A DNA stretch of 61,691 bases, from positions 62,001 to 123,691 of the forward strand of contig CAZPJY010000001.1 of NCBI GenBank assembly GCA_964587045.1. The letters run 5' to 3'. The translations under genes and the position numbers were made by a program. The number at the start of each line of letters is the position of its first letter. Position 1 is the stretch's first letter. The stretch comes from an uncultured Methanosarcinales archaeon. Lineage in GTDB: Archaea > Nanobdellota > Nanobdellia > Woesearchaeales > CAZPJY01. A model generated the notes under the pieces. It was not told where the DNA came from. It saw only the letters and a list, made by a program, of their open reading frames with translations, and ran no database searches. Of the stretch, positions 1-61,691 are shown piece by piece.

Positions 1-3000
1 CTGTTCGGGGAGAGCGCCACAGATTCTGTGACGGTCTCGTACGATCCGCTGTCCCTCCCCATCATCCCTCTGCTGAATGCGGTCCAGAGCCCTGTCCCAG
101 ACCCCCACGTGTTCGTGTCTGGCATGGTGACATATGTAGGGGGCGCGCCGGTCGCGGGAGGCGAGGTGGAGGTTTTCCTGAACGGCAGGTCAGCGGGCCG
201 CGCCTCGCTGGCTGATGACGGCAGCTTCTTTGCCCAGGTCACCTTGCGGGCCGACTACAACCTGGTGGAGGTCAGCGCGTACGACGCAGATGGGAACGGG
301 CCCAGCCAGATGTCACAGGCAAGGGAGATCCTCTGGGTGCAGGACGCGCCGAGGCTGGCTGAGCTATCGCCAGAAGAGGGCGCAGTGCTGAGGACGCTGA
401 CCGAGGCCACGGCAGTCCTGACTGAGGTGGACAGCGCCGGCATCAACCAGGCACTCTCGATACTTTCGGTTATAGATTCGGCCGGCAACTACGTCGGAAG
501 CCTGATGAACAGCATCGCCTCGGGTGAGAACGTGACCCTCGAGCTGCCGCTGTGGGAGGTGCTCGACGACGGGGTGTACACGGTCGAGGTCATGGCGGCA
601 GACAACATACAAAACATCAGGAGATATGTGTCTACTTTCAGGATTGACACCTCAGCGCCCGTCATACATCTCAACTACCCGTCAGAGGCCGTCGTTTACA
701 CCACCACCCCCTCCCTCGACGTCTACGGCAGGGTCGAGACAGACTACCCGCCGGTAGAGGTATACCTGGGCAGGGAAGGCGCGCTCGAGCCGGCGGTCGT
801 CATGGACAACGCCTTCGGCGACACCGACAACGACGGACTCACCAACTACAGGGAGAGCGTCCTTGGCACCAACCCTGCGCTGGCGGACTCAGACGGGGAC
901 GGCTTCCTCGACGCGGGAGAGCTGACCTCGGGGACGGATCCTCTGAACCCGTCATCCTCTCCTGCGGATGCGGACGGCGACGGGATGGACGACGAGTGGG
1001 AAGCACTGCACGACGCTTACGACCCTGTCGCTGACCAGGACGGCGACGGACTGCTCAACCGCGGTGAGTACGGCTACGGATTCGATCCCAACGACCCGAC
1101 GTCGTATCGCGAGTCGAAGGGTAGCGGCATGCCGAACGAATTCGCCTCGACCGTACAGCTTGAGGAGGGTGAAAACACGGTGGTGATCCGCGGAGTTGAC
1201 GGTCTGGCCAACAGCGGGGAGAGGAGGCTCACTGTCATACTGAAGCCTCAAGGAAGCTCGATGAGAATCATCAGCCCGTCGCAGGGCTATGTGAGCGTCT
1301 ACCCCGATATCACCGTTGAGGGGGTCTACGATGACGATTTCATCGACCGCATAGAGCTGTTCAGGGACGGCGAGCTCCTGGCGACGGCTTTGCCGTACGA
1401 CGGAAGCTTCGTGTTCGGCGTCAGACTGGACGCTGGGGAGAACCACCTGACCGTCAGGGAGCGCGACCTGTTCGGTGAGACGCTTGAGGACAGCGTTACC
1501 GTATTCTACGACGACACCCCGACTGAGGCTGAGCTGGTAGGCGACAACCCCTACTTCACGCGCGCCTCCAATATCGAGATATCAGGCGCGATAACGAGCG
1601 TGCGCGAGTACTACGCATGGGTGCGCCACACCTACCTGGGGCAGTCAGGCCTGACCACGTCGTACTATCCGATCCAGACCTCCGGCCAGTTCGCGGTTGA
1701 AGTGCCGTTGTACGAAGGAGAGAACCTGGTGGAGGTCAGGGTAAACGACTCCCTCGAGATAACCTCATCTGGGGTCCTGCACATAGTCCGCGACACCACG
1801 CAGCCCGAAGTGAGGGTCACGGCGCCGGAGGACGGCGACATAGCATCGGTCTCGACCAGCTCGCAGTTGGGAGGTGTGGCAGGGACCTATGAGGACTACT
1901 TCCAGAGCCTGACTGACTTCGACCAGGTCGACACTATAGAGAGGATCCAGTTCTTCAGGAACTCCGAGCTCATCGCGACAGAGCTTTCGCCATACAACAA
2001 CCTGTTCTTCCAGGACATGCCTCTCAGGGAGGGGCCCAACAGGCTCGAGGTGCACGGCCTGGACATGATGGGCAACATCGGGATGGATGAGGTGACGGTC
2101 GAGATCGACAGGACTCCCCCGACCATCGGCGTCTCCTCATTGACCGGCGACCCCGGCAGGGTCGTTGAGGGAGATGGCACGGCCTTCTTGACCAACAGCC
2201 AGTCTGTCGAGGTTAGAGGGTACTACATCGATGAGAACATCGGCACCGTCACTGTCGGCGATACGCAGGCCGACCTGAACGGAGGGACGTTCAGCGCGTC
2301 GGTCAGGCTGCAGGAGGGCGACAATGAGGTGGCCGTTCTCGCAAGGGACCTCGCCGGCCTGGAAAGCTATCCTGTCACCCTGAGCATATTCCTGGACTCC
2401 ACGCCACCAACGGTTTCCATTGTCGAGCCGTCCTCTCTCAGGACGACCGACGACACGCCTTACTTCGCGGCGGCGACCGATGAGGAGGCCCAATGCTCCA
2501 TAACCTACTTCGCGCAGTACCTTGACGACTACTTCGAGCAGCCCATGAGCACCCAGGACGGGCTCTACCACACCGCGACCGCAGACTACAGGCTTCCCTC
2601 CCAGTTCTTCGGCAACGCGGAATCTGATTTCACCATAACATGCACAGACGAGCTGGGCAATGAGGGTTCGGAGCATTATGACATAGTGGTGGACGGCATG
2701 GCGCCGCAGCTCACCGGATTCGCCTCCACCAATGGAATCCTCCAGGAGTCAACCCATTACAGGAAGAGCTACATGGTGCTAGCTGACTCCATAACCCAGC
2801 TGACCGTCGACGCCTCAGAGCCTGTCAGGTGCAGGTACGGGCCCACGACCGACTACAACTCGATGACTCCTTTCGCGGACGGCGGACTCTACGAGCTCCA
2901 CCCGCGCAGCGGCTACATACTGCTGGACAACCGCCAGAACTACACTTATTACCTCACGTGCGAGGACCTGTCTGGCCAGAGGTCCGAGGCAAGGATCATC

Positions 3001-4293
3001 GATCTTCAGGTCTTCATCGACATGGCCATCCAGCTGTACAACGTGCGGCCGACCGGTTACATCAACGATCCGACGCCGACTGTTACTGTAGAGACGGCTT
3101 GGGATGCGCAGTGCCTCCTGCAGAAGCACTCGCCCCAGTTCGTCAGCTACTGGTACGAGACCAACCGCGGCCTGACCGAGGCGGTGAACACCCAGATGTT
3201 CAAGGAGAAGGAAGGCAACTACTGGAGGCACTCCATCACCCTGGAGTCAACTGCGGACCCAAGCGAGCACACGCCGCTCGAAGAGGACGGCAACTACAGG
3301 TTCACAGTCGCATGCTTTGACCCGTTCGGACAGCTAGATCCGGGATCCGTCGACATAAACTTCACCATCGACACGGTCATCGAGCCGCCGGTCATCGCAT
3401 ACCCGCATGACGGGGACATTTTCACTCACTCATACATAGAAGTCAACGGCACCGCTGAGAGGTACTCCACAGTGAGGGTGTACGTGCAAAACCAGCTCCA
3501 GGACATACTGCGCCTGCAGGAGACCGTCGAGCTCGACAGCGACGAGTTCGCTGTCTTCATAGGGCTCAAGGAAGGCGACAACACGATAATCGTCAGGTCG
3601 ATCGACAGGGCGGGGAACTTCGCCGATACCAACATCACCGTCGGGTTCACCAACCTGGGGCCGCGTGTTGACATCGCTGTTGAGCCGGCAGGAGGCGTAG
3701 TCAACGAGCTAGATGACATAGTCGCCAGGTTCACGCCCAAGCGTGGCGATCCGGGCACCCCTCTGGACCTGTCGAGGACGGAGATCATATTCACGAGGAT
3801 ACGCGTGAATCCGCATATTGACGTACCCGGAGAGACTGTGATAAACGCGTTCGACAGGATGACATACACCCCGACCGAGCGGCCTCTCACGACCAAGGGC
3901 ACGTACAAGATAGCGGTCATTCCGCGGGACGCGCAGGGCAATGAGGGCGAGGTCAAGGTCGTGAACCTAGGGATAGATCCTCTGGCTCCTGAGATAAGCG
4001 TAGAGTCTCCGACAGTTGACAGGACACGGGACCCGCTGGTGGTGTTCTCGGGTGCGGTCTCCAGGAATCCGGACTATGCGCTGCTTATCGTCTATGACCA
4101 GTTCTTCAGGTCTGAGACCTATCTGCTCGATCTGGATAGTGAGGGAAGGTTTAATGAGACAGTGTCGCTCTCTGATGGCCCGAACTACTTTGTCATACGC
4201 AGCGAAGTGAGCGGAAACGAAGGGGAGACTCCCGAAAGGACGATCTACCTGGACAGGGTCGGCCCGCAGATAATAAGGTTCCAGATCATATAA
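1..4293 (+). CDS. Giant surface protein with tandem Ig-like domains and TSP3-like Ca-binding repeats; 5' partial
   Basis: Frame is open from base 1 (LFGESATDSVTVSYD, echoing the internal DLFGETLEDSVTVFYD). Repeated LxEGxNxIxVxAxDxxGN...VxxDxTPP Ig-like units, DxDGDG clusters at about 820-1100 and disulfide-type Ig units (TDEEAQC...CTDELGN). Confidence 0.85.
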   Translation: MFGESATDSVTVSYDPLSLPIIPLLNAVQSPVPDPHVFVSGMVTYVGGAPVAGGEVEVFLNGRSAGRASLADDGSFFAQVTLRADYNLVEVSAYDADGNGPSQMSQAREILWVQDAPRLAELSPEEGAVLRTLTEATAVLTEVDSAGINQALSILSVIDSAGNYVGSLMNSIASGENVTLELPLWEVLDDGVYTVEVMAADNIQNIRRYVSTFRIDTSAPVIHLNYPSEAVVYTTTPSLDVYGRVETDYPPVEVYLGREGALEPAVVMDNAFGDTDNDGLTNYRESVLGTNPALADSDGDGFLDAGELTSGTDPLNPSSSPADADGDGMDDEWEALHDAYDPVADQDGDGLLNRGEYGYGFDPNDPTSYRESKGSGMPNEFASTVQLEEGENTVVIRGVDGLANSGERRLTVILKPQGSSMRIISPSQGYVSVYPDITVEGVYDDDFIDRIELFRDGELLATALPYDGSFVFGVRLDAGENHLTVRERDLFGETLEDSVTVFYDDTPTEAELVGDNPYFTRASNIEISGAITSVREYYAWVRHTYLGQSGLTTSYYPIQTSGQFAVEVPLYEGENLVEVRVNDSLEITSSGVLHIVRDTTQPEVRVTAPEDGDIASVSTSSQLGGVAGTYEDYFQSLTDFDQVDTIERIQFFRNSELIATELSPYNNLFFQDMPLREGPNRLEVHGLDMMGNIGMDEVTVEIDRTPPTIGVSSLTGDPGRVVEGDGTAFLTNSQSVEVRGYYIDENIGTVTVGDTQADLNGGTFSASVRLQEGDNEVAVLARDLAGLESYPVTLSIFLDSTPPTVSIVEPSSLRTTDDTPYFAAATDEEAQCSITYFAQYLDDYFEQPMSTQDGLYHTATADYRLPSQFFGNAESDFTITCTDELGNEGSEHYDIVVDGMAPQLTGFASTNGILQESTHYRKSYMVLADSITQLTVDASEPVRCRYGPTTDYNSMTPFADGGLYELHPRSGYILLDNRQNYTYYLTCEDLSGQRSEARIIDLQVFIDMAIQLYNVRPTGYINDPTPTVTVETAWDAQCLLQKHSPQFVSYWYETNRGLTEAVNTQMFKEKEGNYWRHSITLESTADPSEHTPLEEDGNYRFTVACFDPFGQLDPGSVDINFTIDTVIEPPVIAYPHDGDIFTHSYIEVNGTAERYSTVRVYVQNQLQDILRLQETVELDSDEFAVFIGLKEGDNTIIVRSIDRAGNFADTNITVGFTNLGPRVDIAVEPAGGVVNELDDIVARFTPKRGDPGTPLDLSRTEIIFTRIRVNPHIDVPGETVINAFDRMTYTPTERPLTTKGTYKIAVIPRDAQGNEGEVKVVNLGIDPLAPEISVESPTVDRTRDPLVVFSGAVSRNPDYALLIVYDQFFRSETYLLDLDSEGRFNETVSLSDGPNYFVIRSEVSGNEGETPERTIYLDRVGPQIIRFQII

Positions 4294-4303
4294 AGTGGTA
4301 TCA

Positions 4304-7300
4304 ATGAGAAAAGAGGTGCTCTTCCTAGTAGTGATGATGCTTCTTGTAGGTGTATCCCTCGCCGACACCTACTACCGCCAGGGCATATACTACACAAACA
4401 ACACGAGGCCCTCATTCGTGTTCGACTTCGGGGAGGAGAGCTTCGTGATCAACTCATCCCTCAAGGACTCAACCCAGGAGACCTACAGCCTGTCGCAGCC
4501 GTTGAGCCAGGATAACATCACCTTCCGCATAAACGTGACTGAGGACCTGCCGGAGGACGGGTTCACGTTCGAGGTCTTCGCAAACGACACCGTGGGCAAC
4601 ATCAACCACACGACGATAATGCTCGTGGTTGACGTCACCCCTCCCCAGCTGCTTGACATCTACCCTGGCGCCGGCGCGGTCATCGAGGACTCAACTCCCG
4701 AGTTCAGGATTCAGTTCAACGAGCCAGTGCTCACGAGCCCGCCATCGCCGCCCGTGCAGCCCTGGGGCGGGCAGATATTCCTGATCAACGTGTCCAACGG
4801 GGCTTTCCAGAGCCTGTATTTCGGCGGGCCGGACAACATGCTGTTCACGTACCTGCCGCCGTACGACATCTCCGACGGGCAGAAGAATTATTCCGTGCTG
4901 GTGTCCGACTTCTCAGGCAACCTGCTGTACCATTCACACCTTTTTGCTATAAACACGCACCCCCTCAACATTCAGCTCATCCAGCCCAGGTTCGGGGTGG
5001 CCAACGCAAGCACCTTCGATGTAGTCATATCGACGAGCGCGCCGTCGGAGTGCCGCTTCTCTTTCAGCAACGACGCATTCGCCTCGATGTCCCCTTCATC
5101 ATTCACTCAGACCGGTGCGTACCAGCACGTGATTGGGGATTTCGATTACCTTGCAAACCCCAGGGATGAGGACATCATCTACGTCAAGTGCAGGGACTAC
5201 CTGGAGATAGTCCATTCAGGGCAGTACACCCTGTCATACCTCAACGGCCCGTCTTCCCTTAACATAGACATAGACCCGAACCCGATAATCGAGTGGGACA
5301 AGACCACGACCGTGACGGTGCAGTCCATCGATGACATCCAGTGCAAGTACAGCAATGCGTCCGGGGTCTACGGCCTGATGACCCAATTCCCTGGCTATGA
5401 CGAGGACGACCGTAACGCTTATGCGTCGTACCACGAGCTGTTCATGTCTAGCCAGTTCCAGTACGTGACTGATGAGGGGCAGCATTCCTTCCCGTACAAC
5501 TTCTCCTGCATCAACCTCGCGGGCTTCGTGACCGCGCCGCAGCAGAGGACCATCTCCATGGACCTGAGCATACCGCTGACCCTCGAGGTGATAAGCCCTG
5601 AGCGCTACACGGCCAACAGGCAGATAAGCGTCAATGTCACCACCAACAAGCCCGCGGACTGCGTCTACGACAACGAATCGGTAGGCATTGACTCCCCCAG
5701 CCTGGGCGAGAGCGACTCCTATGTACACTACGTCGCAATAGGCTCCCTGCCTGACGGCGAATACGACTACAACATCGAATGCACCAAGGGCACCGACATC
5801 ATAAGGGAAGTCATCACTTTCACCATCGACACCACCCCTCCCTCAACCCCGATCATCGATGACAGGAACTTCTCCTGCGACACGACCTATCTGGAGGCTT
5901 ACTGGGAGGCCTACGACAACGAGTCAGGCATCGACCATTACGAGTACATGGTAGAGGACTCGAACGGGAACGAGTTCATCGGCTGGCTGGAGACCGACGA
6001 CGACGACGCGCAGCTTAGGTACCTCAACCTGACCGACGTGAAGTACTACTGGCGCGTCAGGGCCATAAACAGGGTGGGGGTGCCTGGGGAGATAGGGACC
6101 AGCAGGGGAGTCACCATCGACCCGGGGGCTCCGCAGTGCAGGGAACAGGTCCCTCCAGTGGGTACGTTGCTTGTCACTTACGACTCGTTCGGCCAGGCCC
6201 AGGTCGAGATACTCTGCCAGGACGCAGGTAGCGGGTGTGCGGCGAACTCCACGCGGTACGACTTCGTCCCATACGGCCTGCCTTGCAGCCCCAGCATACC
6301 CTACGTGGGGCCGTTTAAGCTGACGCAGGACGCTGTCGTGTGCTGGGCGGTATATGACAACGCCGGAAACGAAGGCACCGGGAACAGGAACGTGACCGTC
6401 GAGGAAGGCGGGTTTCCGTCGGATTCCTGCTCGAACGGCGCCCTGGACATGGGAGAGAGCGACGTCGACTGCGGGGGTCCCTGCGAGCCCTGCATGGCAG
6501 GTTCCGCATGCATTGACAGCAGCGACTGCGAGTCCCAGTTCTGCGATGAGAACGTCTGCGTCCAGCCTGCCTGCGATGACGGCGTGATGAACGGGGACGA
6601 GACCGATGCGGACTGCGGGGGAAGCTGTCCTGGAAAGTGCGAGATTGACGAGGCCTGCATAGTCGATGAGGACTGCATGAGCGGCGTGTGCACCGACGGG
6701 GTCTGCGTGCCTCCGAGCTGCACCGACCGGAGGCTCAACCAGAACGAGACCGACGTGGACTGCGGCGGCGAATGCCCCAAGTGCGACATCGGCAAGAACT
6801 GCATGACGGACCGCGATTGCGACTCGGACTACTGCGAGCTGACAGAGGCCAAGTGTGAGGACTACATGCTCAAGGACTCAGACGGCGACGGCATGCCAGA
6901 CTACTGGGAGATAAAGTACTACCTGAACCCTAACGATCCCTCTGACGCGGACCGGGACGACGACAACGACGGCCTGACTAATCTCGACGAGTTCGAGTTC
7001 GGCACCGACCCGACCAATCCCGACACTGATGACGACGGCGTCTCTGACGGAAGGGAGGTCTCGGAGGGAAGCGATCCCAACGACCCGTACGACAAGCCAG
7101 AATCGAACCTACTCAATCTCATACTGGTAATCATTGGAGCTTTGCTTTTGGCTGGAGGGGCTGTTTTCCTGTTCCTTCACAGGAGGCAGAGGAATGAGGC
7201 AGCAAAGCTCGCCAGGGCGGCGATGCCAGCGCCTTCAACCAAATCCTCTGCCCGGGCGATAAACATCCTGCGCCAGCACCCCCACGTCTCGCGTGAGATG

Positions 7301-8356
7301 AGCGAGACCCAAAAGAAGATGGACGAGGCCTTCAAGCAAAAGAGCCTCGAGAAGAGCGAGCAGAGGCGCAGCCTGTTTGACGTCTTCTCTCCCAGGAAGG
7401 AGGGTGAGGAGAAGCCTTCCGAGGAGAAGAAGGAGAAGGAGGAGAAGAAGGGCAAGAAGCTCGATGAGGGCATCGATGAGGAATGGATAGACATCGACAT
7501 CCTATCAGGCAAGAAGAAGCCGGAGAAGAAGCCTGCCCAGGAGAAAAAGAAGAAGGAAGAGGACGGCACCTTCGGAAAGCTCGCGGGCCTATCCAAGAAG
7601 AAGGAGAAAGAAGACCTCTTCGGCAGGCTCGACAAGCTGGCCAAGCCCAAAGGCGAAGAGGACCTCTTTGGCAAGCTGGGGAAGCTCTCGAAGCCCAAGA
7701 AGGAGAAGGGTGACCTTTTCGGCAAGCTCGACAAGATCAACAAGGAGAACGTGGACCAGACCAAGAAGAAGATAGACAGGGTGAGGAGCCTCAAGAAAAA
7801 GAAGAAGGGACAGGCGCACACCCACATATTCATCTACGTGCTCGCGATAATTATCATGTCCCTCGTCATAGGCTACGGCTATAATGCTGTGGCGGGTTTC
7901 CGCCAGCAGGCGGACGAGGTGGTTTACGTCAAGTTCAAGGCTGAGCTGTCCAAGATGGTCACCAAGATGGGTTCTGAGTACAAGTCTGTGGTCAAGACCC
8001 AGATGGACGTGCCTACCAAGTACGGAAAGATATGCTTCATACAGAGGATCGACCCTGCAATCCAGGTCTTCACCAGATGGGATGAAGACTTGTGCGATGG
8101 GCACAGCGCTCCTGTCCCGGATGAGCCGCTGGTCTGCGACAGCTGGTTCGACGGCCTGACCAACCGGATGAGGACGGATGTCAGCGACAACGTCTTCCTG
8201 CTGGAGGACCTTTCGGGCGACGCTTTCTTCGTGGACAAGATCGCGGTAAAGCCGGCCACTCCCGGTCAGCATTTCCTGTGCGTCGACGTCGTCGGGGGTA
8301 AGATAAGGCTACAGCTTCAGGGGGAGGGCGATGTCACGCGCATCTCCACGTGGTAA
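4304..8356 (+). CDS. Large membrane-anchored surface protein (signal peptide, Ig/FN3-like, Cys-rich and TSP3-like repeats, TM helix, Lys-rich tail) with a C-terminal pilin-like domain
   Basis: MRKEVLFLVVMMLLVGVSLA signal peptide; FN3-like YYWRVRAIN; three DxDCGG repeats; DSDGDGMPD repeats; TM LILVIIGALLLAGGAVFLFL; then KKKGQ plus hydrophobic helix near 7800. ATG 4304 preferred over GTG 4295. Confidence 0.85.
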   Translation: MRKEVLFLVVMMLLVGVSLADTYYRQGIYYTNNTRPSFVFDFGEESFVINSSLKDSTQETYSLSQPLSQDNITFRINVTEDLPEDGFTFEVFANDTVGNINHTTIMLVVDVTPPQLLDIYPGAGAVIEDSTPEFRIQFNEPVLTSPPSPPVQPWGGQIFLINVSNGAFQSLYFGGPDNMLFTYLPPYDISDGQKNYSVLVSDFSGNLLYHSHLFAINTHPLNIQLIQPRFGVANASTFDVVISTSAPSECRFSFSNDAFASMSPSSFTQTGAYQHVIGDFDYLANPRDEDIIYVKCRDYLEIVHSGQYTLSYLNGPSSLNIDIDPNPIIEWDKTTTVTVQSIDDIQCKYSNASGVYGLMTQFPGYDEDDRNAYASYHELFMSSQFQYVTDEGQHSFPYNFSCINLAGFVTAPQQRTISMDLSIPLTLEVISPERYTANRQISVNVTTNKPADCVYDNESVGIDSPSLGESDSYVHYVAIGSLPDGEYDYNIECTKGTDIIREVITFTIDTTPPSTPIIDDRNFSCDTTYLEAYWEAYDNESGIDHYEYMVEDSNGNEFIGWLETDDDDAQLRYLNLTDVKYYWRVRAINRVGVPGEIGTSRGVTIDPGAPQCREQVPPVGTLLVTYDSFGQAQVEILCQDAGSGCAANSTRYDFVPYGLPCSPSIPYVGPFKLTQDAVVCWAVYDNAGNEGTGNRNVTVEEGGFPSDSCSNGALDMGESDVDCGGPCEPCMAGSACIDSSDCESQFCDENVCVQPACDDGVMNGDETDADCGGSCPGKCEIDEACIVDEDCMSGVCTDGVCVPPSCTDRRLNQNETDVDCGGECPKCDIGKNCMTDRDCDSDYCELTEAKCEDYMLKDSDGDGMPDYWEIKYYLNPNDPSDADRDDDNDGLTNLDEFEFGTDPTNPDTDDDGVSDGREVSEGSDPNDPYDKPESNLLNLILVIIGALLLAGGAVFLFLHRRQRNEAAKLARAAMPAPSTKSSARAINILRQHPHVSREMSETQKKMDEAFKQKSLEKSEQRRSLFDVFSPRKEGEEKPSEEKKEKEEKKGKKLDEGIDEEWIDIDILSGKKKPEKKPAQEKKKKEEDGTFGKLAGLSKKKEKEDLFGRLDKLAKPKGEEDLFGKLGKLSKPKKEKGDLFGKLDKINKENVDQTKKKIDRVRSLKKKKKGQAHTHIFIYVLAIIIMSLVIGYGYNAVAGFRQQADEVVYVKFKAELSKMVTKMGSEYKSVVKTQMDVPTKYGKICFIQRIDPAIQVFTRWDEDLCDGHSAPVPDEPLVCDSWFDGLTNRMRTDVSDNVFLLEDLSGDAFFVDKIAVKPATPGQHFLCVDVVGGKIRLQLQGEGDVTRISTW
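6427..6856 (+). repeat. Three Cys-rich repeats (C-x-[ND]...E[ST]DxDCGG-x-C...C...DC-x-S-x2-C)
   Basis: CSNGALDMGESDVDCGGPCEPC, CDDGVMNGDETDADCGGSCPGKC and CTDRRLNQNETDVDCGGECPKC in the translation. Confidence 0.85.
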
Positions 8357-9410
8357 GCGGGGCATTATGGAGGTCCAGTTCAGCTGGATCTTCATCCTGG
8401 TCGTCGGCGGCCTGATACTGCTGTTCTTCGTCGCCATGGTCAACAGCCAGCGCGACTCCGCGGACACCAAGTTCTCAGCGACGCTGGCCAGGAGGCTGCA
8501 GTCGATAATGACAGGGGTCGAAGTCAGCGCTGGGACGGCCCACGAGATAGCCATACCGAAGACCAAGATTCTCGTGGACTGCAACAGCTTCTCCATCGGA
8601 AAGACCAGCAGGGTGTTCAAGAACCGAATACTGTACTCGCCAGACTTAATCAAGGGCCGCGAGCTGTTCACATGGACAGTGAGGTGGTCGGCGCCCTTCC
8701 CGGTCACCAATCTGGTGATGATGACCAGCTCCGACGTAATATACGTCTTCGTGAACTCTTCGGGACTGCCTTTCGAGGAATATCCGCAGCAGCTCTACGA
8801 GGAGCTGCCAGACAACATCACAAAGAGGATAGTGAGCAGAGCCTCAGACCTCCAGGACATCGACTTTTCCAACTACTACAAGGTCAAGATGGTGTTCATC
8901 GACGACCCTGGAAGCGAGGCCGCCTACGTGACAGGCATACCGGAGGTGGACGTGAAGGCCATCAAGATAGAGCCCCAGGCAACCTACGGCGGCACCATGG
9001 AGCGCAGCTACGGACAGATACGCTTCTACAGGAAGAGGTCGGGGTCCTTCGTCTTGGAGGACGCGGCTGAGCCATCGCTCCCTTACGTCGGGCTGGCCAT
9101 GATGGCAGGCGCGGTCTTTGCGGAGGGGGAGGAGATGTACGGTTGCTCGCTTGCCAAGGCGTCCTCGCGCCTGGATCTGGGGATACTGCTGACCATGGAC
9201 AGGGCCAGCGGGTTGAGGAAGCTCTTGCATTTCGCCAACCTGGAGCCGGGGAGCCCGCTTTCTGGCTGCGTGTACTACAGCCTCATGAACCTGGAGATAA
9301 TGCACGACAACTCAGACCTTTCCGACCTGGTGGCCTTTGGGAACGCTGCCCAGGAGCTTTACAGGCAGAACGAGGTGCTGGAGGAATACTCATGCCCGCT
9401 AATATACTGA
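8331..9410 (+). CDS. Class III signal peptide (pilin-like) protein
   Basis: RGKRG/IMEVQFSWIFILVVGGLILLFFV: basic residues, Gly, then a hydrophobic helix; overlaps the upstream stop. Confidence 0.75.
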   Translation: MSRASPRGKRGIMEVQFSWIFILVVGGLILLFFVAMVNSQRDSADTKFSATLARRLQSIMTGVEVSAGTAHEIAIPKTKILVDCNSFSIGKTSRVFKNRILYSPDLIKGRELFTWTVRWSAPFPVTNLVMMTSSDVIYVFVNSSGLPFEEYPQQLYEELPDNITKRIVSRASDLQDIDFSNYYKVKMVFIDDPGSEAAYVTGIPEVDVKAIKIEPQATYGGTMERSYGQIRFYRKRSGSFVLEDAAEPSLPYVGLAMMAGAVFAEGEEMYGCSLAKASSRLDLGILLTMDRASGLRKLLHFANLEPGSPLSGCVYYSLMNLEIMHDNSDLSDLVAFGNAAQELYRQNEVLEEYSCPLIY

Positions 9411-9952
9411 GGAAGGCGCAGATCAAGATGGCCGAGTCGGTCGGCGTGCTCTTCATATTCTTCATACTGCTCGGCTTCGGCATGATATTCTACTCAAACT
9501 TCCAAAAGAGCGGAATGGCTGAGACCCAGCTCGAGTTCTCGGAGATGACAGCCGTCGAGCTTTCCCAGAAGATCTCCTTCCTGCCCGAGATCGCCTGCAC
9601 CAAGAACGGTGTCGTCGACCAGGACTGCTTCGACATAATCAAGCTTGACAACCTGACCAAGAGGATAAAGGACAGGCACGACGACACCTTCATGGACTAT
9701 TACAGCCAGGTGTTCGGCAATGCTAACATTACGGTCACGCAGGTGTACCCTCTCGTTGACCCCGACGAAGACCCCTACAACCCCTCCACGCACAGGTCTT
9801 GGTACCTATACAACCGCACCCCTCCGGGCCAGTACAGCACGTTCTTCACCCAGGTGCCGGTGGTGCTCTTCAACGCGACCACAGGCGACCCTGACGAGAG
9901 GTATTTCGGCGTGCTCGAGGTGGAGGTATACGTCCCGGTGGTGACAGGATGA
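9392..9952 (+). CDS. Class III signal peptide (pilin-like) protein
   Basis: Start re-called at ATG 9392 after GGAGG; LRKA/QIKMAESVGVLFIFFILLGFG. Confidence 0.8.
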   Translation: MPANILRKAQIKMAESVGVLFIFFILLGFGMIFYSNFQKSGMAETQLEFSEMTAVELSQKISFLPEIACTKNGVVDQDCFDIIKLDNLTKRIKDRHDDTFMDYYSQVFGNANITVTQVYPLVDPDEDPYNPSTHRSWYLYNRTPPGQYSTFFTQVPVVLFNATTGDPDERYFGVLEVEVYVPVVTG

Positions 9953-10479
9953 GGAAGCGCGGGCAGATGGAGATAATAGGCATCGCTTTGGTGGTGATTC
10001 TCGTGAGCCTAGGCCTGCTGTTCATGATATCTTTCTCCCTGCAGCGCAGGGAAAGCACCATCAAGCAGACCTACACCCACACTGAGATGGCCTCGAACGT
10101 CATCAACACGGTCCTCAACACCAAGGTGGAGTCCTGCAAGGGCATGCTCGTGGCCGAATTGCTCTCGGAATGCGCCAGGATGGGCGACGGCGCCCTGGAC
10201 TGCGAGGATGCCAGCTTCACGCCGTCAGGGGGTTACCTTTGGCACAACGACACCTGCACGAAGGCCGAGGCGGTCATAGGGTTCGTACTGAACAGCACCC
10301 TCAAGGTGTGGCAGAAGCCCCATCACATGTACACCTCAGGCCTTGACATGGATTTCATGTATGAGAACTGCGACAAGACCAACCTTGAGGAAGGGGGGTG
10401 GAGCAACGTGGAGAGCAAGACCTTCATACTTCCTCTGCATCCTGGTGTTTTAACCATCACCCTCGATATTTGCAGTTAG
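9949..10479 (+). CDS. Class III signal peptide (pilin-like) protein
   Basis: MRKRG/QMEIIGIALVVILVSLGLLF, a canonical motif; ATGA overlap with the previous gene. Confidence 0.85.
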   Translation: MRKRGQMEIIGIALVVILVSLGLLFMISFSLQRRESTIKQTYTHTEMASNVINTVLNTKVESCKGMLVAELLSECARMGDGALDCEDASFTPSGGYLWHNDTCTKAEAVIGFVLNSTLKVWQKPHHMYTSGLDMDFMYENCDKTNLEEGGWSNVESKTFILPLHPGVLTITLDICS

Positions 10480-10515
10480 AAGGCATTTATCTATTAGTAT
10501 ATAATTTCCGCAACA

Positions 10516-10523
10516 TTTAAATA
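10516..10523 (+). promoter_or_regulatory. Putative TATA box for the small-pilin unit
   Basis: TTTAAATA in the AT-rich intergenic gap; AGAGGTGA ribosome-binding site before ATG 10577. Confidence 0.55.
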
Positions 10524-10576
10524 CTACCTCTCTCATTAATGGACTTAGAATCACGCTGATAAAGAGGTGAATCTCG

Positions 10577-10819
10577 ATGAGGAAGAAGGGCCAAGGAATC
10601 TCCATGAATGTGATTATCATCGCAGCAATAGCACTTCTGGTTCTCGTCGTCCTCTCCATCATCTTCATGGGTAGGATGGGCCAATGGGGTGCCGACGTCG
10701 ATAGCTGTGTCACTAAAGGAGGAACATGCTTGTCTGCTTGCGATGCCGCAACTCAGACCCCGTACCCGCTCTGGAGCTGCGACGAAGGGCTGACCTGTTG
10801 CGTTGCGAAAGTAACATAA
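10577..10819 (+). CDS. Small pilin-like protein with six-Cys C-terminal domain (candidate major pilin)
   Basis: MRKKG/QGISMNVIIIAAIALLVLVVL followed by C-x6-C-x3-C-x12-C-x5-CC. Confidence 0.85.
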   Translation: MRKKGQGISMNVIIIAAIALLVLVVLSIIFMGRMGQWGADVDSCVTKGGTCLSACDAATQTPYPLWSCDEGLTCCVAKVT

Positions 10820-10825
10820 ACGAGG

Positions 10826-10833
10826 TTTTTTTT
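10826..10833 (+). terminator. Possible oligo-T terminator after the first small pilin
   Basis: T run directly after stop 10819. Confidence 0.35.
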
Positions 10834-10834
10834 C

Positions 10835-11116
10835 ATGTTTTATAAAAAGGGCGTCTCAATATCGATGAATACTCTCATCATAGCTGCGATTGCCCTCATT
10901 GTTCTCATTGTCCTGATTGCGATCTTCGTGACTCGCGCTGGGGTATTCTCTTCTGAATATGACAGCACTACGGGCCAGGTGCTGGGCTCTACATGCTATG
11001 GGCATGGCGGGAGGTGTGCGGCCTCAGACGCTACATGCACGATTGTCGATTACCCGCCTGGCGTTTCCACTTGGACGGATTGCGGGTCTGGTCAAATATG
11101 CTGCAGCCTAATCTGA
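10835..11116 (+). CDS. Small pilin-like protein with six-Cys domain
   Basis: YKKG/VSISMNTLIIAAIALIVLIVL; C-x6-C-x6-C-x14-C-x5-CC. Confidence 0.85.
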   Translation: MFYKKGVSISMNTLIIAAIALIVLIVLIAIFVTRAGVFSSEYDSTTGQVLGSTCYGHGGRCAASDATCTIVDYPPGVSTWTDCGSGQICCSLI

Positions 11117-11349
11117 GAAGAGGCATCTCAATATCGATGAACACCCTAGTGATAGCAGCTTTGGCCCTGATCGTTCTCATAATCCTGATTGCAATCTTCA
11201 CAGGCAAGATATCGCTGTTCTCAAACACGGCTTCGAGCTGCACCGCGAACGGTGGCAGGTGCACCGCAGAGCCGTGCAACCAAAATGAGGTGCTCTATCT
11301 GGGCCAGATGTGCCCCAACTCTGAGGAGCGCTGCTGTCACGAGTTGTAG
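11098..11349 (+). CDS. Small pilin-like protein with six-Cys domain
   Basis: Start re-called at ATG 11098; LRRG/ISISMNTLVIAALALIVLIIL; C-x6-C-x4-C-x11-C-x6-CC. Confidence 0.8.
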   Translation: MLQPNLRRGISISMNTLVIAALALIVLIILIAIFTGKISLFSNTASSCTANGGRCTAEPCNQNEVLYLGQMCPNSEERCCHEL

Positions 11350-11355
11350 CGAAAC

Positions 11356-11363
11356 ATATAAAT
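11356..11363 (+). promoter_or_regulatory. Putative TATA box, leaderless transcript
   Basis: ATATAAAT about 25 nt upstream of ATG 11388. Confidence 0.45.
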
Positions 11364-11387
11364 AGGCTTCTCGCCGGTATTCTGCTT

Positions 11388-11498
11388 ATGAACAGGAAGG
11401 CCATGCAGCTCGAGCATATCATCGTTCTGTCCATAACCCTCCTCGCCATGGGATTCATAGGCTTCATCATCCTGCGGTCCATGGGGGTGCTGGGCTGA
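11388..11498 (+). CDS. 36-aa micro-pilin-like peptide (not in the ORF track)
   Basis: Translated by hand: MNRKA/MQLEHIIVLSITLLAMGFIGFIILRSMGVLG; TGATG coupling to the next gene; TATA upstream. Confidence 0.75.
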   Translation: MNRKAMQLEHIIVLSITLLAMGFIGFIILRSMGVLG

Positions 11499-12508
11499 TG
11501 CTTCGGAAGGACGCACAGAGCCACCTGCAGTGGGGCATCATAATTATTGTCACCTTCTTCATACTCACTTTCCTGACCATAGGCATCCTCCACCACCTGG
11601 GCTCGGTCTCTGAGAGGGAGGTTTGCCGTTTGAGCATAGTCGCAGCGAGCAACATCCAGGGTGTGACGGGCGACCCGCTCCTCAGCCTTGAGTGCGAGCC
11701 AATGGACCGGGAGATTAAGTTTGAGGAGGTCAGTAAAAAAGAGGGTGTCAGGTGGGTGCTTGACGAGGACAAGCTAAAAGGGGAGGTAGCACGGGAGATT
11801 TACAACTGCGCCTACATGGTCAATTATAGAAAGATGGGAAATGATGAGGATCCCTACTCACGTTTTGGAGGCGACAACAAGTATTGCTTGCTGTGCGGTG
11901 AAATCACCTTTGACGATAAGATAAAACAGGCTTTAAACGGTGGGACGATAGACAAGATGACTACATGGATGGCCACTCATCACCTGCCTGACGAGAAGGA
12001 TTCGTTCTTCAAGCTGACCTACGGCTTTGATCCGACGCCTGAGCAGTTGCAAAAGTTGGAATCTGCTGACCATGCGAAAATCAATCCCAATATCCCATAC
12101 ACCGTATTTTGGCGTTTGGACAAGGATGCCCAGAGCTGGGGCCAGCTCATTACAACCATAGGGATAGGTATCGGAGCTGCGGTAGCTGTCACAGCAGTTG
12201 TTGCATGCATAGCGGCGACGGTAGGTGCTTGCGCAGGATTTGTCATCACAGCAGGGGCTGCAGCGAGTAGCACTACCTTGACGCTTGTGGCGACAGGTCT
12301 TGCAGCAAGTGCTTCGACCATAGGTAACACGGCAGGCATCCTGATATTTACTGGTTCATACAGGACATTTATGGAGGGTGATACGGGTTCCATATCCTCT
12401 GACATAATCCTCGCTCCAACGGCCGCGATCACTGGCAAGTTCCCTGACGACGAGGAGCAGTACGGCAAGCTGGCAGATGAGTATCTGTGCGAGATAGTGG
12501 TGAACTAG
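11498..12508 (+). CDS. Pilin-like protein with Cys-containing domain and long Gly/Ala hydrophobic segment
   Basis: RKDA/QSHLQWGIIIIVTFFIL (atypical class III motif); paralog of the next gene (YCLLCGEITF vs FCVICYEIDF). Confidence 0.7.
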   Translation: MLRKDAQSHLQWGIIIIVTFFILTFLTIGILHHLGSVSEREVCRLSIVAASNIQGVTGDPLLSLECEPMDREIKFEEVSKKEGVRWVLDEDKLKGEVAREIYNCAYMVNYRKMGNDEDPYSRFGGDNKYCLLCGEITFDDKIKQALNGGTIDKMTTWMATHHLPDEKDSFFKLTYGFDPTPEQLQKLESADHAKINPNIPYTVFWRLDKDAQSWGQLITTIGIGIGAAVAVTAVVACIAATVGACAGFVITAGAAASSTTLTLVATGLAASASTIGNTAGILIFTGSYRTFMEGDTGSISSDIILAPTAAITGKFPDDEEQYGKLADEYLCEIVVN

Positions 12509-13357
12509 ATGAACCGCAAAGGATTCTCTGAGAGCGTCCTTAAGGGCATGGTGCTGGCCCTGATAATATTCGTCATCCTCCTGCTCCTGTACCACACGAT
12601 CTTTGATTTCACCAGCGCCTATGTCTCACACATGGAGTGCAAGGAGAGCGTCAAAGCCGCCGCAGCCCTCAGGTTCAAGGGAACGAGCCTCATGGACAAT
12701 GTCAAATGCCCGACGACCTATGAGAGGATAACCTCAAGCAAGCCTGATGAAATCAAGATGGAGCTGGCCAAGTACATGTTCATGTGCGGCAGCACTTTCT
12801 ACGATGAAGAAGGCAAGATTATGGACATCTTCATGAACGAGGACGAACGCTTCTGCGTGATATGCTACGAGATCGATTTTTCCCATGAGGGTGTTGAGCT
12901 TACTGACATGGGGCGTTTTTTCATGGAGACAAACATCCCTAAAAAGCTGAATCCAGGCAGTGAGCCCGTCACTTTCGGGTCATATTTCCTTCCTCCCGGG
13001 ACTGAAGAGAGGGACATATACTTCCCCCCGACCTCTGATCAGCTAACCACGGACCACCCACTCGGGATCGTGTTCATACTGGACAAGGATGCGCATCTGA
13101 GCCTTCTCAGGAGATTCGCCACATTCGCGGGGATAGGTGGGGGCACAGCTGCAGCGGCTTTGGTGGTGGGAAGAGTAGTGACCCAAGCCCCAGTACCCCT
13201 TCCTGTGAGTGCGTTCATTTTCGGATCGGCACTGGCTGCAGGGGCTGCATCCATACCATCCTACGAGGATGCCGACCTCTGGGCGACCATCGTCGCATGG
13301 CCGTATTCTGAGATAGGGCAGCTCAACTGCACATATATGCCATCAGAGCAGAGCTAA
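12509..13357 (+). CDS. Pilin-like protein, paralog of 11498-12508
   Basis: MNRKG/FSESVLKGMVLALIIFVILL; shared Cys spacing and LDKDA motif; hydrophobic GIGGGTAAAAL...ALAAGAA segment. Confidence 0.75.
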   Translation: MNRKGFSESVLKGMVLALIIFVILLLLYHTIFDFTSAYVSHMECKESVKAAAALRFKGTSLMDNVKCPTTYERITSSKPDEIKMELAKYMFMCGSTFYDEEGKIMDIFMNEDERFCVICYEIDFSHEGVELTDMGRFFMETNIPKKLNPGSEPVTFGSYFLPPGTEERDIYFPPTSDQLTTDHPLGIVFILDKDAHLSLLRRFATFAGIGGGTAAAALVVGRVVTQAPVPLPVSAFIFGSALAAGAASIPSYEDADLWATIVAWPYSEIGQLNCTYMPSEQS

Positions 13358-13367
13358 ATCAAAAATC

Positions 13368-13375
13368 TTATAAAA
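13368..13375 (+). promoter_or_regulatory. Putative TATA box, leaderless transcript
   Basis: TTATAAAA preceded by an A-rich BRE-like run, about 23 nt before ATG 13398. Confidence 0.5.
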
Positions 13376-13397
13376 CCCTCTTGCTGTAATCCTAGGC

Positions 13398-13553
13398 ATG
13401 GACAGCAAAGGGCAGCTTACCGAGCAGCTTGGGAAATGGATTCTCATGATAATCGTCCTGATGGTCATTCTTATAATCATAGGACTGCTGAGAGGCAACA
13501 TGTCCAACCAATGGGAGGCTCTCAAGAACCTGCTCAGCTTCGGTGGGGGATAG
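13398..13553 (+). CDS. 51-aa micro-pilin-like protein (not in the ORF track)
   Basis: Translated by hand: MDSKG/QLTEQLGKWILMIIVLMVILIIIGLLRGNMSNQWEALKNLLSFGGG; next gene starts 1 nt after the stop. Confidence 0.8.
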   Translation: MDSKGQLTEQLGKWILMIIVLMVILIIIGLLRGNMSNQWEALKNLLSFGGG

Positions 13554-13554
13554 C

Positions 13555-14160
13555 ATGACTGGCAAGTACCTGCTGGCACTGATAGTGATGGCTGTGGTGC
13601 TCGTGATAGCGGGCGTCATCAACACCGCACCCTTTGTCAAGATATTCCGCACCGCATTCCCCGAGCTGAGCCCTTACGACTATGATGAGATCTCCGATAA
13701 CTTCATAAGCATAATAGAGACTCAGCCTGAAGAGGTCGCAATATTCCCGTACGCGGTTGATGACTGGTACGGCATCGACCAGGACATCGACTGTGAATAC
13801 GGCGAGTGCACCGTTATAATATACTTCGACAAGCAGGTAGACGAGACCAAAGTGAACCAGGTCATGAAGATATACAAGGAGGCCGACGGATGCGCTGGAG
13901 GGACCGATGAGGAGTCAGACTTCACGCTGGTCCACCCAAGGGACTTGAAGGTGAAGAACGAGAAGGGGGGCATACTGTCGAACATAGAGCTGACCTTCCC
14001 TGAAGAGTGCACTGGAGCCACCTTCTTCGGAAGGCCTGGGGCCAAGGACTACATCATCAGGTTCGATCCCAACCTCCCGTTCAGCAAGCCTGAGGTCTCG
14101 GAATCGCAGTCTCTGCCCATCAACAAGGACACAGCCTTGGTCAAGTTCAGCATAGGGTGA
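13555..14160 (+). CDS. Membrane-anchored/secreted hypothetical protein (Ig-like)
   Basis: ATG 13555; N-terminal hydrophobic helix without a class III motif; acidic beta-rich body. Confidence 0.65.
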   Translation: MTGKYLLALIVMAVVLVIAGVINTAPFVKIFRTAFPELSPYDYDEISDNFISIIETQPEEVAIFPYAVDDWYGIDQDIDCEYGECTVIIYFDKQVDETKVNQVMKIYKEADGCAGGTDEESDFTLVHPRDLKVKNEKGGILSNIELTFPEECTGATFFGRPGAKDYIIRFDPNLPFSKPEVSESQSLPINKDTALVKFSIG

Positions 14161-14164
14161 TCAC

Positions 14165-14419
14165 ATGAAGAAGGCCGACATGACACTATCCACCATCGTA
14201 AAGGCGATTCTCGTCCTCATAGTCCTGGGGATACTCATCTTCATACTTGCAAGATACACAGGCATATTCAAAGGCGGCATCGAGCAGCCCTGCGAGCCTC
14301 CGGGCAGCTGCCAGTCCACCTGCCTGGGCTACCAGACTCCGGAAGGCGAGATGACGGTCCAGACCCCGAGCAACTGCCAAAACGGCGTCTGCTGCATGCC
14401 TGTCTCAGAGGTGAGCTGA
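14165..14419 (+). CDS. Small pilin-like protein with six-Cys domain
   Basis: MKKA/DMTLSTIVKAILVLIVLGILIF; C-x5-C-x3-C-x17-C-x4-CC. Confidence 0.8.
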   Translation: MKKADMTLSTIVKAILVLIVLGILIFILARYTGIFKGGIEQPCEPPGSCQSTCLGYQTPEGEMTVQTPSNCQNGVCCMPVSEVS

Positions 14420-14420
14420 G

Positions 14421-14699
14421 ATGAGGAGATCCGAGATGACTCTCTCTACCGTTGTCAAGATGGTGCTAATACTGGTGGTGCTGGCCATCCTCCTGTTCTT
14501 ATCGTACAGGTACCTGCTAAAGGGCACGCAGGACCAGCTCAATCCCATCGAGCGCCTCACCTCAGCCAGGTCGTGCTGCGTCAGGCACTGCATGGGAGAG
14601 GTTGAGCCGACAGAATGCGGCCCACTGATAGGCTCGAACGGCGAATACAACTGCAACTGCGCGAACGGCGACGTCGAGAAGAGAGTGGTAAAGCCATGA
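14421..14699 (+). CDS. Small pilin-like Cys-rich protein
   Basis: MRRS/EMTLSTVVKMVLILVVLAILLF, paralogous N-terminus to the previous gene; six Cys in a different order (CC first). Confidence 0.75.
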   Translation: MRRSEMTLSTVVKMVLILVVLAILLFLSYRYLLKGTQDQLNPIERLTSARSCCVRHCMGEVEPTECGPLIGSNGEYNCNCANGDVEKRVVKP

Positions 14700-15322
14700 T
14701 CCGCTCCAAGAGGGCATTCAGGCTTTCCCTTACAGAGACCATCGGTCTCGTGCTCGTCGCGCTGATAATCGTCTTCACACTGGGTTTTTGGACCAAGCTG
14801 TACGGCATATTCTACGGATCAGAGCTCGACGAGTACTCAGAGGCCAGCTTCAACCGCTTAACTACTAAGGTCCAGGAGATGGTCAGCAATCCTGACGAGA
14901 ACATAAACGAGGTCACTTTGGTCTACTACATCAAGAACGGCCTCTCCCTGCGGGGCTTCAGCGCCGAGGAGAACGTGATCAGGGACACCTGCCTTTCCAA
15001 CGAGGACTTCCACAAGCCTTCCCTCTGCGGCGCTTCGAAGGGCTGCTTTTGCATCTGCGACGAGGAGGAGACGGTGTGCAAGGACGACTTCCGCTGCGTG
15101 GCCATCGACGGCGTCACCAAGATATCAGGGTACAACGTTGACTACAACCTAGGGGACGCCAGGAGCGGCACCACAGGGACCAACTACCTCATAATATACG
15201 GGGACTGCGACGGCGGGGGAGGCGGGCCCTTCCAGACCCGGACCCTGAAGGTCACAAGGATAAAGGACAGGGAAGACCCGGACAAGTACGAGCTGGTTGT
15301 GGAGGCTTCCCCCCTCGAGTGA
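14696..15322 (+). CDS. Class III signal peptide (pilin-like) Cys-rich protein
   Basis: Start re-called at ATG 14696 (ATGA overlap); SKRA/FRLSLTETIGLVLVALIIVF; CFCIC motif. Confidence 0.75.
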   Translation: MIRSKRAFRLSLTETIGLVLVALIIVFTLGFWTKLYGIFYGSELDEYSEASFNRLTTKVQEMVSNPDENINEVTLVYYIKNGLSLRGFSAEENVIRDTCLSNEDFHKPSLCGASKGCFCICDEEETVCKDDFRCVAIDGVTKISGYNVDYNLGDARSGTTGTNYLIIYGDCDGGGGGPFQTRTLKVTRIKDREDPDKYELVVEASPLE

Positions 15323-15366
15323 TTACCGAAAGTAATTTATAGGCTCCCCACCTTTTTTTATAGTCG

Positions 15367-16395
15367 ATGAGGGGCAAGAGAGGCAATATCCTAAATGAAA
15401 TGTTCTTCTCCATATTCCAGCTAGTCATCCTTGCATTCATTCTCATCGGACTGAAGGTCTGGGTAGACAACGTAGTGAGCGACGAGACGTTCGAGAGGAA
15501 CTTCATGGCACGGGACGTCGCATTGCTGATCGACACCGTTTACACGGCTCCGGGGAACGTCGAGGTGGACTACCCACAGAACACGCGCCACCTCAACTTC
15601 ACCTTCGAGCCCAACCTGGTGAGGATCACCCATCCTGACGAGACGGCGTCGGTGCCTCCTGCGGTGTACCCGTTCGCCGAGGACCTGGCGGTGCCCTTCG
15701 CCTACTCCTCAGTGGCTCCGGAAAGGCTTACGAACGACGAGCTGGGACCATCGGTCAAGCTGATGGCAAGCAAGATCAACAACCGCGTGGCCGTGAGCGA
15801 CAAGCCGGTCTCCCTCACGTCCAGGGCCTCCAAGCTCGTGTGCCTGCAGGCGTCCACCCGCGACCCGAACTGGCATAGCAAGGAGGTCTACTACGACCCG
15901 GGGCACGGTGAGGGCAGCGGGATAAACAGGGAGGCCCAGTTCGCCAGGCTGGTAGGGCTCGAGCTCCAGAACGAGATCCCTGGCATCAGGAGCACCAAGG
16001 GCAGCTTCATAACCCAGGCCGACACGCCGCTTGAGAGGAGGCTAGACGCGATAAAGCATGCTGCTCTGGTGGTGAGCGTCCACCAAAACGACGGAGGCGA
16101 GAACACGAACGTGATATTAGCGTACATACCTCCGCTGTCGCTGGAGAGCCAGAAGCTGGGATGCCTGATCCTCAACAGCATCCTGGACGAGCTGCCTGAT
16201 GAGTTCTCGAGGGCTGACCTGATACCGGCCGATGACATACCGCCAGATGACCCTATGCAGATCATCGACACAGGGATACCGTCGGTGCTGCTCGAGGTAG
16301 GCAACGCCAACAGGGACACCTTGCCCGACGCTGCGGCTGTAGCTGCCGGCATCGGCAGGGGGGTCTCGGCATACTTTGGGGTGACTGCACGTTGA
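15367..16395 (+). CDS. Pilin-like protein fused to N-acetylmuramoyl-L-alanine amidase (Amidase_3) domain
   Basis: GKRG/NILNEMFFSIFQLVILAF N-terminus; amidase motifs YYDPGHG, RE, TPLERR, VSVHQND and PSVLLEVGN (His/Glu/His Zn ligands plus catalytic Glu). Confidence 0.8.
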   Translation: MRGKRGNILNEMFFSIFQLVILAFILIGLKVWVDNVVSDETFERNFMARDVALLIDTVYTAPGNVEVDYPQNTRHLNFTFEPNLVRITHPDETASVPPAVYPFAEDLAVPFAYSSVAPERLTNDELGPSVKLMASKINNRVAVSDKPVSLTSRASKLVCLQASTRDPNWHSKEVYYDPGHGEGSGINREAQFARLVGLELQNEIPGIRSTKGSFITQADTPLERRLDAIKHAALVVSVHQNDGGENTNVILAYIPPLSLESQKLGCLILNSILDELPDEFSRADLIPADDIPPDDPMQIIDTGIPSVLLEVGNANRDTLPDAAAVAAGIGRGVSAYFGVTAR

Positions 16396-16898
16396 AGCGG
16401 GGCATGATGTCATTCAACATCGTTTCGTGGGTGCTCAGGATACTCTTCGTGCTGGCCGGACTGCTGGCTGTCGTGCTCCTGGTCCGCATGTACCAGATTG
16501 ATTCCGTGGACATCAAGGACATACACGCGGAGATCGTCAAGAACCGCGTACTCTACGCCCCCTCGGGCGTGATGCACGCAGACATGGAGACAGGCCGCTC
16601 GTACCCGGGCCTGCTTGACCCAGCCAGGTTCAACGACTCGGTCCTGTCAGGCACCATCAACTACGGCACCAAGAGCAGAACGCTCTCTGCCAAGCTGTAC
16701 TACAGCGACAATCAGGGAGTCCTGAGGGAGGCTTACACGAACAAGACCTGGTACCGCCGCTGGGAGCCAGCGGTCGGCGTTGCCGGGCCCGGCGGGGCGG
16801 TCGAATACATGTACAGGCTGCCTGTTGTGGTGCTCAACGAAACCAGCGGGGATTACCCAACAACGCTGTACATCAGTGTCATAATACCGAACAGCTGA
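16392..16898 (+). CDS. Class III signal peptide (pilin-like) protein
   Basis: MKRG/MMSFNIVSWVLRILFVLAGLLAVVLL; TTG start overlapping the previous stop. Confidence 0.75.
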   Translation: MKRGMMSFNIVSWVLRILFVLAGLLAVVLLVRMYQIDSVDIKDIHAEIVKNRVLYAPSGVMHADMETGRSYPGLLDPARFNDSVLSGTINYGTKSRTLSAKLYYSDNQGVLREAYTNKTWYRRWEPAVGVAGPGGAVEYMYRLPVVVLNETSGDYPTTLYISVIIPNS

Positions 16899-16900
16899 AA

Positions 16901-17443
16901 ATGAGAGGAAAGAAAGGATTCATATCTGACGCGATGGCGGATTTCTTCGCCTACCTGCTCTTTTTTGTAGTGGTGCTGCTGTTCTTCTTCCTTTTCAAGT
17001 ACGAATCCAACAACATCACCAACGAGGTCTCGCCTGAGATCACCACCACGGACTACAGCTACTACCTCACCAGCATGATGTACCTTCCTGTGGAGGAGGA
17101 CGTCGACTTAGACGGCACTCCTGAAAGGATGCAGCTGGGCGAGTTCCTGTCATACTACTACATCTACCCGGAGAGGTACAAGGACCGGGTCGAGCAGATC
17201 ATAACGGAATACATCGGGGCGAGGTCCGGAACAGAGCTGTCATGGGACGTTATTATCTCAGCTCCCGATAGGGACACGCTCAGGATCACGAGCAACAACA
17301 TCGTCCAGGACCTGATCCTCGAGCCGGGAGAGGTGTTCGGAGACCAGGAGATGATCGTGCCTCTCATAGCAAATCATGGTGTGATGAGCGTGAGAATCAA
17401 GCTGTATACCCTCGAGCTGGTGACGCCAGGGGTGATATTATGA
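16901..17443 (+). CDS. Class III signal peptide (pilin-like) protein
   Basis: MRGKKG/FISDAMADFFAYLLFFVVVLLFFFLF. Confidence 0.75.
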   Translation: MRGKKGFISDAMADFFAYLLFFVVVLLFFFLFKYESNNITNEVSPEITTTDYSYYLTSMMYLPVEEDVDLDGTPERMQLGEFLSYYYIYPERYKDRVEQIITEYIGARSGTELSWDVIISAPDRDTLRITSNNIVQDLILEPGEVFGDQEMIVPLIANHGVMSVRIKLYTLELVTPGVIL

Positions 17444-18524
17444 ACAGGAAAGGCTCATTCTTCAATNNNNNNNNNNCTTCGTGATAATCATAACTAGCAT
17501 ACTCATCTTTGCGTATGTCAGCCTGACCAGCAAGTACAAGATGTACGGCGAAGACGGCGAGCAGCGCCTTATCGGGGACCTGCAGTTCAGGGTGCTGTCC
17601 AGCTATCAGGAAGGGGAGAAGGCGCTGCAGTACGTTGACCGCTCAGCCGGGTTCGCAGCACTCCAGGCGGCCTACACGCTGGGCCAGGACGGCGGTTTCT
17701 TCCTGCCAGACTCGGGGACTGACCACAATCCGTGGGACATGTCAGACTGCGGGGAGTACGGGAGCTACAACTTCTGGAACAACAAGTCGGCCGACTGCTA
17801 CCCAGAAGACTTCAAGTCCAGCTACGTAAAAGACCTGGACAGGGAGCTGAACAGCTACATCTCTTTGTACTCTGCGGCCCTGATCCCGGTAAACAACTAC
17901 GTATATCTGGTGTCTGACAACGGCAGCGCAATCAACCTGACAGGGATCGCGCTCAGGCCGATCGACATCAACATAGGAAAGCAGATCCTCTTTGCCACTT
18001 CGCTGATACACGGGGAGGGAATCTTCATATGGCCAGTCGACGATTCATCACCCCTCCACAAGCTGATCACCTCTTGCTTCGGGCTGCGCAACTGCGTGCG
18101 CTGCGACGACCAGACCCACGACGCCGTCGACATCGACGGGACCACCGGCGATCTGATACTCGCTGCGGCGGATGGGGTCGTCACCCGTGTCGGGGGCACG
18201 TACAACCTCGTTGCCCTCGAGCACGCGGACGGCTACGAGACCTACTACCTGCACAACAACAAGCTGGAGGTTGAGGTCGGCGACGAGGTCAAGCAGGGCC
18301 AGGTCATCGCCAGGATGGGCGGCTGGGGGAGGACCGGCCCCAACCACTACGGCGACCACCTGCATTTCGGCATCAAGAAGGACGGGCAGTGGCTCGACCC
18401 GCTGGACCCGAGGTACGGCTTCTACGACATCGAGAAGCTGGGCCTGACATTTTCGCATGACGCGAACTGCTGCTACGCCCCAGAGCAATACCAGTACTCG
18501 GACCTAATGACGTGCTTGACATGA
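17440..18524 (+). CDS. Pilin-like protein fused to M23 family Zn endopeptidase; spans an assembly gap
   Basis: True start ATG 17440 (MNRKG/SFFN, GGGGTGA RBS, ATGA overlap), then a 10-N gap. M23 motifs WP, HDAVDI (HxxxD), AAADGVV, YYLH, VKQGQVIA and HLHF (HxH). Confidence 0.85.
17467..17476. other. Assembly gap (10 N)
   Basis: N run inside the hydrophobic segment of the M23 gene; the true length is unknown. Confidence 0.95.
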
Positions 18525-20710
18525 GACTTGCGATAATAATCGGACTGTGCATCCTGCTCGCGCCTGTGGCGTTTGGGCAGTACGTTCAGGAGGACCCGAC
18601 TGAAAACGACCTCGCATGCGACACGACGGTGCACTGGGCCTCTGACATCACCGTTCCGGACATCTGGGAAGAGCTGCAGGCGTACGACTCGCCCCTATCA
18701 CAGGCTGATGCGACGTACATATTCACCAAAGGCACGACGATGGGGATCGATCCCGCTTTCCTGATGGCGGTTTTCCGAATGGAGAGTGAGTACGGTACCG
18801 CAGGCATAGCCATGTCTACCCACGGGGTCGGCAACGTACGTCACACCCAATCGTGCGCGTTCGACTACAAGGGATTCTGCGGCTACCACACCTGGCAGGA
18901 TTCGATCGACGCGTGGTACGAGCTAATCGCAGGCCCGGTGTACATGAGCGGAGGGCTGACGACGGTGGAGGCAATCATCCCCAAATACGCGCCTTCGACC
19001 GAAAACGACGTCGAGAGCTACATCAGCTTCATCAGGGATTATTTCTCATACTATAGGGATGACATGCCGCCGCGCTGCTCGGCCGGGGACTCTGTGGGAC
19101 TGTACCAAGCGGTCCCGTCATTCCGCCACGAGCTGGACTACACCCTCGACATATACCAGACCCTCATCGAGGAGAGCCAGGAGCTCATCGAGGAGTGCTC
19201 GTACGAGGATGACTTCAAGGCCTGCGTCGACCGATACCTTGCAGGGTTCAATTCGGGGACTGAAGACTACACTTGGGGCTACTCGTGCGACGAGGGTCCT
19301 GAGCAGGTCTTCAATTACATACTTGAGCAGTACAGGGACTGCCTGAACGCCTTTTCCAACTACTGCGTGTGCGCAATCGACCTCGCCCAGCCTGAAGGGC
19401 GAGGTGTCGGCGGCGAGTACGAGATAAACATAACCCAGGTTGGGGACAAGACCAAGTTCGAGCTGGTCGATGACGGCATCCAAGTCGACATCAAGGAGGT
19501 GGTGAGCTCCTATTTCAGCTTGGCGAACGGCGAGCTGAACGACCCGCGGAACGCGCACAACATGCTGACCCTGTTCACCGAAGGCACCCTAAGGCTGAAC
19601 TACGTCGGCAGCAGCCCGCAGTCCGTGAGCATCAGCGGGTTCGATCTGGTCATCGACGGCACTTCTACCAGCTACGCAGGGCTCGGTACCAACGTTCTCT
19701 ACTTTTTCAGGAACAACAGCGTAATGGGACTCGTGCCGGCGAGCAAGTACTCTGCGCACGAGTGGAAGAACCTGCCCCAGTGCGTGATCAACAAACGCAA
19801 CTACCGCTTCTGCGTGAAGGACGAGGCCCACAGCTTCATGATCTACGACCCGGTAACGGGCGACCGCTCGTTCTCGTCCCCTGACATCAAGTTCGCCCTT
19901 CACATCAGGGACCTCGTGCCGCCTCCGCCGCTGGAAGACCTGGTGCTTATGGACGCGCCGAAGCGCGAGACCGGCTTCGTGGCCTCATGGCAGGAGTCAA
20001 ACGAGACCGACGTCGTGCTCTACTCAGTGTATACTGACGACGGCTCTTTCTCAGACGTCAGGTCGGCCTCGGACTCCTATTCGTTCGACCCGAGGCTAGT
20101 CGAGTGCGACCTGCGCTCCCTTGACCTGACATCGGGCGAGCTGCAGCCGCCGTACGTCTACGAAGCTGTCGACTTGGAAGGCGATGAATTTGAGGTCCAG
20201 CTTGAGATGGAGAAGCCATGCCACGCAGGGGACAGATATTACATGATGGTGCCGGCAGAGGAGGAAGGAACGGTCTACGCAGCTGTCACCGCGACCGACG
20301 ACTCAGGCAACGAGGACCCGTCTGTGCACGCCTTGAGCGTGAGGGTGGAGGACGACTTGGGTCCGTCCGAGGCCACAGGCATCGACTTCTATTCCCAGCC
20401 ATCCAACCCGAATCTCATCAACGTGGTCTGGACCATTCCGACGACGAACGAGGACGGGAGCCAGCTGACTGACCTCGCATCCTTCACGCTGTCGCACATG
20501 GGCGCACCATTCAGCTTCTCGGCAGCGCAGAAGATCGTCGTGCAGAGGATGCAGACATCGCCTCCGACGCCGAGCGAGCCCACCAGTCCCATCCAGGTGA
20601 GCTACATCGTGAGCGCTCCGGGACGGCCCGTGCCTTACTGCGTGCACGTGGCGCCGGCTGACGATGCGGGCAACGAGAACAGCGAGCTGACACAAGTGGT
20701 CTGCAGATAA
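18521..20710 (+). CDS. Secreted protein with glucosaminidase (GH73)/lysozyme-like domain and C-terminal FN3-like domains
   Basis: Sec-type signal MRLAIIIGLCILLAPVAFG; GIDPAFLMAVFRMESEYG (catalytic Glu), Y.TWQDSI, GLTTVEAIIPKYAP; AVTATDDSGNE and VAPADDAGNE FN3-like ends. Confidence 0.75.
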   Translation: MRLAIIIGLCILLAPVAFGQYVQEDPTENDLACDTTVHWASDITVPDIWEELQAYDSPLSQADATYIFTKGTTMGIDPAFLMAVFRMESEYGTAGIAMSTHGVGNVRHTQSCAFDYKGFCGYHTWQDSIDAWYELIAGPVYMSGGLTTVEAIIPKYAPSTENDVESYISFIRDYFSYYRDDMPPRCSAGDSVGLYQAVPSFRHELDYTLDIYQTLIEESQELIEECSYEDDFKACVDRYLAGFNSGTEDYTWGYSCDEGPEQVFNYILEQYRDCLNAFSNYCVCAIDLAQPEGRGVGGEYEINITQVGDKTKFELVDDGIQVDIKEVVSSYFSLANGELNDPRNAHNMLTLFTEGTLRLNYVGSSPQSVSISGFDLVIDGTSTSYAGLGTNVLYFFRNNSVMGLVPASKYSAHEWKNLPQCVINKRNYRFCVKDEAHSFMIYDPVTGDRSFSSPDIKFALHIRDLVPPPPLEDLVLMDAPKRETGFVASWQESNETDVVLYSVYTDDGSFSDVRSASDSYSFDPRLVECDLRSLDLTSGELQPPYVYEAVDLEGDEFEVQLEMEKPCHAGDRYYMMVPAEEEGTVYAAVTATDDSGNEDPSVHALSVRVEDDLGPSEATGIDFYSQPSNPNLINVVWTIPTTNEDGSQLTDLASFTLSHMGAPFSFSAAQKIVVQRMQTSPPTPSEPTSPIQVSYIVSAPGRPVPYCVHVAPADDAGNENSELTQVVCR

Positions 20711-20988
20711 ATATTTATATATGGAAGAATGCCCATTTTCTCAGTATGGAAGCGTGTTATGTATTCACGATAAAGGATGTCGACCGCAATCTCATCGATG
20801 CCTAAAGCTTCACGATACGGAGCAACGGCATGTACATTAATCCAGGCATCTGGCACATTTCTGGAGAACATGAGCATTAGCCTACGGTGGAAATAAGGGG
20901 TTCATTCATCGGGCCGGCTGGAGAAGATGCAGTCTGAAATAAAGGCAGTCAATGAGAGTGCGTCGATCGACGACAAGCTATTGAAGTT

Positions 20989-22371
20989 TTAGCTTTTCTC
21001 CTTCCCCTTGAAGTCCTCGACAGGCTCTATCACATCATCATCGTCGAAGAGTTGCTCTTCCTCGATGTCGTCGATTGAAATCGCCTCTTCAGCAGGCTTC
21101 TTTTCAGGAGCTTCCTTTTTCTGAGGCTTAGCAGGTCTTCCCTTTACATCCTCTTCAATGGGCTCAGGGACGGAAGAGTCCTCCCCTTTCGGAGGTTCTG
21201 GGACCTCTTCGACAACGGATTTCTCCTCTGTGACCGATTCCTCAACCACAGCAACGCTCTCGTCATCGATGTGCTTCGGCACGTCAGACGACGGCTTCCC
21301 GCCCAATCCGCGCTCGATTGTCTTCTCTATGGGGGCTTTCATGCCTGCTGGCTCTACGGCCTCGGTCAGGTCGCTTGCCGTCGGCTGCTTGGACAGGTCC
21401 TTTTCCAGCTCGTCAACCGGGGGGAGGGTAGCTTCAGGCAGGTTCTTTATCTCCTTCTCAGGGTCTGGGTTGGGGTCGACGCTGTTTGCGACGAACTCGA
21501 GCCTGTTGAACATCTCATTCTTGGAGACGCGCCCTTGGATCTTGATTATCTGGCCCAGCAGCTTGAACTTCACGGGCTCGAATGCTTCAGGGTCGGTCTT
21601 GAATCTCATCATCTCATCGTCGGAGATGCCGAGCAGGTCCAGCGCCTGGCGCCCGAAGAAAATGGCCCTGATGTTGTCAGATCCGTCGTCGAGGAACATG
21701 TTCAGTACGTATCCCTGCCCGCCATCTTTGCGGTCGAAGAAGCGGATGTCGAAGGCCTGCACGACCGTGCCTAGGAGTGCCACGTTCTGGTCGCCCTCCG
21801 CCAGGTCTTTGATCTTCTTGACTGCGCCGCTGAACGAGGCTCCAGAAGGTTCGAGGCTGATCTCGGGTATGTTGACATTGGGCGGGTTGAGGGTGATCTT
21901 GGCCCTGTCGTTTACGTGCAGCTCGCTTCGTCCCTGGTTGTCCCTGGTGTAGGCGTCCCTGATGAGCATCGGAACACCGGGCGTGAGCTTGTCCATGAGG
22001 GATGTCTGGTCGTTCCACAGCACGACCCTGATCGATCCCGAGTCGTCTGCGAGCAGGAAGTTGCCGACCTTGCCCTCCCTTCCATCCTTGGTCTGGAATG
22101 AGCGTACCTCATAGACCTGCTTGACCCTGCCGGCGGTCTCAACGCTCCGCAGTCCCGGGAGGAGCTTGTTTATCTTGACTGTGCCGTTGAAGTCCTCGAA
22201 CAGGCTGACGCCAAGGTCGTTTGCCACGATGTGTGCTGCTCCCTCCTTGGAGATGAGTCCGGAGAGGTTCTTGAGCTTCTCCTTTATCTTGCCTTCGACT
22301 TCTGCTTGGGAAAGTCCTGATTTCTCGACAATCTTTGCGATAACGTCCTCGTATGGAATCTTCACAATCAT
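20989..22371 (-). CDS. rpa: Replication protein A (OB-fold ssDNA-binding protein) with acidic tail
   Basis: GLISKEGAAHIVA N-domain; OB folds with DDSGSIRVVLW and DDGSDNIRAIFF; start re-called at ATG 22371 after a GGGGGT RBS. Confidence 0.85.
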   Translation of the reverse strand: MIVKIPYEDVIAKIVEKSGLSQAEVEGKIKEKLKNLSGLISKEGAAHIVANDLGVSLFEDFNGTVKINKLLPGLRSVETAGRVKQVYEVRSFQTKDGREGKVGNFLLADDSGSIRVVLWNDQTSLMDKLTPGVPMLIRDAYTRDNQGRSELHVNDRAKITLNPPNVNIPEISLEPSGASFSGAVKKIKDLAEGDQNVALLGTVVQAFDIRFFDRKDGGQGYVLNMFLDDGSDNIRAIFFGRQALDLLGISDDEMMRFKTDPEAFEPVKFKLLGQIIKIQGRVSKNEMFNRLEFVANSVDPNPDPEKEIKNLPEATLPPVDELEKDLSKQPTASDLTEAVEPAGMKAPIEKTIERGLGGKPSSDVPKHIDDESVAVVEESVTEEKSVVEEVPEPPKGEDSSVPEPIEEDVKGRPAKPQKKEAPEKKPAEEAISIDDIEEEQLFDDDDVIEPVEDFKGKEKS

Positions 22372-22520
22372 GTTGGATACCCCCTTCCCTTGTGGAAACC
22401 CCCTAGGTTTTATAAATATTTTTGCATGGGAGGCGGAAGAGGTAATCAGGCAATCACCAACGAAGACTGCAATCAGATTCTGCATGACATCCGGACGATA
22501 GTCTAAGGTCTTCTGAGGCA

Positions 22521-22790
22521 CTAGAGGCCATAGGATTCGATGAAGGCTCGCATGCTCTCGAACTCGTTGAGGAACTGGTATGCCTTCTCAGTCAGGGCAT
22601 AGGTCTTGTGGTTCTTGTTATCCTGCTGCAAGACCAAACCTTTTTCCACCAGCTCGTTTAAGTATTCGGTTAGCATCTGATGGGACAGGTTGGACCTGTA
22701 CAGGATATGGGTAGGCTTGGTCTCCCCCTTCTCACGCAGGGTTAAAAGGATGTCATGAATTATCTCGAGCCTGTCCCGTTTCCTTTTCAC
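22521..22790 (-). CDS. Winged helix-turn-helix transcriptional regulator
   Basis: KRDRLEIIHDIL...KPTHILYRSNLS...YL..L...GL...YALTEKA, a typical archaeal wHTH. Confidence 0.8.
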   Translation of the reverse strand: MKRKRDRLEIIHDILLTLREKGETKPTHILYRSNLSHQMLTEYLNELVEKGLVLQQDNKNHKTYALTEKAYQFLNEFESMRAFIESYGL

Positions 22791-23449
22791 TTTTTATGCA
22801 CCATGAAGAAGTTTGCAAGGAAGGCAAGATATGCCCCAAGCTCCAGGAAGTGCCCGGCGATGTAGAACGCCTCGTGATGGGCCGTGAAAATGAAGTGGAT
22901 GTTACTCAGCGCCCAGAGGATGAAGCCCGCAGCGACCAGCAGGGTTGTAGCTTTCTTCCTTTTGATATGGTTCCTGACGTAGAAGGCCGATATGAAGACC
23001 AAGAAAATCGAAATCAGCAGGTAGAATATGTTTATAGGCATCGGGTTTGCTAGGATGGCGATAAGTGATGTGATGAGCAGCAGCCATGCGACCTTCCCCT
23101 CATGGCTTGAGAGGGTCGTATATAGGAGGACTATTACCCCTGACGTCATCAGCACAGCGTGGGCAAGGTGGCCGAACATGTTGAACGCCACTATGGAGTT
23201 TACCTTCAGGGCTGTGCAGATGTTTTCATTGAGCTTGAAGATGATGAGGAAATTGATCACGGACTCGATGACGTAGGCCGCGGCGACCATGAAGAAACCG
23301 ACAGCAAACAGCCGGGAGCGTTCTTGCCTGCTTATGATGAAGATCCTGCATGCGTAGATTGCAATGATAACCGCAATTACCGCGAAGATGAGCTCAAAGA
23401 CCACATCGAAACCGAAAGAAGGCGTCATAATGAGCGCTGCATGCGACAT
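22787..23449 (-). CDS. Integral membrane protein (about 7 TM)
   Basis: Multiple hydrophobic helices; 4-nt overlap with the wHTH gene. Confidence 0.7.
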   Translation of the reverse strand: MSHAALIMTPSFGFDVVFELIFAVIAVIIAIYACRIFIISRQERSRLFAVGFFMVAAAYVIESVINFLIIFKLNENICTALKVNSIVAFNMFGHLAHAVLMTSGVIVLLYTTLSSHEGKVAWLLLITSLIAILANPMPINIFYLLISIFLVFISAFYVRNHIKRKKATTLLVAAGFILWALSNIHFIFTAHHEAFYIAGHFLELGAYLAFLANFFMVHKK

Positions 23450-23564
23450 CCCATAGTGCCCGTAGTTCCTGCTTTAAATAATTTATGAAACTGTTTTCAG
23501 AATGATTGTTTAATATAGTATTTATATGAGGCTGCCCGGAGTATGGTGTATAGAGGTGGTCGAT

Positions 23565-23768
23565 ATGGCAACTGAGATGGAAACCGAACTCGCCCTGAAG
23601 GAACTCAGGGTCTCGATGTGGGAGCAGTTCGGGATAGTCCCAAAGAGACGGAATAGTCGGCCTTTTAAGCCAAGCGAGCAGTTATCAAGAGATGATTGCC
23701 TCAGGACGATAGACGGCCCGCGCGGCGAGATGACTGTTAACGTTTGCGACATGATATACACTTTCTGA
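23565..23768 (+). CDS. Small hypothetical protein
   Basis: GAGGTGG RBS before ATG 23565; no recognisable motif. Confidence 0.4.
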   Translation: MATEMETELALKELRVSMWEQFGIVPKRRNSRPFKPSEQLSRDDCLRTIDGPRGEMTVNVCDMIYTF

Positions 23769-23845
23769 CCCACAAACACAATTTTAGGGGGAACCCGCGA
23801 CATTCCCCCTAAACTTTTTTAAATTGGGTTTCATTTCTCTAGGTC

Positions 23846-24448
23846 ATGATAAAGGCGGTTCTGTTCGACATCGGCGGCGTTCTTTATGATGAGAACACCG
23901 ACCAGCACTACACGCGCCTTGCAGAGAGGTTCGACCTTCCGCTGGACGACCTCTTCGCATGCAGGAACAAGTACATAAGCGATGCCGCATGCGGCCGGAT
24001 ATCCGGATCTCAGTACGTAAACCTTATAGCAGAGGGGCTTGGGGTCAAGGACAAGAAGAGATTCAGGGAGGAATGGGTAAGGATAAGGACCGAGGGGATA
24101 GTACTAAATAAGGGTGTTGAGCAAATCGTCGAGAGGCTCAAACGAAGGTACAAGGTAGGAACCCTCACCAACATCATCCACCTTCACAATGAGATCCGGT
24201 TGGGGCTGGACGTGTACAGGCACTTCCCCATAAGGATAATATCATGCGAGGTCGGCTACGAGAAGCCTGACAGGAGGATTTATGAGCTCGCTCTGAAGAG
24301 GCTTAATCTGTCTCCTGAAGAGGTGGTCTTCATCGATGACCTTGTGGAGTACATAAGGCCGGCCCGGGAGATGGGTTTCAAGACCATATTGTTCAAGGAC
24401 GCAAAACAGCTCGAGAGGGAGCTGAAGAGCCTGGGAATCGAGCTTTAG
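23846..24448 (+). CDS. HAD-superfamily phosphatase
   Basis: FDIGGVL motif I, LTN motif II, KPD motif III, FIDD motif IV. Confidence 0.9.
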   Translation: MIKAVLFDIGGVLYDENTDQHYTRLAERFDLPLDDLFACRNKYISDAACGRISGSQYVNLIAEGLGVKDKKRFREEWVRIRTEGIVLNKGVEQIVERLKRRYKVGTLTNIIHLHNEIRLGLDVYRHFPIRIISCEVGYEKPDRRIYELALKRLNLSPEEVVFIDDLVEYIRPAREMGFKTILFKDAKQLERELKSLGIEL

Positions 24449-24457
24449 GAGGCCAAT

Positions 24458-24910
24458 ATGAAGCTGGTGACCCATGTCGCTTTCGCAGCCGCTCTGTCGA
24501 TGCTCGCGACCAAGCTCCTCGCGATACCCCAGCCTGAATTCTTCATCCTGGTTGCCGCCCTGTCAGCGATGCTACCGGACATAGACCAGGCCACATCCAA
24601 GATAGGGAGGAGGTTTAGGCCCCTCTCATACCTGCTGAAGCATCGCGGCGCCGTCCACTCCTTGTGGGCCATGTTCCTTGTGATAGTTGTCATTGGTCTG
24701 GCGGTCGAGCCTCCTCTGTCACTTTGGCTGACCCTCTCTGTGGCATTGGGTTACGGATCCCACCTCCTGCTGGACTCCCTGACACCGGCGGGCATCAACT
24801 ACCTGTGCCTGCACTGCTCGAAGAAGGTAAGCGGCCCGTTCAGGACCGGCTCACTCGCTGACTATACCATCCTGGCCCTGTCCGCTGTCGCCATCATCCT
24901 CATGGTCTAG
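24458..24910 (+). CDS. YdjM-like membrane-bound metal-dependent hydrolase
   Basis: TH, LPDID, HRGAVHS and SHLLLDSLTPAG motifs. Confidence 0.85.
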   Translation: MKLVTHVAFAAALSMLATKLLAIPQPEFFILVAALSAMLPDIDQATSKIGRRFRPLSYLLKHRGAVHSLWAMFLVIVVIGLAVEPPLSLWLTLSVALGYGSHLLLDSLTPAGINYLCLHCSKKVSGPFRTGSLADYTILALSAVAIILMV

Positions 24911-26017
24911 GTATCTGGCGAAATCCTTGAGGAACCTCTTCTTGCTCCTGCACCGCTCAGCTATCCTCTCAAGGTGCATGAGAGGCTCGAGGGCTCCTGG
25001 CAGATCGGGAGGGAAGTGCATGCCTGACCCCTTGCCCAGCTCGAGTATGCCCAGCAGCGTGCCTGATATCCCCTGTTCCGTCTCGAAGATAGGTAGGAAG
25101 CGGCTCTTGAACCCCTCATACGCCTCGCCTGACAGGGGGTTTGCCGCCAGGTAGTTTGCGAGTGAGGCGCATTTTGGGTAGTCACCGTCCGCAACCGCCC
25201 TTATCAGGCTCTTTAGGCCTTCAGCGCTCTGGTCGAGCATGTAAATCCTGCCCAGTTCCAGGGGATAGATCTTCTTGCCATCTAACATGAGGGCGCGTGG
25301 GTCTGTGTTGAAGAACTTGCCGACTGTGAACATGTAGTGGGCAAAAGCCGACAGCAAGTGGCGAAGCGTTGAGTAGTCCGCCTCCTCGATCATGAGCAGC
25401 TCGTCCAGCACGCGTCCTTCGTTGTAATCCATCGCAAGCATGCGGTCGTTGGACCAGTCCTTGTACACCTCCTGGAACCTCAGGGGTGATGTGTGGGGAC
25501 TGCTCGTCCTTAGGGTCTGCCTAATTGGGATCTCGCCTGAGAGCCTGATTCTGCGGTTGGCCTCCTCCTTGACGAGCTCCGCAGCGAACCGCGGGTCCAT
25601 CCTGTCCCTCAAGACGGCTTTCAGGTACCTCTCGTACCCTACGAAGTCCTTTGCGCTGAGGAGGAGGGTGCTGGCGTAGTCTTGGCGTACGACCTTCAGC
25701 GCCATCTCATGGTCTCCCACCCACGCGTGGTGCATCTGCCAGAAGGGTGTCGTGTGGAATGGGTGCTTCTTAATCTTAAGCCCCTTGATCGCCGATTTGC
25801 CTGCCAGCAGCCTCTCGATGTCAGCAGCAGGGATCCTTTTGGGGTATTCTTGGAGCTTGAATAGCTCAAGGCACCGTTCCCTGCCCAATACTTCAGGGTG
25901 GAGGGCAAGGCGTTGGGCCATCACGACACCGAAGAATCCGGACTTTTCGATTTTTTCCGGACTGGGCCTCTTCGAGGTGATTTGCCTCGCGAGCTGGATT
26001 GAATTGGGCAGGTTCAT
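24851..26017 (-). CDS. ABC1/UbiB atypical kinase-like protein, catalytic motifs degenerate
   Basis: AQRLALHPEVL, KLQE, QMHHA...MALKVVRQ and RMLAMDYNEG follow the ABC1 layout, but HADPH and DFG appear as NTDPR and ELG. Confidence 0.6.
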   Translation of the reverse strand: MNLPNSIQLARQITSKRPSPEKIEKSGFFGVVMAQRLALHPEVLGRERCLELFKLQEYPKRIPAADIERLLAGKSAIKGLKIKKHPFHTTPFWQMHHAWVGDHEMALKVVRQDYASTLLLSAKDFVGYERYLKAVLRDRMDPRFAAELVKEEANRRIRLSGEIPIRQTLRTSSPHTSPLRFQEVYKDWSNDRMLAMDYNEGRVLDELLMIEEADYSTLRHLLSAFAHYMFTVGKFFNTDPRALMLDGKKIYPLELGRIYMLDQSAEGLKSLIRAVADGDYPKCASLANYLAANPLSGEAYEGFKSRFLPIFETEQGISGTLLGILELGKGSGMHFPPDLPGALEPLMHLERIAERCRSKKRFLKDFARYLDHEDDGDSGQGQDGIVSE

Positions 26018-26116
26018 ACATATTTGGTTATGGGCTGTAATAATAAAACTATCTATCCACTGGACACTGGACACCATCGTGTGAGCTATTTAAACCGGCT
26101 TCTCAATCTATTCACT

Positions 26117-26220
26117 ATCGCAAGCGCGATGATTCCCACCCCCATGCCCTGGCTGTCACTGGCGAATGCCACGCAGCCAGGCAAATTCCGGGGTTGAAAC
26201 AAAATCCGAAAGGAAGGGAG
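26117..26220 (+). ncRNA. Candidate structured RNA leader
   Basis: Stems ATCGC/GCGAT, CCTGGCTG/CAGCCAGG enclosing TGGC-gaat-GCCA, ACCCC/GGGGT, and TCC-GAAA-GGA; located downstream of TTTAAA at about 26089. Confidence 0.4.
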
Positions 26221-26229
26221 GCGATTGGA

Positions 26230-26469
26230 ATGGAAAACACACCTGAGAAAAAATTCAAGGCAGGAGCTGTATCTGCCACAATCTGGGCCAACAAGGCCGA
26301 GACAGGCTCTTTCTTCACAGTCTCGTTGGAAAGAAACTACAAGGACAAAGAGGGGTCCTGGAAGAGTTCGAAGACGCTTAGGGCGAACGATCTTCCCAAG
26401 GCAGAGCTCGTGCTGAGGAAGGCGTACGAGTACATGATCATGAACGACTCAACGAGAAGTGTCTCGTGA
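26230..26469 (+). CDS. Small conserved hypothetical protein, possible nucleic-acid binder
   Basis: PEKKFKAGAVSATIW...LERNYKDKEGSWK...NDLPKA, a beta-rich basic/aromatic pattern; GGGAGG RBS; directly upstream of radA. Confidence 0.7.
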   Translation: MENTPEKKFKAGAVSATIWANKAETGSFFTVSLERNYKDKEGSWKSSKTLRANDLPKAELVLRKAYEYMIMNDSTRSVS

Positions 26470-26498
26470 GGAAACGTTTTTAAAAACAGGGTGATACC

Positions 26499-27494
26499 AT
26501 GGATGCTGACGTAAAAAAAGCTCAAGGCCTTAAAGGCACCGAGGAGATGGAGATGGAAAAAGACAAGACACCGGAGATTGATGACATACCCGGAGTGGGT
26601 CCGGCGACTGCCGAGAAGCTGCGCTCTGTAGGGTACGATACAATCATGGCCGTCGCGGTGGCGACGCCCGGCGAACTTGTCGACGCTGCTGGAGTATCAG
26701 AGATCGTTGCGCGCAAGATGATCAAGTTCAGCCGTGAATCGTTGAACATGGGCTTCCAATCAGGGACCGACATCCTCGCCAAGCGCGCGAAGGTCATCAA
26801 AATCCCGACCGGAAGCAAGTCTTTCGACCAGCTGCTGGGTGGAGGCTTCGAGACCAACGCGATAGTCGAGTGCTTCGGCGAGTTCGGTTCAGGCAAGACC
26901 CAGCTGGGCCACATCCTTGCGGTCAACTGCCAGAAGAACGACCCGGACGCCTATGCCATATACATCGACACTGAGAACACCTTCAGGCCCGAAAGGATCC
27001 AGCAAATCGCTAAAGGAGCAAAGATCAACCCTGATAAGGCGCTCAGCCACATTAAGGTGGCGCGTGCGTACAATTCGGACCACCAGATGCTCCTCGCTGA
27101 GAAGGTTGAGGAGCTGATAAAGGGAGGGCTGAAGGTCCGGGTGATAATCGTCGATTCCCTGACTGCCCACTTCCGTGCGGAGTTCGTGGGGAGGGGCACG
27201 CTTGCTGAGCGGCAGCAGAAGATTAACAAGCACATGCACATGCTTCTGAAGCTTGCGGACATGTACAATATCCTGGTCTATGTCACCAATCAGGTAATGG
27301 CCAAGCCCGACATGTTTTTCGGCGACCCGACCCAGGCTATTGGGGGGCATATCGTCGCTCACGCGTCGACTTTCAGGATATACCTTAGGAAGGGGAAGAA
27401 GGGCACGAGGGTCGCCAAGCTCATCGACTCGCCGAACCTGCCTGAGGGCGAGGCCAACTTCGTAGTCGAGCTGACAGGCATAAAAGATGCGTAA
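26499..27494 (+). CDS. radA: DNA repair and recombination protein RadA
   Basis: N-terminal HhH ([12 protein letters not shown]), Walker [37 protein letters not shown]. Confidence 0.97.
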
Positions 27495-27587
27495 TTGACT
27501 TTTTCTCCATAACTTTTTTATATCTTTTTAAACTTCCTAGTGTAAAAGGCTGCGTTAGCGGCTAAATAGCATAAGGTGTGAAAGGAA

Positions 27588-28127
27588 ATGAGAGATATGA
27601 ACTATGGCCCTAGGCCAGGTATGAGATCAGCCCCGGTTAATGTGGGCGAAGAGGTTGATGTGACCATCGAAGCCATCGGTGAGAAAGGCGATGGAATAGC
27701 GAAGAAGAACGGGTTCGTCATTTTCGTGCCCGGTGTAAAAGAAGGCGACAACGTTAGGGTCAAGGTGACCAAAGTCCTGCGAAGAGTAGGTTTCGCAGAA
27801 GTTGTCGGATCCTCCAGTGCCCCAGCAGCCGAAGCGGCAGCTGAAGCCGAGGAAGATGAGCCAGTTGAGGACTCTGAAGATTTCGGCGAAGAGCCGGAAG
27901 AAACCGAAGAGGAGCCTGCTGAGGAAGAGCCTGAGGGGGAGCCTGCTGAGGAAGAGCCTGAGGGGGAGCCTGCTGAGGAAGAGCCTGAGGAAAAACCCGC
28001 TAAGAAAGCTCCTGCTGAGGAGGAGCCTGAGGAGGAAGAGCCTGAGGAGGAACCTGCTGAGGAAGAGCCTGAAGAAGAGCCTGAAGAAGAACCTGAAGAA
28101 AAGCCAGCAGCGAAACCAAAGGCATAG
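27588..28127 (+). CDS. TRAM domain RNA-binding protein with Glu/Pro-rich tail
   Basis: APVNVGEEVDVTIEAIGEKGDGIAK..GFVIFVPG...GD.V.VKV...FAEV. Confidence 0.9.
   Translation: MRDMNYGPRPGMRSAPVNVGEEVDVTIEAIGEKGDGIAKKNGFVIFVPGVKEGDNVRVKVTKVLRRVGFAEVVGSSSAPAAEAAAEAEEDEPVEDSEDFGEEPEETEEEPAEEEPEGEPAEEEPEGEPAEEEPEEKPAKKAPAEEEPEEEEPEEEPAEEEPEEEPEEEPEEKPAAKPKA
27912..27990 (+). repeat. 27-nt tandem repeat (about 3 copies) encoding EPAEEEPEG
   Basis: GAGCCTGCTGAGGAAGAGCCTGAGGGG at 27912, 27939 and 27966 (last copy partial). Confidence 0.85.
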
Positions 28128-28160
28128 AATTTTTATACTTTTTTCTTATCTTTCTAACAT

Positions 28161-28679
28161 ATGCGACTTTTTGTGGCCATAGACATACCGAAAGAAGCTG
28201 AGGACGCTCTGAAAGCGGCTCAGGTGCGTTTGAAGAACATGGAAGGGCTCCGCGCATCCTTTCCCAGGCAGTTCCACCTGACACTTCATTTCATCGGAGA
28301 GGTCGCCGGCTCAGATGAGATACAGGAAAAACTGAGATCTGTGAGGTTCAAACAGTTCTCAGTCACGATTTCAGGATTAGGGACCTTTCCCTCGTGGAAG
28401 CGGCCCAGGGTGGTTTGGGTCGGGGTGTTGGACCAGCCAGCACTCCAAACCCTCTCTGACAGCGTCAAAGGCGTTTTATCCGCTAAGAGGGAGAGATTCT
28501 CACCCCACTTCACCCTTGCGAGGGTCAAAAGGATCGAAGATGCCCAGGATTTCCGCCAAAAGGCACAAGATATATCAATCAATCCAGTCACATTCAATGT
28601 TGGGAGCTTCCGGCTCTACAAGAGCACCCTGCTCCCGGAAGGACCGTCATATGAGCTCTTGGAGGCATACGATGCGTAG
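28161..28679 (+). CDS. thpR: RNA 2',3'-cyclic phosphodiesterase (2H phosphoesterase)
   Basis: MRLFVAI, two HxT motifs (HLTL, HFTL), PRVVWVG, LYKSTL...Y. Confidence 0.92.
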   Translation: MRLFVAIDIPKEAEDALKAAQVRLKNMEGLRASFPRQFHLTLHFIGEVAGSDEIQEKLRSVRFKQFSVTISGLGTFPSWKRPRVVWVGVLDQPALQTLSDSVKGVLSAKRERFSPHFTLARVKRIEDAQDFRQKAQDISINPVTFNVGSFRLYKSTLLPEGPSYELLEAYDA

Positions 28680-29142
28680 GGGAATTGCGCAAAGCTACAT
28701 CTTCCTCATAGTGCTGGGAGCAGTCATCACGCTCCTCCTGCTTTATTTTGGCTGGGGTGCCATCCAGGACATGAACGAGCGGGCAAGGCAGAACCAGCTA
28801 ATCCAGTTCTCGGTTGACATAAAGTACTCGGTCGATGCCGCATTCAGCCGGCTGGGTTCGGTCAAATATCAAACTTACTCAGTTCCTGACGGAGTGAGCC
28901 ATATCTGCTTTGCGAACATCTACATGAAAGACGAGCTTTATGGTAGGCAGGAGCTGGACCCTCTGGTCAGGAATGGCATAGAGGTGGACCACAACATGTT
29001 CCTCTTCGGCCAGGGATTCACGTACGGCTACAACATAGGCCCGCTGATTGTGCCTGATCCCTACTACCGGTGCTTTGAGATCCAGAACGGCAAGCTGGTC
29101 ATAGGGCTTGAGGGCGCTGGGAACTCGGCAGTCCTACGATAG
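28672..29142 (+). CDS. Class III signal peptide (pilin-like) protein
   Basis: Start re-called at ATG 28672 after GGAGG; MRRG/IAQSYIFLIVLGAVITLLLLYFG; VP...ICF, NMFL and C.....GKL...LEG.G shared with the C-terminal domain of 4304-8356. Confidence 0.8.
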   Translation: MRRGIAQSYIFLIVLGAVITLLLLYFGWGAIQDMNERARQNQLIQFSVDIKYSVDAAFSRLGSVKYQTYSVPDGVSHICFANIYMKDELYGRQELDPLVRNGIEVDHNMFLFGQGFTYGYNIGPLIVPDPYYRCFEIQNGKLVIGLEGAGNSAVLR

Positions 29143-29190
29143 CAAGGTTTAAAAAGTATCATTCCATATTTATCCTATCATATTCCTGAG

Positions 29191-31203
29191 GTGACTATTG
29201 TGGGGAAGAGAGGACAGATTCAGGGTCAGATTGTACTGATTCTCCTAAGTGCCATCGTCGTCATCGGCGTGCTGTACTTCGGTTGGAGCGGCATTCAGGA
29301 CATGAGGGAGAGGAAGCTGACGACCCAAGGGCTCGAATTTGAAGCCTCGCTACGCAGTTCGATTGCGGCCATATCATCAAATGTAGGCTCGATTAAGACT
29401 GAAGAGATAACTGTCCCCTCAAACATCGACCAGGTCTGCTTCTTCGACCTGACCAAGGTTGGATACTACGGCGAGAGCAGGTTCCTATCCAACTTCCCTG
29501 AAATACTGGTCGCATTGTCTTCAGGGAGCAATGAGAACGTGTTCATGATAAAGGATGATAAGGTGGTTGCAAGCTACGCCATTGAGGGTGCCATCTACGA
29601 CACCTTCCCTTACTACTACTGCTACGATGTCGAGCGCGACAAGATAAGCGTCTACCTGGAGGGGCGGGGTGGTACGGCTAAGATAGCAAGGACCATTGAG
29701 GCCTGCGAGGTCGTTGAAAACAACGCTGCGGAGGAGCAGACCTTCTCAAGCGGCGACGGAGGAATCGTTGTCAACATCCCTGCTGGTACTGGAACAAATA
29801 TTGGGAGGGAAGCAGTCTGCGTATCACCGACCTCCTCGAAGAATGTGAAACAGCCTGAAGGGCAGTTGACCTTATTAGACGAGGCCTACGAGCTCGAGCC
29901 CGAAGGGGCTACATTTGACCAAGATATAGAGGTTAGGCTCTACTACGGCCCGTACGTTGATGAGAGCCAACTTATTGTGGTCTACATGCACAATAATCTT
30001 GAACATACTTGCGTTCCGGCCGGACCTCCAGGGGGAGATGGCATATCTGAGCCTGACCTCTTCACCTGTTCGATGAATGCAGGGGAGAATTACATCAGCA
30101 TTTTCGTTGACAGCTTCTCTGAGGTTATCTTATCAAAGTCGAGGTCTGAGCTTCCTTGCGAGGATGAGGATGGGGATGGAGTCATCGACATAAGGGACCG
30201 CTGCCCCAAGACAGAGGTCTTTCCCAAGAAACATCTTGACGGATGCAGAAGCGACCCGGCACCTGGCGTTTCGGATGACGGCTGCTCATGCGACGATTTG
30301 GATGCAGACGACCAGAATCCCTGCACCGACGACTTCTGCGACGGCGGCGAGATCACGCACGTATACAACAATATAGAGCTTGACTCTATGAGGGTATGCC
30401 CTCCGGAGACCTGCGTGGGGGACAGCCTCTTATGGTATGTGGGTGGAGGCAAGGACTACTGCGAAGACGGGAGGTTCCGACATGTTGAATGCATTCCAAT
30501 CTATAACTACTCTGCTTCCTGCGACATGGATGATGATGACGATTGCTATCCCGATGCTGTCGAGGTTGAGATGAACACCAGTCCAAACAACGCTTCGAGT
30601 TTTCCTTCCGGCATAGACAGGGATTGCGTCGCCGATTTCAATGATCTGGACAATGACAATGACAACTACACGGACGAGAATGAGAACATCGCTGGCTCGA
30701 GACCTGATGACGCCCTGTCAAGACCAGCAGATTTCGACAAGGACTATATACCTGATGCAGTCGATGATGATGATGACAACGATGGATGGCTGGACACTAA
30801 CGAATCTCCTGCAGATGGAAAATGTGCTAGGCTCGAACAGTGCAAACCTGGGCTCGAGTGCGTAACTGACCCGGAGCAGAAGGAATTTAGATGCTGTCCC
30901 CCTGCGGAATGCTGGTCAGGCGGCGCGTGCGTCCAAGCAGGTACTAAGATAGGAACGAAGATGTGTGGCCGTTATGGTAACTGGGAGGAAAAGACCTGTG
31001 AGGAAACAGATAATGGAATGGACCAGTATTCATCAGGTCAGGTATTTGCTGGCAAGACATATGAGGATAGGTGCCTGGACGATTATACCTTGCTGGAATA
31101 TTACTGCCTGAATGGGTGGTGGGAGGATGATGAGATTCACTGCGCAAGAGGCTGCATCAGAGGAGCATGTGTCCCACCGCCGCCAGTTTCAGCTGCTAAT
31201 TAA
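29191..31203 (+). CDS. Pilin-like protein with C-terminal Cys-rich and TSP3-like repeats
   Basis: GKRG/QIQGQIVLILL; same pilin domain as the previous gene; YELEPEGATF beta domain; DxDxD repeats; NPCTDDFC; CEETDNG...LLEYYC...C..GC..GAC. Confidence 0.8.
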   Translation: MTIVGKRGQIQGQIVLILLSAIVVIGVLYFGWSGIQDMRERKLTTQGLEFEASLRSSIAAISSNVGSIKTEEITVPSNIDQVCFFDLTKVGYYGESRFLSNFPEILVALSSGSNENVFMIKDDKVVASYAIEGAIYDTFPYYYCYDVERDKISVYLEGRGGTAKIARTIEACEVVENNAAEEQTFSSGDGGIVVNIPAGTGTNIGREAVCVSPTSSKNVKQPEGQLTLLDEAYELEPEGATFDQDIEVRLYYGPYVDESQLIVVYMHNNLEHTCVPAGPPGGDGISEPDLFTCSMNAGENYISIFVDSFSEVILSKSRSELPCEDEDGDGVIDIRDRCPKTEVFPKKHLDGCRSDPAPGVSDDGCSCDDLDADDQNPCTDDFCDGGEITHVYNNIELDSMRVCPPETCVGDSLLWYVGGGKDYCEDGRFRHVECIPIYNYSASCDMDDDDDCYPDAVEVEMNTSPNNASSFPSGIDRDCVADFNDLDNDNDNYTDENENIAGSRPDDALSRPADFDKDYIPDAVDDDDDNDGWLDTNESPADGKCARLEQCKPGLECVTDPEQKEFRCCPPAECWSGGACVQAGTKIGTKMCGRYGNWEEKTCEETDNGMDQYSSGQVFAGKTYEDRCLDDYTLLEYYCLNGWWEDDEIHCARGCIRGACVPPPPVSAAN

Positions 31204-31509
31204 ATCAGGATGAAACGCCAACTACTACCCTCACGAGCCGGATGAGATCTTCAGCTGCATGGGCTACCAACTGTACAACACTGTAGGTGTTGTCATACAT
31301 TTACGCGTGCGACGAGAAATGCCATATTGTGCGTACCATCAAACTATGAATTCCTTTTTTTCAAATAATTATTTTCAATATTGAAAATAAATAAGCTTAT
31401 AAACACATATCCATTCCCGTGATGCATAACCAAAGCCGTGGATAGACGGCGCATGCCTGAGGTAATAAAAAAAGGCATTTCTGCTGATACCTCAAGCGAG
31501 GTGACCAAA

Positions 31510-32109
31510 ATGACTACAGAAGACCTACTAGTCCCAAGCGACCAGTATCTTAAGGCTGGCATCCACATAGGGACAAAGTTCAAGACCAAGTACATGGAGC
31601 AGTTCATCTATAAGACCAGGCCGGACGGGCTTTCTGTGCTGAACATCCAAAAGATTGATGAGCGCATAAGACTGCTGGTCAACTTCCTTGCACAGTACGA
31701 ACCCAAGGACATACTGATTGCGAGCAGGCGTGAGAACGGTTGGAAGGCTGCCAAGAAGTTTGGAGAAGTAACTGGAGCCCAGGTGTTTGCAGGAAGATAC
31801 CCTCCGGGAATTCTGACCAACCCCAACCTAAAAAACTATGTCGAGGCAAAGATAGTATTCGTGACTGACTCCTGGCCTGACCGCAACGTCGTATCGGACG
31901 CTTTGAAGATAGGAATACCCGTCGTCGCATTGTGCGACACCAACAACCAAAGCAACTACATCGATCTCGTTGTGCCTTGCAACAACAAGGGAAAGAAATC
32001 ACTGGGCCTGCTGTTCTGGATTGTCGCGCGAGAATACCTGCTAAAGCGCGGGATCATCAAGAAGCCGGAGGAGTTCAAGCCAACAGCTGAGGACTTCACA
32101 GAAGAGTGA
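31510..32109 (+). CDS. rps2: 30S ribosomal protein S2 (uS2), archaeal type
   Basis: YLKAGIHIGT, RPDGL, GRYPPGILTNP, ALCDTNN, PCNNKGKKSL; GAGGTGA RBS before ATG 31510. Confidence 0.97.
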   Translation: MTTEDLLVPSDQYLKAGIHIGTKFKTKYMEQFIYKTRPDGLSVLNIQKIDERIRLLVNFLAQYEPKDILIASRRENGWKAAKKFGEVTGAQVFAGRYPPGILTNPNLKNYVEAKIVFVTDSWPDRNVVSDALKIGIPVVALCDTNNQSNYIDLVVPCNNKGKKSLGLLFWIVAREYLLKRGIIKKPEEFKPTAEDFTEE

Positions 32110-32225
32110 TTATGCTTTTTTTCTTTTCAAATACTAGACAAATACAGAAAAATATATATAGGACCACCATCCTTGAATTAGGTTTGCAGCGAGGTGTGTC
32201 GCAACGACTTTAGTTTCTAGGAGGC

Positions 32226-32342
32226 ATGGTGGGTATGGAAGAGTATGATGACTTTATGGAAGAGTTTGAAAACTATTACAAGACCGACGACAAAGGCGAT
32301 GACCGATTGGTTGATTACATAAACGAGGACGAAGACATTTGA
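32226..32342 (+). CDS. 38-aa acidic peptide (not in the ORF track)
   Basis: GGAGG RBS; MVGMEEYDDFMEEFENYYKTDDKGDDRLVDYINEDEDI; TTGA overlap with the next ORF. Confidence 0.45.
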   Translation: MVGMEEYDDFMEEFENYYKTDDKGDDRLVDYINEDEDI

Positions 32343-32623
32343 GCAGTGGTTTCCTTTCTGATGTTTCTGAAGTGAACGTGTTCTGGCTTTCTGGGGGTGG
32401 AACCCTTCGGAATCTGACTGACCTTCTTTCTGCAATGAAAACCATGCCAATTGAGGCATTTTCCCACCACACCGGTTCGGGCAAGAACGACTTTGCTGCG
32501 TGGGTCTACGATGTCGTCGGTGACAAGAAGCTCGCACAGGCCCTGAAGAAACTTAAGACCCAGAAGGGCATGGCAAAGAAGGTTGAATCGAGGATAGCTG
32601 AGCTATCCAAAAATAATAAATAG
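32339..32623 (+). CDS. DUF5752-like protein
   Basis: FWL..G..LRNL..L...FSHH....KNDFAAWV.DV.GD..LA..L. Confidence 0.7.
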   Translation: MSSGFLSDVSEVNVFWLSGGGTLRNLTDLLSAMKTMPIEAFSHHTGSGKNDFAAWVYDVVGDKKLAQALKKLKTQKGMAKKVESRIAELSKNNK

Positions 32624-32644
32624 TAAACCGACTACTTCTGGAGT

Positions 32645-32995
32645 ATGGCATACGGCCCTGAGGCTAACGACTTAGAAGAGCTGGCTGAGAGGATTGTCGA
32701 AAAGAGGTGGACTCAGCTGGACGAGATCATAAAGGGAGTCATTGAATGGCAGGTTCAGGCTGGCGCGAGGCTTGACCTAGTCAGCGACGACCTCAATAAG
32801 ATAAGCAAGGGCTTCAACCAATTCTCCGAGGACATCGAGAACCGGATAGAGAAATCGGAGAGGGCTTTCTCAGTGCTTTCAGTCAACCTAATCGCCATGG
32901 GCTCTGTTCTTACTAATATCGTCCCGGAGATAGAGCGCAACGTCGCTTTCCTCAAGAGGCGCGCTCCAGCCCTTTCGCCTCAATCGAAAAAATAA
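32645..32995 (+). CDS. Coiled-coil hypothetical protein
   Basis: LEELAERIVEKRW N-terminus, heptad pattern. Confidence 0.6.
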   Translation: MAYGPEANDLEELAERIVEKRWTQLDEIIKGVIEWQVQAGARLDLVSDDLNKISKGFNQFSEDIENRIEKSERAFSVLSVNLIAMGSVLTNIVPEIERNVAFLKRRAPALSPQSKK

Positions 32996-33638
32996 TCTCT
33001 TTGCCTGCCGGCAAGGCACGGTGCTTTTGCAGTATAGCCTTCCTCTTGTTCCCCTTCAGGTTCTGAAGCTCAATCAGGCACTTGCTGCCGTAACGCAGGA
33101 TGTCTCCACCCACCATCCTGACACCATCCTTTTCCTCGAAGTTGGCATAGACCTGGTTGGTGACCACCACAGGGATGTGCTTAGTGCGCGCTATCTCGGA
33201 CAGGAAAGAAAGCTGCAGGCCCAGTTCTTTGTTGATGGCCGGTACGTCCTCCTGCTTCTGGCCACGCTCCAGTCGGTACAGCATCGAGATAGAGTCGACG
33301 ACTATCAGACCAACACTTTCCTTCACCGCGGTGCGGAGCTTGTCGAAGGCGGCCTTCTGCTCGTCGAAGGTCACTGGCTTGAAGAAATAAAAGCTCTTCA
33401 GCGCTGAGCTGTAATCTTCGGTCAGCTGGGATAACCTTGCGACAGAGAAATTGCCTTCAGTGTCAATGAATACCACCCTTTTGCCCTCCTTAATCGCTGA
33501 GAGGGCGCAGACCAGGCAGAAATTGGTCTTCCCGCTGCCGGCCGGACCGTATACAGTCGTGATGGTGTCGCAATCGACCCCTCCCTCGAGCAACTCGTCG
33601 AAAACCTCGCTTCCCGTGCTGCTCCTGAGCTTTTTCAT
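32952..33638 (-). CDS. radB: DNA repair and recombination protein RadB
   Basis: GPAGSGKTN, FIDTEG, VVDSI, TNQVY, GGDIL.Y.SK and KHR motif; no N-terminal HhH. Confidence 0.93.
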   Translation of the reverse strand: MKKLRSSTGSEVFDELLEGGVDCDTITTVYGPAGSGKTNFCLVCALSAIKEGKRVVFIDTEGNFSVARLSQLTEDYSSALKSFYFFKPVTFDEQKAAFDKLRTAVKESVGLIVVDSISMLYRLERGQKQEDVPAINKELGLQLSFLSEIARTKHIPVVVTNQVYANFEEKDGVRMVGGDILRYGSKCLIELQNLKGNKRKAILQKHRALPAGKEIIFSIEAKGLERAS

Positions 33639-33711
33639 AAGCAACTCGGGAAGGTGGTAAATTTAAATACTTTGCGAAGGGTATAAAAATATAGCCTGGC
33701 TCTGCTGGTCC

Positions 33712-35226
33712 ATGAAGCTAAAACCGCACATGATGATTCTCATAGCCTTCTTCTTGATATCCATAGGCGCACGCCTGTACTTCACATTCCAGACTTCTGA
33801 CATCGACCAGTTCTCGACGGACAATTCATATTTCGTGATAAGGCAGGTCCAATACATCGTGGAAGGGAAAGGTGTCCTTTTTGAGGACCCCCTGAGCTTC
33901 AACGGGAGGATGTACATCTTCTCCCCGTTTTTTCACTACCTGCTGGCAGGCTTCTCTTTGTTCATGCCCGTAGTGCTAGCAGCGAAGATCATACCCAACA
34001 TCTTGGCATCCACCCTTGTATTCGTGACATACCTGCTGGCCTTCGAAATAACCAAGAACAGGAAGGTCTCGCTGTTCACATCGTTCTTCGCAGCCTTCAT
34101 ACCTATCTACTTCGCCGGGACTTTCAACTCAGTTTCCCTTTACTCGCTTGCGATTCCCCTGATCCTCCTGTGCTTCTACCTCTTCTTGGTCTTCGGCCGA
34201 AAAGACGAAGCGCTGGTGCCACTGATAATCTGCCTTGCCGTGCTCATAGCAACCACTCCCTCTGTGGTCCTCTTTCTCGCCGGGTTGGTCTTCTATTACC
34301 TCCTAACCAAGGTCGACAGGTTGCAGACCCGTCATGCCGAGGTCGAGTTCATCCTCTTCTCCCTGCTGCTCTTCCTGTGGTTTGAGCTTCTGATATTCAA
34401 GAATGCCTTCCTGCTGTATGGCACGGCCGTTATCTGGCAAAACTCACCCGTGACCTACCTTGCGACTCGGTTCAGCCAGTTTCAGATCCTCGATGCAGTA
34501 ATCGGGATAGGGGTGGTGCCGTTCCTCTTCGGTATGTACCTCATTGTCGCATACACATTCAGGATAAAGAAGCGGGCCGCCTACCTCCTCTCTGCCATGG
34601 CCCTGACCACGATGGGACTGCTTTGGCTGAGGATGATTCCATCCCTGTTCGGGCTCATGTTCCTCGGGGCTGTGATGGTTGTCCTCTTCTCAATGTGGTT
34701 AAAGGATGCCCTGTTGTACTTCAGGAAGACCAAATTTGCCAAGCTTGAGTCCATGCTCCTCGCACTTATCATCATACTATTCTTCTTCTCGTCGGTCGTG
34801 CCTTCCATCTACTTGGCCAACAAGGAGCTTGCAAATGTGCCCTCCTCGAACGTCGTTGAGTCCCTCAAGTGGATGGGGAGCCACACCGAAGGCGACCGCG
34901 CCATATTCGCTACCCCCTACTACGGCTATATGATCAACTATTTCACCCAGCGAAAAGATGTCGCCGACTCGAATTTCCTGCTGCTCTCAAACGTGGACCA
35001 GACCCTAAACGACATCGAACGGGTCTACACATCGTTCTACAAGACAGACGCGATCCCCCTCCTCAACAAGTACGATGCTGAATACCTCCTGATAACTCCG
35101 AGGATACTCAGGAGCTACAACATAACGAGACCCGCATACCTGGCCGATTCGGACTGCTTCCCCAACATCTACAACGAGTCAGGGGTGGAGATATACCGCG
35201 TTGCCTGCGTGATGGAGGCTGTATGA
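33712..35226 (+). CDS. GT-C fold (STT3/PMT-like) membrane glycosyltransferase-like protein
   Basis: DNSYF after TM1, YIFSPFFH, more than 10 TM helices, SL.WM...YGYMI C-terminal soluble domain. Confidence 0.65.
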   Translation: MKLKPHMMILIAFFLISIGARLYFTFQTSDIDQFSTDNSYFVIRQVQYIVEGKGVLFEDPLSFNGRMYIFSPFFHYLLAGFSLFMPVVLAAKIIPNILASTLVFVTYLLAFEITKNRKVSLFTSFFAAFIPIYFAGTFNSVSLYSLAIPLILLCFYLFLVFGRKDEALVPLIICLAVLIATTPSVVLFLAGLVFYYLLTKVDRLQTRHAEVEFILFSLLLFLWFELLIFKNAFLLYGTAVIWQNSPVTYLATRFSQFQILDAVIGIGVVPFLFGMYLIVAYTFRIKKRAAYLLSAMALTTMGLLWLRMIPSLFGLMFLGAVMVVLFSMWLKDALLYFRKTKFAKLESMLLALIIILFFFSSVVPSIYLANKELANVPSSNVVESLKWMGSHTEGDRAIFATPYYGYMINYFTQRKDVADSNFLLLSNVDQTLNDIERVYTSFYKTDAIPLLNKYDAEYLLITPRILRSYNITRPAYLADSDCFPNIYNESGVEIYRVACVMEAV

Positions 35227-36602
35227 TGGCTGGATCCATTTTCCGCATGTCAGAGAGGAAGCTTTTGGTACTGACCATGCTCCTGGCCGTGCTCGTGCTC
35301 TTCACCCCTTCAATCCTCAGGAATGCCATGGGAAACCACGCTCTTATGGGAGAGGAGCCCTACTACGATCTCAGGATAGCGAAGGAAGGGACCTACTGGG
35401 ACTCTATGATAGAGGGAGGCAGGCTAAGGAACCTGAACCCCTTCCACCTGCTCGCCTCGAAGGTGAATGCGTCACCCACTATACCTCCCCTGTTAGGCCT
35501 GCTGTCGTTCCTGATATTCTTCCTTATCATCCGCAAGATGGGCGCTTCCACTTCTGAAACACTTGTCACAAGCCTCATACTGATACTTGGGCCGGCTTTC
35601 ATATCAGTGTTCTCTTTTTACTCATCGGCATCGTTCCTTGCATTTATGATGCTCGTAGGCCTGTTTCTGTTTTCGGCAGACGCATGGCCGCTGAGGCTGC
35701 TCTCCCTGCCGTTCATCAGCATATGCGCGCAGTTCGGGATTGTCGAGGCCGTCGGGACTGCAGCGATGGTGTTCAGCCTCGCCCACATCTTGGGCAAGAA
35801 GGACAGGATATTCATCGCTGCTGAGGCGGTCGTGGGCGTGTCGCTCGTGGTGGTGGCCCTTGCTCAGGGCATTCACATCCAGATATCTGAGCCGATGCTT
35901 TCCATAGCAGAGTTCGGCGGAATCCACGGCTATGGAATCTTCACAGTGCTTCTTGGACTTTTTGGCATCAAGATGCTTTGGTCGAAGAAGAACCTGCCAG
36001 TAATGATAACCCTCTCACTGCTCGGAATCGCATCCCTGTTCTTCCACAGCTTGATAGCTTTCGTGGCGTTCCCGCTCTCATTCGCCGCAGGCTTCGCTCT
36101 CATGCAACTGATGGGCGTGAAATGGGACATCGACTTCCTCAAGGTCGCCACGGTATTCGTTATGATATGCGGACTGCTGTTTTCGAGCGTCGCGTACCTC
36201 AACAGGCTTGTTGAGCTCCCCCCTGATGATGCTATAATCGACAGCCTTGAATGGCTGCAGGCGAACTCGCCTGATGATTCGGTGGTTCTGAGCCATCCTT
36301 CCAACGGCTTCTGGATACAGCTTGTGGCAGACAGGGTGACCGTCGCAGACGGCATATCCCCCAGATACAGCATTATAAACCCGATTTTCCAGTCCCGGAA
36401 CCTGAAGAACACCAAAGAGATGCTCGACGAGCATGATATCAGCTACATATGGATCGATCCCATAATGAAGGAGGGAGAGGTCTGGAAGACTGACGGGGAG
36501 GGCCTGCTCTTCCTGTTCACCAACAACGAGACCTTCAGCCGAGTGTATTTCGAGAACGGCATCGAGATCTGGGAATACCAGCCTTCTGTGGAAAAAGTTT
36601 AA
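35223..36602 (+). CDS. GT-C fold membrane glycosyltransferase-like protein, paralog of the previous gene
   Basis: EEPYYDLR, PFH, many TM helices, SLEWL...VLSHPSNGFWI...ISYIWI. Confidence 0.65.
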   Translation: MMAGSIFRMSERKLLVLTMLLAVLVLFTPSILRNAMGNHALMGEEPYYDLRIAKEGTYWDSMIEGGRLRNLNPFHLLASKVNASPTIPPLLGLLSFLIFFLIIRKMGASTSETLVTSLILILGPAFISVFSFYSSASFLAFMMLVGLFLFSADAWPLRLLSLPFISICAQFGIVEAVGTAAMVFSLAHILGKKDRIFIAAEAVVGVSLVVVALAQGIHIQISEPMLSIAEFGGIHGYGIFTVLLGLFGIKMLWSKKNLPVMITLSLLGIASLFFHSLIAFVAFPLSFAAGFALMQLMGVKWDIDFLKVATVFVMICGLLFSSVAYLNRLVELPPDDAIIDSLEWLQANSPDDSVVLSHPSNGFWIQLVADRVTVADGISPRYSIINPIFQSRNLKNTKEMLDEHDISYIWIDPIMKEGEVWKTDGEGLLFLFTNNETFSRVYFENGIEIWEYQPSVEKV

Positions 36603-36628
36603 AAATCCTGATAGGATAACAGGTCCTG

Positions 36629-37897
36629 ATGGATGCAGTCGACATAGCCGTATGGGTAATATACCTCCTATCCCTGTACTTCACGGTCTTTTGGATCATG
36701 GTATTCATCGACAAGAGGAACCTGCTGAAGGAAGAGGACGCAAATAAAAAACGGCCGCGGAGATACCCCCAGGTCTCAGTAGTGATACCTGCCTACAACG
36801 AAGAGAAGACCATCGCGGAAACGATGGAGTCGGTGCTCGGACTCAACTACCCAAGCAGCAGGCTGCAGCTCATAGTTGTCAACGACGGATCCAAGGACGG
36901 CACCCTCAAGGAGATAAAGAAGGTAATCAAAGCCCATCCCGGGAGGGATATACTTTGCCTAGACCAGAAAAATCAGGGCAAGGCCAAGTCTTTGAACGAC
37001 GCGCTGGCCATTCTCAAAGGAGAATACTTTGCATGCCTTGACGCCGACTCATTCGTCGACAAAGAGACCCTCAAGAAGATGGTCTTCATGTTCCAAAAAG
37101 GTGACCCGAAACTTGCGATTGTGACACCAGCCATGAGGATCAAGGAGCCAAACAACCTGATACAGAAGTTCCAACGCGTGGAGTACATCGTCGCGATGTT
37201 CATCCACCGCCTAATGGGCCATCTGGACTCGATCTACGTGGCTCCGGGGCCGTTCTCACTATACAAGACTGAGGTCATACGCAAGCTGGGAGGTTTCGAG
37301 GTGGGAAACCTCGTGGAGGACCAGGAGATAGCATATAGGGTCCAAAAGCACCATTACAGGCTGCGGCAATGCCCGGACGGCTACGTGTTCACGATCGGGC
37401 CTGACAACATGAAAGGTTTCTACAAGCAGAGGAACAGATGGTTCAAGGGCAGCATCCTGAACATATTCAAGTACAAGAACATAATAATGAACAAGAAGTA
37501 CGGCGACTTCGGAGTGGTCATGATGCCCCTCAACATGGCGTCATTCTTCCTCAGTATCGGGGCAGTGTTCTTCTTTTTCTACTTCACTTTCTACCCCCTA
37601 CTGCAGGAGTTCCACCGGTTCTCCCTCATAGGCTTCGACATCATGCCATACCTCGCTGACTTCACGTTCAAGTACAACTTCCTGGATATCGCCCTGGGGA
37701 GAGTCTTCGTGGCCTACATCCTACTGCTCATCGCAGTCATAGTCTTCGTGCTTGCCCATCGGAACGCTGATGAGCAGTTCGGGAAGTACGGCTGGATGTA
37801 CCTCATCCCATACTTTTTTATATACTACATCTTTTTGGCATTCATCTCGATAGTCGTCCTGGTAGAGCTCGTTGTGGGCAAAAGGCAGAAGTGGTGA
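36629..37897 (+). CDS. Processive GT2 glycosyltransferase (PgaC/IcaA/cellulose synthase-like)
   Basis: VVIPAYNEE, VNDGSKD, GKAKSLN, DAD, ED and QRNRW (D,D,D,QxxRW); flanking TM helices. Confidence 0.9.
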   Translation: MDAVDIAVWVIYLLSLYFTVFWIMVFIDKRNLLKEEDANKKRPRRYPQVSVVIPAYNEEKTIAETMESVLGLNYPSSRLQLIVVNDGSKDGTLKEIKKVIKAHPGRDILCLDQKNQGKAKSLNDALAILKGEYFACLDADSFVDKETLKKMVFMFQKGDPKLAIVTPAMRIKEPNNLIQKFQRVEYIVAMFIHRLMGHLDSIYVAPGPFSLYKTEVIRKLGGFEVGNLVEDQEIAYRVQKHHYRLRQCPDGYVFTIGPDNMKGFYKQRNRWFKGSILNIFKYKNIIMNKKYGDFGVVMMPLNMASFFLSIGAVFFFFYFTFYPLLQEFHRFSLIGFDIMPYLADFTFKYNFLDIALGRVFVAYILLLIAVIVFVLAHRNADEQFGKYGWMYLIPYFFIYYIFLAFISIVVLVELVVGKRQKW

Positions 37898-37901
37898 GGG
37901 A

Positions 37902-38600
37902 ATGGACCACAGGAAGATAAGCAAGGAGAAATATGTCATAGCAGGCGTGCTGACCATCCTGATTTTCGTGCTGGGGGTCGCGCTTGGAATGATAATAGAC
38001 AACGAACGCCTCCAGTGGATAACGCGTGTCAACAGCCTGCAGGACATCAACTACCAAAGCCTCCAGTTCCAGTACCTTTACCTCTCAACTCTTGGCAATG
38101 ACAACGAAAGCTGCGCCGTGCTGCACGCTACCCTGGAGGACAGTATCGCTGACCTCGGCTACACAATCGATAAGATGGAGGAGTTCCAGAAGGACTCTGA
38201 GATGAAGGATGACGAGTACGACCTTCTCAGGAGGAGGTACATACTTGACAACCTCAAGTATTGGCTCTTCGCCCGACGGACCCAGGAGGTTTGCTACCGG
38301 GACCTCGTACCTGTCCTGTACTTCTATTCTGACGATAACTGCGAGATATGCCCCAGCCAGGGAGTCATTCTCACCTATTTCAAGAAGAAGTACAACGATC
38401 GCTTCTTGGTCTTCCCGCTGAACGCTGACCTCAGGAACGATGAGCCCATGGTCGACATGTTGATGATGAGATACGGCGTCACCGAGCTGCCGACCCTGAT
38501 CATCAACGAGACCCGCTATGAAGGTGTCGTCGAGAGAGGGGCTTTAAGCAGCATCATCTGCGCGAACTTCAAGGACAAAAGCCTATGCGTTCAACCATAA
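37902..38600 (+). CDS. Membrane-anchored thioredoxin-like protein
   Basis: N-terminal TM; LYFYS..CEIC; YGV..LPTLII (cis-Pro loop). Confidence 0.7.
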   Translation: MDHRKISKEKYVIAGVLTILIFVLGVALGMIIDNERLQWITRVNSLQDINYQSLQFQYLYLSTLGNDNESCAVLHATLEDSIADLGYTIDKMEEFQKDSEMKDDEYDLLRRRYILDNLKYWLFARRTQEVCYRDLVPVLYFYSDDNCEICPSQGVILTYFKKKYNDRFLVFPLNADLRNDEPMVDMLMMRYGVTELPTLIINETRYEGVVERGALSSIICANFKDKSLCVQP

Positions 38601-41047
38601 GGGAATACCTAAAGGAAGGCACCATCGGGATTGTGGCCGTTATCGTGTTATTTCTCATTGTCAAGGTAGTCATGCTGTTCTACCACCAAGACATATACTG
38701 GGACGAGGCAGTCTACATATCGATGGGCAAGTACCTATTCTCTGGCGGGACCGTCGGCTTCTTCGAGGACCTGAGGCCTCTAGTACTCCCTCTGATCCTG
38801 GGGCTTATATGGAAGCTTGGCATCTCCCCGGTGGCTTTCGGAACGGGGTTGGAGATACTCATCGGAGCGGCCACGATATTCATGACCTACCGGATCGGGA
38901 CGCGCCTCTTCAACAAGGGTGTTGGAACGATTGCAGCCCTCATCCTGGCCTTCCTGCCCATCTTCATAGAGTACTCCTCGCGTGTCCTGACTGGCATCCC
39001 GTCCACGCTGCTGGCTCTCGTGGCAGTGGACCTCTTCATCAGCAGGAAATACGCATGGGCCGGGGTGCTCGCAGGGTTGGCCTTCCTGACGCGCTTTCCA
39101 CAAGGCATAGTGGTAGCATCCTTTGTCATCATATTCGCCTACGCGGCCGTTGCATCATACCCTAAGGTGCAGAAGGCCGTCATGGCTGCGGCCATGACCC
39201 TGGCCGGGTTCTTCGCAACCGTCATCCCCTACTTCATTTTCAACCTGATCTTCTACAAGGATGTGACGGCGAACGCAAAGGATGCACTCTTCAGGCCTTT
39301 CCTCCTGGCTTTCTCTACCATAGAATACAGCAACGCATGGGTCTACCAGGGATCCCGCCTGTTCTACTTCACAGAGCTCCTGAAGGAGAACGCCCTGCTC
39401 ATTTTCGCAGCAATCGGCCTTTGGTACATCATTGCGAAGAAGCTTTACCGAAAGGAGAGGTACCTAGCAGTTCTGCTGCCGCTCATCCTGCTTTTTTCGT
39501 ACTTCACCTACACTCAGCACAAGGAGCTCCGGTTCGCTCTTTCGTTCCTTCCCTACCTTGCCATTTTGGCCGGGGCAGGGATAGGTCAGGTATTCCACCT
39601 GATGAGGAAGAAGCTCAAACCCTCGGCGCGCGCATTTGCCATCGCCTTGGTAATGTTTTTGATAATCGCGGGGATGGTCGTCGCGCTGGTCAGGACTGAG
39701 CGCATGATAAACTGGATGCCCAAGGATGAGAGGCCTATCATGGGATTCTACACGTACCCGCAGGGGATGGAAGGATTCATGTTCACAACAGACCCCCTCA
39801 TGGCGGTGTACAACGACCTGCCAATGGCCGCGGGGTTCTACTTCGACATCGGCGTGTACGAATATAGGACCCACAAGAATGAGATTACGATAGCCGCTTT
39901 CTCCACCCGATCCTACCTGTGCGAGGACCCTGAATGCGTCGACCGCAAGAACAGGTTCCTGCTCACCCTGTTTGATGACATGGACCTAGCATACTGGCAG
40001 CGCTACAATGGAGACGATTATTTCATCTTCACAAAGGACGGCCCGAAGCTGGATGAGAATGAGGTGCTAAAGGAGCTGAACATCACCCTGTCGAGACGGG
40101 TGGAGATGCTTCCCAACCCGGGAGGCAAGGAGCTGATGGTGCTGTTCAGGGCTGACAACGCAGCAGGGTTGTACACCGAGGACGGCAAGGGCAACATTTG
40201 GAAGGCCGACAACTTCAGGAGGTTAAACGACCTCTTCGAGGAGAAGGGCGTCCCGCTGCTGTGGCTCATAGTTCCTGCTGAGCTTCCCCAGCTCAACTAC
40301 GAGAGCCTTCAATACGTTAAGGAGACCCTCAAGGACCCGCTCTTCTCAGTCGCCCAGCATGGGTATGCGCATGCCAACAACGGAGACCTCTCTGAGTTCA
40401 CAGGACTTGGCTACCAGGAGCAGCTGGACATGATCAAACACGGCAAGGCCCTCATATACCAGTACCTAGGTGTCGAGCCCGAAGTCTTCGTCCCGCCGTT
40501 CAACAGGGGCAATGAGGACACAGCAAGAGCCGCAGAGGAGGCAGGCTTCAAGGCCTACTCATCTGTCTGGAACGACTGGACCGAGACAGACCTCCTGAGG
40601 CTCGACGAGAAGGTCAACCATGTCGAGTCCTGGTCGCCCCTGACCCTGCAGGATGCCAAGAGCATGGAAGAGGCGATAACGGATTACATGACATTCGAGC
40701 ATGATTACGTGGTCGTAGACTTGGCTTATTACTACATGGAGGACAAGGACTTCCAAGAGCTTTCCGACCTGCTGGATTACATAAATGGGAGGGATGACAT
40801 GCAGGTAGCTTCGTTTGACGAGATGATCTCATGGTACTCCCGCGACGTTGAGTTCGAGCACGAGGGCGAGGTCATAAGGATTGATTCCGATGACCCGAGG
40901 CCGATAACCCTCTCCTTTGTAGGGAGCGGCAACTACACCCTTGAGGGGACATATTTTGAAAACGGAGGCAGTGTACTGCTCAAGAACGGCGCGCACGAAG
41001 ACATAACCATCTGCCTCAACGAAACTTGCAGCATGCTGGTAAGATGA
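38585..41047 (+). CDS. GT39/PMT-like glycosyltransferase fused to DUF2334/polysaccharide deacetylase domain
   Basis: WDEAVY, RPLVLP, LTRFPQG, HKELRF; C-terminal FRADN, QHGYAH, SEF, FVPPFN. Confidence 0.8.
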   Translation: MRSTIREYLKEGTIGIVAVIVLFLIVKVVMLFYHQDIYWDEAVYISMGKYLFSGGTVGFFEDLRPLVLPLILGLIWKLGISPVAFGTGLEILIGAATIFMTYRIGTRLFNKGVGTIAALILAFLPIFIEYSSRVLTGIPSTLLALVAVDLFISRKYAWAGVLAGLAFLTRFPQGIVVASFVIIFAYAAVASYPKVQKAVMAAAMTLAGFFATVIPYFIFNLIFYKDVTANAKDALFRPFLLAFSTIEYSNAWVYQGSRLFYFTELLKENALLIFAAIGLWYIIAKKLYRKERYLAVLLPLILLFSYFTYTQHKELRFALSFLPYLAILAGAGIGQVFHLMRKKLKPSARAFAIALVMFLIIAGMVVALVRTERMINWMPKDERPIMGFYTYPQGMEGFMFTTDPLMAVYNDLPMAAGFYFDIGVYEYRTHKNEITIAAFSTRSYLCEDPECVDRKNRFLLTLFDDMDLAYWQRYNGDDYFIFTKDGPKLDENEVLKELNITLSRRVEMLPNPGGKELMVLFRADNAAGLYTEDGKGNIWKADNFRRLNDLFEEKGVPLLWLIVPAELPQLNYESLQYVKETLKDPLFSVAQHGYAHANNGDLSEFTGLGYQEQLDMIKHGKALIYQYLGVEPEVFVPPFNRGNEDTARAAEEAGFKAYSSVWNDWTETDLLRLDEKVNHVESWSPLTLQDAKSMEEAITDYMTFEHDYVVVDLAYYYMEDKDFQELSDLLDYINGRDDMQVASFDEMISWYSRDVEFEHEGEVIRIDSDDPRPITLSFVGSGNYTLEGTYFENGGSVLLKNGAHEDITICLNETCSMLVR

Positions 41048-42432
41048 GAAAAGAAATAATCGCCATAATGCTCGTCGCCGCAGCGATCTTCTTCATCTAT
41101 GACCTCAACTCGCCAGGTCTCTGGTGGGACTCGGCAGTGTACCTGGGGATGGGGAAGTACATCTGGTCCCTGGGGCACTCAGGCCTGTGGGAGCCAATCA
41201 GGCCTGTCATCTGGCCGGTAGTTCTGGGACTAGGATGGCGCATCGGCATCGATCCCCTCTCCTTCGCGCAGATGCTGACCTTGGCATGCTTCCTCGCCAG
41301 CGTTTATCTGGTGTACCTCATATCGAGGACGGTTTTCGGGGAGAGGGAGGCTTTGGCGGCTTCGCTTGCTTGGTCACTGTCCCCGCTGGTAATGGCGCTG
41401 CTTCCTCAGCGCATGACTGACATCCCATCCATATTTCTGGCCTTGCTGGGCATCCACCTCTTCATTAAGGGCAGGTACTTATGGTCAGGATTGGTTGTAG
41501 GGCTCGCAGCGCTCACGAGATTCCCCCAAGGTCTTGTGGCCGCAGCCCTCCTGTTTGGTGTCTGGCTCTTCCCCTTAGGCAAATGGAGGCATCCGAAGGT
41601 CAGGGCGATGGAGATGGAATCTGCCAGCCTCAAGACAGGCCTGTTCCTATTGGGATTCGTTCTTATAATGGCGGCCTACCTGGCATCAAACCTGATCGTG
41701 TATGGCAACATGCTGCTGCCTTTCACCATGGGCCAGACGGTCGTCGAGCAGGATCAGGTGTCGTGGCTGGGCCGCGGTATGGGATACTACCTCTATGCCC
41801 TTTCATCAGAAGGCATACTAGCCATGATGGCTGCTGCTGGGGCTGTGCTCGTGCTGATGAGGAAGGACAGGACCAGCATTCACCTGTTTACCGTGCCCAC
41901 CCTCATGCTTGCCTACCTGTTTTCGCTGGCGCACAAGGAGGCCAGGTTCCTGGTCATGGCGCTTCCCTACCTGTGCATGCTGGCAGCTTATGCGTGGGCC
42001 TCCTTGCTTCGTAAGGGGAGAGCATGGCTTGCAGTGGCGCTCATCATCGGAGCAGCTTGGGCAGTCCAGACTGCCTACAACTCTCCCGATCTCTTCGGCC
42101 AACCACCTCCGGATGTCCTTCAGTCCTATGCCCGGGAAAATCCTCATGGGTATGCCATATCGTCCCCGCTGAGTTTACTGCTTTCGGACGCTGGGGCCAC
42201 AGACCTTTTGTACTACCCGTCGTTCAGCACCGAGAGGGCACGTGAGATCTCAGAAAAAGCCCCTTACTTTGAGGCGGTGCTGCTGAACACGTGCGACCTG
42301 AGGTGCCCTCCTGGCGATGAGATGTGTCCGGCGGAAAAGGAAAGGATGGTTGAGGCTCTCAGGTCGAACCTGGAACTGGTCTCATTGTCAGAAGGGGATT
42401 GCGAAAAACTCATCCTCGTTTCCGGATCCTGA
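41044..42432 (+). CDS. GT39/PMT-like membrane glycosyltransferase, paralog of the previous N-domain
   Basis: WDSAVYLGMGKY, RPVIWP, TDIPS, LTRFPQG, HKEARF. Confidence 0.8.
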   Translation: MRKEIIAIMLVAAAIFFIYDLNSPGLWWDSAVYLGMGKYIWSLGHSGLWEPIRPVIWPVVLGLGWRIGIDPLSFAQMLTLACFLASVYLVYLISRTVFGEREALAASLAWSLSPLVMALLPQRMTDIPSIFLALLGIHLFIKGRYLWSGLVVGLAALTRFPQGLVAAALLFGVWLFPLGKWRHPKVRAMEMESASLKTGLFLLGFVLIMAAYLASNLIVYGNMLLPFTMGQTVVEQDQVSWLGRGMGYYLYALSSEGILAMMAAAGAVLVLMRKDRTSIHLFTVPTLMLAYLFSLAHKEARFLVMALPYLCMLAAYAWASLLRKGRAWLAVALIIGAAWAVQTAYNSPDLFGQPPPDVLQSYARENPHGYAISSPLSLLLSDAGATDLLYYPSFSTERAREISEKAPYFEAVLLNTCDLRCPPGDEMCPAEKERMVEALRSNLELVSLSEGDCEKLILVSGS

Positions 42433-42871
42433 CCTTGTCCCCTATAGTTAGCTCGGAGCCCTGCACATGGCTTACCTTGAGATCCTCATCGCTGCTGAAC
42501 TGCTCGATGAGGCTGATGTTCAGGAACCTTTCGAGCTTGCGTGCGAGCTCGTGATTGGGCTCGAAATGGCCGGATTCCATCTTGTGGATAAGGGACTCCT
42601 TCTCTGAGATCCTCTCAGCCATGTCCTTTTGCTTGAGGCCCTTCCGCTCCCTTGCCTCCTTGATGACCCTTCCATAATCTGACCTTATGTACTCAGTCAA
42701 CTCCTCCCTCCGCAGCACCGGCTTTTGCGCGGCTCTTTTTGGGGCGGGCTTGGGGCTTGCGCTCCCCAGAATCTTGCCGAAGCTCGCGCAGGACTTGCAT
42801 ACGATAAGGACAGAGCCTTCAATATCCACCCTGAAGAGTTGACCATCAGAACCACACATCTCACACTGCAT
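42410..42871 (-). CDS. mbf1: Archaeal multiprotein bridging factor aMBF1
   Basis: CEMCG...IEG....VCKSC Zn ribbon plus HTH (AREx.GLKQ.D.A..I.EKES.I.K.E.G..EP); GGGGTGA RBS. Confidence 0.92.
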   Translation of the reverse strand: MQCEMCGSDGQLFRVDIEGSVLIVCKSCASFGKILGSASPKPAPKRAAQKPVLRREELTEYIRSDYGRVIKEARERKGLKQKDMAERISEKESLIHKMESGHFEPNHELARKLERFLNISLIEQFSSDEDLKVSHVQGSELTIGDKVRIRKRG

Positions 42872-42905
42872 GCTGCTCACCCCCATATTGGTCATATGGA
42901 ATCTT

Positions 42906-43943
42906 CTATTTAAGCTTTTTGAAGACAAGCATCTCCAGGTCCTCAGCTCCCTGCCATACGGTCTCTGACGATTCGAGTGCCCATCCCTCAGCAGCTCCGC
43001 GCACCTCGTTTCCGGAACGGGTGAGTATCACCATCCTTCCATCCAGGATGGTTTTTGCGCAGGCGAAGAGGTCCCGGTACCTCCTAGTCGAATCTGACCT
43101 GGATGTCATGTTGGGAGGGTATGTTACGATTGCTGATACCTCACCATTCCCGAACTTCGTATCTAGCCATTCCACCTCGTTCCTCGAGAATTGGATGTCA
43201 ACCCCTGCCACTTTTGCGTTCTTCCTGCTGGCGGCAATCGCTGAGAACTCCTCATCGACAGCCACGACCGTCCTGTCGTCCTTTACGGCCGGCGGATCGA
43301 CGGGGCTGGTTTGGAAGAGCCGTTTTCGGTAGTACTGTGGGGATTTGTTCTTGGCCATCAGCGCCGCTTCGATGGTGATGGTGCCCGAGTTGCAGAAAGG
43401 GTCGAGCAGTATGCCTCGTTCCCAACCGGCTTTCATGACGGCGGCTGCGGCGACCGTCGGCTTGAGGGTCCTTCTCCTGTGGAAGACCATGTAGTCGCGC
43501 TTCGATATGTCGAAGCCCGCGACATCTGACCCGAGAAAGCAGGTCCCTGCGGAGAAGACGGCTATGTAGCTGACGTCAGGCGAGCTCAGGTCGACCTTTG
43601 CGCCTCCGCAGTCCTTGTATATGGCGGATCCTATCATCCTCTCCAGCTCATCGGCAGGGAACGCCCTGTCACCGGCGCATCTCACCCGAAAGCTCTTTTT
43701 TGGGTCATGGCCCACCTTTAGGGGAGGGATGCTGTCTAGGTCAAAGAACTTGAAGGACACCTTGAAGCGGAGGACGTTTGTGAAGGTCCGGCCCATGTAC
43801 GCAAGCTTCAGCAGCTCATCTTCGCTTGCGGAAAAGCTCACTGTTCCCGGAGAAGAGGTCTGGGCTTTCTTCCCTATCAGACTTCTTATCTCCGCTATCG
43901 CTTCTTGCTCTATCCCTTTGTTGCAGAATATCAGTGCTTCCAT
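42906..43943 (-). CDS. THUMP domain RNA methyltransferase (Trm14/RlmL-like)
   Basis: [44 protein letters not shown]. Confidence 0.8.
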
Positions 43944-46437
43944 TGGTCTTTCCCTCAGCCTTCTTGGGCTCAGGCGCCTTTTCGATTCCGTTTGGGACCT
44001 CCCTTTCGCCGAGTATCCTCGCGGCAGCCACCACCTCGTCACCCTGCTTGAGGCGCATGATTCTGACACCTTGCGTGTTCCTGCTGATGGTGGAGATGTC
44101 CTTTGAGGGCATCCTGATAACGATTCCGTTCTTGGTGACGAACATGAGCTCGTCCAGCTCGTCTACAGTCCTCACTGCGACTACCCTGCCGTTGCGCTGG
44201 GTGGTCTTGATGTTGATGACTCCCTTGCCACCCCTTGATATCAGCCTGTACTCATTGATAGGCGTCCTCTTGCCGTAGCCGTTCTGGGTAATTGTGAGCA
44301 GGGTCTTGTCAGGTCCAGCCCTCACCATGCCTATCATGCTGTCCCCCTTCCTGAGGCGTATGCCCCGGACGCCGTGGCTCGCGCGTCCCATGGGCCGAAC
44401 GTTTGCCTCGTTGAACCTGATGGCAAGGCCGTTCGAAGTCGCGAGTATGACCTCCTGCTTTCCGTTGGTGAGTATGACATTCTCGAGATGCTCTCCTTCA
44501 AGCAGGTGGATGGCGCGAATGCCTCCCCTGCGCGGGTTGGAGAAGGCCTCCAGGGGGGTCTTCTTGACCGTGCCCATATTGGTGGCCATCATCAGGTATT
44601 TTCCCTTCGAGAATTCCTTGACCGGTATGAACGCGGTTATGGTCTCATCCTTGTCCAGCTGAAGCAGGTTGATCACTGCTTTTCCCTTGGACTGCCTGCT
44701 CGCCTCCGGTATCATATAGACCTTTATCCAGTAGAGGATGCCCTTGTCGGTGAAAAGCAACAGGTAGGAATGGGTGTTGGCGACGAAGAGGTGCTCTATT
44801 GCGTCCTCCTCCTTCTTTCCAGCGCCTATGATGCCCTTGCCTCCCCTGTGCTGTGCCTTGTAGGTGTCGAGAGGGACCCTCTTGACGTAGCCGTCCTGCG
44901 ATATAGTGACCACGACATCCTCAGGCTGTATGAGGTCTCCGATGTCCAGGCCGTCCTCGAGCGTCTCGTCGATTTCGGTCTTGCGCTCGTCACCGTAGTT
45001 TCGCTTGAGCTCTTCGCACTCGTTCTTGATGATGTCGCGTACCTTGACCTCGGAGTCGAGGATGGACTTGTACTCTGCGATCATCTTGAGGGTCTCTGCT
45101 TGGTCGTCCTTTATCTTATGCTGCTCGAGGCTTGTCAGCTTCTGCAGCTTCATGTCGAGAATGGCCTGCGCCTGCTCTTCGCTCAGCTTGAACACGAGAG
45201 TAAGCTGGGACCTGGCGGACTCCACCGATTTCGAGGCCCTTATGAGAGGGATGACCCTGTCGATGTTGTTGAGCGCAACCAGCAACCCTTCAAGGATGTG
45301 AGCCTTCTGCTGGGCCTTTTTGAGGTCGAAAGCAGTCCTCCTGCGGATTATCCTGATCCTATGCTTTATGAAGGCCTCGATGAACTCCTTGAGGGAGAAT
45401 ATCCTGGGCTTGCTGTCCTCGAGGGCCAGCATGTTGGCCCCGAAGGTCACCTGGAGCCTGGTGTGCTTGAACAGCTGGTTTAAGACTATGTCCTCATGCG
45501 CGTCCCTCTTGAGCTCGATGACGACCCTCATTCCGGTCCTGTCAGACTCGTCGCGGATGTCGCTGATCCCTTCGATGATCTTGTTCTTGACCATATCGGC
45601 GATTTGTTCGATCAGCACGGCCTTGTTCACCATGAAAGGGATCTCTGTGATTATGATGCTGTTCCTGTTGCCTTTCTCTTCTGTGTGGGTCTTGGCCCTG
45701 ACGACTACCCTCCCCCTCCCGTTCAGGTAGGTGTCCTTTATCCCTGACCTTCCGAGGATAATTCCGCCTGTCGGGAAGTCCGGCCCAGTTATTATATCCA
45801 TCAATTCAATAATGCTAATGTCTGGGTTGTCGACTGTTTGGATTATCGCATTCAGCACCTCGTTGAGGTTATGTGGCGGGATGTTGGTGGCCATCCCCAC
45901 TGCTATACCGCTTGAGCCGTTTACTAGGAGGTTTGGGAACTTGCTTGGAAGGACCATGGGCTCCTGCAGAGAGCCGTCGAAGTTGGGCATGAACTTCACA
46001 GTGTTCTTATCGATGTCTTCGAGCATCTCCTCTGCCTTCCGGTCCAGCCTGGCTTCAGTGTACCTCATTGCGGCAGCAGAATCGCCGTCGATGCTTCCGA
46101 AGTTGCCCTGCCCTTGCACGAGCATGTACCTCATCGAGAAGTCCTGAGCGAGCCTGACCATCGCGTCATATACTGACATGTCTCCGTGGGGGTGATACTT
46201 GCCAAGCACCTCACCCACGATCCTGGCGGATTTCTTGAAAGGCCTGTTGTGGAGGTTGCCCATATCCCTCATGGCGAAGAGGATGCGCCTGTGAACCGGC
46301 TTCAGGCCGTCCCTGACATCAGGCAGGGCGCGTGAAACTATGACAGACATGGCGTAGTCTAGAAATGAGCTTTTCATCTCATCTTCTATTTCCCGAGGGT
46401 TGACTTCATCCCTCAACTCGTTCGACTCCATCAGCAT
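43816..46437 (-). CDS. gyrA: DNA gyrase subunit A
   Basis: [32 protein letters not shown] (catalytic Tyr), GyrA box QHRGGKG, C-terminal pinwheel repeats. Confidence 0.97.
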
Positions 46438-46554
46438 CCCTTATGACCCTGAGAAAAAGGTCGTTTCTCGTCGATAAATGGAGTATGAACCGAATTTAAA
46501 TAAGTTGCGTTTTTCTGGGCAATATTTATATACTGGAGACGCGGTTTCCAGTGT

Positions 46555-48174
46555 GTGGATTGGAAAGACCTCGCCTTGAGAATAGCGCAGTTCCGGAAGT
46601 ATGAAGAGCAGTTTTTAAAGGACTTTGACAGGAGGTACAAGACTTTCTATGTGCACAACAAGCTGGTCGTAAGCGTTGTCGACAAGCGCCTGGAGCCTCT
46701 CCACCTCGAGCACGAGTACGTTAGGGGAGACCCAAAAAAGCTGGAGGGACTCAGAGGCGACCAGAGGATACTCCTGGAGAACCCCGTGCCTGATGAGATA
46801 AGGAGGAGGATGAGGGGGAACTTCGCCCAGATACTCGGAAACATCCACAGGGAGTTCGACGGCATCACGAGAATGGTCGACAGCGACAAGATGGAGGTAG
46901 GGGAGGGGGAGATACTCGACCTGCTCAAAGGGGAGAACTCAGTCCTGAACTCCGCAATCCTCGAGAGTGTCAGGCACGCCGCCCTGGGGGACATCCCTGC
47001 AGCTGAAGGGAGATTCCAGGAGGTTATTAGAGGATTCCAGGTTATAAAGGCTGACGGCAGGAATTCCCAGGAGGCGATGACCTATATTGCGGATCTCCTG
47101 AACCGGTGGCATGTCATGCTTGCCAACATAAAAAAGGAGGTCAAAGAAGAGGAGAATACGCTGAATTCCCTGCAGAGGATTATTTTGTCTGACGGTGTAA
47201 AGTACATGGATGTGGCGCCTCTGCTTATCCGCCTGAGACGCGTTGCGCAGAACATCAACTTTGAGATGTCCAGGGAGCAGAAGGAATTCATCATCCCGAT
47301 AAGGACAATCCTGCAGAAGGAATTCGACTACAACGAGAGGATCGAGAAGTGGGTGGAGCGGATCGGGAGTCAGGAGAAGAGGAGGTTCGCAACCATGCTG
47401 CCCTGGGTCCGGAAATCAGCTGAAGGCCAGTTCGTCTACGAGATGAAACAGGACCTAAGGAAGTTCGGGGCTTCCGAGGATGTCATAGACTACTGCAACA
47501 AGGTCAACCAGCACCTGGCAAAGAGTGGACTCCCCTCATCGCTGATAGCGCGGATAAGGATGCATACCGACGCCTACATCAGGATGTCGACGCGAAAAGC
47601 CAAGCAGCAGAGGGATATGCTAAACTATGAATCCTACAGGAAGAACATAGATCCTTTGACTCTTGCTCTGCGTAGGGATACACTCCTTACGATCATGCCC
47701 AAAATCCTAGGCCAGAGGAAGAGGGAGGCTAAAGGCTACATAGGACTAATCATGTTTGACATAGACCATTTCAAGCAGTTCAACGACAGGTACGGTCACC
47801 ACGTCGGTGACGAAGTGCTTCACTTCGTGGGCACCATTACCAAAGGGATGGTTCGGAAGAGCGACTTCTTCTCAAGGCATGGGGGCGAGGAGTTCCTCAT
47901 ATTCATGCCTGACACAAAGAACCCGACCAGCCCCTTAGCTCTAGCCGAGAAGATTAGGAAGAGAATTGAGGAGGGGAGCAGGGAGAAGATAGTCATGCAG
48001 GTCACGATCAGCTGCGGCGTCGGGGTTTTCAAGCCAACCAACAAGGTAGTAAGCGAAATGTCCCTCATGTCCCTTAGGGATTCCATGATCAAGATGGTCG
48101 ATGAGAAGCTTTACGTTTCCAAGAACTCAGGCAGGAACCGTTCGACAAGCTTAGGTTCTGTCGTCCCTATCTGA
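46555..48174 (+). CDS. GGDEF domain diguanylate cyclase with long helical N-terminus
   Basis: DPLT, MFDIDHFKQFNDRYGHHVGDEVL, RKSD I-site, RHGGEEF, VTISCG, LY.SK..GRNR. Confidence 0.9.
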   Translation: MDWKDLALRIAQFRKYEEQFLKDFDRRYKTFYVHNKLVVSVVDKRLEPLHLEHEYVRGDPKKLEGLRGDQRILLENPVPDEIRRRMRGNFAQILGNIHREFDGITRMVDSDKMEVGEGEILDLLKGENSVLNSAILESVRHAALGDIPAAEGRFQEVIRGFQVIKADGRNSQEAMTYIADLLNRWHVMLANIKKEVKEEENTLNSLQRIILSDGVKYMDVAPLLIRLRRVAQNINFEMSREQKEFIIPIRTILQKEFDYNERIEKWVERIGSQEKRRFATMLPWVRKSAEGQFVYEMKQDLRKFGASEDVIDYCNKVNQHLAKSGLPSSLIARIRMHTDAYIRMSTRKAKQQRDMLNYESYRKNIDPLTLALRRDTLLTIMPKILGQRKREAKGYIGLIMFDIDHFKQFNDRYGHHVGDEVLHFVGTITKGMVRKSDFFSRHGGEEFLIFMPDTKNPTSPLALAEKIRKRIEEGSREKIVMQVTISCGVGVFKPTNKVVSEMSLMSLRDSMIKMVDEKLYVSKNSGRNRSTSLGSVVPI

Positions 48175-48304
48175 CTTCTGACAATACATGATTCATTATT
48201 ATGAAGCTGCGGCCGCAGTAGACGCAGGATTTCCTTTTCCCGCCTACAGGGTTTCCCCCGTATTTCATCTGGTTCCCGCAATGGGGGCATTTTAGAAGCA
48301 GCAT
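48167..48304 (-). CDS. 45-aa zinc-ribbon protein (not in the ORF track)
   Basis: Translated by hand: MLLLKCPHCGNQMKYGGNPVGGKRKSCVYCGRSFIIMNHVLSEVR; starts 1 nt after the true scpB stop. Confidence 0.7.
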   Translation of the reverse strand: MLLLKCPHCGNQMKYGGNPVGGKRKSCVYCGRSFIIMNHVLSEVR

Positions 48305-48305
48305 C

Positions 48306-49429
48306 TTACATGAGATCCTTGAGCGCGGGATCTAGTTTCCTTTTCGGGCCCACTTCGGGCTTCTTTTCATCCGGAGGTTCTTCCTGTGGTTGTTCTTCTT
48401 CTGGTTGCTCTTCAGGAACTTCTTGTGGTTGTTCTTCTGGGGTTTCTTCTTCTGGTTGCTCTTCAGGNNNNNNNNNNNNNNNNNNNNNNNNNNNNNNNNN
48501 NNNNNNNNNNNNNNNNNNNNNNNNNNNNNNNNNNNNNNNNNNNNNNNNNNNNNNNNNNNNNNNNNNNCAGGAACTTCTTGTGGTTGTTCTTCTGGGGTTT
48601 CTTCTTCTGGTTGCTCTTCAGGAACTTCTTGTGGTTGTTCTTCTGGGGTTTCTTCTTCTGGTTGCTCTTCAGGCTGTTCTTTTGTTGGCGCTTCTTCGGC
48701 TTCTTCTTGTGGTTGCTCTTCTGAGGGCTCTTCCTCTTCTATCTGCTCAGGAGCTACGGGTTTCTCACTTTCTGCTTCCTCCTGAGGCCTCTCATCGACG
48801 ACTTCAAGCATCCCAAGCTTCTCCCCCTCATCCTTGTCCAGCTCCTTGGGCTCCTCAGGGGCCTTCTCCTCGTCGTACACTTCAAGCCCTCCCAGCTTCT
48901 TCTTATCAAAGGCCTCGGTTATCTTCTTCTGGCCGTCAGCTAGCCTGACACTCTTGAGGATGTCCTTGATGCCCTTGTCACCCTCGATATCAAAATACTC
49001 GAAGAATTTCTCGGAGAGCTTCACCAGGTAAGTCCGGCCGTACTTCTCCTTCTTGAGAAAGCCGAGTTCCTCAAGCTCTTTGATGTGTTCGTAGCCCTTG
49101 TTCCCTCTTATTTCTATTACTTCAGACTGCCTTACAGGACTCTTCCATGCTATGACTGCCAAGGTCTCCAGTGTGGCCTTGGAGAGCTCGGTGTCTGCGA
49201 CGATTTTCCTCACGAGAGGTAGGAAGGGCTCCCTTACGGTCATCTTCCATGAGTCTTTCTCCTCCACTATCATGAGCGGCCGACCCTCGAAGTCCTTCCT
49301 TAGGCTTTCAAGGGCCTTTTTCACAGAAGCCGTGTTGGATTCGGTAAGCCGGACGAGGTCCTCGACGCTTATCGGCTTGCCCGAGGCGAAGAGCAGAGCT
49401 TCGACCTTGTTTTGGAGTTCTTTAGACAT
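48306..49429 (-). CDS. scpB: SMC-Scp complex subunit ScpB with repetitive acidic tail; spans an assembly gap
   Basis: VEALLFAS, LETLAVIAW..PV.QSE...IRG, L.E.GF....GR..Y...F..YF. After the gap the repeat frame ends ...KRKLDPALKDLM, stop at 48306. Confidence 0.9.
48400..48675 (-). repeat. 51-nt tandem repeat (PEEQPEEETPEEQPQEV) broken by a 100-N gap
   Basis: Identical units on both sides of the N run at 48468-48567. Confidence 0.85.
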
Positions 49430-50030
49430 TGAGCCTGCCTATCATGGTATAAACTGATTTCGAATGAGTGATGATGTTTTGTTCTTCGAGCTCCTTGAGA
49501 TAGGGCTTTATACCCTTCTCATCTACGCCGACCATCTTGCATAGGGTCTTGATGTCCTTGTCGCCGTCCCTCAGCCCCAGGATGATCATGTTTTTGATGA
49601 TGATCCTCATCTTCTTGGTAATTATGGAGTTGTGGGCCTTTATCTCCCTGGCCATCGCTTCGACCTGGTGATGCTTGCCAATGAAATCATGTATGAGGTC
49701 CTTGAACCTTGCGGTCTTCATCGTAATCTTATCGGGTTCCAGTATCTCGACTGAGGAAGGCATGAAGTTGAATGTGAAGTCGAGGATGTGATGTATGTTC
49801 TTAAAGAGGATTTCGGTCTCGATGAAGGTCGAGAAGAGGCCTTCCTCCTGCGGCTCGACAGATGCCACCTCAGAGCTGAGGACCGTTAGTCTCTCCAGGC
49901 TCTTTATCTGCTTTTCCAGGTCTTTTGCTGTCTTTTCGACGTGCTCCTTTGGCTTCCCGAGGATCTCTAGGATGATCCTTGTCAGGATCGAACCTTCCTC
50001 GATTTTCTCTTTCAGTTCCTTCTTGTCCAT
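49422..50030 (-). CDS. Conserved archaeal hypothetical protein with C-terminal wHTH-like segment
   Basis: EILGKPKEHVE...FSTF.E.E...F.FMPSSVEILEP; overlaps the scpB start. Confidence 0.7.
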   Translation of the reverse strand: MDKKELKEKIEEGSILTRIILEILGKPKEHVEKTAKDLEKQIKSLERLTVLSSEVASVEPQEEGLFSTFIETEILFKNIHHILDFTFNFMPSSVEILEPDKITMKTARFKDLIHDFIGKHHQVEAMAREIKAHNSIITKKMRIIIKNMIILGLRDGDKDIKTLCKMVGVDEKGIKPYLKELEEQNIITHSKSVYTMIGRLNV

Positions 50031-50032
50031 TG

Positions 50033-51553
50033 TCAGTGCCACAAGGCGGCCAGTAAGGCCGCCATTAGCGTCAGTAAGAACAGGTAGTATATATTCTTTT
50101 TTGCTTTTATCGACGAGGATTCAAATACCACGCCTGCCGGCATTTCATCTGGTAGTGGTGGTGGCAGGGGCTCGGAATCATTCTCAACTTGAGGCTCTGG
50201 GGATTCGATGACCGCTGCCGTGTTTTTCTTTGGCAATGTTACCATGACCCAGCTGCGTATCTCCTTCCAGGTCTTCCTGCCCTTCTCTCTCGCAAGGGCC
50301 TTGACGCTGAAGTTGCCGCTCTCGTTGACGTTGTTTACCAATTCGACTGATCTGGTCTCGAAAGGTCCTAATCTGATCCTCATCATGTTGTATTCCCTTT
50401 CGCCGGAGTAGCTCTTGGAGCCGCGGTAGACGTAGCTGTAGATGTCGACATCCATCTGGATATCCTCGTTGTTGTGTAATACTATTTCACTGGTCACCTC
50501 GCTTCCTCGGGAGGATACAGGCGTCAGGGAAAAGTTGTACCCAGTTAGCTTTTTTGGCGTTGGGAAGCACTTGTTTCCAGGCTTGAGCGTTGTTTCTTCT
50601 GTCGATGAGAGTCCCAGCCCTTGGGCAGTGACTGTGATTTTTGTCGTGTTCCCGCATGGCTCGCCCATCAGTATGGGAACGCTGATTTCATATTCTGTGT
50701 ATTTCTGGGCAAGCGTAATTGACGATGTCTCCCCAAGCGCTGACACCTTGACCGTCTTCTTGCTGGACGCCCCCCTGTTTGCGGTGATCGTGGCTTTGGC
50801 TGTGCTTCCCCAGTCGTATTCCGTCTTGTCTAGCTTGAGGTCGAGGTAAGGCTTCTCTTCCTGCGCCCCGACAACAGCGAAGATTTCCTCAGCGTAATCA
50901 TCCTTAATATCAGTGTCGTTGCATCTTAGGGAAGAGATTCTGGCCTTCAGCAGGTATGCTGCGTCCGCCTCTTCTGCCTTGGCTTTCCATTTCTTGGGGT
51001 TGTTGTTCTTGGTCACAAAAGAATTCTTGATATGGTTGCCGAAGAGGTCTTCTATCCAGTACTCAATCTCAGCTCCGAATGAGAAGAGGGTATCATTCTC
51101 GAGTTCGGGCACGAATTCGACGGTTTCGCCCTCAAAATAAACCTTGCGCGGGAGTTTCAGCCGTATCGATGCTTCGCAGGGGATCGTAGACGTGTCTATC
51201 GCAGTTATGTTTGAACAAGCGATGTCCGAACCCACATCCCCGCATAGGGTGTAGTTTCCGGGCTTGGGGAAGATGACACTGCCTGTCTTTGATTTGGTGT
51301 ACCACTTTATGCCTTCGACGAAGACTGTGCTGTTCGTAGACCTGCCATCACTCGTCAATGTCATGATAAGGGTCACATTGGCCGTTATGTTGTCCCCCTG
51401 CTGGTAGTCTTCCCTTGTAATCTTGAATGGCCCTCCGTACTCAAGACCTGTGATCACTTCGCCAGGCAGGGTCACTTCGATGGAGAGATTAGCGTATGCA
51501 GGGGACGCAAAGAATAGAATGAGTGTCAATGCGAGTGCGCGGTTCCCCTGCAT
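50033..51553 (-). CDS. Secreted, C-terminally anchored beta-rich surface protein
   Basis: Signal peptide (...ASPAYA), many NxS/T sequons, C-terminal TM helix. Confidence 0.7.
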   Translation of the reverse strand: MQGNRALALTLILFFASPAYANLSIEVTLPGEVITGLEYGGPFKITREDYQQGDNITANVTLIMTLTSDGRSTNSTVFVEGIKWYTKSKTGSVIFPKPGNYTLCGDVGSDIACSNITAIDTSTIPCEASIRLKLPRKVYFEGETVEFVPELENDTLFSFGAEIEYWIEDLFGNHIKNSFVTKNNNPKKWKAKAEEADAAYLLKARISSLRCNDTDIKDDYAEEIFAVVGAQEEKPYLDLKLDKTEYDWGSTAKATITANRGASSKKTVKVSALGETSSITLAQKYTEYEISVPILMGEPCGNTTKITVTAQGLGLSSTEETTLKPGNKCFPTPKKLTGYNFSLTPVSSRGSEVTSEIVLHNNEDIQMDVDIYSYVYRGSKSYSGEREYNMMRIRLGPFETRSVELVNNVNESGNFSVKALAREKGRKTWKEIRSWVMVTLPKKNTAAVIESPEPQVENDSEPLPPPLPDEMPAGVVFESSSIKAKKNIYYLFLLTLMAALLAALWH

Positions 51554-51593
51554 GGAGGATTGTCCAAAGACGGGCTTCTTATGGCTTGCTTGC

Positions 51594-52151
51594 CTATCTT
51601 CGGAAAGGTTGCATCAACCAAGAGCCTATACCTTTTTTTTGGAACAACTCATCTGGCACGTCCCACATATCAAAATCGATGAAATACATTTTCTTCTTAT
51701 GTGGAGACCAGAGGACATTGTGCTCCAAGCCCGAATCGTGAATCTCTATTCCAAGGTCTTCGAACTTACTACATTCCTTTTTATAGATGTGATTAAGGCG
51801 GTGACTTGAGATAAGCGTGAGGTCCTGCTCGACAATCTCAATCGCAAGACCCCAATGGACCGAATTCGGCTTGAATTTTTTTAAAATATAATGTGTGGAC
51901 CCACCTCCTATTTTACACCAACGGTCGATGGTCTTTTCGAAATATTCAGGCACCTTCACCTTGATCATCTTAAGGTAGCGGGGGACTGGGAGTCCAAGGC
52001 TCCTGAAGAGCCTGCCTAATTTGAGATCTCGCTTTAAACCCTTGGTATACCCTTCCATGCTCACCAACACGCCGATGTGATCATGGCCTCTCAGATGGAA
52101 GAATGCAGAATTGCCCCCATATCCGATGCATGTTCCGAGCAGGTAAGCCAT
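51594..52151 (-). CDS. Small atypical protein kinase-like protein
   Basis: IGYGGNS Gly loop, LGLPVP, HD....NVL, FIDFD; start re-called at ATG 52151. Confidence 0.5.
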   Translation of the reverse strand: MAYLLGTCIGYGGNSAFFHLRGHDHIGVLVSMEGYTKGLKRDLKLGRLFRSLGLPVPRYLKMIKVKVPEYFEKTIDRWCKIGGGSTHYILKKFKPNSVHWGLAIEIVEQDLTLISSHRLNHIYKKECSKFEDLGIEIHDSGLEHNVLWSPHKKKMYFIDFDMWDVPDELFQKKGIGSWLMQPFRR

Positions 52152-52176
52152 ACAATATTTTAGGGAACAGGAATAT

Positions 52177-53142
52177 TTAAGCGTGTTGCCAGATGCCCGG
52201 GATCTTTGTCCCACAGCTGCACTGGCCCTGCCCTCTCGGCACGACCTTCTTGCACGATGGGCAACGGGTCTCAATCTTCGCTGGTATGTTGCCCAGGTAG
52301 ACGAAATCAAGCTTCTCAGAGGCTATCTCAAATGCCTTCTGCAAGGTGTCAATCGGTGTCGGAGGCACGTCGGACATGTTGTGGTGGGGGAAGAACCTCG
52401 AAAAGTGCAGCGGCGTGTCCCTGCCCAGGTGCTCCGAGACCCAGTCCACAAGGCCATGTATACCTTTCTCGGAATCGTTGTGCCCCGGGATGATCAGGTT
52501 AGTGACCTCCACCCACACACCCTTCTTTTTCAGGATTTCGAGGCTTCTGAGCACCGGCGCAAGCCTTGCCTTGCACACCTTCCTGTAGAACTCGTCGGAG
52601 ATCGATTTGAGGTCGACATTCGCCGCGTCGATGAGCGGGATGAGCTCCTCAAGGGGCTTTTCGTTGATGAACCCGTTGGTGACCATGACATTCAGGAGGC
52701 CCTCCTTCCTGGCCTGCTCTGCTGTGTCATACATGAACTCGTAGAATATCGTGGGCTCGTTGTACGTGTACGCTATGCTTTCGCACCCTTCCCTCTTTGC
52801 GGCTCTGATTATATCTTTGATGGCGGTCTCGGGCGTCGATGCTGAAGGTGAGGCTGTCGAGATCTCCCAGTTCTGGCAGTGGTCGCAGGAGAGGTTGCAG
52901 CCGACTGTGCCAACAGAGAGCGCTCTTGAGCCTGGCAGGACGTGGTAGAAAGGCTTCTTCTCAATCGGGTCGATGTGGACTGAGATCGGCTTTTCGTAGA
53001 CAGTGGTCTTAAGCGCGCCGCCGATGTTTTTGCGCACCTTGCATATGCCAGTTGAGCCTTCGCCTATCACGCAGTTGTGCGGACAGAGGTTGCATCGAAC
53101 CTTGTTTCCCTCAAGCTTGGTGGCGAAGCGTGCGTCATGCAT
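52177..53142 (-). CDS. amrS: AmmeMemoRadiSam system radical SAM enzyme
   Basis: C.LCPH.C, DPIEKKP.YH..PG, GCNLSCDHCQNW.IS, YTYNEP, NVDLK, PLHFSRFFP. Confidence 0.88.
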   Translation of the reverse strand: MHDARFATKLEGNKVRCNLCPHNCVIGEGSTGICKVRKNIGGALKTTVYEKPISVHIDPIEKKPFYHVLPGSRALSVGTVGCNLSCDHCQNWEISTASPSASTPETAIKDIIRAAKREGCESIAYTYNEPTIFYEFMYDTAEQARKEGLLNVMVTNGFINEKPLEELIPLIDAANVDLKSISDEFYRKVCKARLAPVLRSLEILKKKGVWVEVTNLIIPGHNDSEKGIHGLVDWVSEHLGRDTPLHFSRFFPHHNMSDVPPTPIDTLQKAFEIASEKLDFVYLGNIPAKIETRCPSCKKVVPRGQGQCSCGTKIPGIWQHA

Positions 53143-53274
53143 ATGACATGGCTATCCAAGACTTCAATTTAAAATTTTCCTTACCGACTATAGGGGTTGT
53201 GTTACCATCCTGTAATACTACATAAAGTTTTAATAGGATGCCGCCTGTATTGGCACTTGAGGCTGGGGGGACCT

Positions 53275-54060
53275 ATGGGAATATTGAAGTTCTTCAAAAA
53301 AGAGAAGCCGCATGAAAACATCAATCTAGACCTCCCGCCGCTTCCAGACGACTCTCCAGGGGTCTCAGACCTGCCTGATGCTCCGATGCCCACGCTGCCT
53401 GCCGGACCACCTCCATCTGTCCCCAAGCCGCTACCGGACCTCCCAGAGGAAGATATCTCAATCCCCAAAGTCCCAAAGGCCAGCGATGAGTTGGAGTCAG
53501 AATTGCCCATGCCCCCGCCTCTTGCGGATATACACAAAGAATTGCCCAAGGGCGTCAAGGGAGAAGAGCACAATCTCCCGCTCGACGAAAGCCTGCCGCC
53601 GCTGCCGAAAACGCCGGAATTCACGCCCATATCGTCTCCGGCTGAGATGAGGGAAGAGCTCCCACCCATGCCCAAGCCAAAGTTTGAGCCCACCAAGGAA
53701 CCGTCGGCCAAGGTGCTTCCGTCATTGCCCAATTTCGGGCCGCAGCCCAGGATGGAGGTGAAGAAGCCTGTCTTGAGGCCGCTGCCTGACTTCGCCCCTG
53801 AGGAATACATGGGGCGGTCGCGCACGTTCGCTAGGCATTCACATTTACAAGGACCACTGTTTGTGGACATCGAGCAGTTCAGAGCTGTGCTCGATGCTGT
53901 TAACACTATGAGAGATGAACTGAAACAGGGAGAGGATATGGCTTTCCGCCTGGTAAACATCCATAACAACCGAGAAAAGGAGTTCCAGACCTTGCATACG
54001 CAGATCGAGGACATCCAGAGAAAACTCATATTCATGGACAAGACCCTGTTCGAACGGTAG
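53275..54060 (+). CDS. Pro-rich protein with C-terminal coiled coil
   Basis: MGILKFFKK amphipathic start, Pro-rich linker, PLFVDIEQF...IQRKLIFMDKTLFE. Confidence 0.7.
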   Translation: MGILKFFKKEKPHENINLDLPPLPDDSPGVSDLPDAPMPTLPAGPPPSVPKPLPDLPEEDISIPKVPKASDELESELPMPPPLADIHKELPKGVKGEEHNLPLDESLPPLPKTPEFTPISSPAEMREELPPMPKPKFEPTKEPSAKVLPSLPNFGPQPRMEVKKPVLRPLPDFAPEEYMGRSRTFARHSHLQGPLFVDIEQFRAVLDAVNTMRDELKQGEDMAFRLVNIHNNREKEFQTLHTQIEDIQRKLIFMDKTLFER

Positions 54061-54065
54061 GAGGA

Positions 54066-54299
54066 ATGAAAATGAAAGAAGGCGTTCCTGTTTTTGTCAA
54101 AATCGACGAGTTCAAAGACTTGCTCGATGTTATGTCGCTCATCAAGGACAAGGTCGAGGAATCGAGGGCAACTCTCGGCAGGCTCAATGAAATCAAGAAC
54201 GAGGAGGATGCCGAGCTCGACCAATGGAAAAACGAGCTGGACGAGATAGAGAGGAAGCTACACTACATCGACCGCTCCCTCTTCCAGCAGAATCAGTGA
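54066..54299 (+). CDS. Small coiled-coil protein, paralog of the previous C-terminal domain
   Basis: PVFVKIDEF...IERKLHYIDRSLFQ; AGGAGG RBS. Confidence 0.75.
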   Translation: MKMKEGVPVFVKIDEFKDLLDVMSLIKDKVEESRATLGRLNEIKNEEDAELDQWKNELDEIERKLHYIDRSLFQQNQ

Positions 54300-54304
54300 G
54301 GATT

Positions 54305-54673
54305 ATGGACAAGACCGCGCGCGATGACATCCTGTTTGTGGGTATCACCCAGCCAATAGAGGTGAGACGGAACCTGCTGGAATGCTCTAAGGTGATGGTG
54401 CAGGGCCTTCAGAGGTACCAGCGCAGCCTCGATTTGAGAGAGCGTAAGCTCGAGCAGGTGGAGCGCCTCAGGGTCAACCTGAGAGAGCTGACCATCCTGG
54501 TCCAGAAGCTCAGGAGGCTGCTTCCCAAGACGGACCTGCGGGCTTTGAAAGCCCCTCCCAAGCCTCCCAAATCTGCTCCCTCTGAGCAGCATGAAAGGCC
54601 TGAGCCCACAGAGCTCTCGCGCCTCGAGGACGAGCTGTCTGAGATAGAGTCAAAGCTTGCGCGGCTTTCTTAA
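54305..54673 (+). CDS. Coiled-coil hypothetical protein
   Basis: LFVGI..P.EVRR.LLE.SK...EL..LE.EL..IE.KL..L; GAGG RBS before ATG 54305. Confidence 0.7.
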   Translation: MDKTARDDILFVGITQPIEVRRNLLECSKVMVQGLQRYQRSLDLRERKLEQVERLRVNLRELTILVQKLRRLLPKTDLRALKAPPKPPKSAPSEQHERPEPTELSRLEDELSEIESKLARLS

Positions 54674-55024
54674 CTTCTCAAGCTTCCTTATATACAGCGC
54701 CTGGTTCTTGGAAAACTGCTTGGCTAGGCGTCTCATCGGCTCGAACTTGACTTTTTCAGCCTGAAGGGTGTAGAATCTGAGCAGCGCAGCCTCCCTCCAG
54801 TGAGCCTTGAGAAGCCATGTCCTCGCATCCCTTCCCTCAGGAGGCATGGAGCCGTCCACAAGAGAGAAAAGCTGCCCAGCGTGCTTTATCTTCGCTTTGG
54901 CAAGTAATAGGAAAACCTTCTGTTTATTTGGGCTGACCTTGTCCAGCGCCTGAAGGTAGAACAGAGCGGCGTCCAGTTCCTCAGTTACGTTGCGCCTGAT
55001 CCTGGTCAAGTCCCTGCGTCTCAT
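54650..55024 (-). CDS. Ferritin/rubrerythrin-like helical protein, degenerate
   Basis: E..AALFY...H and E....RFY repeated four-helix pattern; metal ligands incomplete. Confidence 0.45.
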   Translation of the reverse strand: MRRRDLTRIRRNVTEELDAALFYLQALDKVSPNKQKVFLLLAKAKIKHAGQLFSLVDGSMPPEGRDARTWLLKAHWREAALLRFYTLQAEKVKFEPMRRLAKQFSKNQALYIRKLEKLRKPRKL

Positions 55025-55108
55025 GGCTGGTGATAAGGGGCTTTGGGATAAAAATGTTTTGGCACGCAACCTTTTTATAGGAAGCTCGCACTCCGCTATT
55101 CCTTGCGC

Positions 55109-55230
55109 GTGGGGATACCAGAGCGGTCAAATGGGCAGGACTCAAGAGATTCTTGAGTGATGAGCGTAAGCGATGATTTGGGAAATCCTGTGGCTTAGTG
55201 CCTTCGGGGGTTCGAATCCCTCTCCCCACA
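55109..55230 (+). tRNA. tRNA-Leu(CAA) with 38-nt intron at 37/38 (55147-55184)
   Basis: Acceptor GTGGGGA/TCCCCAC plus A discriminator; anticodon stem CAGGA/TCCTG with CT-CAA-G; long variable arm; GGTTCGAATCC T-arm; BHB helix CTCA/TGGG with 3-nt bulges. Confidence 0.93.
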
Positions 55231-55231
55231 T

Positions 55232-56536
55232 ATGGAGGTAACCGCAATAGGAGGCTATGACGAGGTCGGCAGGAACATGACTGCCGTCCGCGTGGGGGAG
55301 GAGGTCGTGGTCTTCGACATGGGGCTCGCGCTCGAGCCTTACATCGCGTACGTCGAGGACGAGGACATCGTCCACGTCAAAGCAGAAGACCTCACAAGGG
55401 TCGGCGCTGTCCCAGACCTCAAGCACCTCAAAGGCGAGGTCCTTGCAATCGTCCCAACCCACGCCCATCTCGACCACATCGGTGCGATACCATACTTAAT
55501 GCACAAGTTCTCGTGCCCGGTAATATGCTCGCCATACACAGCTGCTGTGCTCAAGCGCATAGAGGAGGCCGGCGACGTGAAGGTAAAGCCCCTCACCCCC
55601 GGCAACAGCATCAAGCTTTCCGAAAGCCTGACCCTGGAGTTCGTGAGAATCACGCATTCTGTGCCGCAGAGCGTGCTTGCGGTGCTGCACACGCCTGAAG
55701 GGGCGTTCGTCTACGCAAACGACTACAAGTTCGACCTATTCCCAGTCATCGAGAAGAAGCCCAACCTGTCCAGGCTCACAAAGCTCGGAAAAGAGGGCGT
55801 CAAGGCGTTGGTCGTGGATTCTCTCTACGCTCACAAGTCTATGAAGACCCCGTCTGAGCGCATCGCGAGGGAGATGCTCCGCGAGGTCATGCTGGCGCTG
55901 GACTCCAATGGGCATGCCATGATAGTCACGACCTTCTCAAGCCACCTCGCCAGGCTGAAGTCAGTCGTGGATTTCGCCAGGGAGATGGGAAGGAAGCCCG
56001 TTTTCATCGGCCGGAGTCTGGGGCGGTATGTCGAGGCAGGCATCGAGGCCGGCATTTGGCCCGAGGACGAGGTGGAGCTCGTCACCTACCCGGACCACAT
56101 CAAGCGCAAGCTCCGGCAGATACAAAAAGAGGGTGTGGATAAGTATCTCATCGTGGTTACAGGGCACCAGGGTGAGCCCAAGGCTGTGCTTGCGAGGATG
56201 GTTTCAGGCCTGCTGCCCTTCGAATTCCGCAAGGAGGACATCGTCATCTTCTCGTGCCAGGTGATCCCCACTCCGACCAACAAGGCCAACAGGGAGGCTC
56301 TGGAGGAGCAGCTGCACAGCAAGGGGGTCAGGGTGCTGACTGATATCCACGTCTCGGGCCATGCTGCGAGGGAGGACCACAGGGAGCTTATCAACATGCT
56401 GAAGCCTGAGCACATCATACCTGCTCACGGCGGCGAGCTGTTTCGTGGTGCGATGGTGGAGTTTTCCAAGGAGCTCGGCTACGTGCCGGGCAGGACCGTC
56501 CACCTGCTAAGCAACGGCCAGAGGAGAAACATATAA
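55232..56536 (+). CDS. rnj: Ribonuclease J (beta-CASP metallo-beta-lactamase)
   Basis: GGYDEVGRNM, THAHLDHIG, HSVP, FSSH..R, TGHQGEP, HVSGHA, PAHG. Confidence 0.92.
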   Translation: MEVTAIGGYDEVGRNMTAVRVGEEVVVFDMGLALEPYIAYVEDEDIVHVKAEDLTRVGAVPDLKHLKGEVLAIVPTHAHLDHIGAIPYLMHKFSCPVICSPYTAAVLKRIEEAGDVKVKPLTPGNSIKLSESLTLEFVRITHSVPQSVLAVLHTPEGAFVYANDYKFDLFPVIEKKPNLSRLTKLGKEGVKALVVDSLYAHKSMKTPSERIAREMLREVMLALDSNGHAMIVTTFSSHLARLKSVVDFAREMGRKPVFIGRSLGRYVEAGIEAGIWPEDEVELVTYPDHIKRKLRQIQKEGVDKYLIVVTGHQGEPKAVLARMVSGLLPFEFRKEDIVIFSCQVIPTPTNKANREALEEQLHSKGVRVLTDIHVSGHAAREDHRELINMLKPEHIIPAHGGELFRGAMVEFSKELGYVPGRTVHLLSNGQRRNI

Positions 56537-56574
56537 ATATACCTTGATATTCATTCCAATGGGGGTAATTGCAA

Positions 56575-57321
56575 ATGAAACTCACACTTGACGAACCTAA
56601 ATATCTCAAGGACAGCATATCAATCATATCAGAGCTGGTCTCGGAAGGCCGGTTCAAGGTGACTCCTGACGCGATTGAGCTCGTTGCCATGGATCCGGCG
56701 AACGTGGCGATGGTCATCTTCAAGCTGCTTTCCAGCACTTTCAAGGAGTACAAGGTGGACCAGCAGACCGAGATTGCCATCCACCTGCCCAACCTCAAGC
56801 AGGTGCTGAGGCGTGTTGGAGCCAACGATGTCATCACTCTCGAGATGGAGGGGGAGAGCAAGCTCAAGATGCTCATCACTGGCAAGTCCAAGAGGACCTT
56901 CTACCTGCCTATCATAGCGCTTGACGAAAAGGAGCAGCGCGTGCCAGAGCTGACCTTCCCCTCGAAGATAACGCTGCCATCGCAGGTGCTGACCGATGCT
57001 GTCGAAGACGTCGACATCATCTCAGAGTCCGTGACCTTCTCAGTCGAGCCCAAGAAGTTCGGCATCTCGGCTGAGGGCGACCTCAACCAGGTGGACATCG
57101 AGATAAAGGACGGCGACGACATCAAGATCGACTGCACCGCCAAGGAGGCGGTAAAGGCCAAGTACTCCATCGAGTACCTGAAAAAGATGGTCGGCGGCGC
57201 CAAGCTCGCGGACAAGGTGTCTGTGCAGTTCAACAAGGACTACCCTCTGAAGCTTGACTTCACTTCGGTCGACAAGGTGCAACTCTCGTTCATCCTGGCT
57301 CCGAGGGTGGAGAACGACTGA
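56575..57321 (+). CDS. pcn: DNA polymerase sliding clamp PCNA
   Basis: AMDPANVAMV, YSIEYL, DYPL, FILAPRVE. Confidence 0.96.
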   Translation: MKLTLDEPKYLKDSISIISELVSEGRFKVTPDAIELVAMDPANVAMVIFKLLSSTFKEYKVDQQTEIAIHLPNLKQVLRRVGANDVITLEMEGESKLKMLITGKSKRTFYLPIIALDEKEQRVPELTFPSKITLPSQVLTDAVEDVDIISESVTFSVEPKKFGISAEGDLNQVDIEIKDGDDIKIDCTAKEAVKAKYSIEYLKKMVGGAKLADKVSVQFNKDYPLKLDFTSVDKVQLSFILAPRVEND

Positions 57322-57367
57322 TTTTTAACCAAAATATTTAATTATAACTAATTTCTCATCCATAATT

Positions 57368-58006
57368 ATGGGTCAGAACAGGGGCGTATGCCCTACTTGC
57401 GGGCGCGCGTTTGAGAAGATTTTCGATTATCCTTTAGTGAAATTATTGGACTTGTCTTACCTCCATCTTGAGGATGTCAAAGATAAAATACCTGCCCGGT
57501 ACCACTCAGAAGATCTCCTTGAGGCGCCGGTCGATGGCTGGAACAGGAAGTTGGTACCACCTGAGGTTCTATCATATTTCAGGGACCACTCTGACGAAGA
57601 GGAGATGATTCATACTGATAATTTTATCTATACAAGACCAAAGCAGAGCCATCAAGGAAGACCGGATTTCTATTCAAGGACTTACAACCATGCCGGTGAC
57701 GTCAAAGCCATGATTTCACCTGAAGGGGCTGTAGGCCAGTACCTCCAGGGTCTGAAAGGTCTGGTCGGTCAAGAGATTGAGCCGTTACAGATTCTGCCGG
57801 AATGGAATGAAGACATAAATTTCGAAGTGTATTATATCCCCGGGAATGAGAATTATTATCTCAACCTAATGGAGTTCGAGACCAGGTCAGAAACACTCAG
57901 GGATACAGTAATCTTACTAGGTAGTAAGAGTGCAGGAAGGTCGAACCTTGTTGATATAGTGAAAATCGGAACAATCCGGTATAGGGGGATAGTACCCTCG
58001 CATTAA
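57368..58006 (+). CDS. Hypothetical protein with N-terminal CxxC
   Basis: 212-aa ORF, CPTCG. Confidence 0.55.
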   Translation: MGQNRGVCPTCGRAFEKIFDYPLVKLLDLSYLHLEDVKDKIPARYHSEDLLEAPVDGWNRKLVPPEVLSYFRDHSDEEEMIHTDNFIYTRPKQSHQGRPDFYSRTYNHAGDVKAMISPEGAVGQYLQGLKGLVGQEIEPLQILPEWNEDINFEVYYIPGNENYYLNLMEFETRSETLRDTVILLGSKSAGRSNLVDIVKIGTIRYRGIVPSH

Positions 58007-58057
58007 TTTTCCTGGTATTGCCAAACTTTTAATATATCCAAGATATAATCTTCTTGT

Positions 58058-58246
58058 ATGAAATGCTCCCTATGCGGCAAACCAATTGAGAACTTCGCTC
58101 CCGAGTTCAACCAGTTGAGGATAAATGATACCCGCTTGGTGAACATCTGCCAAAATTGTATCGACAAGTTCCTCAAATGGCAACAAGGAATCTTTTCTAA
58201 ACTCTTCCCGACAGCTTACATGAAGAAGAGGCAGCATGGCAAGTGA
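58058..58246 (+). CDS. Small Zn-finger protein
   Basis: CSLCGK...ICQNC; TATA-like run upstream. Confidence 0.6.
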   Translation: MKCSLCGKPIENFAPEFNQLRINDTRLVNICQNCIDKFLKWQQGIFSKLFPTAYMKKRQHGK

Positions 58247-58271
58247 ATGCAATTATAGCGTAAATTTTCTT

Positions 58272-58297
58272 ATGCAAAGCACTTTGTATCGCAAAGT
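58272..58297. promoter_or_regulatory. Palindromic operator next to a TATA box
   Basis: ACTTTG-N5-CAAAGT (58281-58297) overlapping ATGCAAAG-ca-CTTTGTAT; TTTATATA follows immediately. Confidence 0.6.
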
Positions 58298-58326
58298 TTA
58301 TATATTTGTTATACTCTACTGTCTCC

Positions 58327-58905
58327 ATGGACAAACCAATGCTCTCCGCACGACAGCTCGAAAAGAACATCTACCTTGGATATCACTCTGATGGCATAAT
58401 CGACATATGCCTCGGGCTCACCATGTTGCTCTTCGGCCTATCGATATACGCATGGATCCATATCCTTTACTTCATACCACTCATCGTGCTAGGGTTCGCA
58501 TACGTGGCCAAAGAACAGATCACTAAACCGAGGTTCGGCATGGTGAAGTTCTCGGATGCGAGGGCACAAAGCGACAAGAACAAGAGGATAATCTCCATAA
58601 TAATAGGGATAGTAGTCCTTTGCATCGTGCTGTTAGGCATGGTATTGAAGGTCTCCCTATCCTTCCCACTGCTTCCCATAACCCTGATATTCATGGCACT
58701 CATATTCACAGCTGGCTTCACCTTCAGTTTGGAGAGGCTCTACACCTATGCCTTCATTGTTTTCCTGCTTTCATGGATTCTCAGCTTAACGAATGTGGAG
58801 CAAGAGCTGCACTTCGTGATCGTCGGAATGATGGTGATAATATTAGGAGCGATGCAATTATTCAAATTCATGAGGAGGTATCATCTGCACAATGGTAAGG
58901 ATTGA
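58327..58905 (+). CDS. Integral membrane protein
   Basis: DG..DI..G, IT.PR.G.VKF, about 6 TM helices; paired with an HTH regulator. Confidence 0.7.
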   Translation: MDKPMLSARQLEKNIYLGYHSDGIIDICLGLTMLLFGLSIYAWIHILYFIPLIVLGFAYVAKEQITKPRFGMVKFSDARAQSDKNKRIISIIIGIVVLCIVLLGMVLKVSLSFPLLPITLIFMALIFTAGFTFSLERLYTYAFIVFLLSWILSLTNVEQELHFVIVGMMVIILGAMQLFKFMRRYHLHNGKD

Positions 58906-59236
58906 AGATATAGACAGGGTAGTGCACGAGCCGGCTAGGTATCTTATACTCTCAATATTGTCTGTCATTAATAGCGCAGACATGATATTTCTGAAGAATC
59001 AGACAGGCTTCACGTGGGGAAACCTCGCATCCCACCTGGGTAAGCTTGAGGATGCCGGCTACGTGGCGATAAAGAAAGAATTCGTCGGCAAGAAACCTCA
59101 CACAACGGTCATGATGACCCCTGCTGGCAGGAAGGCTTTTATTGGGTATTACCAATGTATGCAGGACCTCCTCGACAAGGCAAGTATGCCAGCAAAGAAA
59201 ATCAGTCTGGCCAAGACACACTCCGGATTGGATTAA
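58892..59236 (+). CDS. Winged-helix transcriptional regulator (HTH_34-like)
   Basis: DRVVHEPAR..I...L...TWGNLASHL.KLEDAGYV...KEF..KKP.T....T..GR.AF..Y. Confidence 0.88.
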   Translation: MVRIEDIDRVVHEPARYLILSILSVINSADMIFLKNQTGFTWGNLASHLGKLEDAGYVAIKKEFVGKKPHTTVMMTPAGRKAFIGYYQCMQDLLDKASMPAKKISLAKTHSGLD

Positions 59237-59859
59237 CAATATTCGGATGAGAGCTGATCTAAGAATTTCTTCATGATAACGAGCCTCTCCTCCGCAAGCT
59301 TCTTCCCTTCAGGAGTCAGCATTCTGTTGCCAAGCTCGATCATGTGCTTGATGTTTCCGTATATGCTCTCATCCACACTGTCGTTGACAGATTTGAAATA
59401 AGGTACGCCCTGATTGAGGGAAAATGACACCATGCGTATTATGCCTACTGCGCCTAGCGAATCTAACCGGTCGGCATCGCACAGTATCTTTGCTTCATAT
59501 GTCAGTTCGGAATCAGGATTGGGCGGCTGCGAAAAGCCCCTGTTGTGGTTGGCAATGCAAAATGCGGTCTGTTCGACTGTCTCCTCAGGGAAGCCATATT
59601 CCGGCATTATTTCTTGGGCTCTTCTCGCGCTGTTAAGGTGATGCTCTTTTGGGTTGTCGAAAGATATGTCATGCAGTAGGCACGAAGCCACGAGGACATC
59701 GTAGTTGAGACCCTCCCTTGACCCAGCCAGGATCATCGCGTTGCTAAGTACCCTTGTCACATGGTCGTAATCATGCCCTGACCTCTCATTTGAGGTCCCA
59801 TTCCTCACCAATTCTGTCAGGTCGTCCCACCTGAAACTTGCACTGACTTTTTCATACAT
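59233..59859 (-). CDS. HD-domain phosphohydrolase
   Basis: GHDYDHVTRV, LLHDI, H, DADRLDSLGA.GI.R. Confidence 0.9.
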   Translation of the reverse strand: MYEKVSASFRWDDLTELVRNGTSNERSGHDYDHVTRVLSNAMILAGSREGLNYDVLVASCLLHDISFDNPKEHHLNSARRAQEIMPEYGFPEETVEQTAFCIANHNRGFSQPPNPDSELTYEAKILCDADRLDSLGAVGIIRMVSFSLNQGVPYFKSVNDSVDESIYGNIKHMIELGNRMLTPEGKKLAEERLVIMKKFLDQLSSEYC

Positions 59860-59973
59860 GCTGAATGGTGATACTTGGCAATATATAAATTATTGTCAAG
59901 AGGTGGGCCTGAGGAAAGTTTTCCAGACAGGTTCAAGATAAGGTTTAAATCATGTTACGAAATTCCAATATGT

Positions 59974-60522
59974 ATGAATCACAGATTTCGAGGGCATATC
60001 TCCATGCTGGAGTCAGAGAACAGAAAGAGATTGCTGCCTGCTGAGGAGATACTGGCGACCATCGGTATTAAGGAAGGTGATACCCTGATTGATTTCGGAT
60101 GCGGAATCGGCTATTTCAGCATACCTGCAGCGAAGCTTGTCGGCGAACAGGGCAAAGTAATAGCCATTGACATCTCTGATGAAATGATTAGCGAGTTGGA
60201 AAAAAGATCTGAAGGATTTAGGAATTTGGATATAGTGAAATCTGATGACATATCAGGTTTTAAAGGGGACATAATATTGCTGGTCACTGTCCTGCATGAG
60301 GTTGATAATGCAAAGAAGTTCATTGAAAGGTGTTTTGACGCGCTTAATCCACAGGGACGGATAATAATCATAGATTGGCAGAAGAAAGAGACAACGATGG
60401 GCCCTCCCATATCCCATAGGATATCCAAGGATGAAGTCATCGCGATGGCTCATTCGAAATGCATCGAGCATAATATCGATGACACCTTCTATTTCCTTGA
60501 ATTTAGGAAGATAACTATATAA
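59974..60522 (+). CDS. Class I SAM-dependent methyltransferase
   Basis: IDFGCGIGYF, AIDIS..M, VLHEV, L.P.G...IIDW, GPP..HR. Confidence 0.88.
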   Translation: MNHRFRGHISMLESENRKRLLPAEEILATIGIKEGDTLIDFGCGIGYFSIPAAKLVGEQGKVIAIDISDEMISELEKRSEGFRNLDIVKSDDISGFKGDIILLVTVLHEVDNAKKFIERCFDALNPQGRIIIIDWQKKETTMGPPISHRISKDEVIAMAHSKCIEHNIDDTFYFLEFRKITI

Positions 60523-60546
60523 ACCCATTACCGAATTAATTGATTC

Positions 60547-61691
60547 ATGTTTCACCTGCACAGGAGGCAGAGCAGGCTCCCGACCTTGGAGCTGGTGAGG
60601 GTAGGGTTCCTTCTGTGCATCGGCAACGCCGCGATTGTAACTGTCTGGTCGCTCTTCATGGACAGCCTAGGGATGTCCGCCTCTGCGATAGGCTTTCTCT
60701 CATCGATGCTCGTGGCGATCGGGGTGGCTGTCTCGCTAACCGCATCATACATCCTCGAGCGTTGGAGCCTCGGCGGCATAGTGGTCACCTCGCTCCTGCT
60801 GTCGGCAGGATCCTATATCTTCATCGCACTGACAAGGAGCATCACCCTGTTCATCGCCCTGTCAGTGATAGTTACAGTGATGTCTGTAATGCGCGTGACC
60901 TCCTTTAGCATAGCTTTCCGCGACTCGACTGATGACGCCTCGCTGAACAAGGCCGAAGGCATACTCTTCGTCTTCTACAACGCCGGCTTCCTGGTGGGCC
61001 CGCTCATAGCCGGGTTCTTCATGGTCAGGTGGGGTCTGCCTGCTGTCCTCGTCGTTGGCGCAGGTTTCATAACGCTCAGCGCAGCGATATTTATGATGCT
61101 GCACATACCGGAAAAGCCTGTAAAAGTTCAGCGCACTCCAATCATGTCGAATATCAAAGCTTACTTTAAAGACAGGCAGATGTACCTGCCTTACCTGATG
61201 GCAGCAGGCATTGCTGCTTGGTGGTCTCTCATTTACGTCTACGTTCCTCTAATAATGGTGCATCACGGCCTGGGAGACTTCTCAGTGGGGATATTCCTCT
61301 CACTCGTGATCGTCCCGCTCCTGCTCGTCGAGTTCGTGGTCGGCAAACTTTCTGCCAAGATCGGTTTCCGGAAGTTCTTCATCGCAGGATATGTGGGGCT
61401 TGCTCTACTCGCACTGGCCGCTTTCTTCATATCGAATATCTATGCAGTCGTTGCGTGCATGGTTATCGCGAGCTTCTTTGCAGGATGCGTGGAGCCGTTG
61501 CAGGACACCTATTTCTTTAGGAAGGTGAAGAAGGATGATGAGAAGAGGTACTACCCGCTGTTCAGCACGTCTGCGAGCGCGGGAAGCTTCGTCGGAAAAC
61601 TGGTCGTGGCCGGGTTTCTATTACTGCTTCCGGAAGGCTATGCGTTCATAGTGACCGCAGGGCTCATGATGCTGTTCGCCGCTGCGAGCTT
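60547..61691 (+). CDS. MFS transporter; 3' partial (absent from the ORF track because no stop falls in the window)
   Basis: Open frame from ATG 60547 to the window end with many TM helices; G.LVGPLIAG and GKLSAKIG.RK loop motifs. Confidence 0.8.
   Translation, partial: MFHLHRRQSRLPTLELVRVGFLLCIGNAAIVTVWSLFMDSLGMSASAIGFLSSMLVAIGVAVSLTASYILERWSLGGIVVTSLLLSAGSYIFIALTRSITLFIALSVIVTVMSVMRVTSFSIAFRDSTDDASLNKAEGILFVFYNAGFLVGPLIAGFFMVRWGLPAVLVVGAGFITLSAAIFMMLHIPEKPVKVQRTPIMSNIKAYFKDRQMYLPYLMAAGIAAWWSLIYVYVPLIMVHHGLGDFSVGIFLSLVIVPLLLVEFVVGKLSAKIGFRKFFIAGYVGLALLALAAFFISNIYAVVACMVIASFFAGCVEPLQDTYFFRKVKKDDEKRYYPLFSTSASAGSFVGKLVVAGFLLLLPEGYAFIVTAGLMMLFAAAS

Follow-up and report, generated by a model that had tools for sequence, protein, structure and literature searches.

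The proposal that Woesearchaeota degrade bacterial cell walls is already in print. The available text of two papers (PMC8204110, PMC9723730) proposes that bacterial walls are bound or degraded, with bacteria as hosts or prey, by systems of the same lineage and with the same inferred target as the hydrolase-bearing locus described here. Those systems are GH23 domains in giant proteins, and that text contains no occurrence of pili, pilins, amidases or M23; in our genome, the two SLT genes lie on contigs other than that of the locus. The joining of a class-III-type N-terminus or pilin module to a grafted functional module is shared with PilB and PilC of Streptococcus sanguinis, where, in the accessible parts of the reports, grafted modules bring new functions to a simple filament (PMC8179133, PMC9934059). 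Those bacterial modules are described as adhesive and their roles as pilus subunits have been studied experimentally, whereas here murein-hydrolase modules are found in an archaeon, on putative filament subunits. Archaeal non-pilins with class III signals, the substrate-binding proteins of the bindosome, have been proposed in the available text to functionalize a type IV filament base machine from another locus, as could be the case here (PMC3047682, PMC13705601). Bindosome cargo differs from ours in consisting of solute-binding proteins linked to ABC transporters, and the terms "peptidoglycan," "hydrolase" and "enzym-" are absent from the available main text of PMC13705601. Finally, the archaeal M23 peptidoglycan hydrolases Woldo and Danwoldo, which kill bacteria, are aimed at bacterial murein, as the M23 protein of our locus (g18) would be; as far as the accessible text describes them, they carry tandem PG_binding_1 domains, are patchily distributed and came from a screen for modular enzymes that possess a wall-binding domain (PMC12352652). 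In g18, the M23 domain instead sits on a pilin-like carrier within a near-universal structural locus and has no wall-binding domain. We found no pilin-fused, multi-activity hydrolase locus in the published literature searched, in agreement with the initial annotation of this DNA, which knew of no description of such an arrangement.

The locus occupies positions 1..20710 of the window, the 61,691-nt stretch analyzed here, as a single block of 19 genes (g01 to g19). All 19 lie on the + strand, and by their coordinates neighboring genes either share 4-26 nt or leave no more than 185 nt between them, bearing out the earlier description of a co-oriented, tightly coupled locus. The block contains two giant Ig/TSP3-repeat proteins, 17 class-III-signal-like units and three murein-hydrolase homologues. 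It begins upstream of base 1 of the window, with giant A and three more giant ORFs occupying 62 kb up to the contig start. We lean towards reading the block as the local copy of a type-IV-filament-like surface apparatus, in which about 17 pilin-like proteins, some of them bearing murein-cutting enzymes, stand beside giant adhesin-like proteins.

Within the window, giant surface protein A (g01, 1..4293, + strand) is represented by the C-terminal 1430 aa of a larger ORF that runs upstream in the contig; its Pfam matches are Glucodextran_B (136 bits), Big_13, TSP3_bac, Big_7 and Big_6. In giant surface protein B (g02, 4304..8356, +) we found a signal peptide, 40 Cys and TSP3 repeats, along with a TM segment at aa 939-957 and a tail rich in K/E. 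Its end carries a fused class-III-like unit (about 7793-8356), and the last ~165 aa form a separate gene in relatives, starting xKK[AG]Q. Ig-like and TSP3 repeats were found in both giants by Pfam, and giant adhesin-like proteins are kept in the locus of all eight relatives inspected upstream.

We defined a class-III-like N-terminus as a short basic leader, then G/A/S, then a hydrophobic stretch of ~20 residues (KD 2.3-3.65). By this definition there are 17 units, namely g03 to g18 (16) and the one at the C-terminal end of giant B. Of the 17, 16 are clear and one (g11) is doubtful; the abundance of such units reported earlier holds, but not the count of about 18. The 359-aa g03 (8331..9410, +) has a class-III-like N-terminus and could not be placed in a known family by Pfam search; of 201 genomes from the class, 66 gave homologues, and the closest Atlas clusters comprise Nanobdellota proteins annotated as hypothetical. 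The pilin-like g04 (9392-9952, +) and g05 (9949-10479, +) have class-III-like N-termini, are syntenic in relatives and are related to each other over their N-terminal ~34 residues (hhalign probability 92.7%). They are followed by three tandem mini-pilins of 80-93 aa, g06, g07 and g08 (10577..11349, +), each with a six-Cys head spaced C-x6-C-x3-C-x12-C-x5-CC. The mini-pilin family also gives weak Pfam matches to defensin families. EppA-type (Epd) methanogen pilins are very short and have Gln at +1 after the G/A cleavage position; the mini-pilins share both features but terminate in a head of six Cys whose spacing resembles that of beta-defensins, and we identified no neighboring assembly genes of the Epd type.

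The next two units, g09 (11498-12508, +) and g10 (12509-13357, +), are paralogues (hhalign probability 99.9%) that combine a class-III-like N-terminus with a Gly/Ala-rich hydrophobic C-terminal region, with TM-like segments at aa 221-239 and 229-247, respectively. The 205-aa g11 (13543..14160, +) has a hydrophobic N-terminus lacking a clear basic-G/A motif. Downstream are a six-Cys mini-pilin-like pair, g12 and g13 (14165..14699, +), the 208-aa pilin-like g14 with 8 Cys (14696..15322, +), and two pilin-like proteins with no Cys, g16 (16392-16898, +) and g17 (16901-17443, +). In the cluster ORFs of 20 relatives, we counted 173 sites with xKK[G/A/S] followed by a hydrophobic stretch, 76 of them with Q as the +1 residue. 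By hhalign, different cluster families have only the N-terminal ~35 residues in common; different pilin families are typically alike only at the N-terminus. Judged by these patterns, class III processing probably takes place.

Two of the hydrolase homologues are built on such pilin-like carriers. In g15 (15367..16395, +), a carrier of aa 1-160 precedes an Amidase_3 domain (aa ~170-340) that keeps all four catalytic residues, H-E-H-E. Taken alone, g15 scores 17.4 bits against Amidase_3, under the Pfam cut-off of 27; a profile of 15 members of the g15 family matches solved Amidase_3 enzymes with an E value of 7.5e-19. The predicted structure, in which an N-terminal helix of 55 residues leads into a beta domain and then the amidase, matches solved Amidase_3 enzymes with a best Z of 19.5, with 14 such structures at Z >= 15.7 and the next-best match at Z 11.1. 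CwlD (7rag, 4rn7), CwlV (1jwq), LytH (7tj4) and AmiB/AmiC share the fold of the model, with Z 17-19.5 and an rmsd of 2.0-2.8 across 154-163 residues, as well as its four catalytic positions, although sequence identity is only 18-24%; together with the family profile, this upholds the original Amidase_3 call. Unlike these enzymes, g15 places its amidase behind a pilin-like helix and beta domain, and most relatives on this carrier have lost one or more catalytic residues. Homologues of g15 occur in 110 of the 151 genomes of the order, but all four residues are kept in only 22 of 103 long carrier relatives (MAFFT alignment), and only 41 of 150 carrier relatives match Amidase_3 at E <= 1e-3. Catalysis is therefore often dispensable on this carrier, and binding may be the commoner role.

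The second carrier, g18 (17440..18524, +), bears an M23 peptidase domain scoring 87 bits against a Pfam cut-off of 28.7, with HxxxD and HxH motifs intact and matches to 37 solved M23 sequences at E <= 1e-3, so this assignment also stood. A scaffold gap of 10 N (17467-17476) lies within the gene, just 5' of the M23 and GH73 domains, and no public contig was found that bridges it, as would be expected had bacterial hydrolase DNA been fused to archaeal DNA during assembly. We regard the chance of such an artifact as negligible: the class-III-like leader (MNRKGSFFN start) lies on the 5' side of the gap and the hydrophobic stretch on the 3' side, the g17-g18-g19 order recurs in relatives, and the archaeal genes downstream of g19 are those also found after the cluster in relatives (an OB-fold protein in 15 of 20 loci, YdjM in 8 and RadA in 7). 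The estimated contamination of the genome is 0.53%. The contig, whose possible chimeric origin had been raised at the outset, is thus not chimeric.

The last gene, g19 (18512..20710, +), encodes a putatively secreted 732-aa protein in which a GH73-like domain (aa ~30-190) precedes a conserved region towards the C-terminus (aa ~190-670). On its own it scores 17.3 bits against PF01832, under the cut-off of 30.2; seven of eight family members match PF01832, and a Glu-Ser motif is invariant in the family. Among the eight top fold matches, the best seven (Z 8.8-13.1) belong to GH73-type glucosaminidases, including LytB (Z 13.1, rmsd 5.8, 147 aligned) and 8yxk (Z 13.0, rmsd 2.5, 123 aligned), in line with the GH73-like call. 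No recognized murein-binding module was detected in g15, g18 or g19 by Pfam search. The initial annotation had placed three pilin-fused hydrolases at the end of the locus. The three domains are there, but g16 and g17 separate the amidase from the M23 protein, and fusion to a pilin-like N-terminus applies to g15 and g18, not to g19, which has an ordinary signal peptide.

We surveyed synteny in relatives and found the whole g02-g19 order in all 20 fetched; the block is a chromosomal locus that this Woesearchaeota-type (DPANN) order has conserved. At least one murein-hydrolase-type domain (M23, SLT, NlpC_P60, Amidase_2, Amidase_3, M15 or 3D) is present in 13 of the 20 loci, and no recognizable hydrolase domain was found in the other 7. 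Wall-cutting domains (M23, SLT, NlpC/P60, Amidase_2, M15 and 3D) are interchangeable on the same carrier proteins. Because eight murein-specific Pfam families fill the same slots across relatives, a bacterial target, as originally supposed, is strongly suggested, and we consider bacterial murein the very probable substrate. An alternative is that the substrate is archaeal, e.g., pseudomurein, in the envelope of the cell itself or of an archaeal host, and that cutting it lets the archaeon's own filaments through. In bacteria, flagella, secretion systems and pili rely on dedicated wall-cutting enzymes in this way, and 62 of the 151 genomes of the order have a single gene of the Mur-ligase family. 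Nearly all of these matches, however, are one weak ~400-aa copy, with more than one only in G008 (3) and G109 (2), and domain searches of our genome, rated 100% complete, found no Mur_ligase_M and no transpeptidase/PBP. By its gene content, this genome gives no sign of a capacity to make murein. In addition, Amidase_2/3, SLT and GH73 recognize MurNAc-containing murein, and pseudomurein lacks MurNAc. We therefore consider action on an archaeal envelope highly improbable.

No ATPase, platform or peptidase gene was found in or beside the locus, either here or in the flanking DNA inspected in relatives (20 stretches downstream, 8 upstream). The genome encodes a single A24 prepilin peptidase, and a candidate T2SSE ATPase on another contig (C21) adjoins a polytopic protein whose nearest Atlas cluster is named GspF-domain, the next clusters having T2SSF in 21% and 16% of their members. 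The N-terminal half of the ATPase was detected in all 151 genomes of the order, and in G024, a complete genome of 774 kb that includes the cluster, the only ATPases are the C21-type one and a PIN/KH-domain ATPase. Incorporation of the pilin-like proteins into a filament is, in our estimate, an even call. The lack of a motor gene in the locus is also what one would expect of a bindosome-like surface enzyme array, in which class-III-type N-termini would only anchor and organize proteins in the cell envelope, much as in the class-III-signal sugar-binding proteins of Sulfolobales, and the hydrolases would scavenge wall debris of dead bacteria for amino acids and amino sugars instead of breaching living cells. 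In the available text, class-III-signal non-pilins with a base machine encoded elsewhere are established in archaea (PMC3047682, PMC13705601), and a signal-less Amidase_2 of AmpD size (contig C13, 79 bits) could process imported muropeptides. Against this, neither AnmK nor GH3/NagZ, the usual muropeptide catabolic enzymes, was found in the genome, the conserved giant adhesin-like proteins fit cell contact better than free debris, and the loss of catalytic residues in many carrier relatives is a misfit with digestion. We hold scavenging to be rather unlikely.

The genome's complement of at least 7 murein-hydrolase-type genes would also suit an antibacterial weapon, with the enzymes, and perhaps the defensin-like mini-pilins, killing neighbors outside any host or symbiont relation. 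Bacteria-killing archaeal peptidoglycan hydrolases have been demonstrated for halophilic M23 enzymes, and M23 homologues were detected in four Nanoarchaeia genomes, according to the accessible text of PMC12352652. Weaponized hydrolases are patchily distributed in that account, whereas this locus has a fixed chromosomal position and is present in nearly all of the order, and ~17 structural pilin-like proteins go far beyond the needs of a secreted bacteriocin. We find this explanation quite unlikely.

Collectively, these data favor a filament-like apparatus that would operate as follows. Class-III-type N-termini would insert the proteins into the membrane, the single A24 peptidase would trim them, and the candidate ATPase-platform pair on C21 may assemble them into a short fiber or surface scaffold, probably composed mostly of six-Cys mini-pilins. 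The g15 amidase and g18 M23 endopeptidase would ride as modular minor subunits, with GH73-like g19 secreted alongside. Aided by the giant Ig/TSP3 proteins, the assembly could hold a bacterium, as host or prey, and locally open or grip its peptidoglycan. We infer both pilus display and attack on living bacteria; that the apparatus acts on living partners and not on debris has, in our view, about an even chance. To our knowledge, no bacterial partner is known for this lineage. Wall-cutting enzymes encoded by an archaeon that appears to lack murein point to bacteria as its partners or prey.

The first 20,710 nucleotides of the window (1-20710) hold 19 genes, g01 to g19, all on the + strand, with neighbors overlapping by 4 to 26 nt or spaced by no more than 185 nt. 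The first two encode giant surface proteins (A and B) with Ig-like and TSP3 repeats, g03 to g18 encode units with class-III-like N-termini, among them the carriers of an Amidase_3 domain (g15) and an M23 domain (g18), and g19 encodes a secreted GH73-like protein. The initial annotation had described this block of giants, class-III-like units and three hydrolases, and the description was borne out with small corrections. Four giant + strand ORFs (>8507, ~7790, 3879 and ~1924 aa) span positions 1-66293 of the window's contig (CAZPJY010000001.1, here C1), from the contig start into the window, with an extra N gap at C1:60656-60665 among the upstream ones. As giant ORFs fill the 62 kb upstream of the window up to the contig start, the left end of the system lies off the contig.

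The genome (1.6 Mb in 50 contigs) is rated 100% complete and 0.53% contaminated. Archaeal core proteins are encoded in the right-hand part of the window (RadA, at 287 bits, RadB, PCNA, ribosomal protein S2 and an RNase J-like protein), and the Atlas neighbors of two of the genome's proteins are Nanobdellota and Woesearchaeota clusters. The synteny survey proposed in the initial annotation was carried out on 20 kb around the g15 homolog in 20 relatives, and the window's proteins recovered the g02-to-g19 order in 20/20, allowing for locus ends. The same annotation had raised the possibility of a chimeric contig, which did not hold: synteny with relatives rules it out, as both the g02-g19 order and the archaeal genes downstream are common to them. 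The genes downstream of g19 encode an OB-fold protein, which is inverted in this genome, YdjM and RadA; their homologs lie after the cluster in 15, 8 and 7, respectively, of the 20 fetched loci. The OB-fold protein (20989-22521, - strand) is 510 aa long compared to ~333 aa in relatives, 15/20 of which have it in the same orientation as the cluster. Its inversion and greater length suggest a local rearrangement at the right border of the locus.

In all eight relatives whose upstream stretch was read, the cluster comes after a giant ORF, 1382 aa or more in length and reaching 5826 aa, with several of these ORFs cut by the locus end. Judged on ORF length and N-terminus, these stretches also encode large secreted proteins, as well as another class-III-like protein of 394-1073 aa. 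Conservation of the giant adhesin-like genes fits a role in cell contact. Within the order (151 genomes searched), g15 homologs were found in 110 genomes, a tally that includes two flagged as unpublished, and the g19 protein in 55. In a class-wide sample, 66 of 201 genomes carry g03: the genome itself, 25 others of the same order and 40 from other orders.

A 10-N gap (17467-17476) falls within g18, with an MNRKGSFFN start before it and a hydrophobic helix after it; in relatives, the corresponding position has an uninterrupted gene of the g18 form. Pieces of 150-420 nt that match parts of 15300-20800 at ≥99% identity occur among the public contigs of three runs (X1-X3) labelled salt marsh metagenome, and none of them bridges 17467-17476. 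No RNA data set is listed for the locus.

The N-termini of g03 to g18 follow a common plan, in which a short basic leader is followed by a small residue and a hydrophobic stretch of ~20 residues; the class III motif is not clear in g11. A seventeenth unit is fused to the C terminus of g02. The initial annotation's count of about 18 class III units therefore becomes 17 class-III-like units, of which 16 are clear. The fused unit (7793-8356) consists of KKKKKGQ, a hydrophobic helix and ~165 aa, in frame after the cytoplasmic K/E-rich tail of giant B, and the corresponding unit is a gene of its own in 10 relatives. If prepilin peptidase cuts the fused unit, giant B would act as a polyprotein. The genome encodes one prepilin (class III signal) peptidase, a Peptidase_A24 match of 53.2 bits on contig C13. 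Among the cluster ORFs in the 20 relatives, a basic residue followed by G/A/S and a hydrophobic stretch occurs at 173 sites; the pattern required the small residue and left the flanking "KK" and the +1 residue free, and the +1 residue is Gln at 76 of the 173.

No Pfam or NCBIfam pilin model matched any of the cluster's pilin-like proteins. In profile-profile comparisons, the Gly/Ala-rich pair g09 and g10 are paralogs (99.9%), and the other cluster families have only their first ~35 residues in common, a confinement of likeness that, as far as sequence goes, is the pattern expected of pilins. The AlphaFold model of g15 has a helix at residues 4-60, a beta domain at 65-144 and the amidase after it; the amidase domain filled the matches in fold searches with this model. 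Residues 1-160 of g15 thus appear pilin-like from the secondary structure of the model.

Five of the units, g06-g08 (10577-11349, + strand) and g12 and g13 (14165-14699, + strand), are mini-pilins of 80-93 aa, with a highly conserved N-terminus and a head that consists entirely of a six-Cys motif. Four of the cysteines are invariant and two nearly so among 30 aligned mini-pilin sequences. The spacing in g06, C-x6-C-x3-C-x12-C-x5-CC, resembles the beta-defensin framework. Weak Pfam matches among the 30 were to AtDEF-like (4/30, best 5.9e-5), Defensin_beta (4/30), Defensin_beta_2 (2/30) and big defensin (2/30) families. A search of solved structures with the mini-pilin profile gave nothing significant, the best match being gallinacin-11 (E 0.3).

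Of the three hydrolases, the M23 peptidase is the plainest at the sequence level. The g18 protein matches Peptidase_M23 (PF01551) at 87 bits, against a gathering cut-off of 28.7. At E ≤ 1e-3 it also matches 37 solved M23 sequences, the best of them at 3.3e-14. Its translation contains HDAVD and HLH, aligned with 6jmx, which correspond to the HxxxD and HxH zinc/catalytic motifs of M23. On this sequence evidence, the M23 identity of g18 is unambiguous.

Single-sequence searches with g15 gave little: it scores 17.4 bits (E 0.0049) against Amidase_3 (PF01520), below the gathering cut-off of 27, phmmer against solved structures returned no match, and a word-indexed search returned only g15 itself. 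A profile built from g15 and 14 full-length relatives of the same order (15 members) matched 13 solved amidase sequences, with a best E of 7.5e-19, and 9 of the 15 members individually match PF01520 (best, 2.1e-22). The g15 model (pLDDT 82.9) aligned with 14 Amidase_3 structures at Z 15.7-19.5, the next match standing at 11.1, and Foldseek agrees; against 4rn7, Z was 19.5, with an rmsd of 2.3 over 160 aligned residues. By roles assigned through alignment, the catalytic positions H180, E189, H239 and E310 are all kept, the predicted His-Glu-His zinc ligands and catalytic Glu.

Searching a database of 1.84 billion entries with a profile of the g15 carrier alone retrieved 1724 representatives at E ≤ 1e-3 and 894 at E ≤ 1e-10. 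Among the best 150 matches, 103 are long forms and a further 44 consist of the carrier alone; Amidase_3 was recognized in 41, and no other Pfam family in any of these 150. The H-E-H-E set is kept in 22 of the 103 long forms as aligned with MAFFT, a lower bound given alignment error, which places the window's g15 within a minority that looks catalytically intact. In many lineages, the amidase-type domain may only bind. That this one carrier has so often lost its catalytic residues suggests a shift between cutting the wall and merely gripping it.

The g19 protein was again recognized mainly through its family. Alone, it scores 17.3 bits (whole protein) and 20.9 bits (domain) against Glucosaminidase (PF01832), below the cut-off of 30.2, and a single-sequence search of solved structures gave no match. 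Seven of eight g19 relatives match PF01832 (best, 7.3e-11), and the family profile matches 8yxk, a C. difficile glucosaminidase, at 3.7e-6 and LytB at 3.5e-4, with an invariant Glu-Ser pair of g19, which supplies the catalytic Glu, aligned with the ES of LytB. A model of the g19 domain (residues ~30-190, pLDDT 77.2) aligned with LytB at Z 13.1 (rmsd 5.8, 147 aligned) and with 8yxk at Z 13.0 (rmsd 2.5, 123 aligned), followed by AtlA, a type VI GH73-like effector, TM0633, a clostridial autolysin and FlgJ. Foldseek for this model was marginal (best E, 1.4e-3). The claim that the three hydrolases cover three bond types of murein is upheld by this homology: g15, g18 and g19 are predicted to act on the amide, peptide and glycan bonds, respectively.

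We then surveyed cargo with Pfam on 66 proteins from 20 loci. At the g18 position, residues ~200-380 hold M23 in five loci, SLT in two, NlpC_P60 with SLT in one, Amidase_2 in one and M15/VanY in one. A 3D domain occurs in two loci, in one of them on a g19-like protein instead of the g18 carrier, and SLT sits on g19 in one locus. At the g15 position, Amidase_3 occurs in four loci (one weak, one a split gene) and M15_4 in one. Four loci have the g18 carrier, the cargo slot (M23 or SLT in two) and a g19-like C-terminal region joined in one protein. Altogether, 13 of the 20 loci have at least one murein-type domain, and 7 have none at E ≤ 1e-3. Our main argument for the bacterial wall as the target is that several unrelated folds, with only the murein substrate in common, occupy the same carriers.

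A different use for such enzymes would be remodelling of the archaeon's own wall. Neither Mur_ligase_M nor a transpeptidase was found in the genome by searches that matched 13 and 10, respectively, of 14 control genomes, and own-wall remodelling is rejected on this lack of Mur ligase and PBP genes. In the order at large, a Mur-ligase-family match was found in 62 of 151 genomes, almost always as one weak copy of ~400 aa; only two genomes have more than one (G008, with three, and G109, with two).

Further wall-active candidates are encoded elsewhere in the genome: a second M23 gene on contig C26; an SLT protein on C2, in a 445-aa ORF around 55470-55805 (- strand), with a putative LysM-like end by reading of the sequence; a small SLT protein with an N-terminal membrane segment at C40:3932-4489 (+ strand); and an Amidase_2 protein of the AmpD/PGRP type (143 aa, 79 bits) without a signal peptide at C13:28811-29239 (- strand). 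This signal-less amidase may process imported muropeptides. Canonical muropeptide recycling was rejected, as neither AnmK nor GH3/NagZ was found in the genome. The data do not decide between feeding on wall material and breaching of walls. The initial annotation had interpreted the locus as a candidate archaeal system with three murein hydrolases on or near a pilus, directed against bacterial walls. This interpretation is supported in part: the enzymes and their pilin-like carriers are real and the bacterial target is well argued, while display on a pilus and attack on living cells are plausible proposals.

What might assemble these subunits? The genome has five T2SSE matches, none on the window's contig, and three of these genes (on C10, C36 and C42) belong to ordinary archaellum or pilus loci, which have pilin genes of their own. 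Nor was a T2SSE ATPase recognized among the ORFs read beside the cluster in relatives. A locus on contig C21 (1082-8510, L086) encodes a divergent T2SSE ATPase (767 aa, 62 bits), a 754-aa polytopic protein and three 5-TM paralogs, each of ~190 aa; pilin genes are absent from its surroundings. The polytopic protein has 7-10 TM-like segments and no Pfam match; its nearest Atlas cluster is named GspF-domain, and T2SSF occurs in 21% and 16% of the members of the next clusters. The N-terminal 400 aa of the C21 ATPase were found in 151/151 genomes of the order, mostly at 46-62% identity, in a tally that includes three flagged as unpublished. G024, a complete relative genome of 774 kb that has the cluster, has the same C21-type locus, and its only other T2SSE-family match is a PIN/KH-domain ATPase. 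From this co-occurrence with the cluster, we propose that the C21 ATPase and its platform-like partner could be the assembly machine for the cluster's subunits.

Farther right in the window are features of separate interest. An 820-aa protein (38585-41047, + strand) fuses a PMT_2/GT22-type glycosyltransferase to a DUF2334/polysaccharide-deacetylase domain and is adjoined by a GT2 and a second PMT_2; the fusion and its neighbors are a possible envelope-glycan module. A 539-aa protein (46555-48174, + strand) has a GGDEF diguanylate-cyclase domain (98 bits) in this archaeal genome; to our knowledge, c-di-GMP signalling is regarded as essentially bacterial. A second scaffold gap in the window, of 100 N, lies at 48468-48567.

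Earlier work has proposed that Woesearchaeota and Pacearchaeota encoding large murein-like lytic transglycosylase proteins bind or break down bacterial walls and live as episymbionts or predators of bacteria (PMC8204110, PMC9723730). Pili, pilin, amidase and M23 are absent from both texts, whereas the cluster described here has pilin-like carriers, an amidase and an M23 peptidase. Killing of bacteria by archaeal M23 enzymes has been demonstrated, in a screen restricted to proteins with a wall-binding domain (PMC12352652). Binding proteins with class III signals were proposed as cargo in a 2026 survey of archaeal type IV filaments (PMC13705601); the words peptidoglycan, hydrolase, enzym- and defensin are absent from its main text, and its supplements may list such proteins. 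No description of a pilin-fused hydrolase locus was found in open-access papers or bioRxiv, and the text of PMC6349945 has none of the relevant terms. The locus builds on known kinds of component, namely, modular pilins, functionalised archaeal filaments and archaeal wall hydrolases.

Woesearchaeota-type archaea are among the commonest uncultivated archaea. The locus offers a concrete handle on their hosts and lifestyle: it is a conserved structural locus, present almost throughout the order, and what varies in it is in every case an enzyme specific to bacterial walls. If a fibre is formed, it would be, as far as we could find, the first type IV filament described that is armed with enzymes, and a cross-domain device for attachment or feeding. 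The wall-chemotype specificity of the domains could point to bacterial partners and guide co-cultivation. A broader proposal, which we offer tentatively and consider rather doubtful at present, is that this DPANN class (Woesearchaeota- and Pacearchaeota-type) builds a dedicated inter-domain contact organelle: a type IV filament made up of defensin-like mini-pilins, powered by the C21-type ATPase and flanked by giant adhesins, with exchangeable murein-cutting or murein-gripping cassettes at its tip or shaft matched to the wall of each lineage's bacterial host. Were that so, bacteria, not archaea, would be the main hosts of this very abundant group, and the hydrolase cassette would be a readable predictor of host type.

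Follow-up and report, generated by a model that had tools for sequence, protein, structure and literature searches.

Why would an archaeon carry an enzyme that cuts bacterial cell walls, and why would that enzyme be joined to something resembling a pilin? The question is raised by a gene in the window, the whole stretch of 61,691 nucleotides of DNA that was analysed, for which a fusion of a pilin-like domain with an N-acetylmuramoyl-L-alanine amidase had been predicted from the letters alone. The source genome, judged by cluster labels in a protein atlas, is probably that of a Woesearchaeota-type DPANN archaeon. For most DPANN archaea neither host nor way of life is known, and the cultured examples known to us all live on other archaea.

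The gene and its genome

The predicted reading frame is a genuine gene with an ATG start, and the motifs quoted for it are in place, namely DPGHG (aa 177–181), Glu189 in REAQF, SVHQN (aa 237–241) and LLEVG (aa 308–312). It was modelled by AF2 with a pLDDT of 91.2 and a pTM of 0.79. The gene lies inside a 12-kb operon, all on one strand, in which an M23 peptidase and a GH73-like enzyme accompany the pilin-like genes (Table 1).

Table 1. Features of the target gene and its operon, with positions in the window
Feature	Position	Strand	Remark
Upstream part of the operon, about 11 genes with [KR][GA] plus hydrophobic N-termini	8331–15322	+	None matches a Pfam family
Three tandem small Cys-rich putative major pilins	10577–10819, 10835–11116, 11098–11349	+	Within the upstream part of the operon
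Target gene	15367–16395	+	342 aa; class III-like leader, pilin-like module, compact Amidase_3 domain; AF2 pLDDT 91.2
Putative leader peptide MRGKRG, aa 1–6	15367–15384	+	Predicted cleavage after Gly6
Long N-terminal helix, aa 7–60	15385–15546	+	Glu at +5, hydrophobic aa 12–29, then amphipathic part
Beta-sheet head of pilin-like module, aa 61–150	15547–15816	+	Strands 65–147 in AF2 models
Cys159 codon, linker	15841–15843	+	Invariant (59/59); putative disulfide to Cys266
Amidase_3-type catalytic domain, aa ~171–337	15877–16377	+	Profile against PDB, E 3e-20; Foldseek best E 2.1e-10
His180 codon, DPGHG, first zinc ligand	15904–15906	+	His in 41/59 family members
Glu189 codon, second zinc ligand	15931–15933	+	Glu in 49/59 family members
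His239 codon, SVHQN, third zinc ligand	16081–16083	+	His in 43/59 family members
Cys266 codon	16162–16164	+	Invariant (59/59)
Glu310 codon, LLEVGN, catalytic Glu	16294–16296	+	Glu in 57/59 family members
+1 gene, 168 aa, N-terminus MKRG, pilin-like	16392–16898	+	Conserved partner family
+2 gene, 180 aa, N-terminus MRGKKG	16901–17443	+	Conserved family; Lys before G/A invariant (alignment A5, n = 7)
+3 gene, ~165-aa N-terminal module plus Peptidase_M23	17440–18524	+	Pfam M23 at 1e-24
Secreted 732-aa protein, GH73/glucosaminidase-like domain plus long C-terminal region	18512–20710	+	Weak Pfam Glucosaminidase, E 0.0079

The genome is archaeal, 1.6 Mb in size and rated 100% complete. Searches of it for Mur_ligase_M and for the PBP Transpeptidase domain gave 0 matches each, and as far as such searches go they bear out the expectation of an amidase without a substrate in its own cell. 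Two M23 genes and two SLT genes are found in the genome as a whole.

So unusual a gene might come from a bacterial contaminant contig or be a chance reading frame, and the weakness of its single-sequence Pfam match would agree with either. We regard both as exceedingly improbable and reject them, because the synteny across relatives refutes them. The target is surrounded by archaeal RPA-like, RadA, RadB, PCNA and RNase J genes, and the same arrangement occurs in nine other genomes of the order. A profile search (alignment A1) found a family member in all nine of the relatives' loci examined, several of which have the same flanking RPA-like, YdjM, RadA and TRAM genes. The family comprises 617 representatives at E ≤ 1e-3 and is present in 233 of the 301 sampled genomes of the phylum; its nearest protein-atlas clusters are 100% archaeal.

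A diverged Amidase_3 domain

Pfam Amidase_3 (PF01520) is the sole Pfam match of the target, at E 0.0049 and with 17.4 bits, which is below the gathering cut-off of 27 bits. With the single target sequence an NCBIfam search gave no match, phmmer found 0 matches among the PDB sequences, a word-index homolog search returned nothing beyond the target protein, and a search of genome contigs for related loci turned up no relative. PF01520, run against all six frames of the whole genome, gave no match at E ≤ 1 and missed the target itself. When a profile of 59 full-length relatives was compared with the PDB, 16 solved Amidase_3 sequences were matched, the best being 4rn7 (E 3e-20), for which profile positions 163–343 align with chain residues 4–182 from end to end. 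Pfam Amidase_3 is found at E ≤ 0.01 in 48 of the 59 members, the best at 5e-19, and several relatives clear the Pfam cut-off, with 61.5, 58.4, 53.1 and 51.9 bits. The word-index search with the family alignment A1 returned nine proteins at E ≤ 1e-10, comprising four relatives (one named “hypothetical protein”), the target itself and four bacterial-type AMIN plus Amidase_3 proteins. It is this family-level evidence alone that takes the Amidase_3 likeness of the target beyond chance, and residues ~170–340 are a genuine, though very diverged, homolog of Amidase_3. An HMM comparison had been suggested as a check on the original prediction; it came out in favour at the level of the family profile, with the single sequence sub-threshold.

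The second suggested check, a comparison of structures, agrees. A Foldseek search with the AF2 model placed CwlD, CwlV and Ami1 as the top three and also returned Rv3717, AmiC2 and LytH, with E values from 2e-10 to 1e-7 and target TM-scores of 0.55–0.74 for single-domain amidase chains (best E 2.1e-10). With solved Amidase_3 enzymes at the top of the list, the modelled domain has the mixed alpha/beta fold of this class, a six-stranded sheet with flanking helices.

The metal ligands and the catalytic glutamate are retained, as had been claimed. His180, Glu189, His239 and Glu310 align with the conserved H/E/H + E of solved enzymes, positions that are described for CwlD and LytH (PMC8496864, PMC9245657). 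Asn241 occupies the H-x-[D/N] position as PMC9245657 describes it, and in the profile alignment Glu310 in LLEVGN falls on the LIECGF-type motif of 4rn7. The description of the domain as compact also stands, since the profile spans the 176–188-aa enzymes 4rn7, LytH and CwlV end to end; with AmiA, AmiB and AmiC the alignment is incomplete or broken into two segments. By alignment and model, the catalytic domain has a compact Amidase_3 fold and lacks the autoinhibitory-helix insertion. Cys159 and Cys266 are invariant in all 59 sequences and probably form a disulfide.

The N-terminal module

The target begins with MRGKRG, followed by NILNE and an 18-residue hydrophobic stretch (aa 12–29). This agrees with the layout of a class III signal, in which a short charged leader closes with Gly or Ala and some 20 hydrophobic residues come behind it. 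A [KR][GA] dipeptide is found within the first 45 residues in 76 of 80 family members, mostly 40–45 residues ahead of the conserved Asp50; the Glu at +5 of the target is not conserved across the family. DSSP assigns helices at residues 4–38 and 41–60 in one AF2 model and at 5–37 and 41–60 in the other, giving in both some 55 residues of N-terminal helix, followed by a beta head. The module also occurs on its own in relatives, as proteins of about 150 aa.

In the VIA-wide comparison with the N-terminal domain, type IV pilins or pseudopilins make up 12 of the 50 matches listed, including ranks 1, 2, 4, 6, 7 and 8, with a best Z of 4.0 that is inside the stated noise range of the tool. Foldseek with the same domain gave nothing at E ≤ 0.001. 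No Pfam pilin family was found at E ≤ 0.1 for the target or 21 relatives of its N-terminal domain, or at E ≤ 1 for 12 neighbour proteins. The predicted class III N-terminus and pilin-like domain are supported by the leader motif, the long helix with its beta head, a prepilin peptidase in the genome and the similar N-termini of the neighbours; the pilin fold itself, however, found only weak matches (Z ≤ 4.0) and no Pfam pilin family. Because of these two results the word “pilin” stands here for something that we infer, and for want of a Pfam pilin signature the target is not filed under a named pilin family and is described only as pilin-like in its working.

Type 4 filaments are described as scarce in DPANN archaea in a recent census (PMC13705601), which speaks against the reading favoured below. 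The present genome carries a single Peptidase_A24 (prepilin peptidase) gene, at 53.2 bits and on contig 13, together with pilus-type machinery consisting of five T2SSE ATPase genes and eight T2SSF platform matches. All of these genes are on contigs other than that of the window, on which no assembly ATPase or platform gene was found; this too counts against that reading.

The operon

A crude test for the leader motif found it in 7 of the 17 called ORFs of the operon and in 58 of 1804 in the rest of the genome (Fisher p 7.8e-7). Three consecutive conserved families share one [KR]K[GA] leader, at a fixed position. Homologs of the +1 gene directly follow a family member in seven other loci (alignment A4). 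A complex test of the target with the +1 product scored 0.51, the best of three controls scoring 0.00, and this lends weak support to a predicted association: of 157 solved complexes 116 come up to the mark set for the test, as do 2 of the 215 mismatched pairs, and the range at or below 0.60 holds only 18 of the 157 solved complexes and both of the passing mismatches. Contact agreement in these runs was at least 83% and the pLDDT of the partner at least 81.

The 5' end of the +3 gene is cut by a run of Ns (17467–17476), and its probable start is the ATG at 17440 (MNRKG...). The M23 protein was considered as a LytM-type activator of the adjacent amidase, a type to which EnvC and NlpD belong. 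This is unlikely, because the M23 domain keeps HxxxD and HxH, which we take to be the M23 motifs and which were read in the translation of the gene, and because Amidase_2 or SLT domains stand at the same position elsewhere. The 732-aa protein is 41% identical over 129 aa to a Glucosaminidase plus VanY protein of genome G018, which clears the Pfam cut-off. Giant adhesin-like proteins with TSP3 repeats and Ig-like domains stand first in the locus, both here and in G016, G001 and G024.

These neighbours bear on an alternative in which the N-terminus is a mere signal-anchor and the enzymes feed the cell, digesting free peptidoglycan debris for amino sugars and peptides that a metabolically poor archaeon could take up. 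The evidence for catalysis would apply equally to such a feeding ectoenzyme, the pilin fold is putative, the locus has no ATPase or platform gene next to it, and a genome of 1.6 Mb is small. Three consecutive families with the same leader at a fixed position, plus three tandem small pilin-type genes, nevertheless exceed what a plain anchor needs, and giant adhesin-like proteins at the head of four such loci fit contact between cells. We therefore consider feeding on debris unlikely, but worth keeping in mind.

Conservation of the family and loss of zinc ligands

A significant peptidoglycan-hydrolase domain, of the M23, Amidase_2, SLT or Glucosaminidase plus VanY kind, is also present in five of the seven relatives' loci with enough flanking sequence. 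At the +3 position in the relatives the N-terminal module of about 165 aa is constant and M23, Amidase_2 and SLT domains are exchanged behind it.

The target keeps all of its zinc ligands, while 24 of the 59 family members (about 40%) have lost at least one. Ten loci were compared: the member is degenerate in four, Lys replaces the first His in one, and the amidase domain is missing from one. The conserved role of the family therefore need not be catalysis. The large conserved family, the order-wide synteny and this loss of zinc ligands had not been seen in the original prediction.

It could then be that the amidase fold serves as a peptidoglycan-binding or structural module, an adhesin or scaffold, and that hydrolysis is left to other enzymes. 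This would suit a family in which, despite the loss of zinc ligands, Cys159 and Cys266 do not vary and Asp177 (55/59) and Glu310 (57/59) are kept, and in which the fused Amidase_3 is degenerate in both loci that have Amidase_2 on the +3 gene (G009 and G023), a pattern that with two loci is anecdotal. Against it, the full H/E/H + E set is present in 35 of the 59 members, the target included, which is not easily explained unless catalysis is under selection, and for the target we hold a non-catalytic role to be improbable.

Proposed function

The reading that we favour, on balance and by a modest degree of confidence, is that of a zinc-dependent, extracytoplasmic N-acetylmuramoyl-L-alanine amidase on a pilin-like carrier that would open bacterial walls at contact, as judged from sequence and models. 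The preprotein would enter the membrane and lose its MRGKRG leader to the sole Peptidase_A24 homolog of the genome, leaving the hydrophobic N-terminal helix as a presumed membrane anchor. The helix may also allow entry into a type IV filament, as a minor subunit or at its tip, alongside the neighbouring pilin-like products. A short linker, probably tied by Cys159–Cys266, would display the catalytic domain outside the cell. As no murein pathway was detected in the archaeon, the substrate would be bacterial peptidoglycan, from whose glycan strands the amidase would cut the stem peptides. The remaining types of bond could be cleaved by two further products of the operon, the M23 endopeptidase and the GH73-like glycosidase, and the combined enzymes would locally breach the wall of a bacterial host or prey where the cells touch. 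The predicted enzyme is most likely a murein amidase displayed at the surface, possibly on a filament, and directed at the walls of bacteria, and its conserved locus, with pilin-like genes and further wall-degrading enzymes, suggests that these archaea attack or attach to bacteria.

A substrate other than bacterial murein, such as an amide bond in the cell's own envelope glycan or in the pseudomurein of an archaeal host, has in its favour that the domain is very diverged from the bacterial enzymes (17.4 bits) and that the DPANN hosts we know of to date are all archaea. The partner domains of the locus (M23, SLT, Amidase_2, GH73 and a VanY-type D-Ala-D-Ala peptidase) are murein-specific in kind, however, and as far as we are aware pseudomurein has neither D-amino acids nor MurNAc. 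No Mur-ligase-type gene was found in the genome either, and a non-murein substrate seems to us quite improbable.

Beyond the single gene, we put forward more tentatively that murein amidase and neighbours belong to a type IV filament locus passed down by vertical inheritance throughout the order, in which murein hydrolases serve as minor subunits and make up a filament-borne tool for opening walls. One pilin-like module would carry Amidase_3 and a second would swap M23, Amidase_2 and SLT between lineages; we would not put the two parts together above the level of a conjecture that is somewhat doubtful. Should the filament reading be true, type IV filaments can carry wall-degrading enzymes, and much of a very diverse uncultured group has bacteria rather than archaea as its hosts or prey.

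Relation to known systems

The catalytic domain shares with the compact Amidase_3 enzymes CwlV (1jwq), CD2761 (4rn7), CwlD (7rag) and LytH (7tj4) the fold, a domain of about 175 aa, the His/Glu/His ligands, the catalytic Glu and an exposed site without an inhibitory helix, and in LytH and CwlD an N-terminal segment likewise tethers the enzyme to the membrane. It differs from them in being archaeal, with no murein pathway detected, and in falling below the Pfam cut-off when taken alone. In addition, the pilin-like module replaces SH3, AMIN or SPOR-type wall-binding domains, and a family-invariant Cys pair joins linker and catalytic domain. LytH and CwlD depend on an activating partner that stabilises the metal.

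For the N-terminal half, the nearest likeness is to the modular pilins PilB and PilC of Streptococcus sanguinis (PMC8179133), which as described consist of a small pilin module behind a class III leader, with a grafted functional module joined on through a short linker. Raynaud et al. (2021, PMC8179133) list 264 architectures of modular type IV pilins, one of them with a peptidase module. These are bacterial and are defined there by IPR012902, whereas the target is archaeal, without a pilin signature, and has a murein amidase as its graft; the words “amidase” and “archaea” are absent from the main text of that paper. The sugar-binding proteins of the Sulfolobus bindosome, as reported (PMC3047682), are similar in their class III signal peptide, a function other than that of a pilin and a type IV-like display at the surface. 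They differ in that they bind for uptake and are not enzymes, in coming from an unrelated lineage and in having a dedicated Bas assembly system alongside.

Archaea without murein have been reported to encode murein hydrolases thought to be directed at bacteria, prominently so in Nanoarchaeota (Strock et al. 2025, PMC12352652), and the target resembles these enzymes in being a murein hydrolase in an archaeon without murein. Amidase_3 is among the catalytic domains of that survey (its S10 Table). As the survey is described, a recognised wall-binding domain was required beside the catalytic one, and SignalP 6 served to predict the signal peptides, which were reported as Sec/Tat. In the target no recognised cell-wall-binding Pfam domain was found, which places it outside the definition of a modular hydrolase given there, and with its class III-like leader in addition the family would have gone uncounted under those criteria.

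Large lytic-transglycosylase proteins of Woesearchaeota and Pacearchaeota have been suggested to serve for attaching to bacteria or preying on them (Castelle et al. 2021, PMC8204110; Vigneron et al. 2022, PMC9723730). The organisms are of the same kind and extracellular murein degradation is again deduced, but those proteins are giant and of family GH23, with no pilin-type module or operon described in these accounts, and the main texts of both contain neither “amidase” nor “pili”. A full-text literature search, with subscription journals outside its coverage, found no description of a pilin-amidase fusion or of such a DPANN locus. Modular pilins and archaeal peptidoglycan hydrolases are already known, and the target would combine the two.

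An amidase with an intact site, encoded without a murein pathway and in an order-conserved locus that collects hydrolases, would be concrete and testable evidence for contact with bacteria across domains, and would extend the idea of the modular pilin to archaea and to wall-cutting enzymes. With no known wall-binding domain and no Sec/Tat signal, the enzyme family is one that domain-based surveys overlook, and such enzymes may be of interest as antibacterial lysins. Among sequencing runs sharing sampled words with this DNA, no RNA runs were listed; the DNA runs include five rows labelled salt marsh metagenome, only one of which has more than half of the words.

Identification of the amidase domain

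All of the motifs named in the original prediction lie in one open frame of 342 codons: DPGHG at residues 177-181, Glu189, SVHQN at 237-241 and LLEVGN at 308-313. On its own this sequence gives a marginal match to Pfam Amidase_3 (E 0.0049, 17.4 bits where the gathering score is 27), with residues 177-314 falling on profile positions 4-146 of 174. NCBIfam and a phmmer search of all PDB sequences returned no match, and scanning the entire genome in six frames with PF01520 left the protein undetected at E ≤ 1, so that an assignment at the level of motifs could not be confirmed from the single sequence.

Searched exhaustively with HMMER, a set of 1.84 billion representatives yielded 617 relatives at E ≤ 1e-3, of which 113 reach E ≤ 1e-10; a word-index search returned only the target itself. 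We aligned 57 of the 150 listed matches, those with one stretch covering most of the query, together with two relatives from genome loci. The profile of these 59 members matched 16 Amidase_3 sequences of solved structure at E ≤ 1, headed by C. difficile CD2761 (4rn7, E 3e-20; profile 163-343 on chain 4-182), with Cwp6, CwlD, LytH and CwlV among the other leading matches, and 48 of the 59 matched Pfam Amidase_3 at E ≤ 0.01 (best 5e-19). The AlphaFold2 model built from the alignment is a confident prediction (mean pLDDT 91.2, pTM 0.79), and Foldseek placed solved Amidase_3 enzymes at its top, including CwlD (7rag, E 2.1e-10), CwlV, Ami1/Rv3717, 4rn7, AmiC2, AmiP and LytH, with target TM-scores of 0.55-0.74 for single-domain amidase chains. 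At the level of the family, the Amidase_3 assignment is settled.

When the profile is aligned to the solved enzymes, His180, Glu189, His239 and Glu310 pair with their DPGHG, E, SxH and ExG positions. Because these align with the zinc ligands His49, Glu65 and His133 and catalytic Glu199 given in the available text on CwlD (PMC8496864), and with the ligands H128, E145 and H193 and conserved E255 in that on LytH (PMC9245657), we assign the first three as zinc ligands and Glu310 as the catalytic Glu, as had been claimed. Asn241 occupies the H-x-[D/N] position, described in the available text of PMC9245657 as a solvent-turned Asn in many amidases. Enzymes of 176-188 aa align with the domain over their full length, the profile matches to AmiA, AmiB and AmiC being partial or split in two, and by alignment the domain is of the predicted compact type; compact Amidase_3 enzymes are its closest catalytic relatives. 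Inhibitory helices are present in AmiB (3NE8) and AmiC (4BIN) according to the available text of the CwlD paper (PMC8496864). Similarity at the profile level, fold, zinc ligands and catalytic Glu all place the protein in the family, while its activity is predicted.

The pilin-like amino-terminal module

The target begins with MRGKRG, followed by NILNE and 18 hydrophobic residues, and cleavage after Gly6 would put Glu at +5. Of the 80 family members, 59 full-length and 21 limited to the N-module, 76 have a [KR][GA] dipeptide within the first 45 residues, in most of them 40-45 residues ahead of conserved Asp50; three of the four exceptions start within the helix and appear to be genes called too short. 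The amino-terminus is class III-like, in line with the original prediction, but a pilin fold of the module was not recovered with significance. Foldseek with the N-module found no match at E ≤ 0.001, and a Pfam scan of the 21 sequences matched no family. A Foldseek-independent search gave a best Z of 4.0, in a range that is common for helical models according to the tool; pilins and pseudopilins made up 12 of the 50 rows listed, including ranks 1, 2, 4, 6, 7 and 8, and these rows, among them PilE, PilA4, S. sanguinis PilB, PilV, EpsG, EpsI/J and PulG, all have weak Z values (≤ 4.0).

Helices at 4/5-38 and 41-60 followed by a beta sheet appear both in the full-length model and in a second model of residues 1-164 folded with 20 stand-alone relatives (pLDDT 86.6), a predicted type IV pilin shape of which the fold searches are no proof. 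The module also occurs as stand-alone proteins of 141-169 aa, including in single-contig genomes (G024). Elsewhere in the genome, on contigs other than that of the window, are genes for one Peptidase_A24 prepilin peptidase, five T2SSE ATPases and the T2SSF proteins that match them. In the proposed mechanism the class III-like leader would be cleaved and the target would be anchored in the membrane or incorporated into a filament; the stronger claim that it is a filament subunit is tentative and somewhat less likely than not.

Loss of zinc ligands in part of the family

The full His/Glu/His/Glu set is found in 35 of the 59 aligned members, and at least one zinc ligand is lost in 24 (His180 is kept in 41, Glu189 in 49, His239 in 43 and Glu310 in 57). 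Asp177 is retained in 55, and Cys159 of the linker and Cys266 of an amidase-domain helix are invariant in all 59, including those without zinc ligands, which suggests a structural disulfide that would form between them and join the linker to the amidase fold. Direct comparison of the tetrad in ten loci, the window and nine relatives, found it intact in four. Since the amidase fold persists even in members that cannot be catalytic, hydrolysis is not the only role of the family. That the window's copy is a non-catalytic module for binding or structure is quite unlikely; by its residues it is among the members still capable of being enzymes. Where the third downstream gene carries Amidase_2, as it does in two loci, the fused Amidase_3 is degenerate both times, an anecdotal pairing.

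Tetrad of the family member and domain of the third downstream protein, by genome
Genome	Tetrad	Domain of third downstream protein
Window	intact	M23
G001	intact	SLT
G026	intact	
G037	intact	none recognised
G018	K-E-H-E	
G009	degenerate	Amidase_2
G012	degenerate (gene runs to contig end)	
G016	degenerate	M23
G023	degenerate	Amidase_2
G024	amidase domain absent (only 155-aa N-module)	weak 3D-domain match, under Pfam cut-off

Organisation and conservation of the locus

For most genes of the operon, the product begins with a hydrophobic helix preceded by a [KR][GA] leader. A crude leader motif was found in 7 of 17 operon ORFs and 58 of 1804 ORFs in the rest of the genome (Fisher p 7.8e-7), a figure that is only rough because the crude gene call dropped two small pilin-type genes and kept some antisense ORFs. 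No Pfam family matched any of the operon's pilin-like proteins. Three tandem small proteins, each with a KKG/RRG leader, a hydrophobic helix of ~20 residues and a Cys-rich C-terminal part, look like major pilins and are candidates for the major filament subunit.

Coordinates of features in the window and in relatives' loci
Feature	Position	Strand	Remark
Two giant surface proteins	1-8356	+	>1430 aa; 1353 aa
Operon	8331-20710	+	every gene on this strand
Tandem paralogous Cys-rich gene	10577-10819	+	80-93 aa
Tandem paralogous Cys-rich gene	10835-11116	+	80-93 aa
Tandem paralogous Cys-rich gene	11098-11349	+	80-93 aa
Target gene	15367-16395	+	ATG start
Third downstream gene	17440-18524	+	ATG at 17440; listed GTG at 17481
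10-N run	17467-17476		
732-aa protein	18512-20710	+	
DNA gyrase subunit A	43816-46437	-	
GGDEF protein	46555-48174	+	539 aa
Third downstream gene	L027:6561-8576		
Third downstream gene	L028:7461-8546		
Third downstream gene	L029:12154-13524		
Third downstream gene	L031:5151-6167		
Third downstream gene	L032:3749-5803		
Third downstream gene	L034:6451-8532		
GDSL protein	L031:8188-9501		437 aa; G023

Directly downstream of the target are two conserved small proteins with KKG/KKA-type leaders (family alignments A4 and A5). In complex prediction the first (residues 34-168) scored 0.51 with target residues 36-342, the best of three controls reaching 0.00, on a scale where 116 of 157 solved complexes attain the mark, as do 2 of 215 mismatched pairs, and on which scores of 0.60 or under come from only 18 of those 157 and from both passing mismatches. 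With at least 83% of contacts agreeing between runs and partner pLDDT of at least 81, this is weak support for a predicted complex. The M23 peptidase gene follows (Pfam 1e-24), its 5' end interrupted by the N run. Its listed GTG is probably not the true start; the ATG, which overlaps the preceding gene's stop, would give MNRKG..., a class III-like start in another frame. The 732-aa secreted protein matches Glucosaminidase weakly (E 0.0079) and shares 41% identity over 129 aa with a protein of G018 whose Glucosaminidase match exceeds the Pfam cut-off and which also has a VanY domain.

A BLAST-type scan of 41 genomes, the window's own and 40 same-order relatives, matched 29, its own included. 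Across 301 genomes from the phylum, profile scanning matched 233, made up of its own, 188 from the same order and 44 from the same class. The amidase part is present in at least 42 genomes among the 150 match rows listed, or at least 40 of 299 excluding unpublished G262 and G263. That the gene is an artefact is extremely improbable.

Nine relatives' loci were fetched and 147 neighbouring ORFs scanned against Pfam. All nine contain the family member, and the gene order is that of the window: a giant TSP3/Ig-like surface protein, many small family-less genes, the family member, two small genes and a large protein, with an RPA-like gene, YdjM, RadA and TRAM following the locus in several of them. 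Because this order and flank are common to window and relatives, the locus is chromosomal, old and vertically inherited; recent import was rejected on the same grounds. A significant murein-hydrolase domain beyond the family member was found in five of the seven loci with enough flank, those of G012 and G026 ending at or just past it. The G023 locus holds an additional SLT protein and that of G018 an upstream Glucosaminidase and VanY protein.

The third downstream genes form a second carrier series, in which a class III-like leader (NKKA, NRKG or RKKG) and a common N-terminal module of ~165 aa (BLAST E 1e-8 to 1e-18) precede a C-terminal M23, Amidase_2, SLT or unrecognised domain that varies by genome.

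The two giant surface proteins at the head of the locus in the window contain Glucodextranase_B-like, Ig-like and TSP3 repeat domains; the second has, in addition to a region of Cys-rich repeats, a membrane helix, a long stretch rich in Lys and Glu and a further hydrophobic helix. Similar proteins head the loci of G016, G001 and G024. The GDSL lipase/acylhydrolase-domain protein that adjoins the G023 family member may extend the same toolkit by modifying membrane or wall.

The organism and the likely target

The window encodes RadA, RadB, PCNA, an RPA-like OB-fold protein, archaeal-type RNase J and ribosomal protein S2, in a genome of 1.6 Mb and 50 contigs rated 100% complete. Its nearest protein-atlas clusters are 100% archaeal and labelled, by the atlas only, Candidatus Woesearchaeota or Nanobdellota. 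Genome scans found two M23 genes and two SLT genes, and neither Mur_ligase_M nor PBP transpeptidase. As far as such scans go, the absence of a self substrate holds: a pathway for an own wall was not detected, yet several enzymes predicted to cut bacterial murein are present, and archaea carrying the locus appear to be without a murein-type wall of their own. Action on another substrate is improbable.

The finding is real, and its first interpretation was largely right. The gene is conserved, its product joins a class III-like leader and pilin-shaped module to an Amidase_3 fold with intact catalytic residues, it lies in an operon of similar proteins, murein hydrolases of three bond specificities are present, and the genome encodes a prepilin peptidase. 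On balance we favour an active murein amidase that is displayed at the surface by a pilin-like carrier and directed against bacterial walls, and that would act on bacterial murein at a contact site. Bacterial hosts or prey have been proposed for Woesearchaeota/Pacearchaeota with large lytic transglycosylases, in the available text of Castelle et al. 2021 (PMC8204110) and Vigneron et al. 2022 (PMC9723730). The alternative of a feeding ectoenzyme seems unlikely.

Bacterial modular pilins comprise 264 architectures, one of them with a peptidase module, in the available main text of PMC8179133, where neither "amidase" nor "archaea" occurs. Archaeal murein hydrolases are known; according to the available text of Strock et al. 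2025 (PMC12352652), that survey was confined to proteins with an additional wall-binding domain and recorded Sec and Tat signals, whereas the present family has neither feature. A 2026 census finds archaeal type 4 filaments scarce in DPANN archaea, with no mention of murein enzymes in its available text (PMC13705601). A full-text literature search, with most subscription journals outside its coverage, found no description of the pilin-amidase fusion or locus. A pilin-like carrier with an amidase is a variant on known kinds rather than a new kind. The value lies in its context, a pilin-like locus that is order-wide and vertically inherited and whose murein hydrolases are borne on two different carrier modules. 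This context offers a direct way to test whether bacteria are what these archaea live on.

Two further genes of the window lie outside the locus. Signalling by c-di-GMP is generally regarded as bacterial, and a GGDEF diguanylate cyclase domain (Pfam 6e-28) is encoded in this archaeal genome. The same small genome also encodes a full-length DNA gyrase subunit A (Pfam 3e-169).
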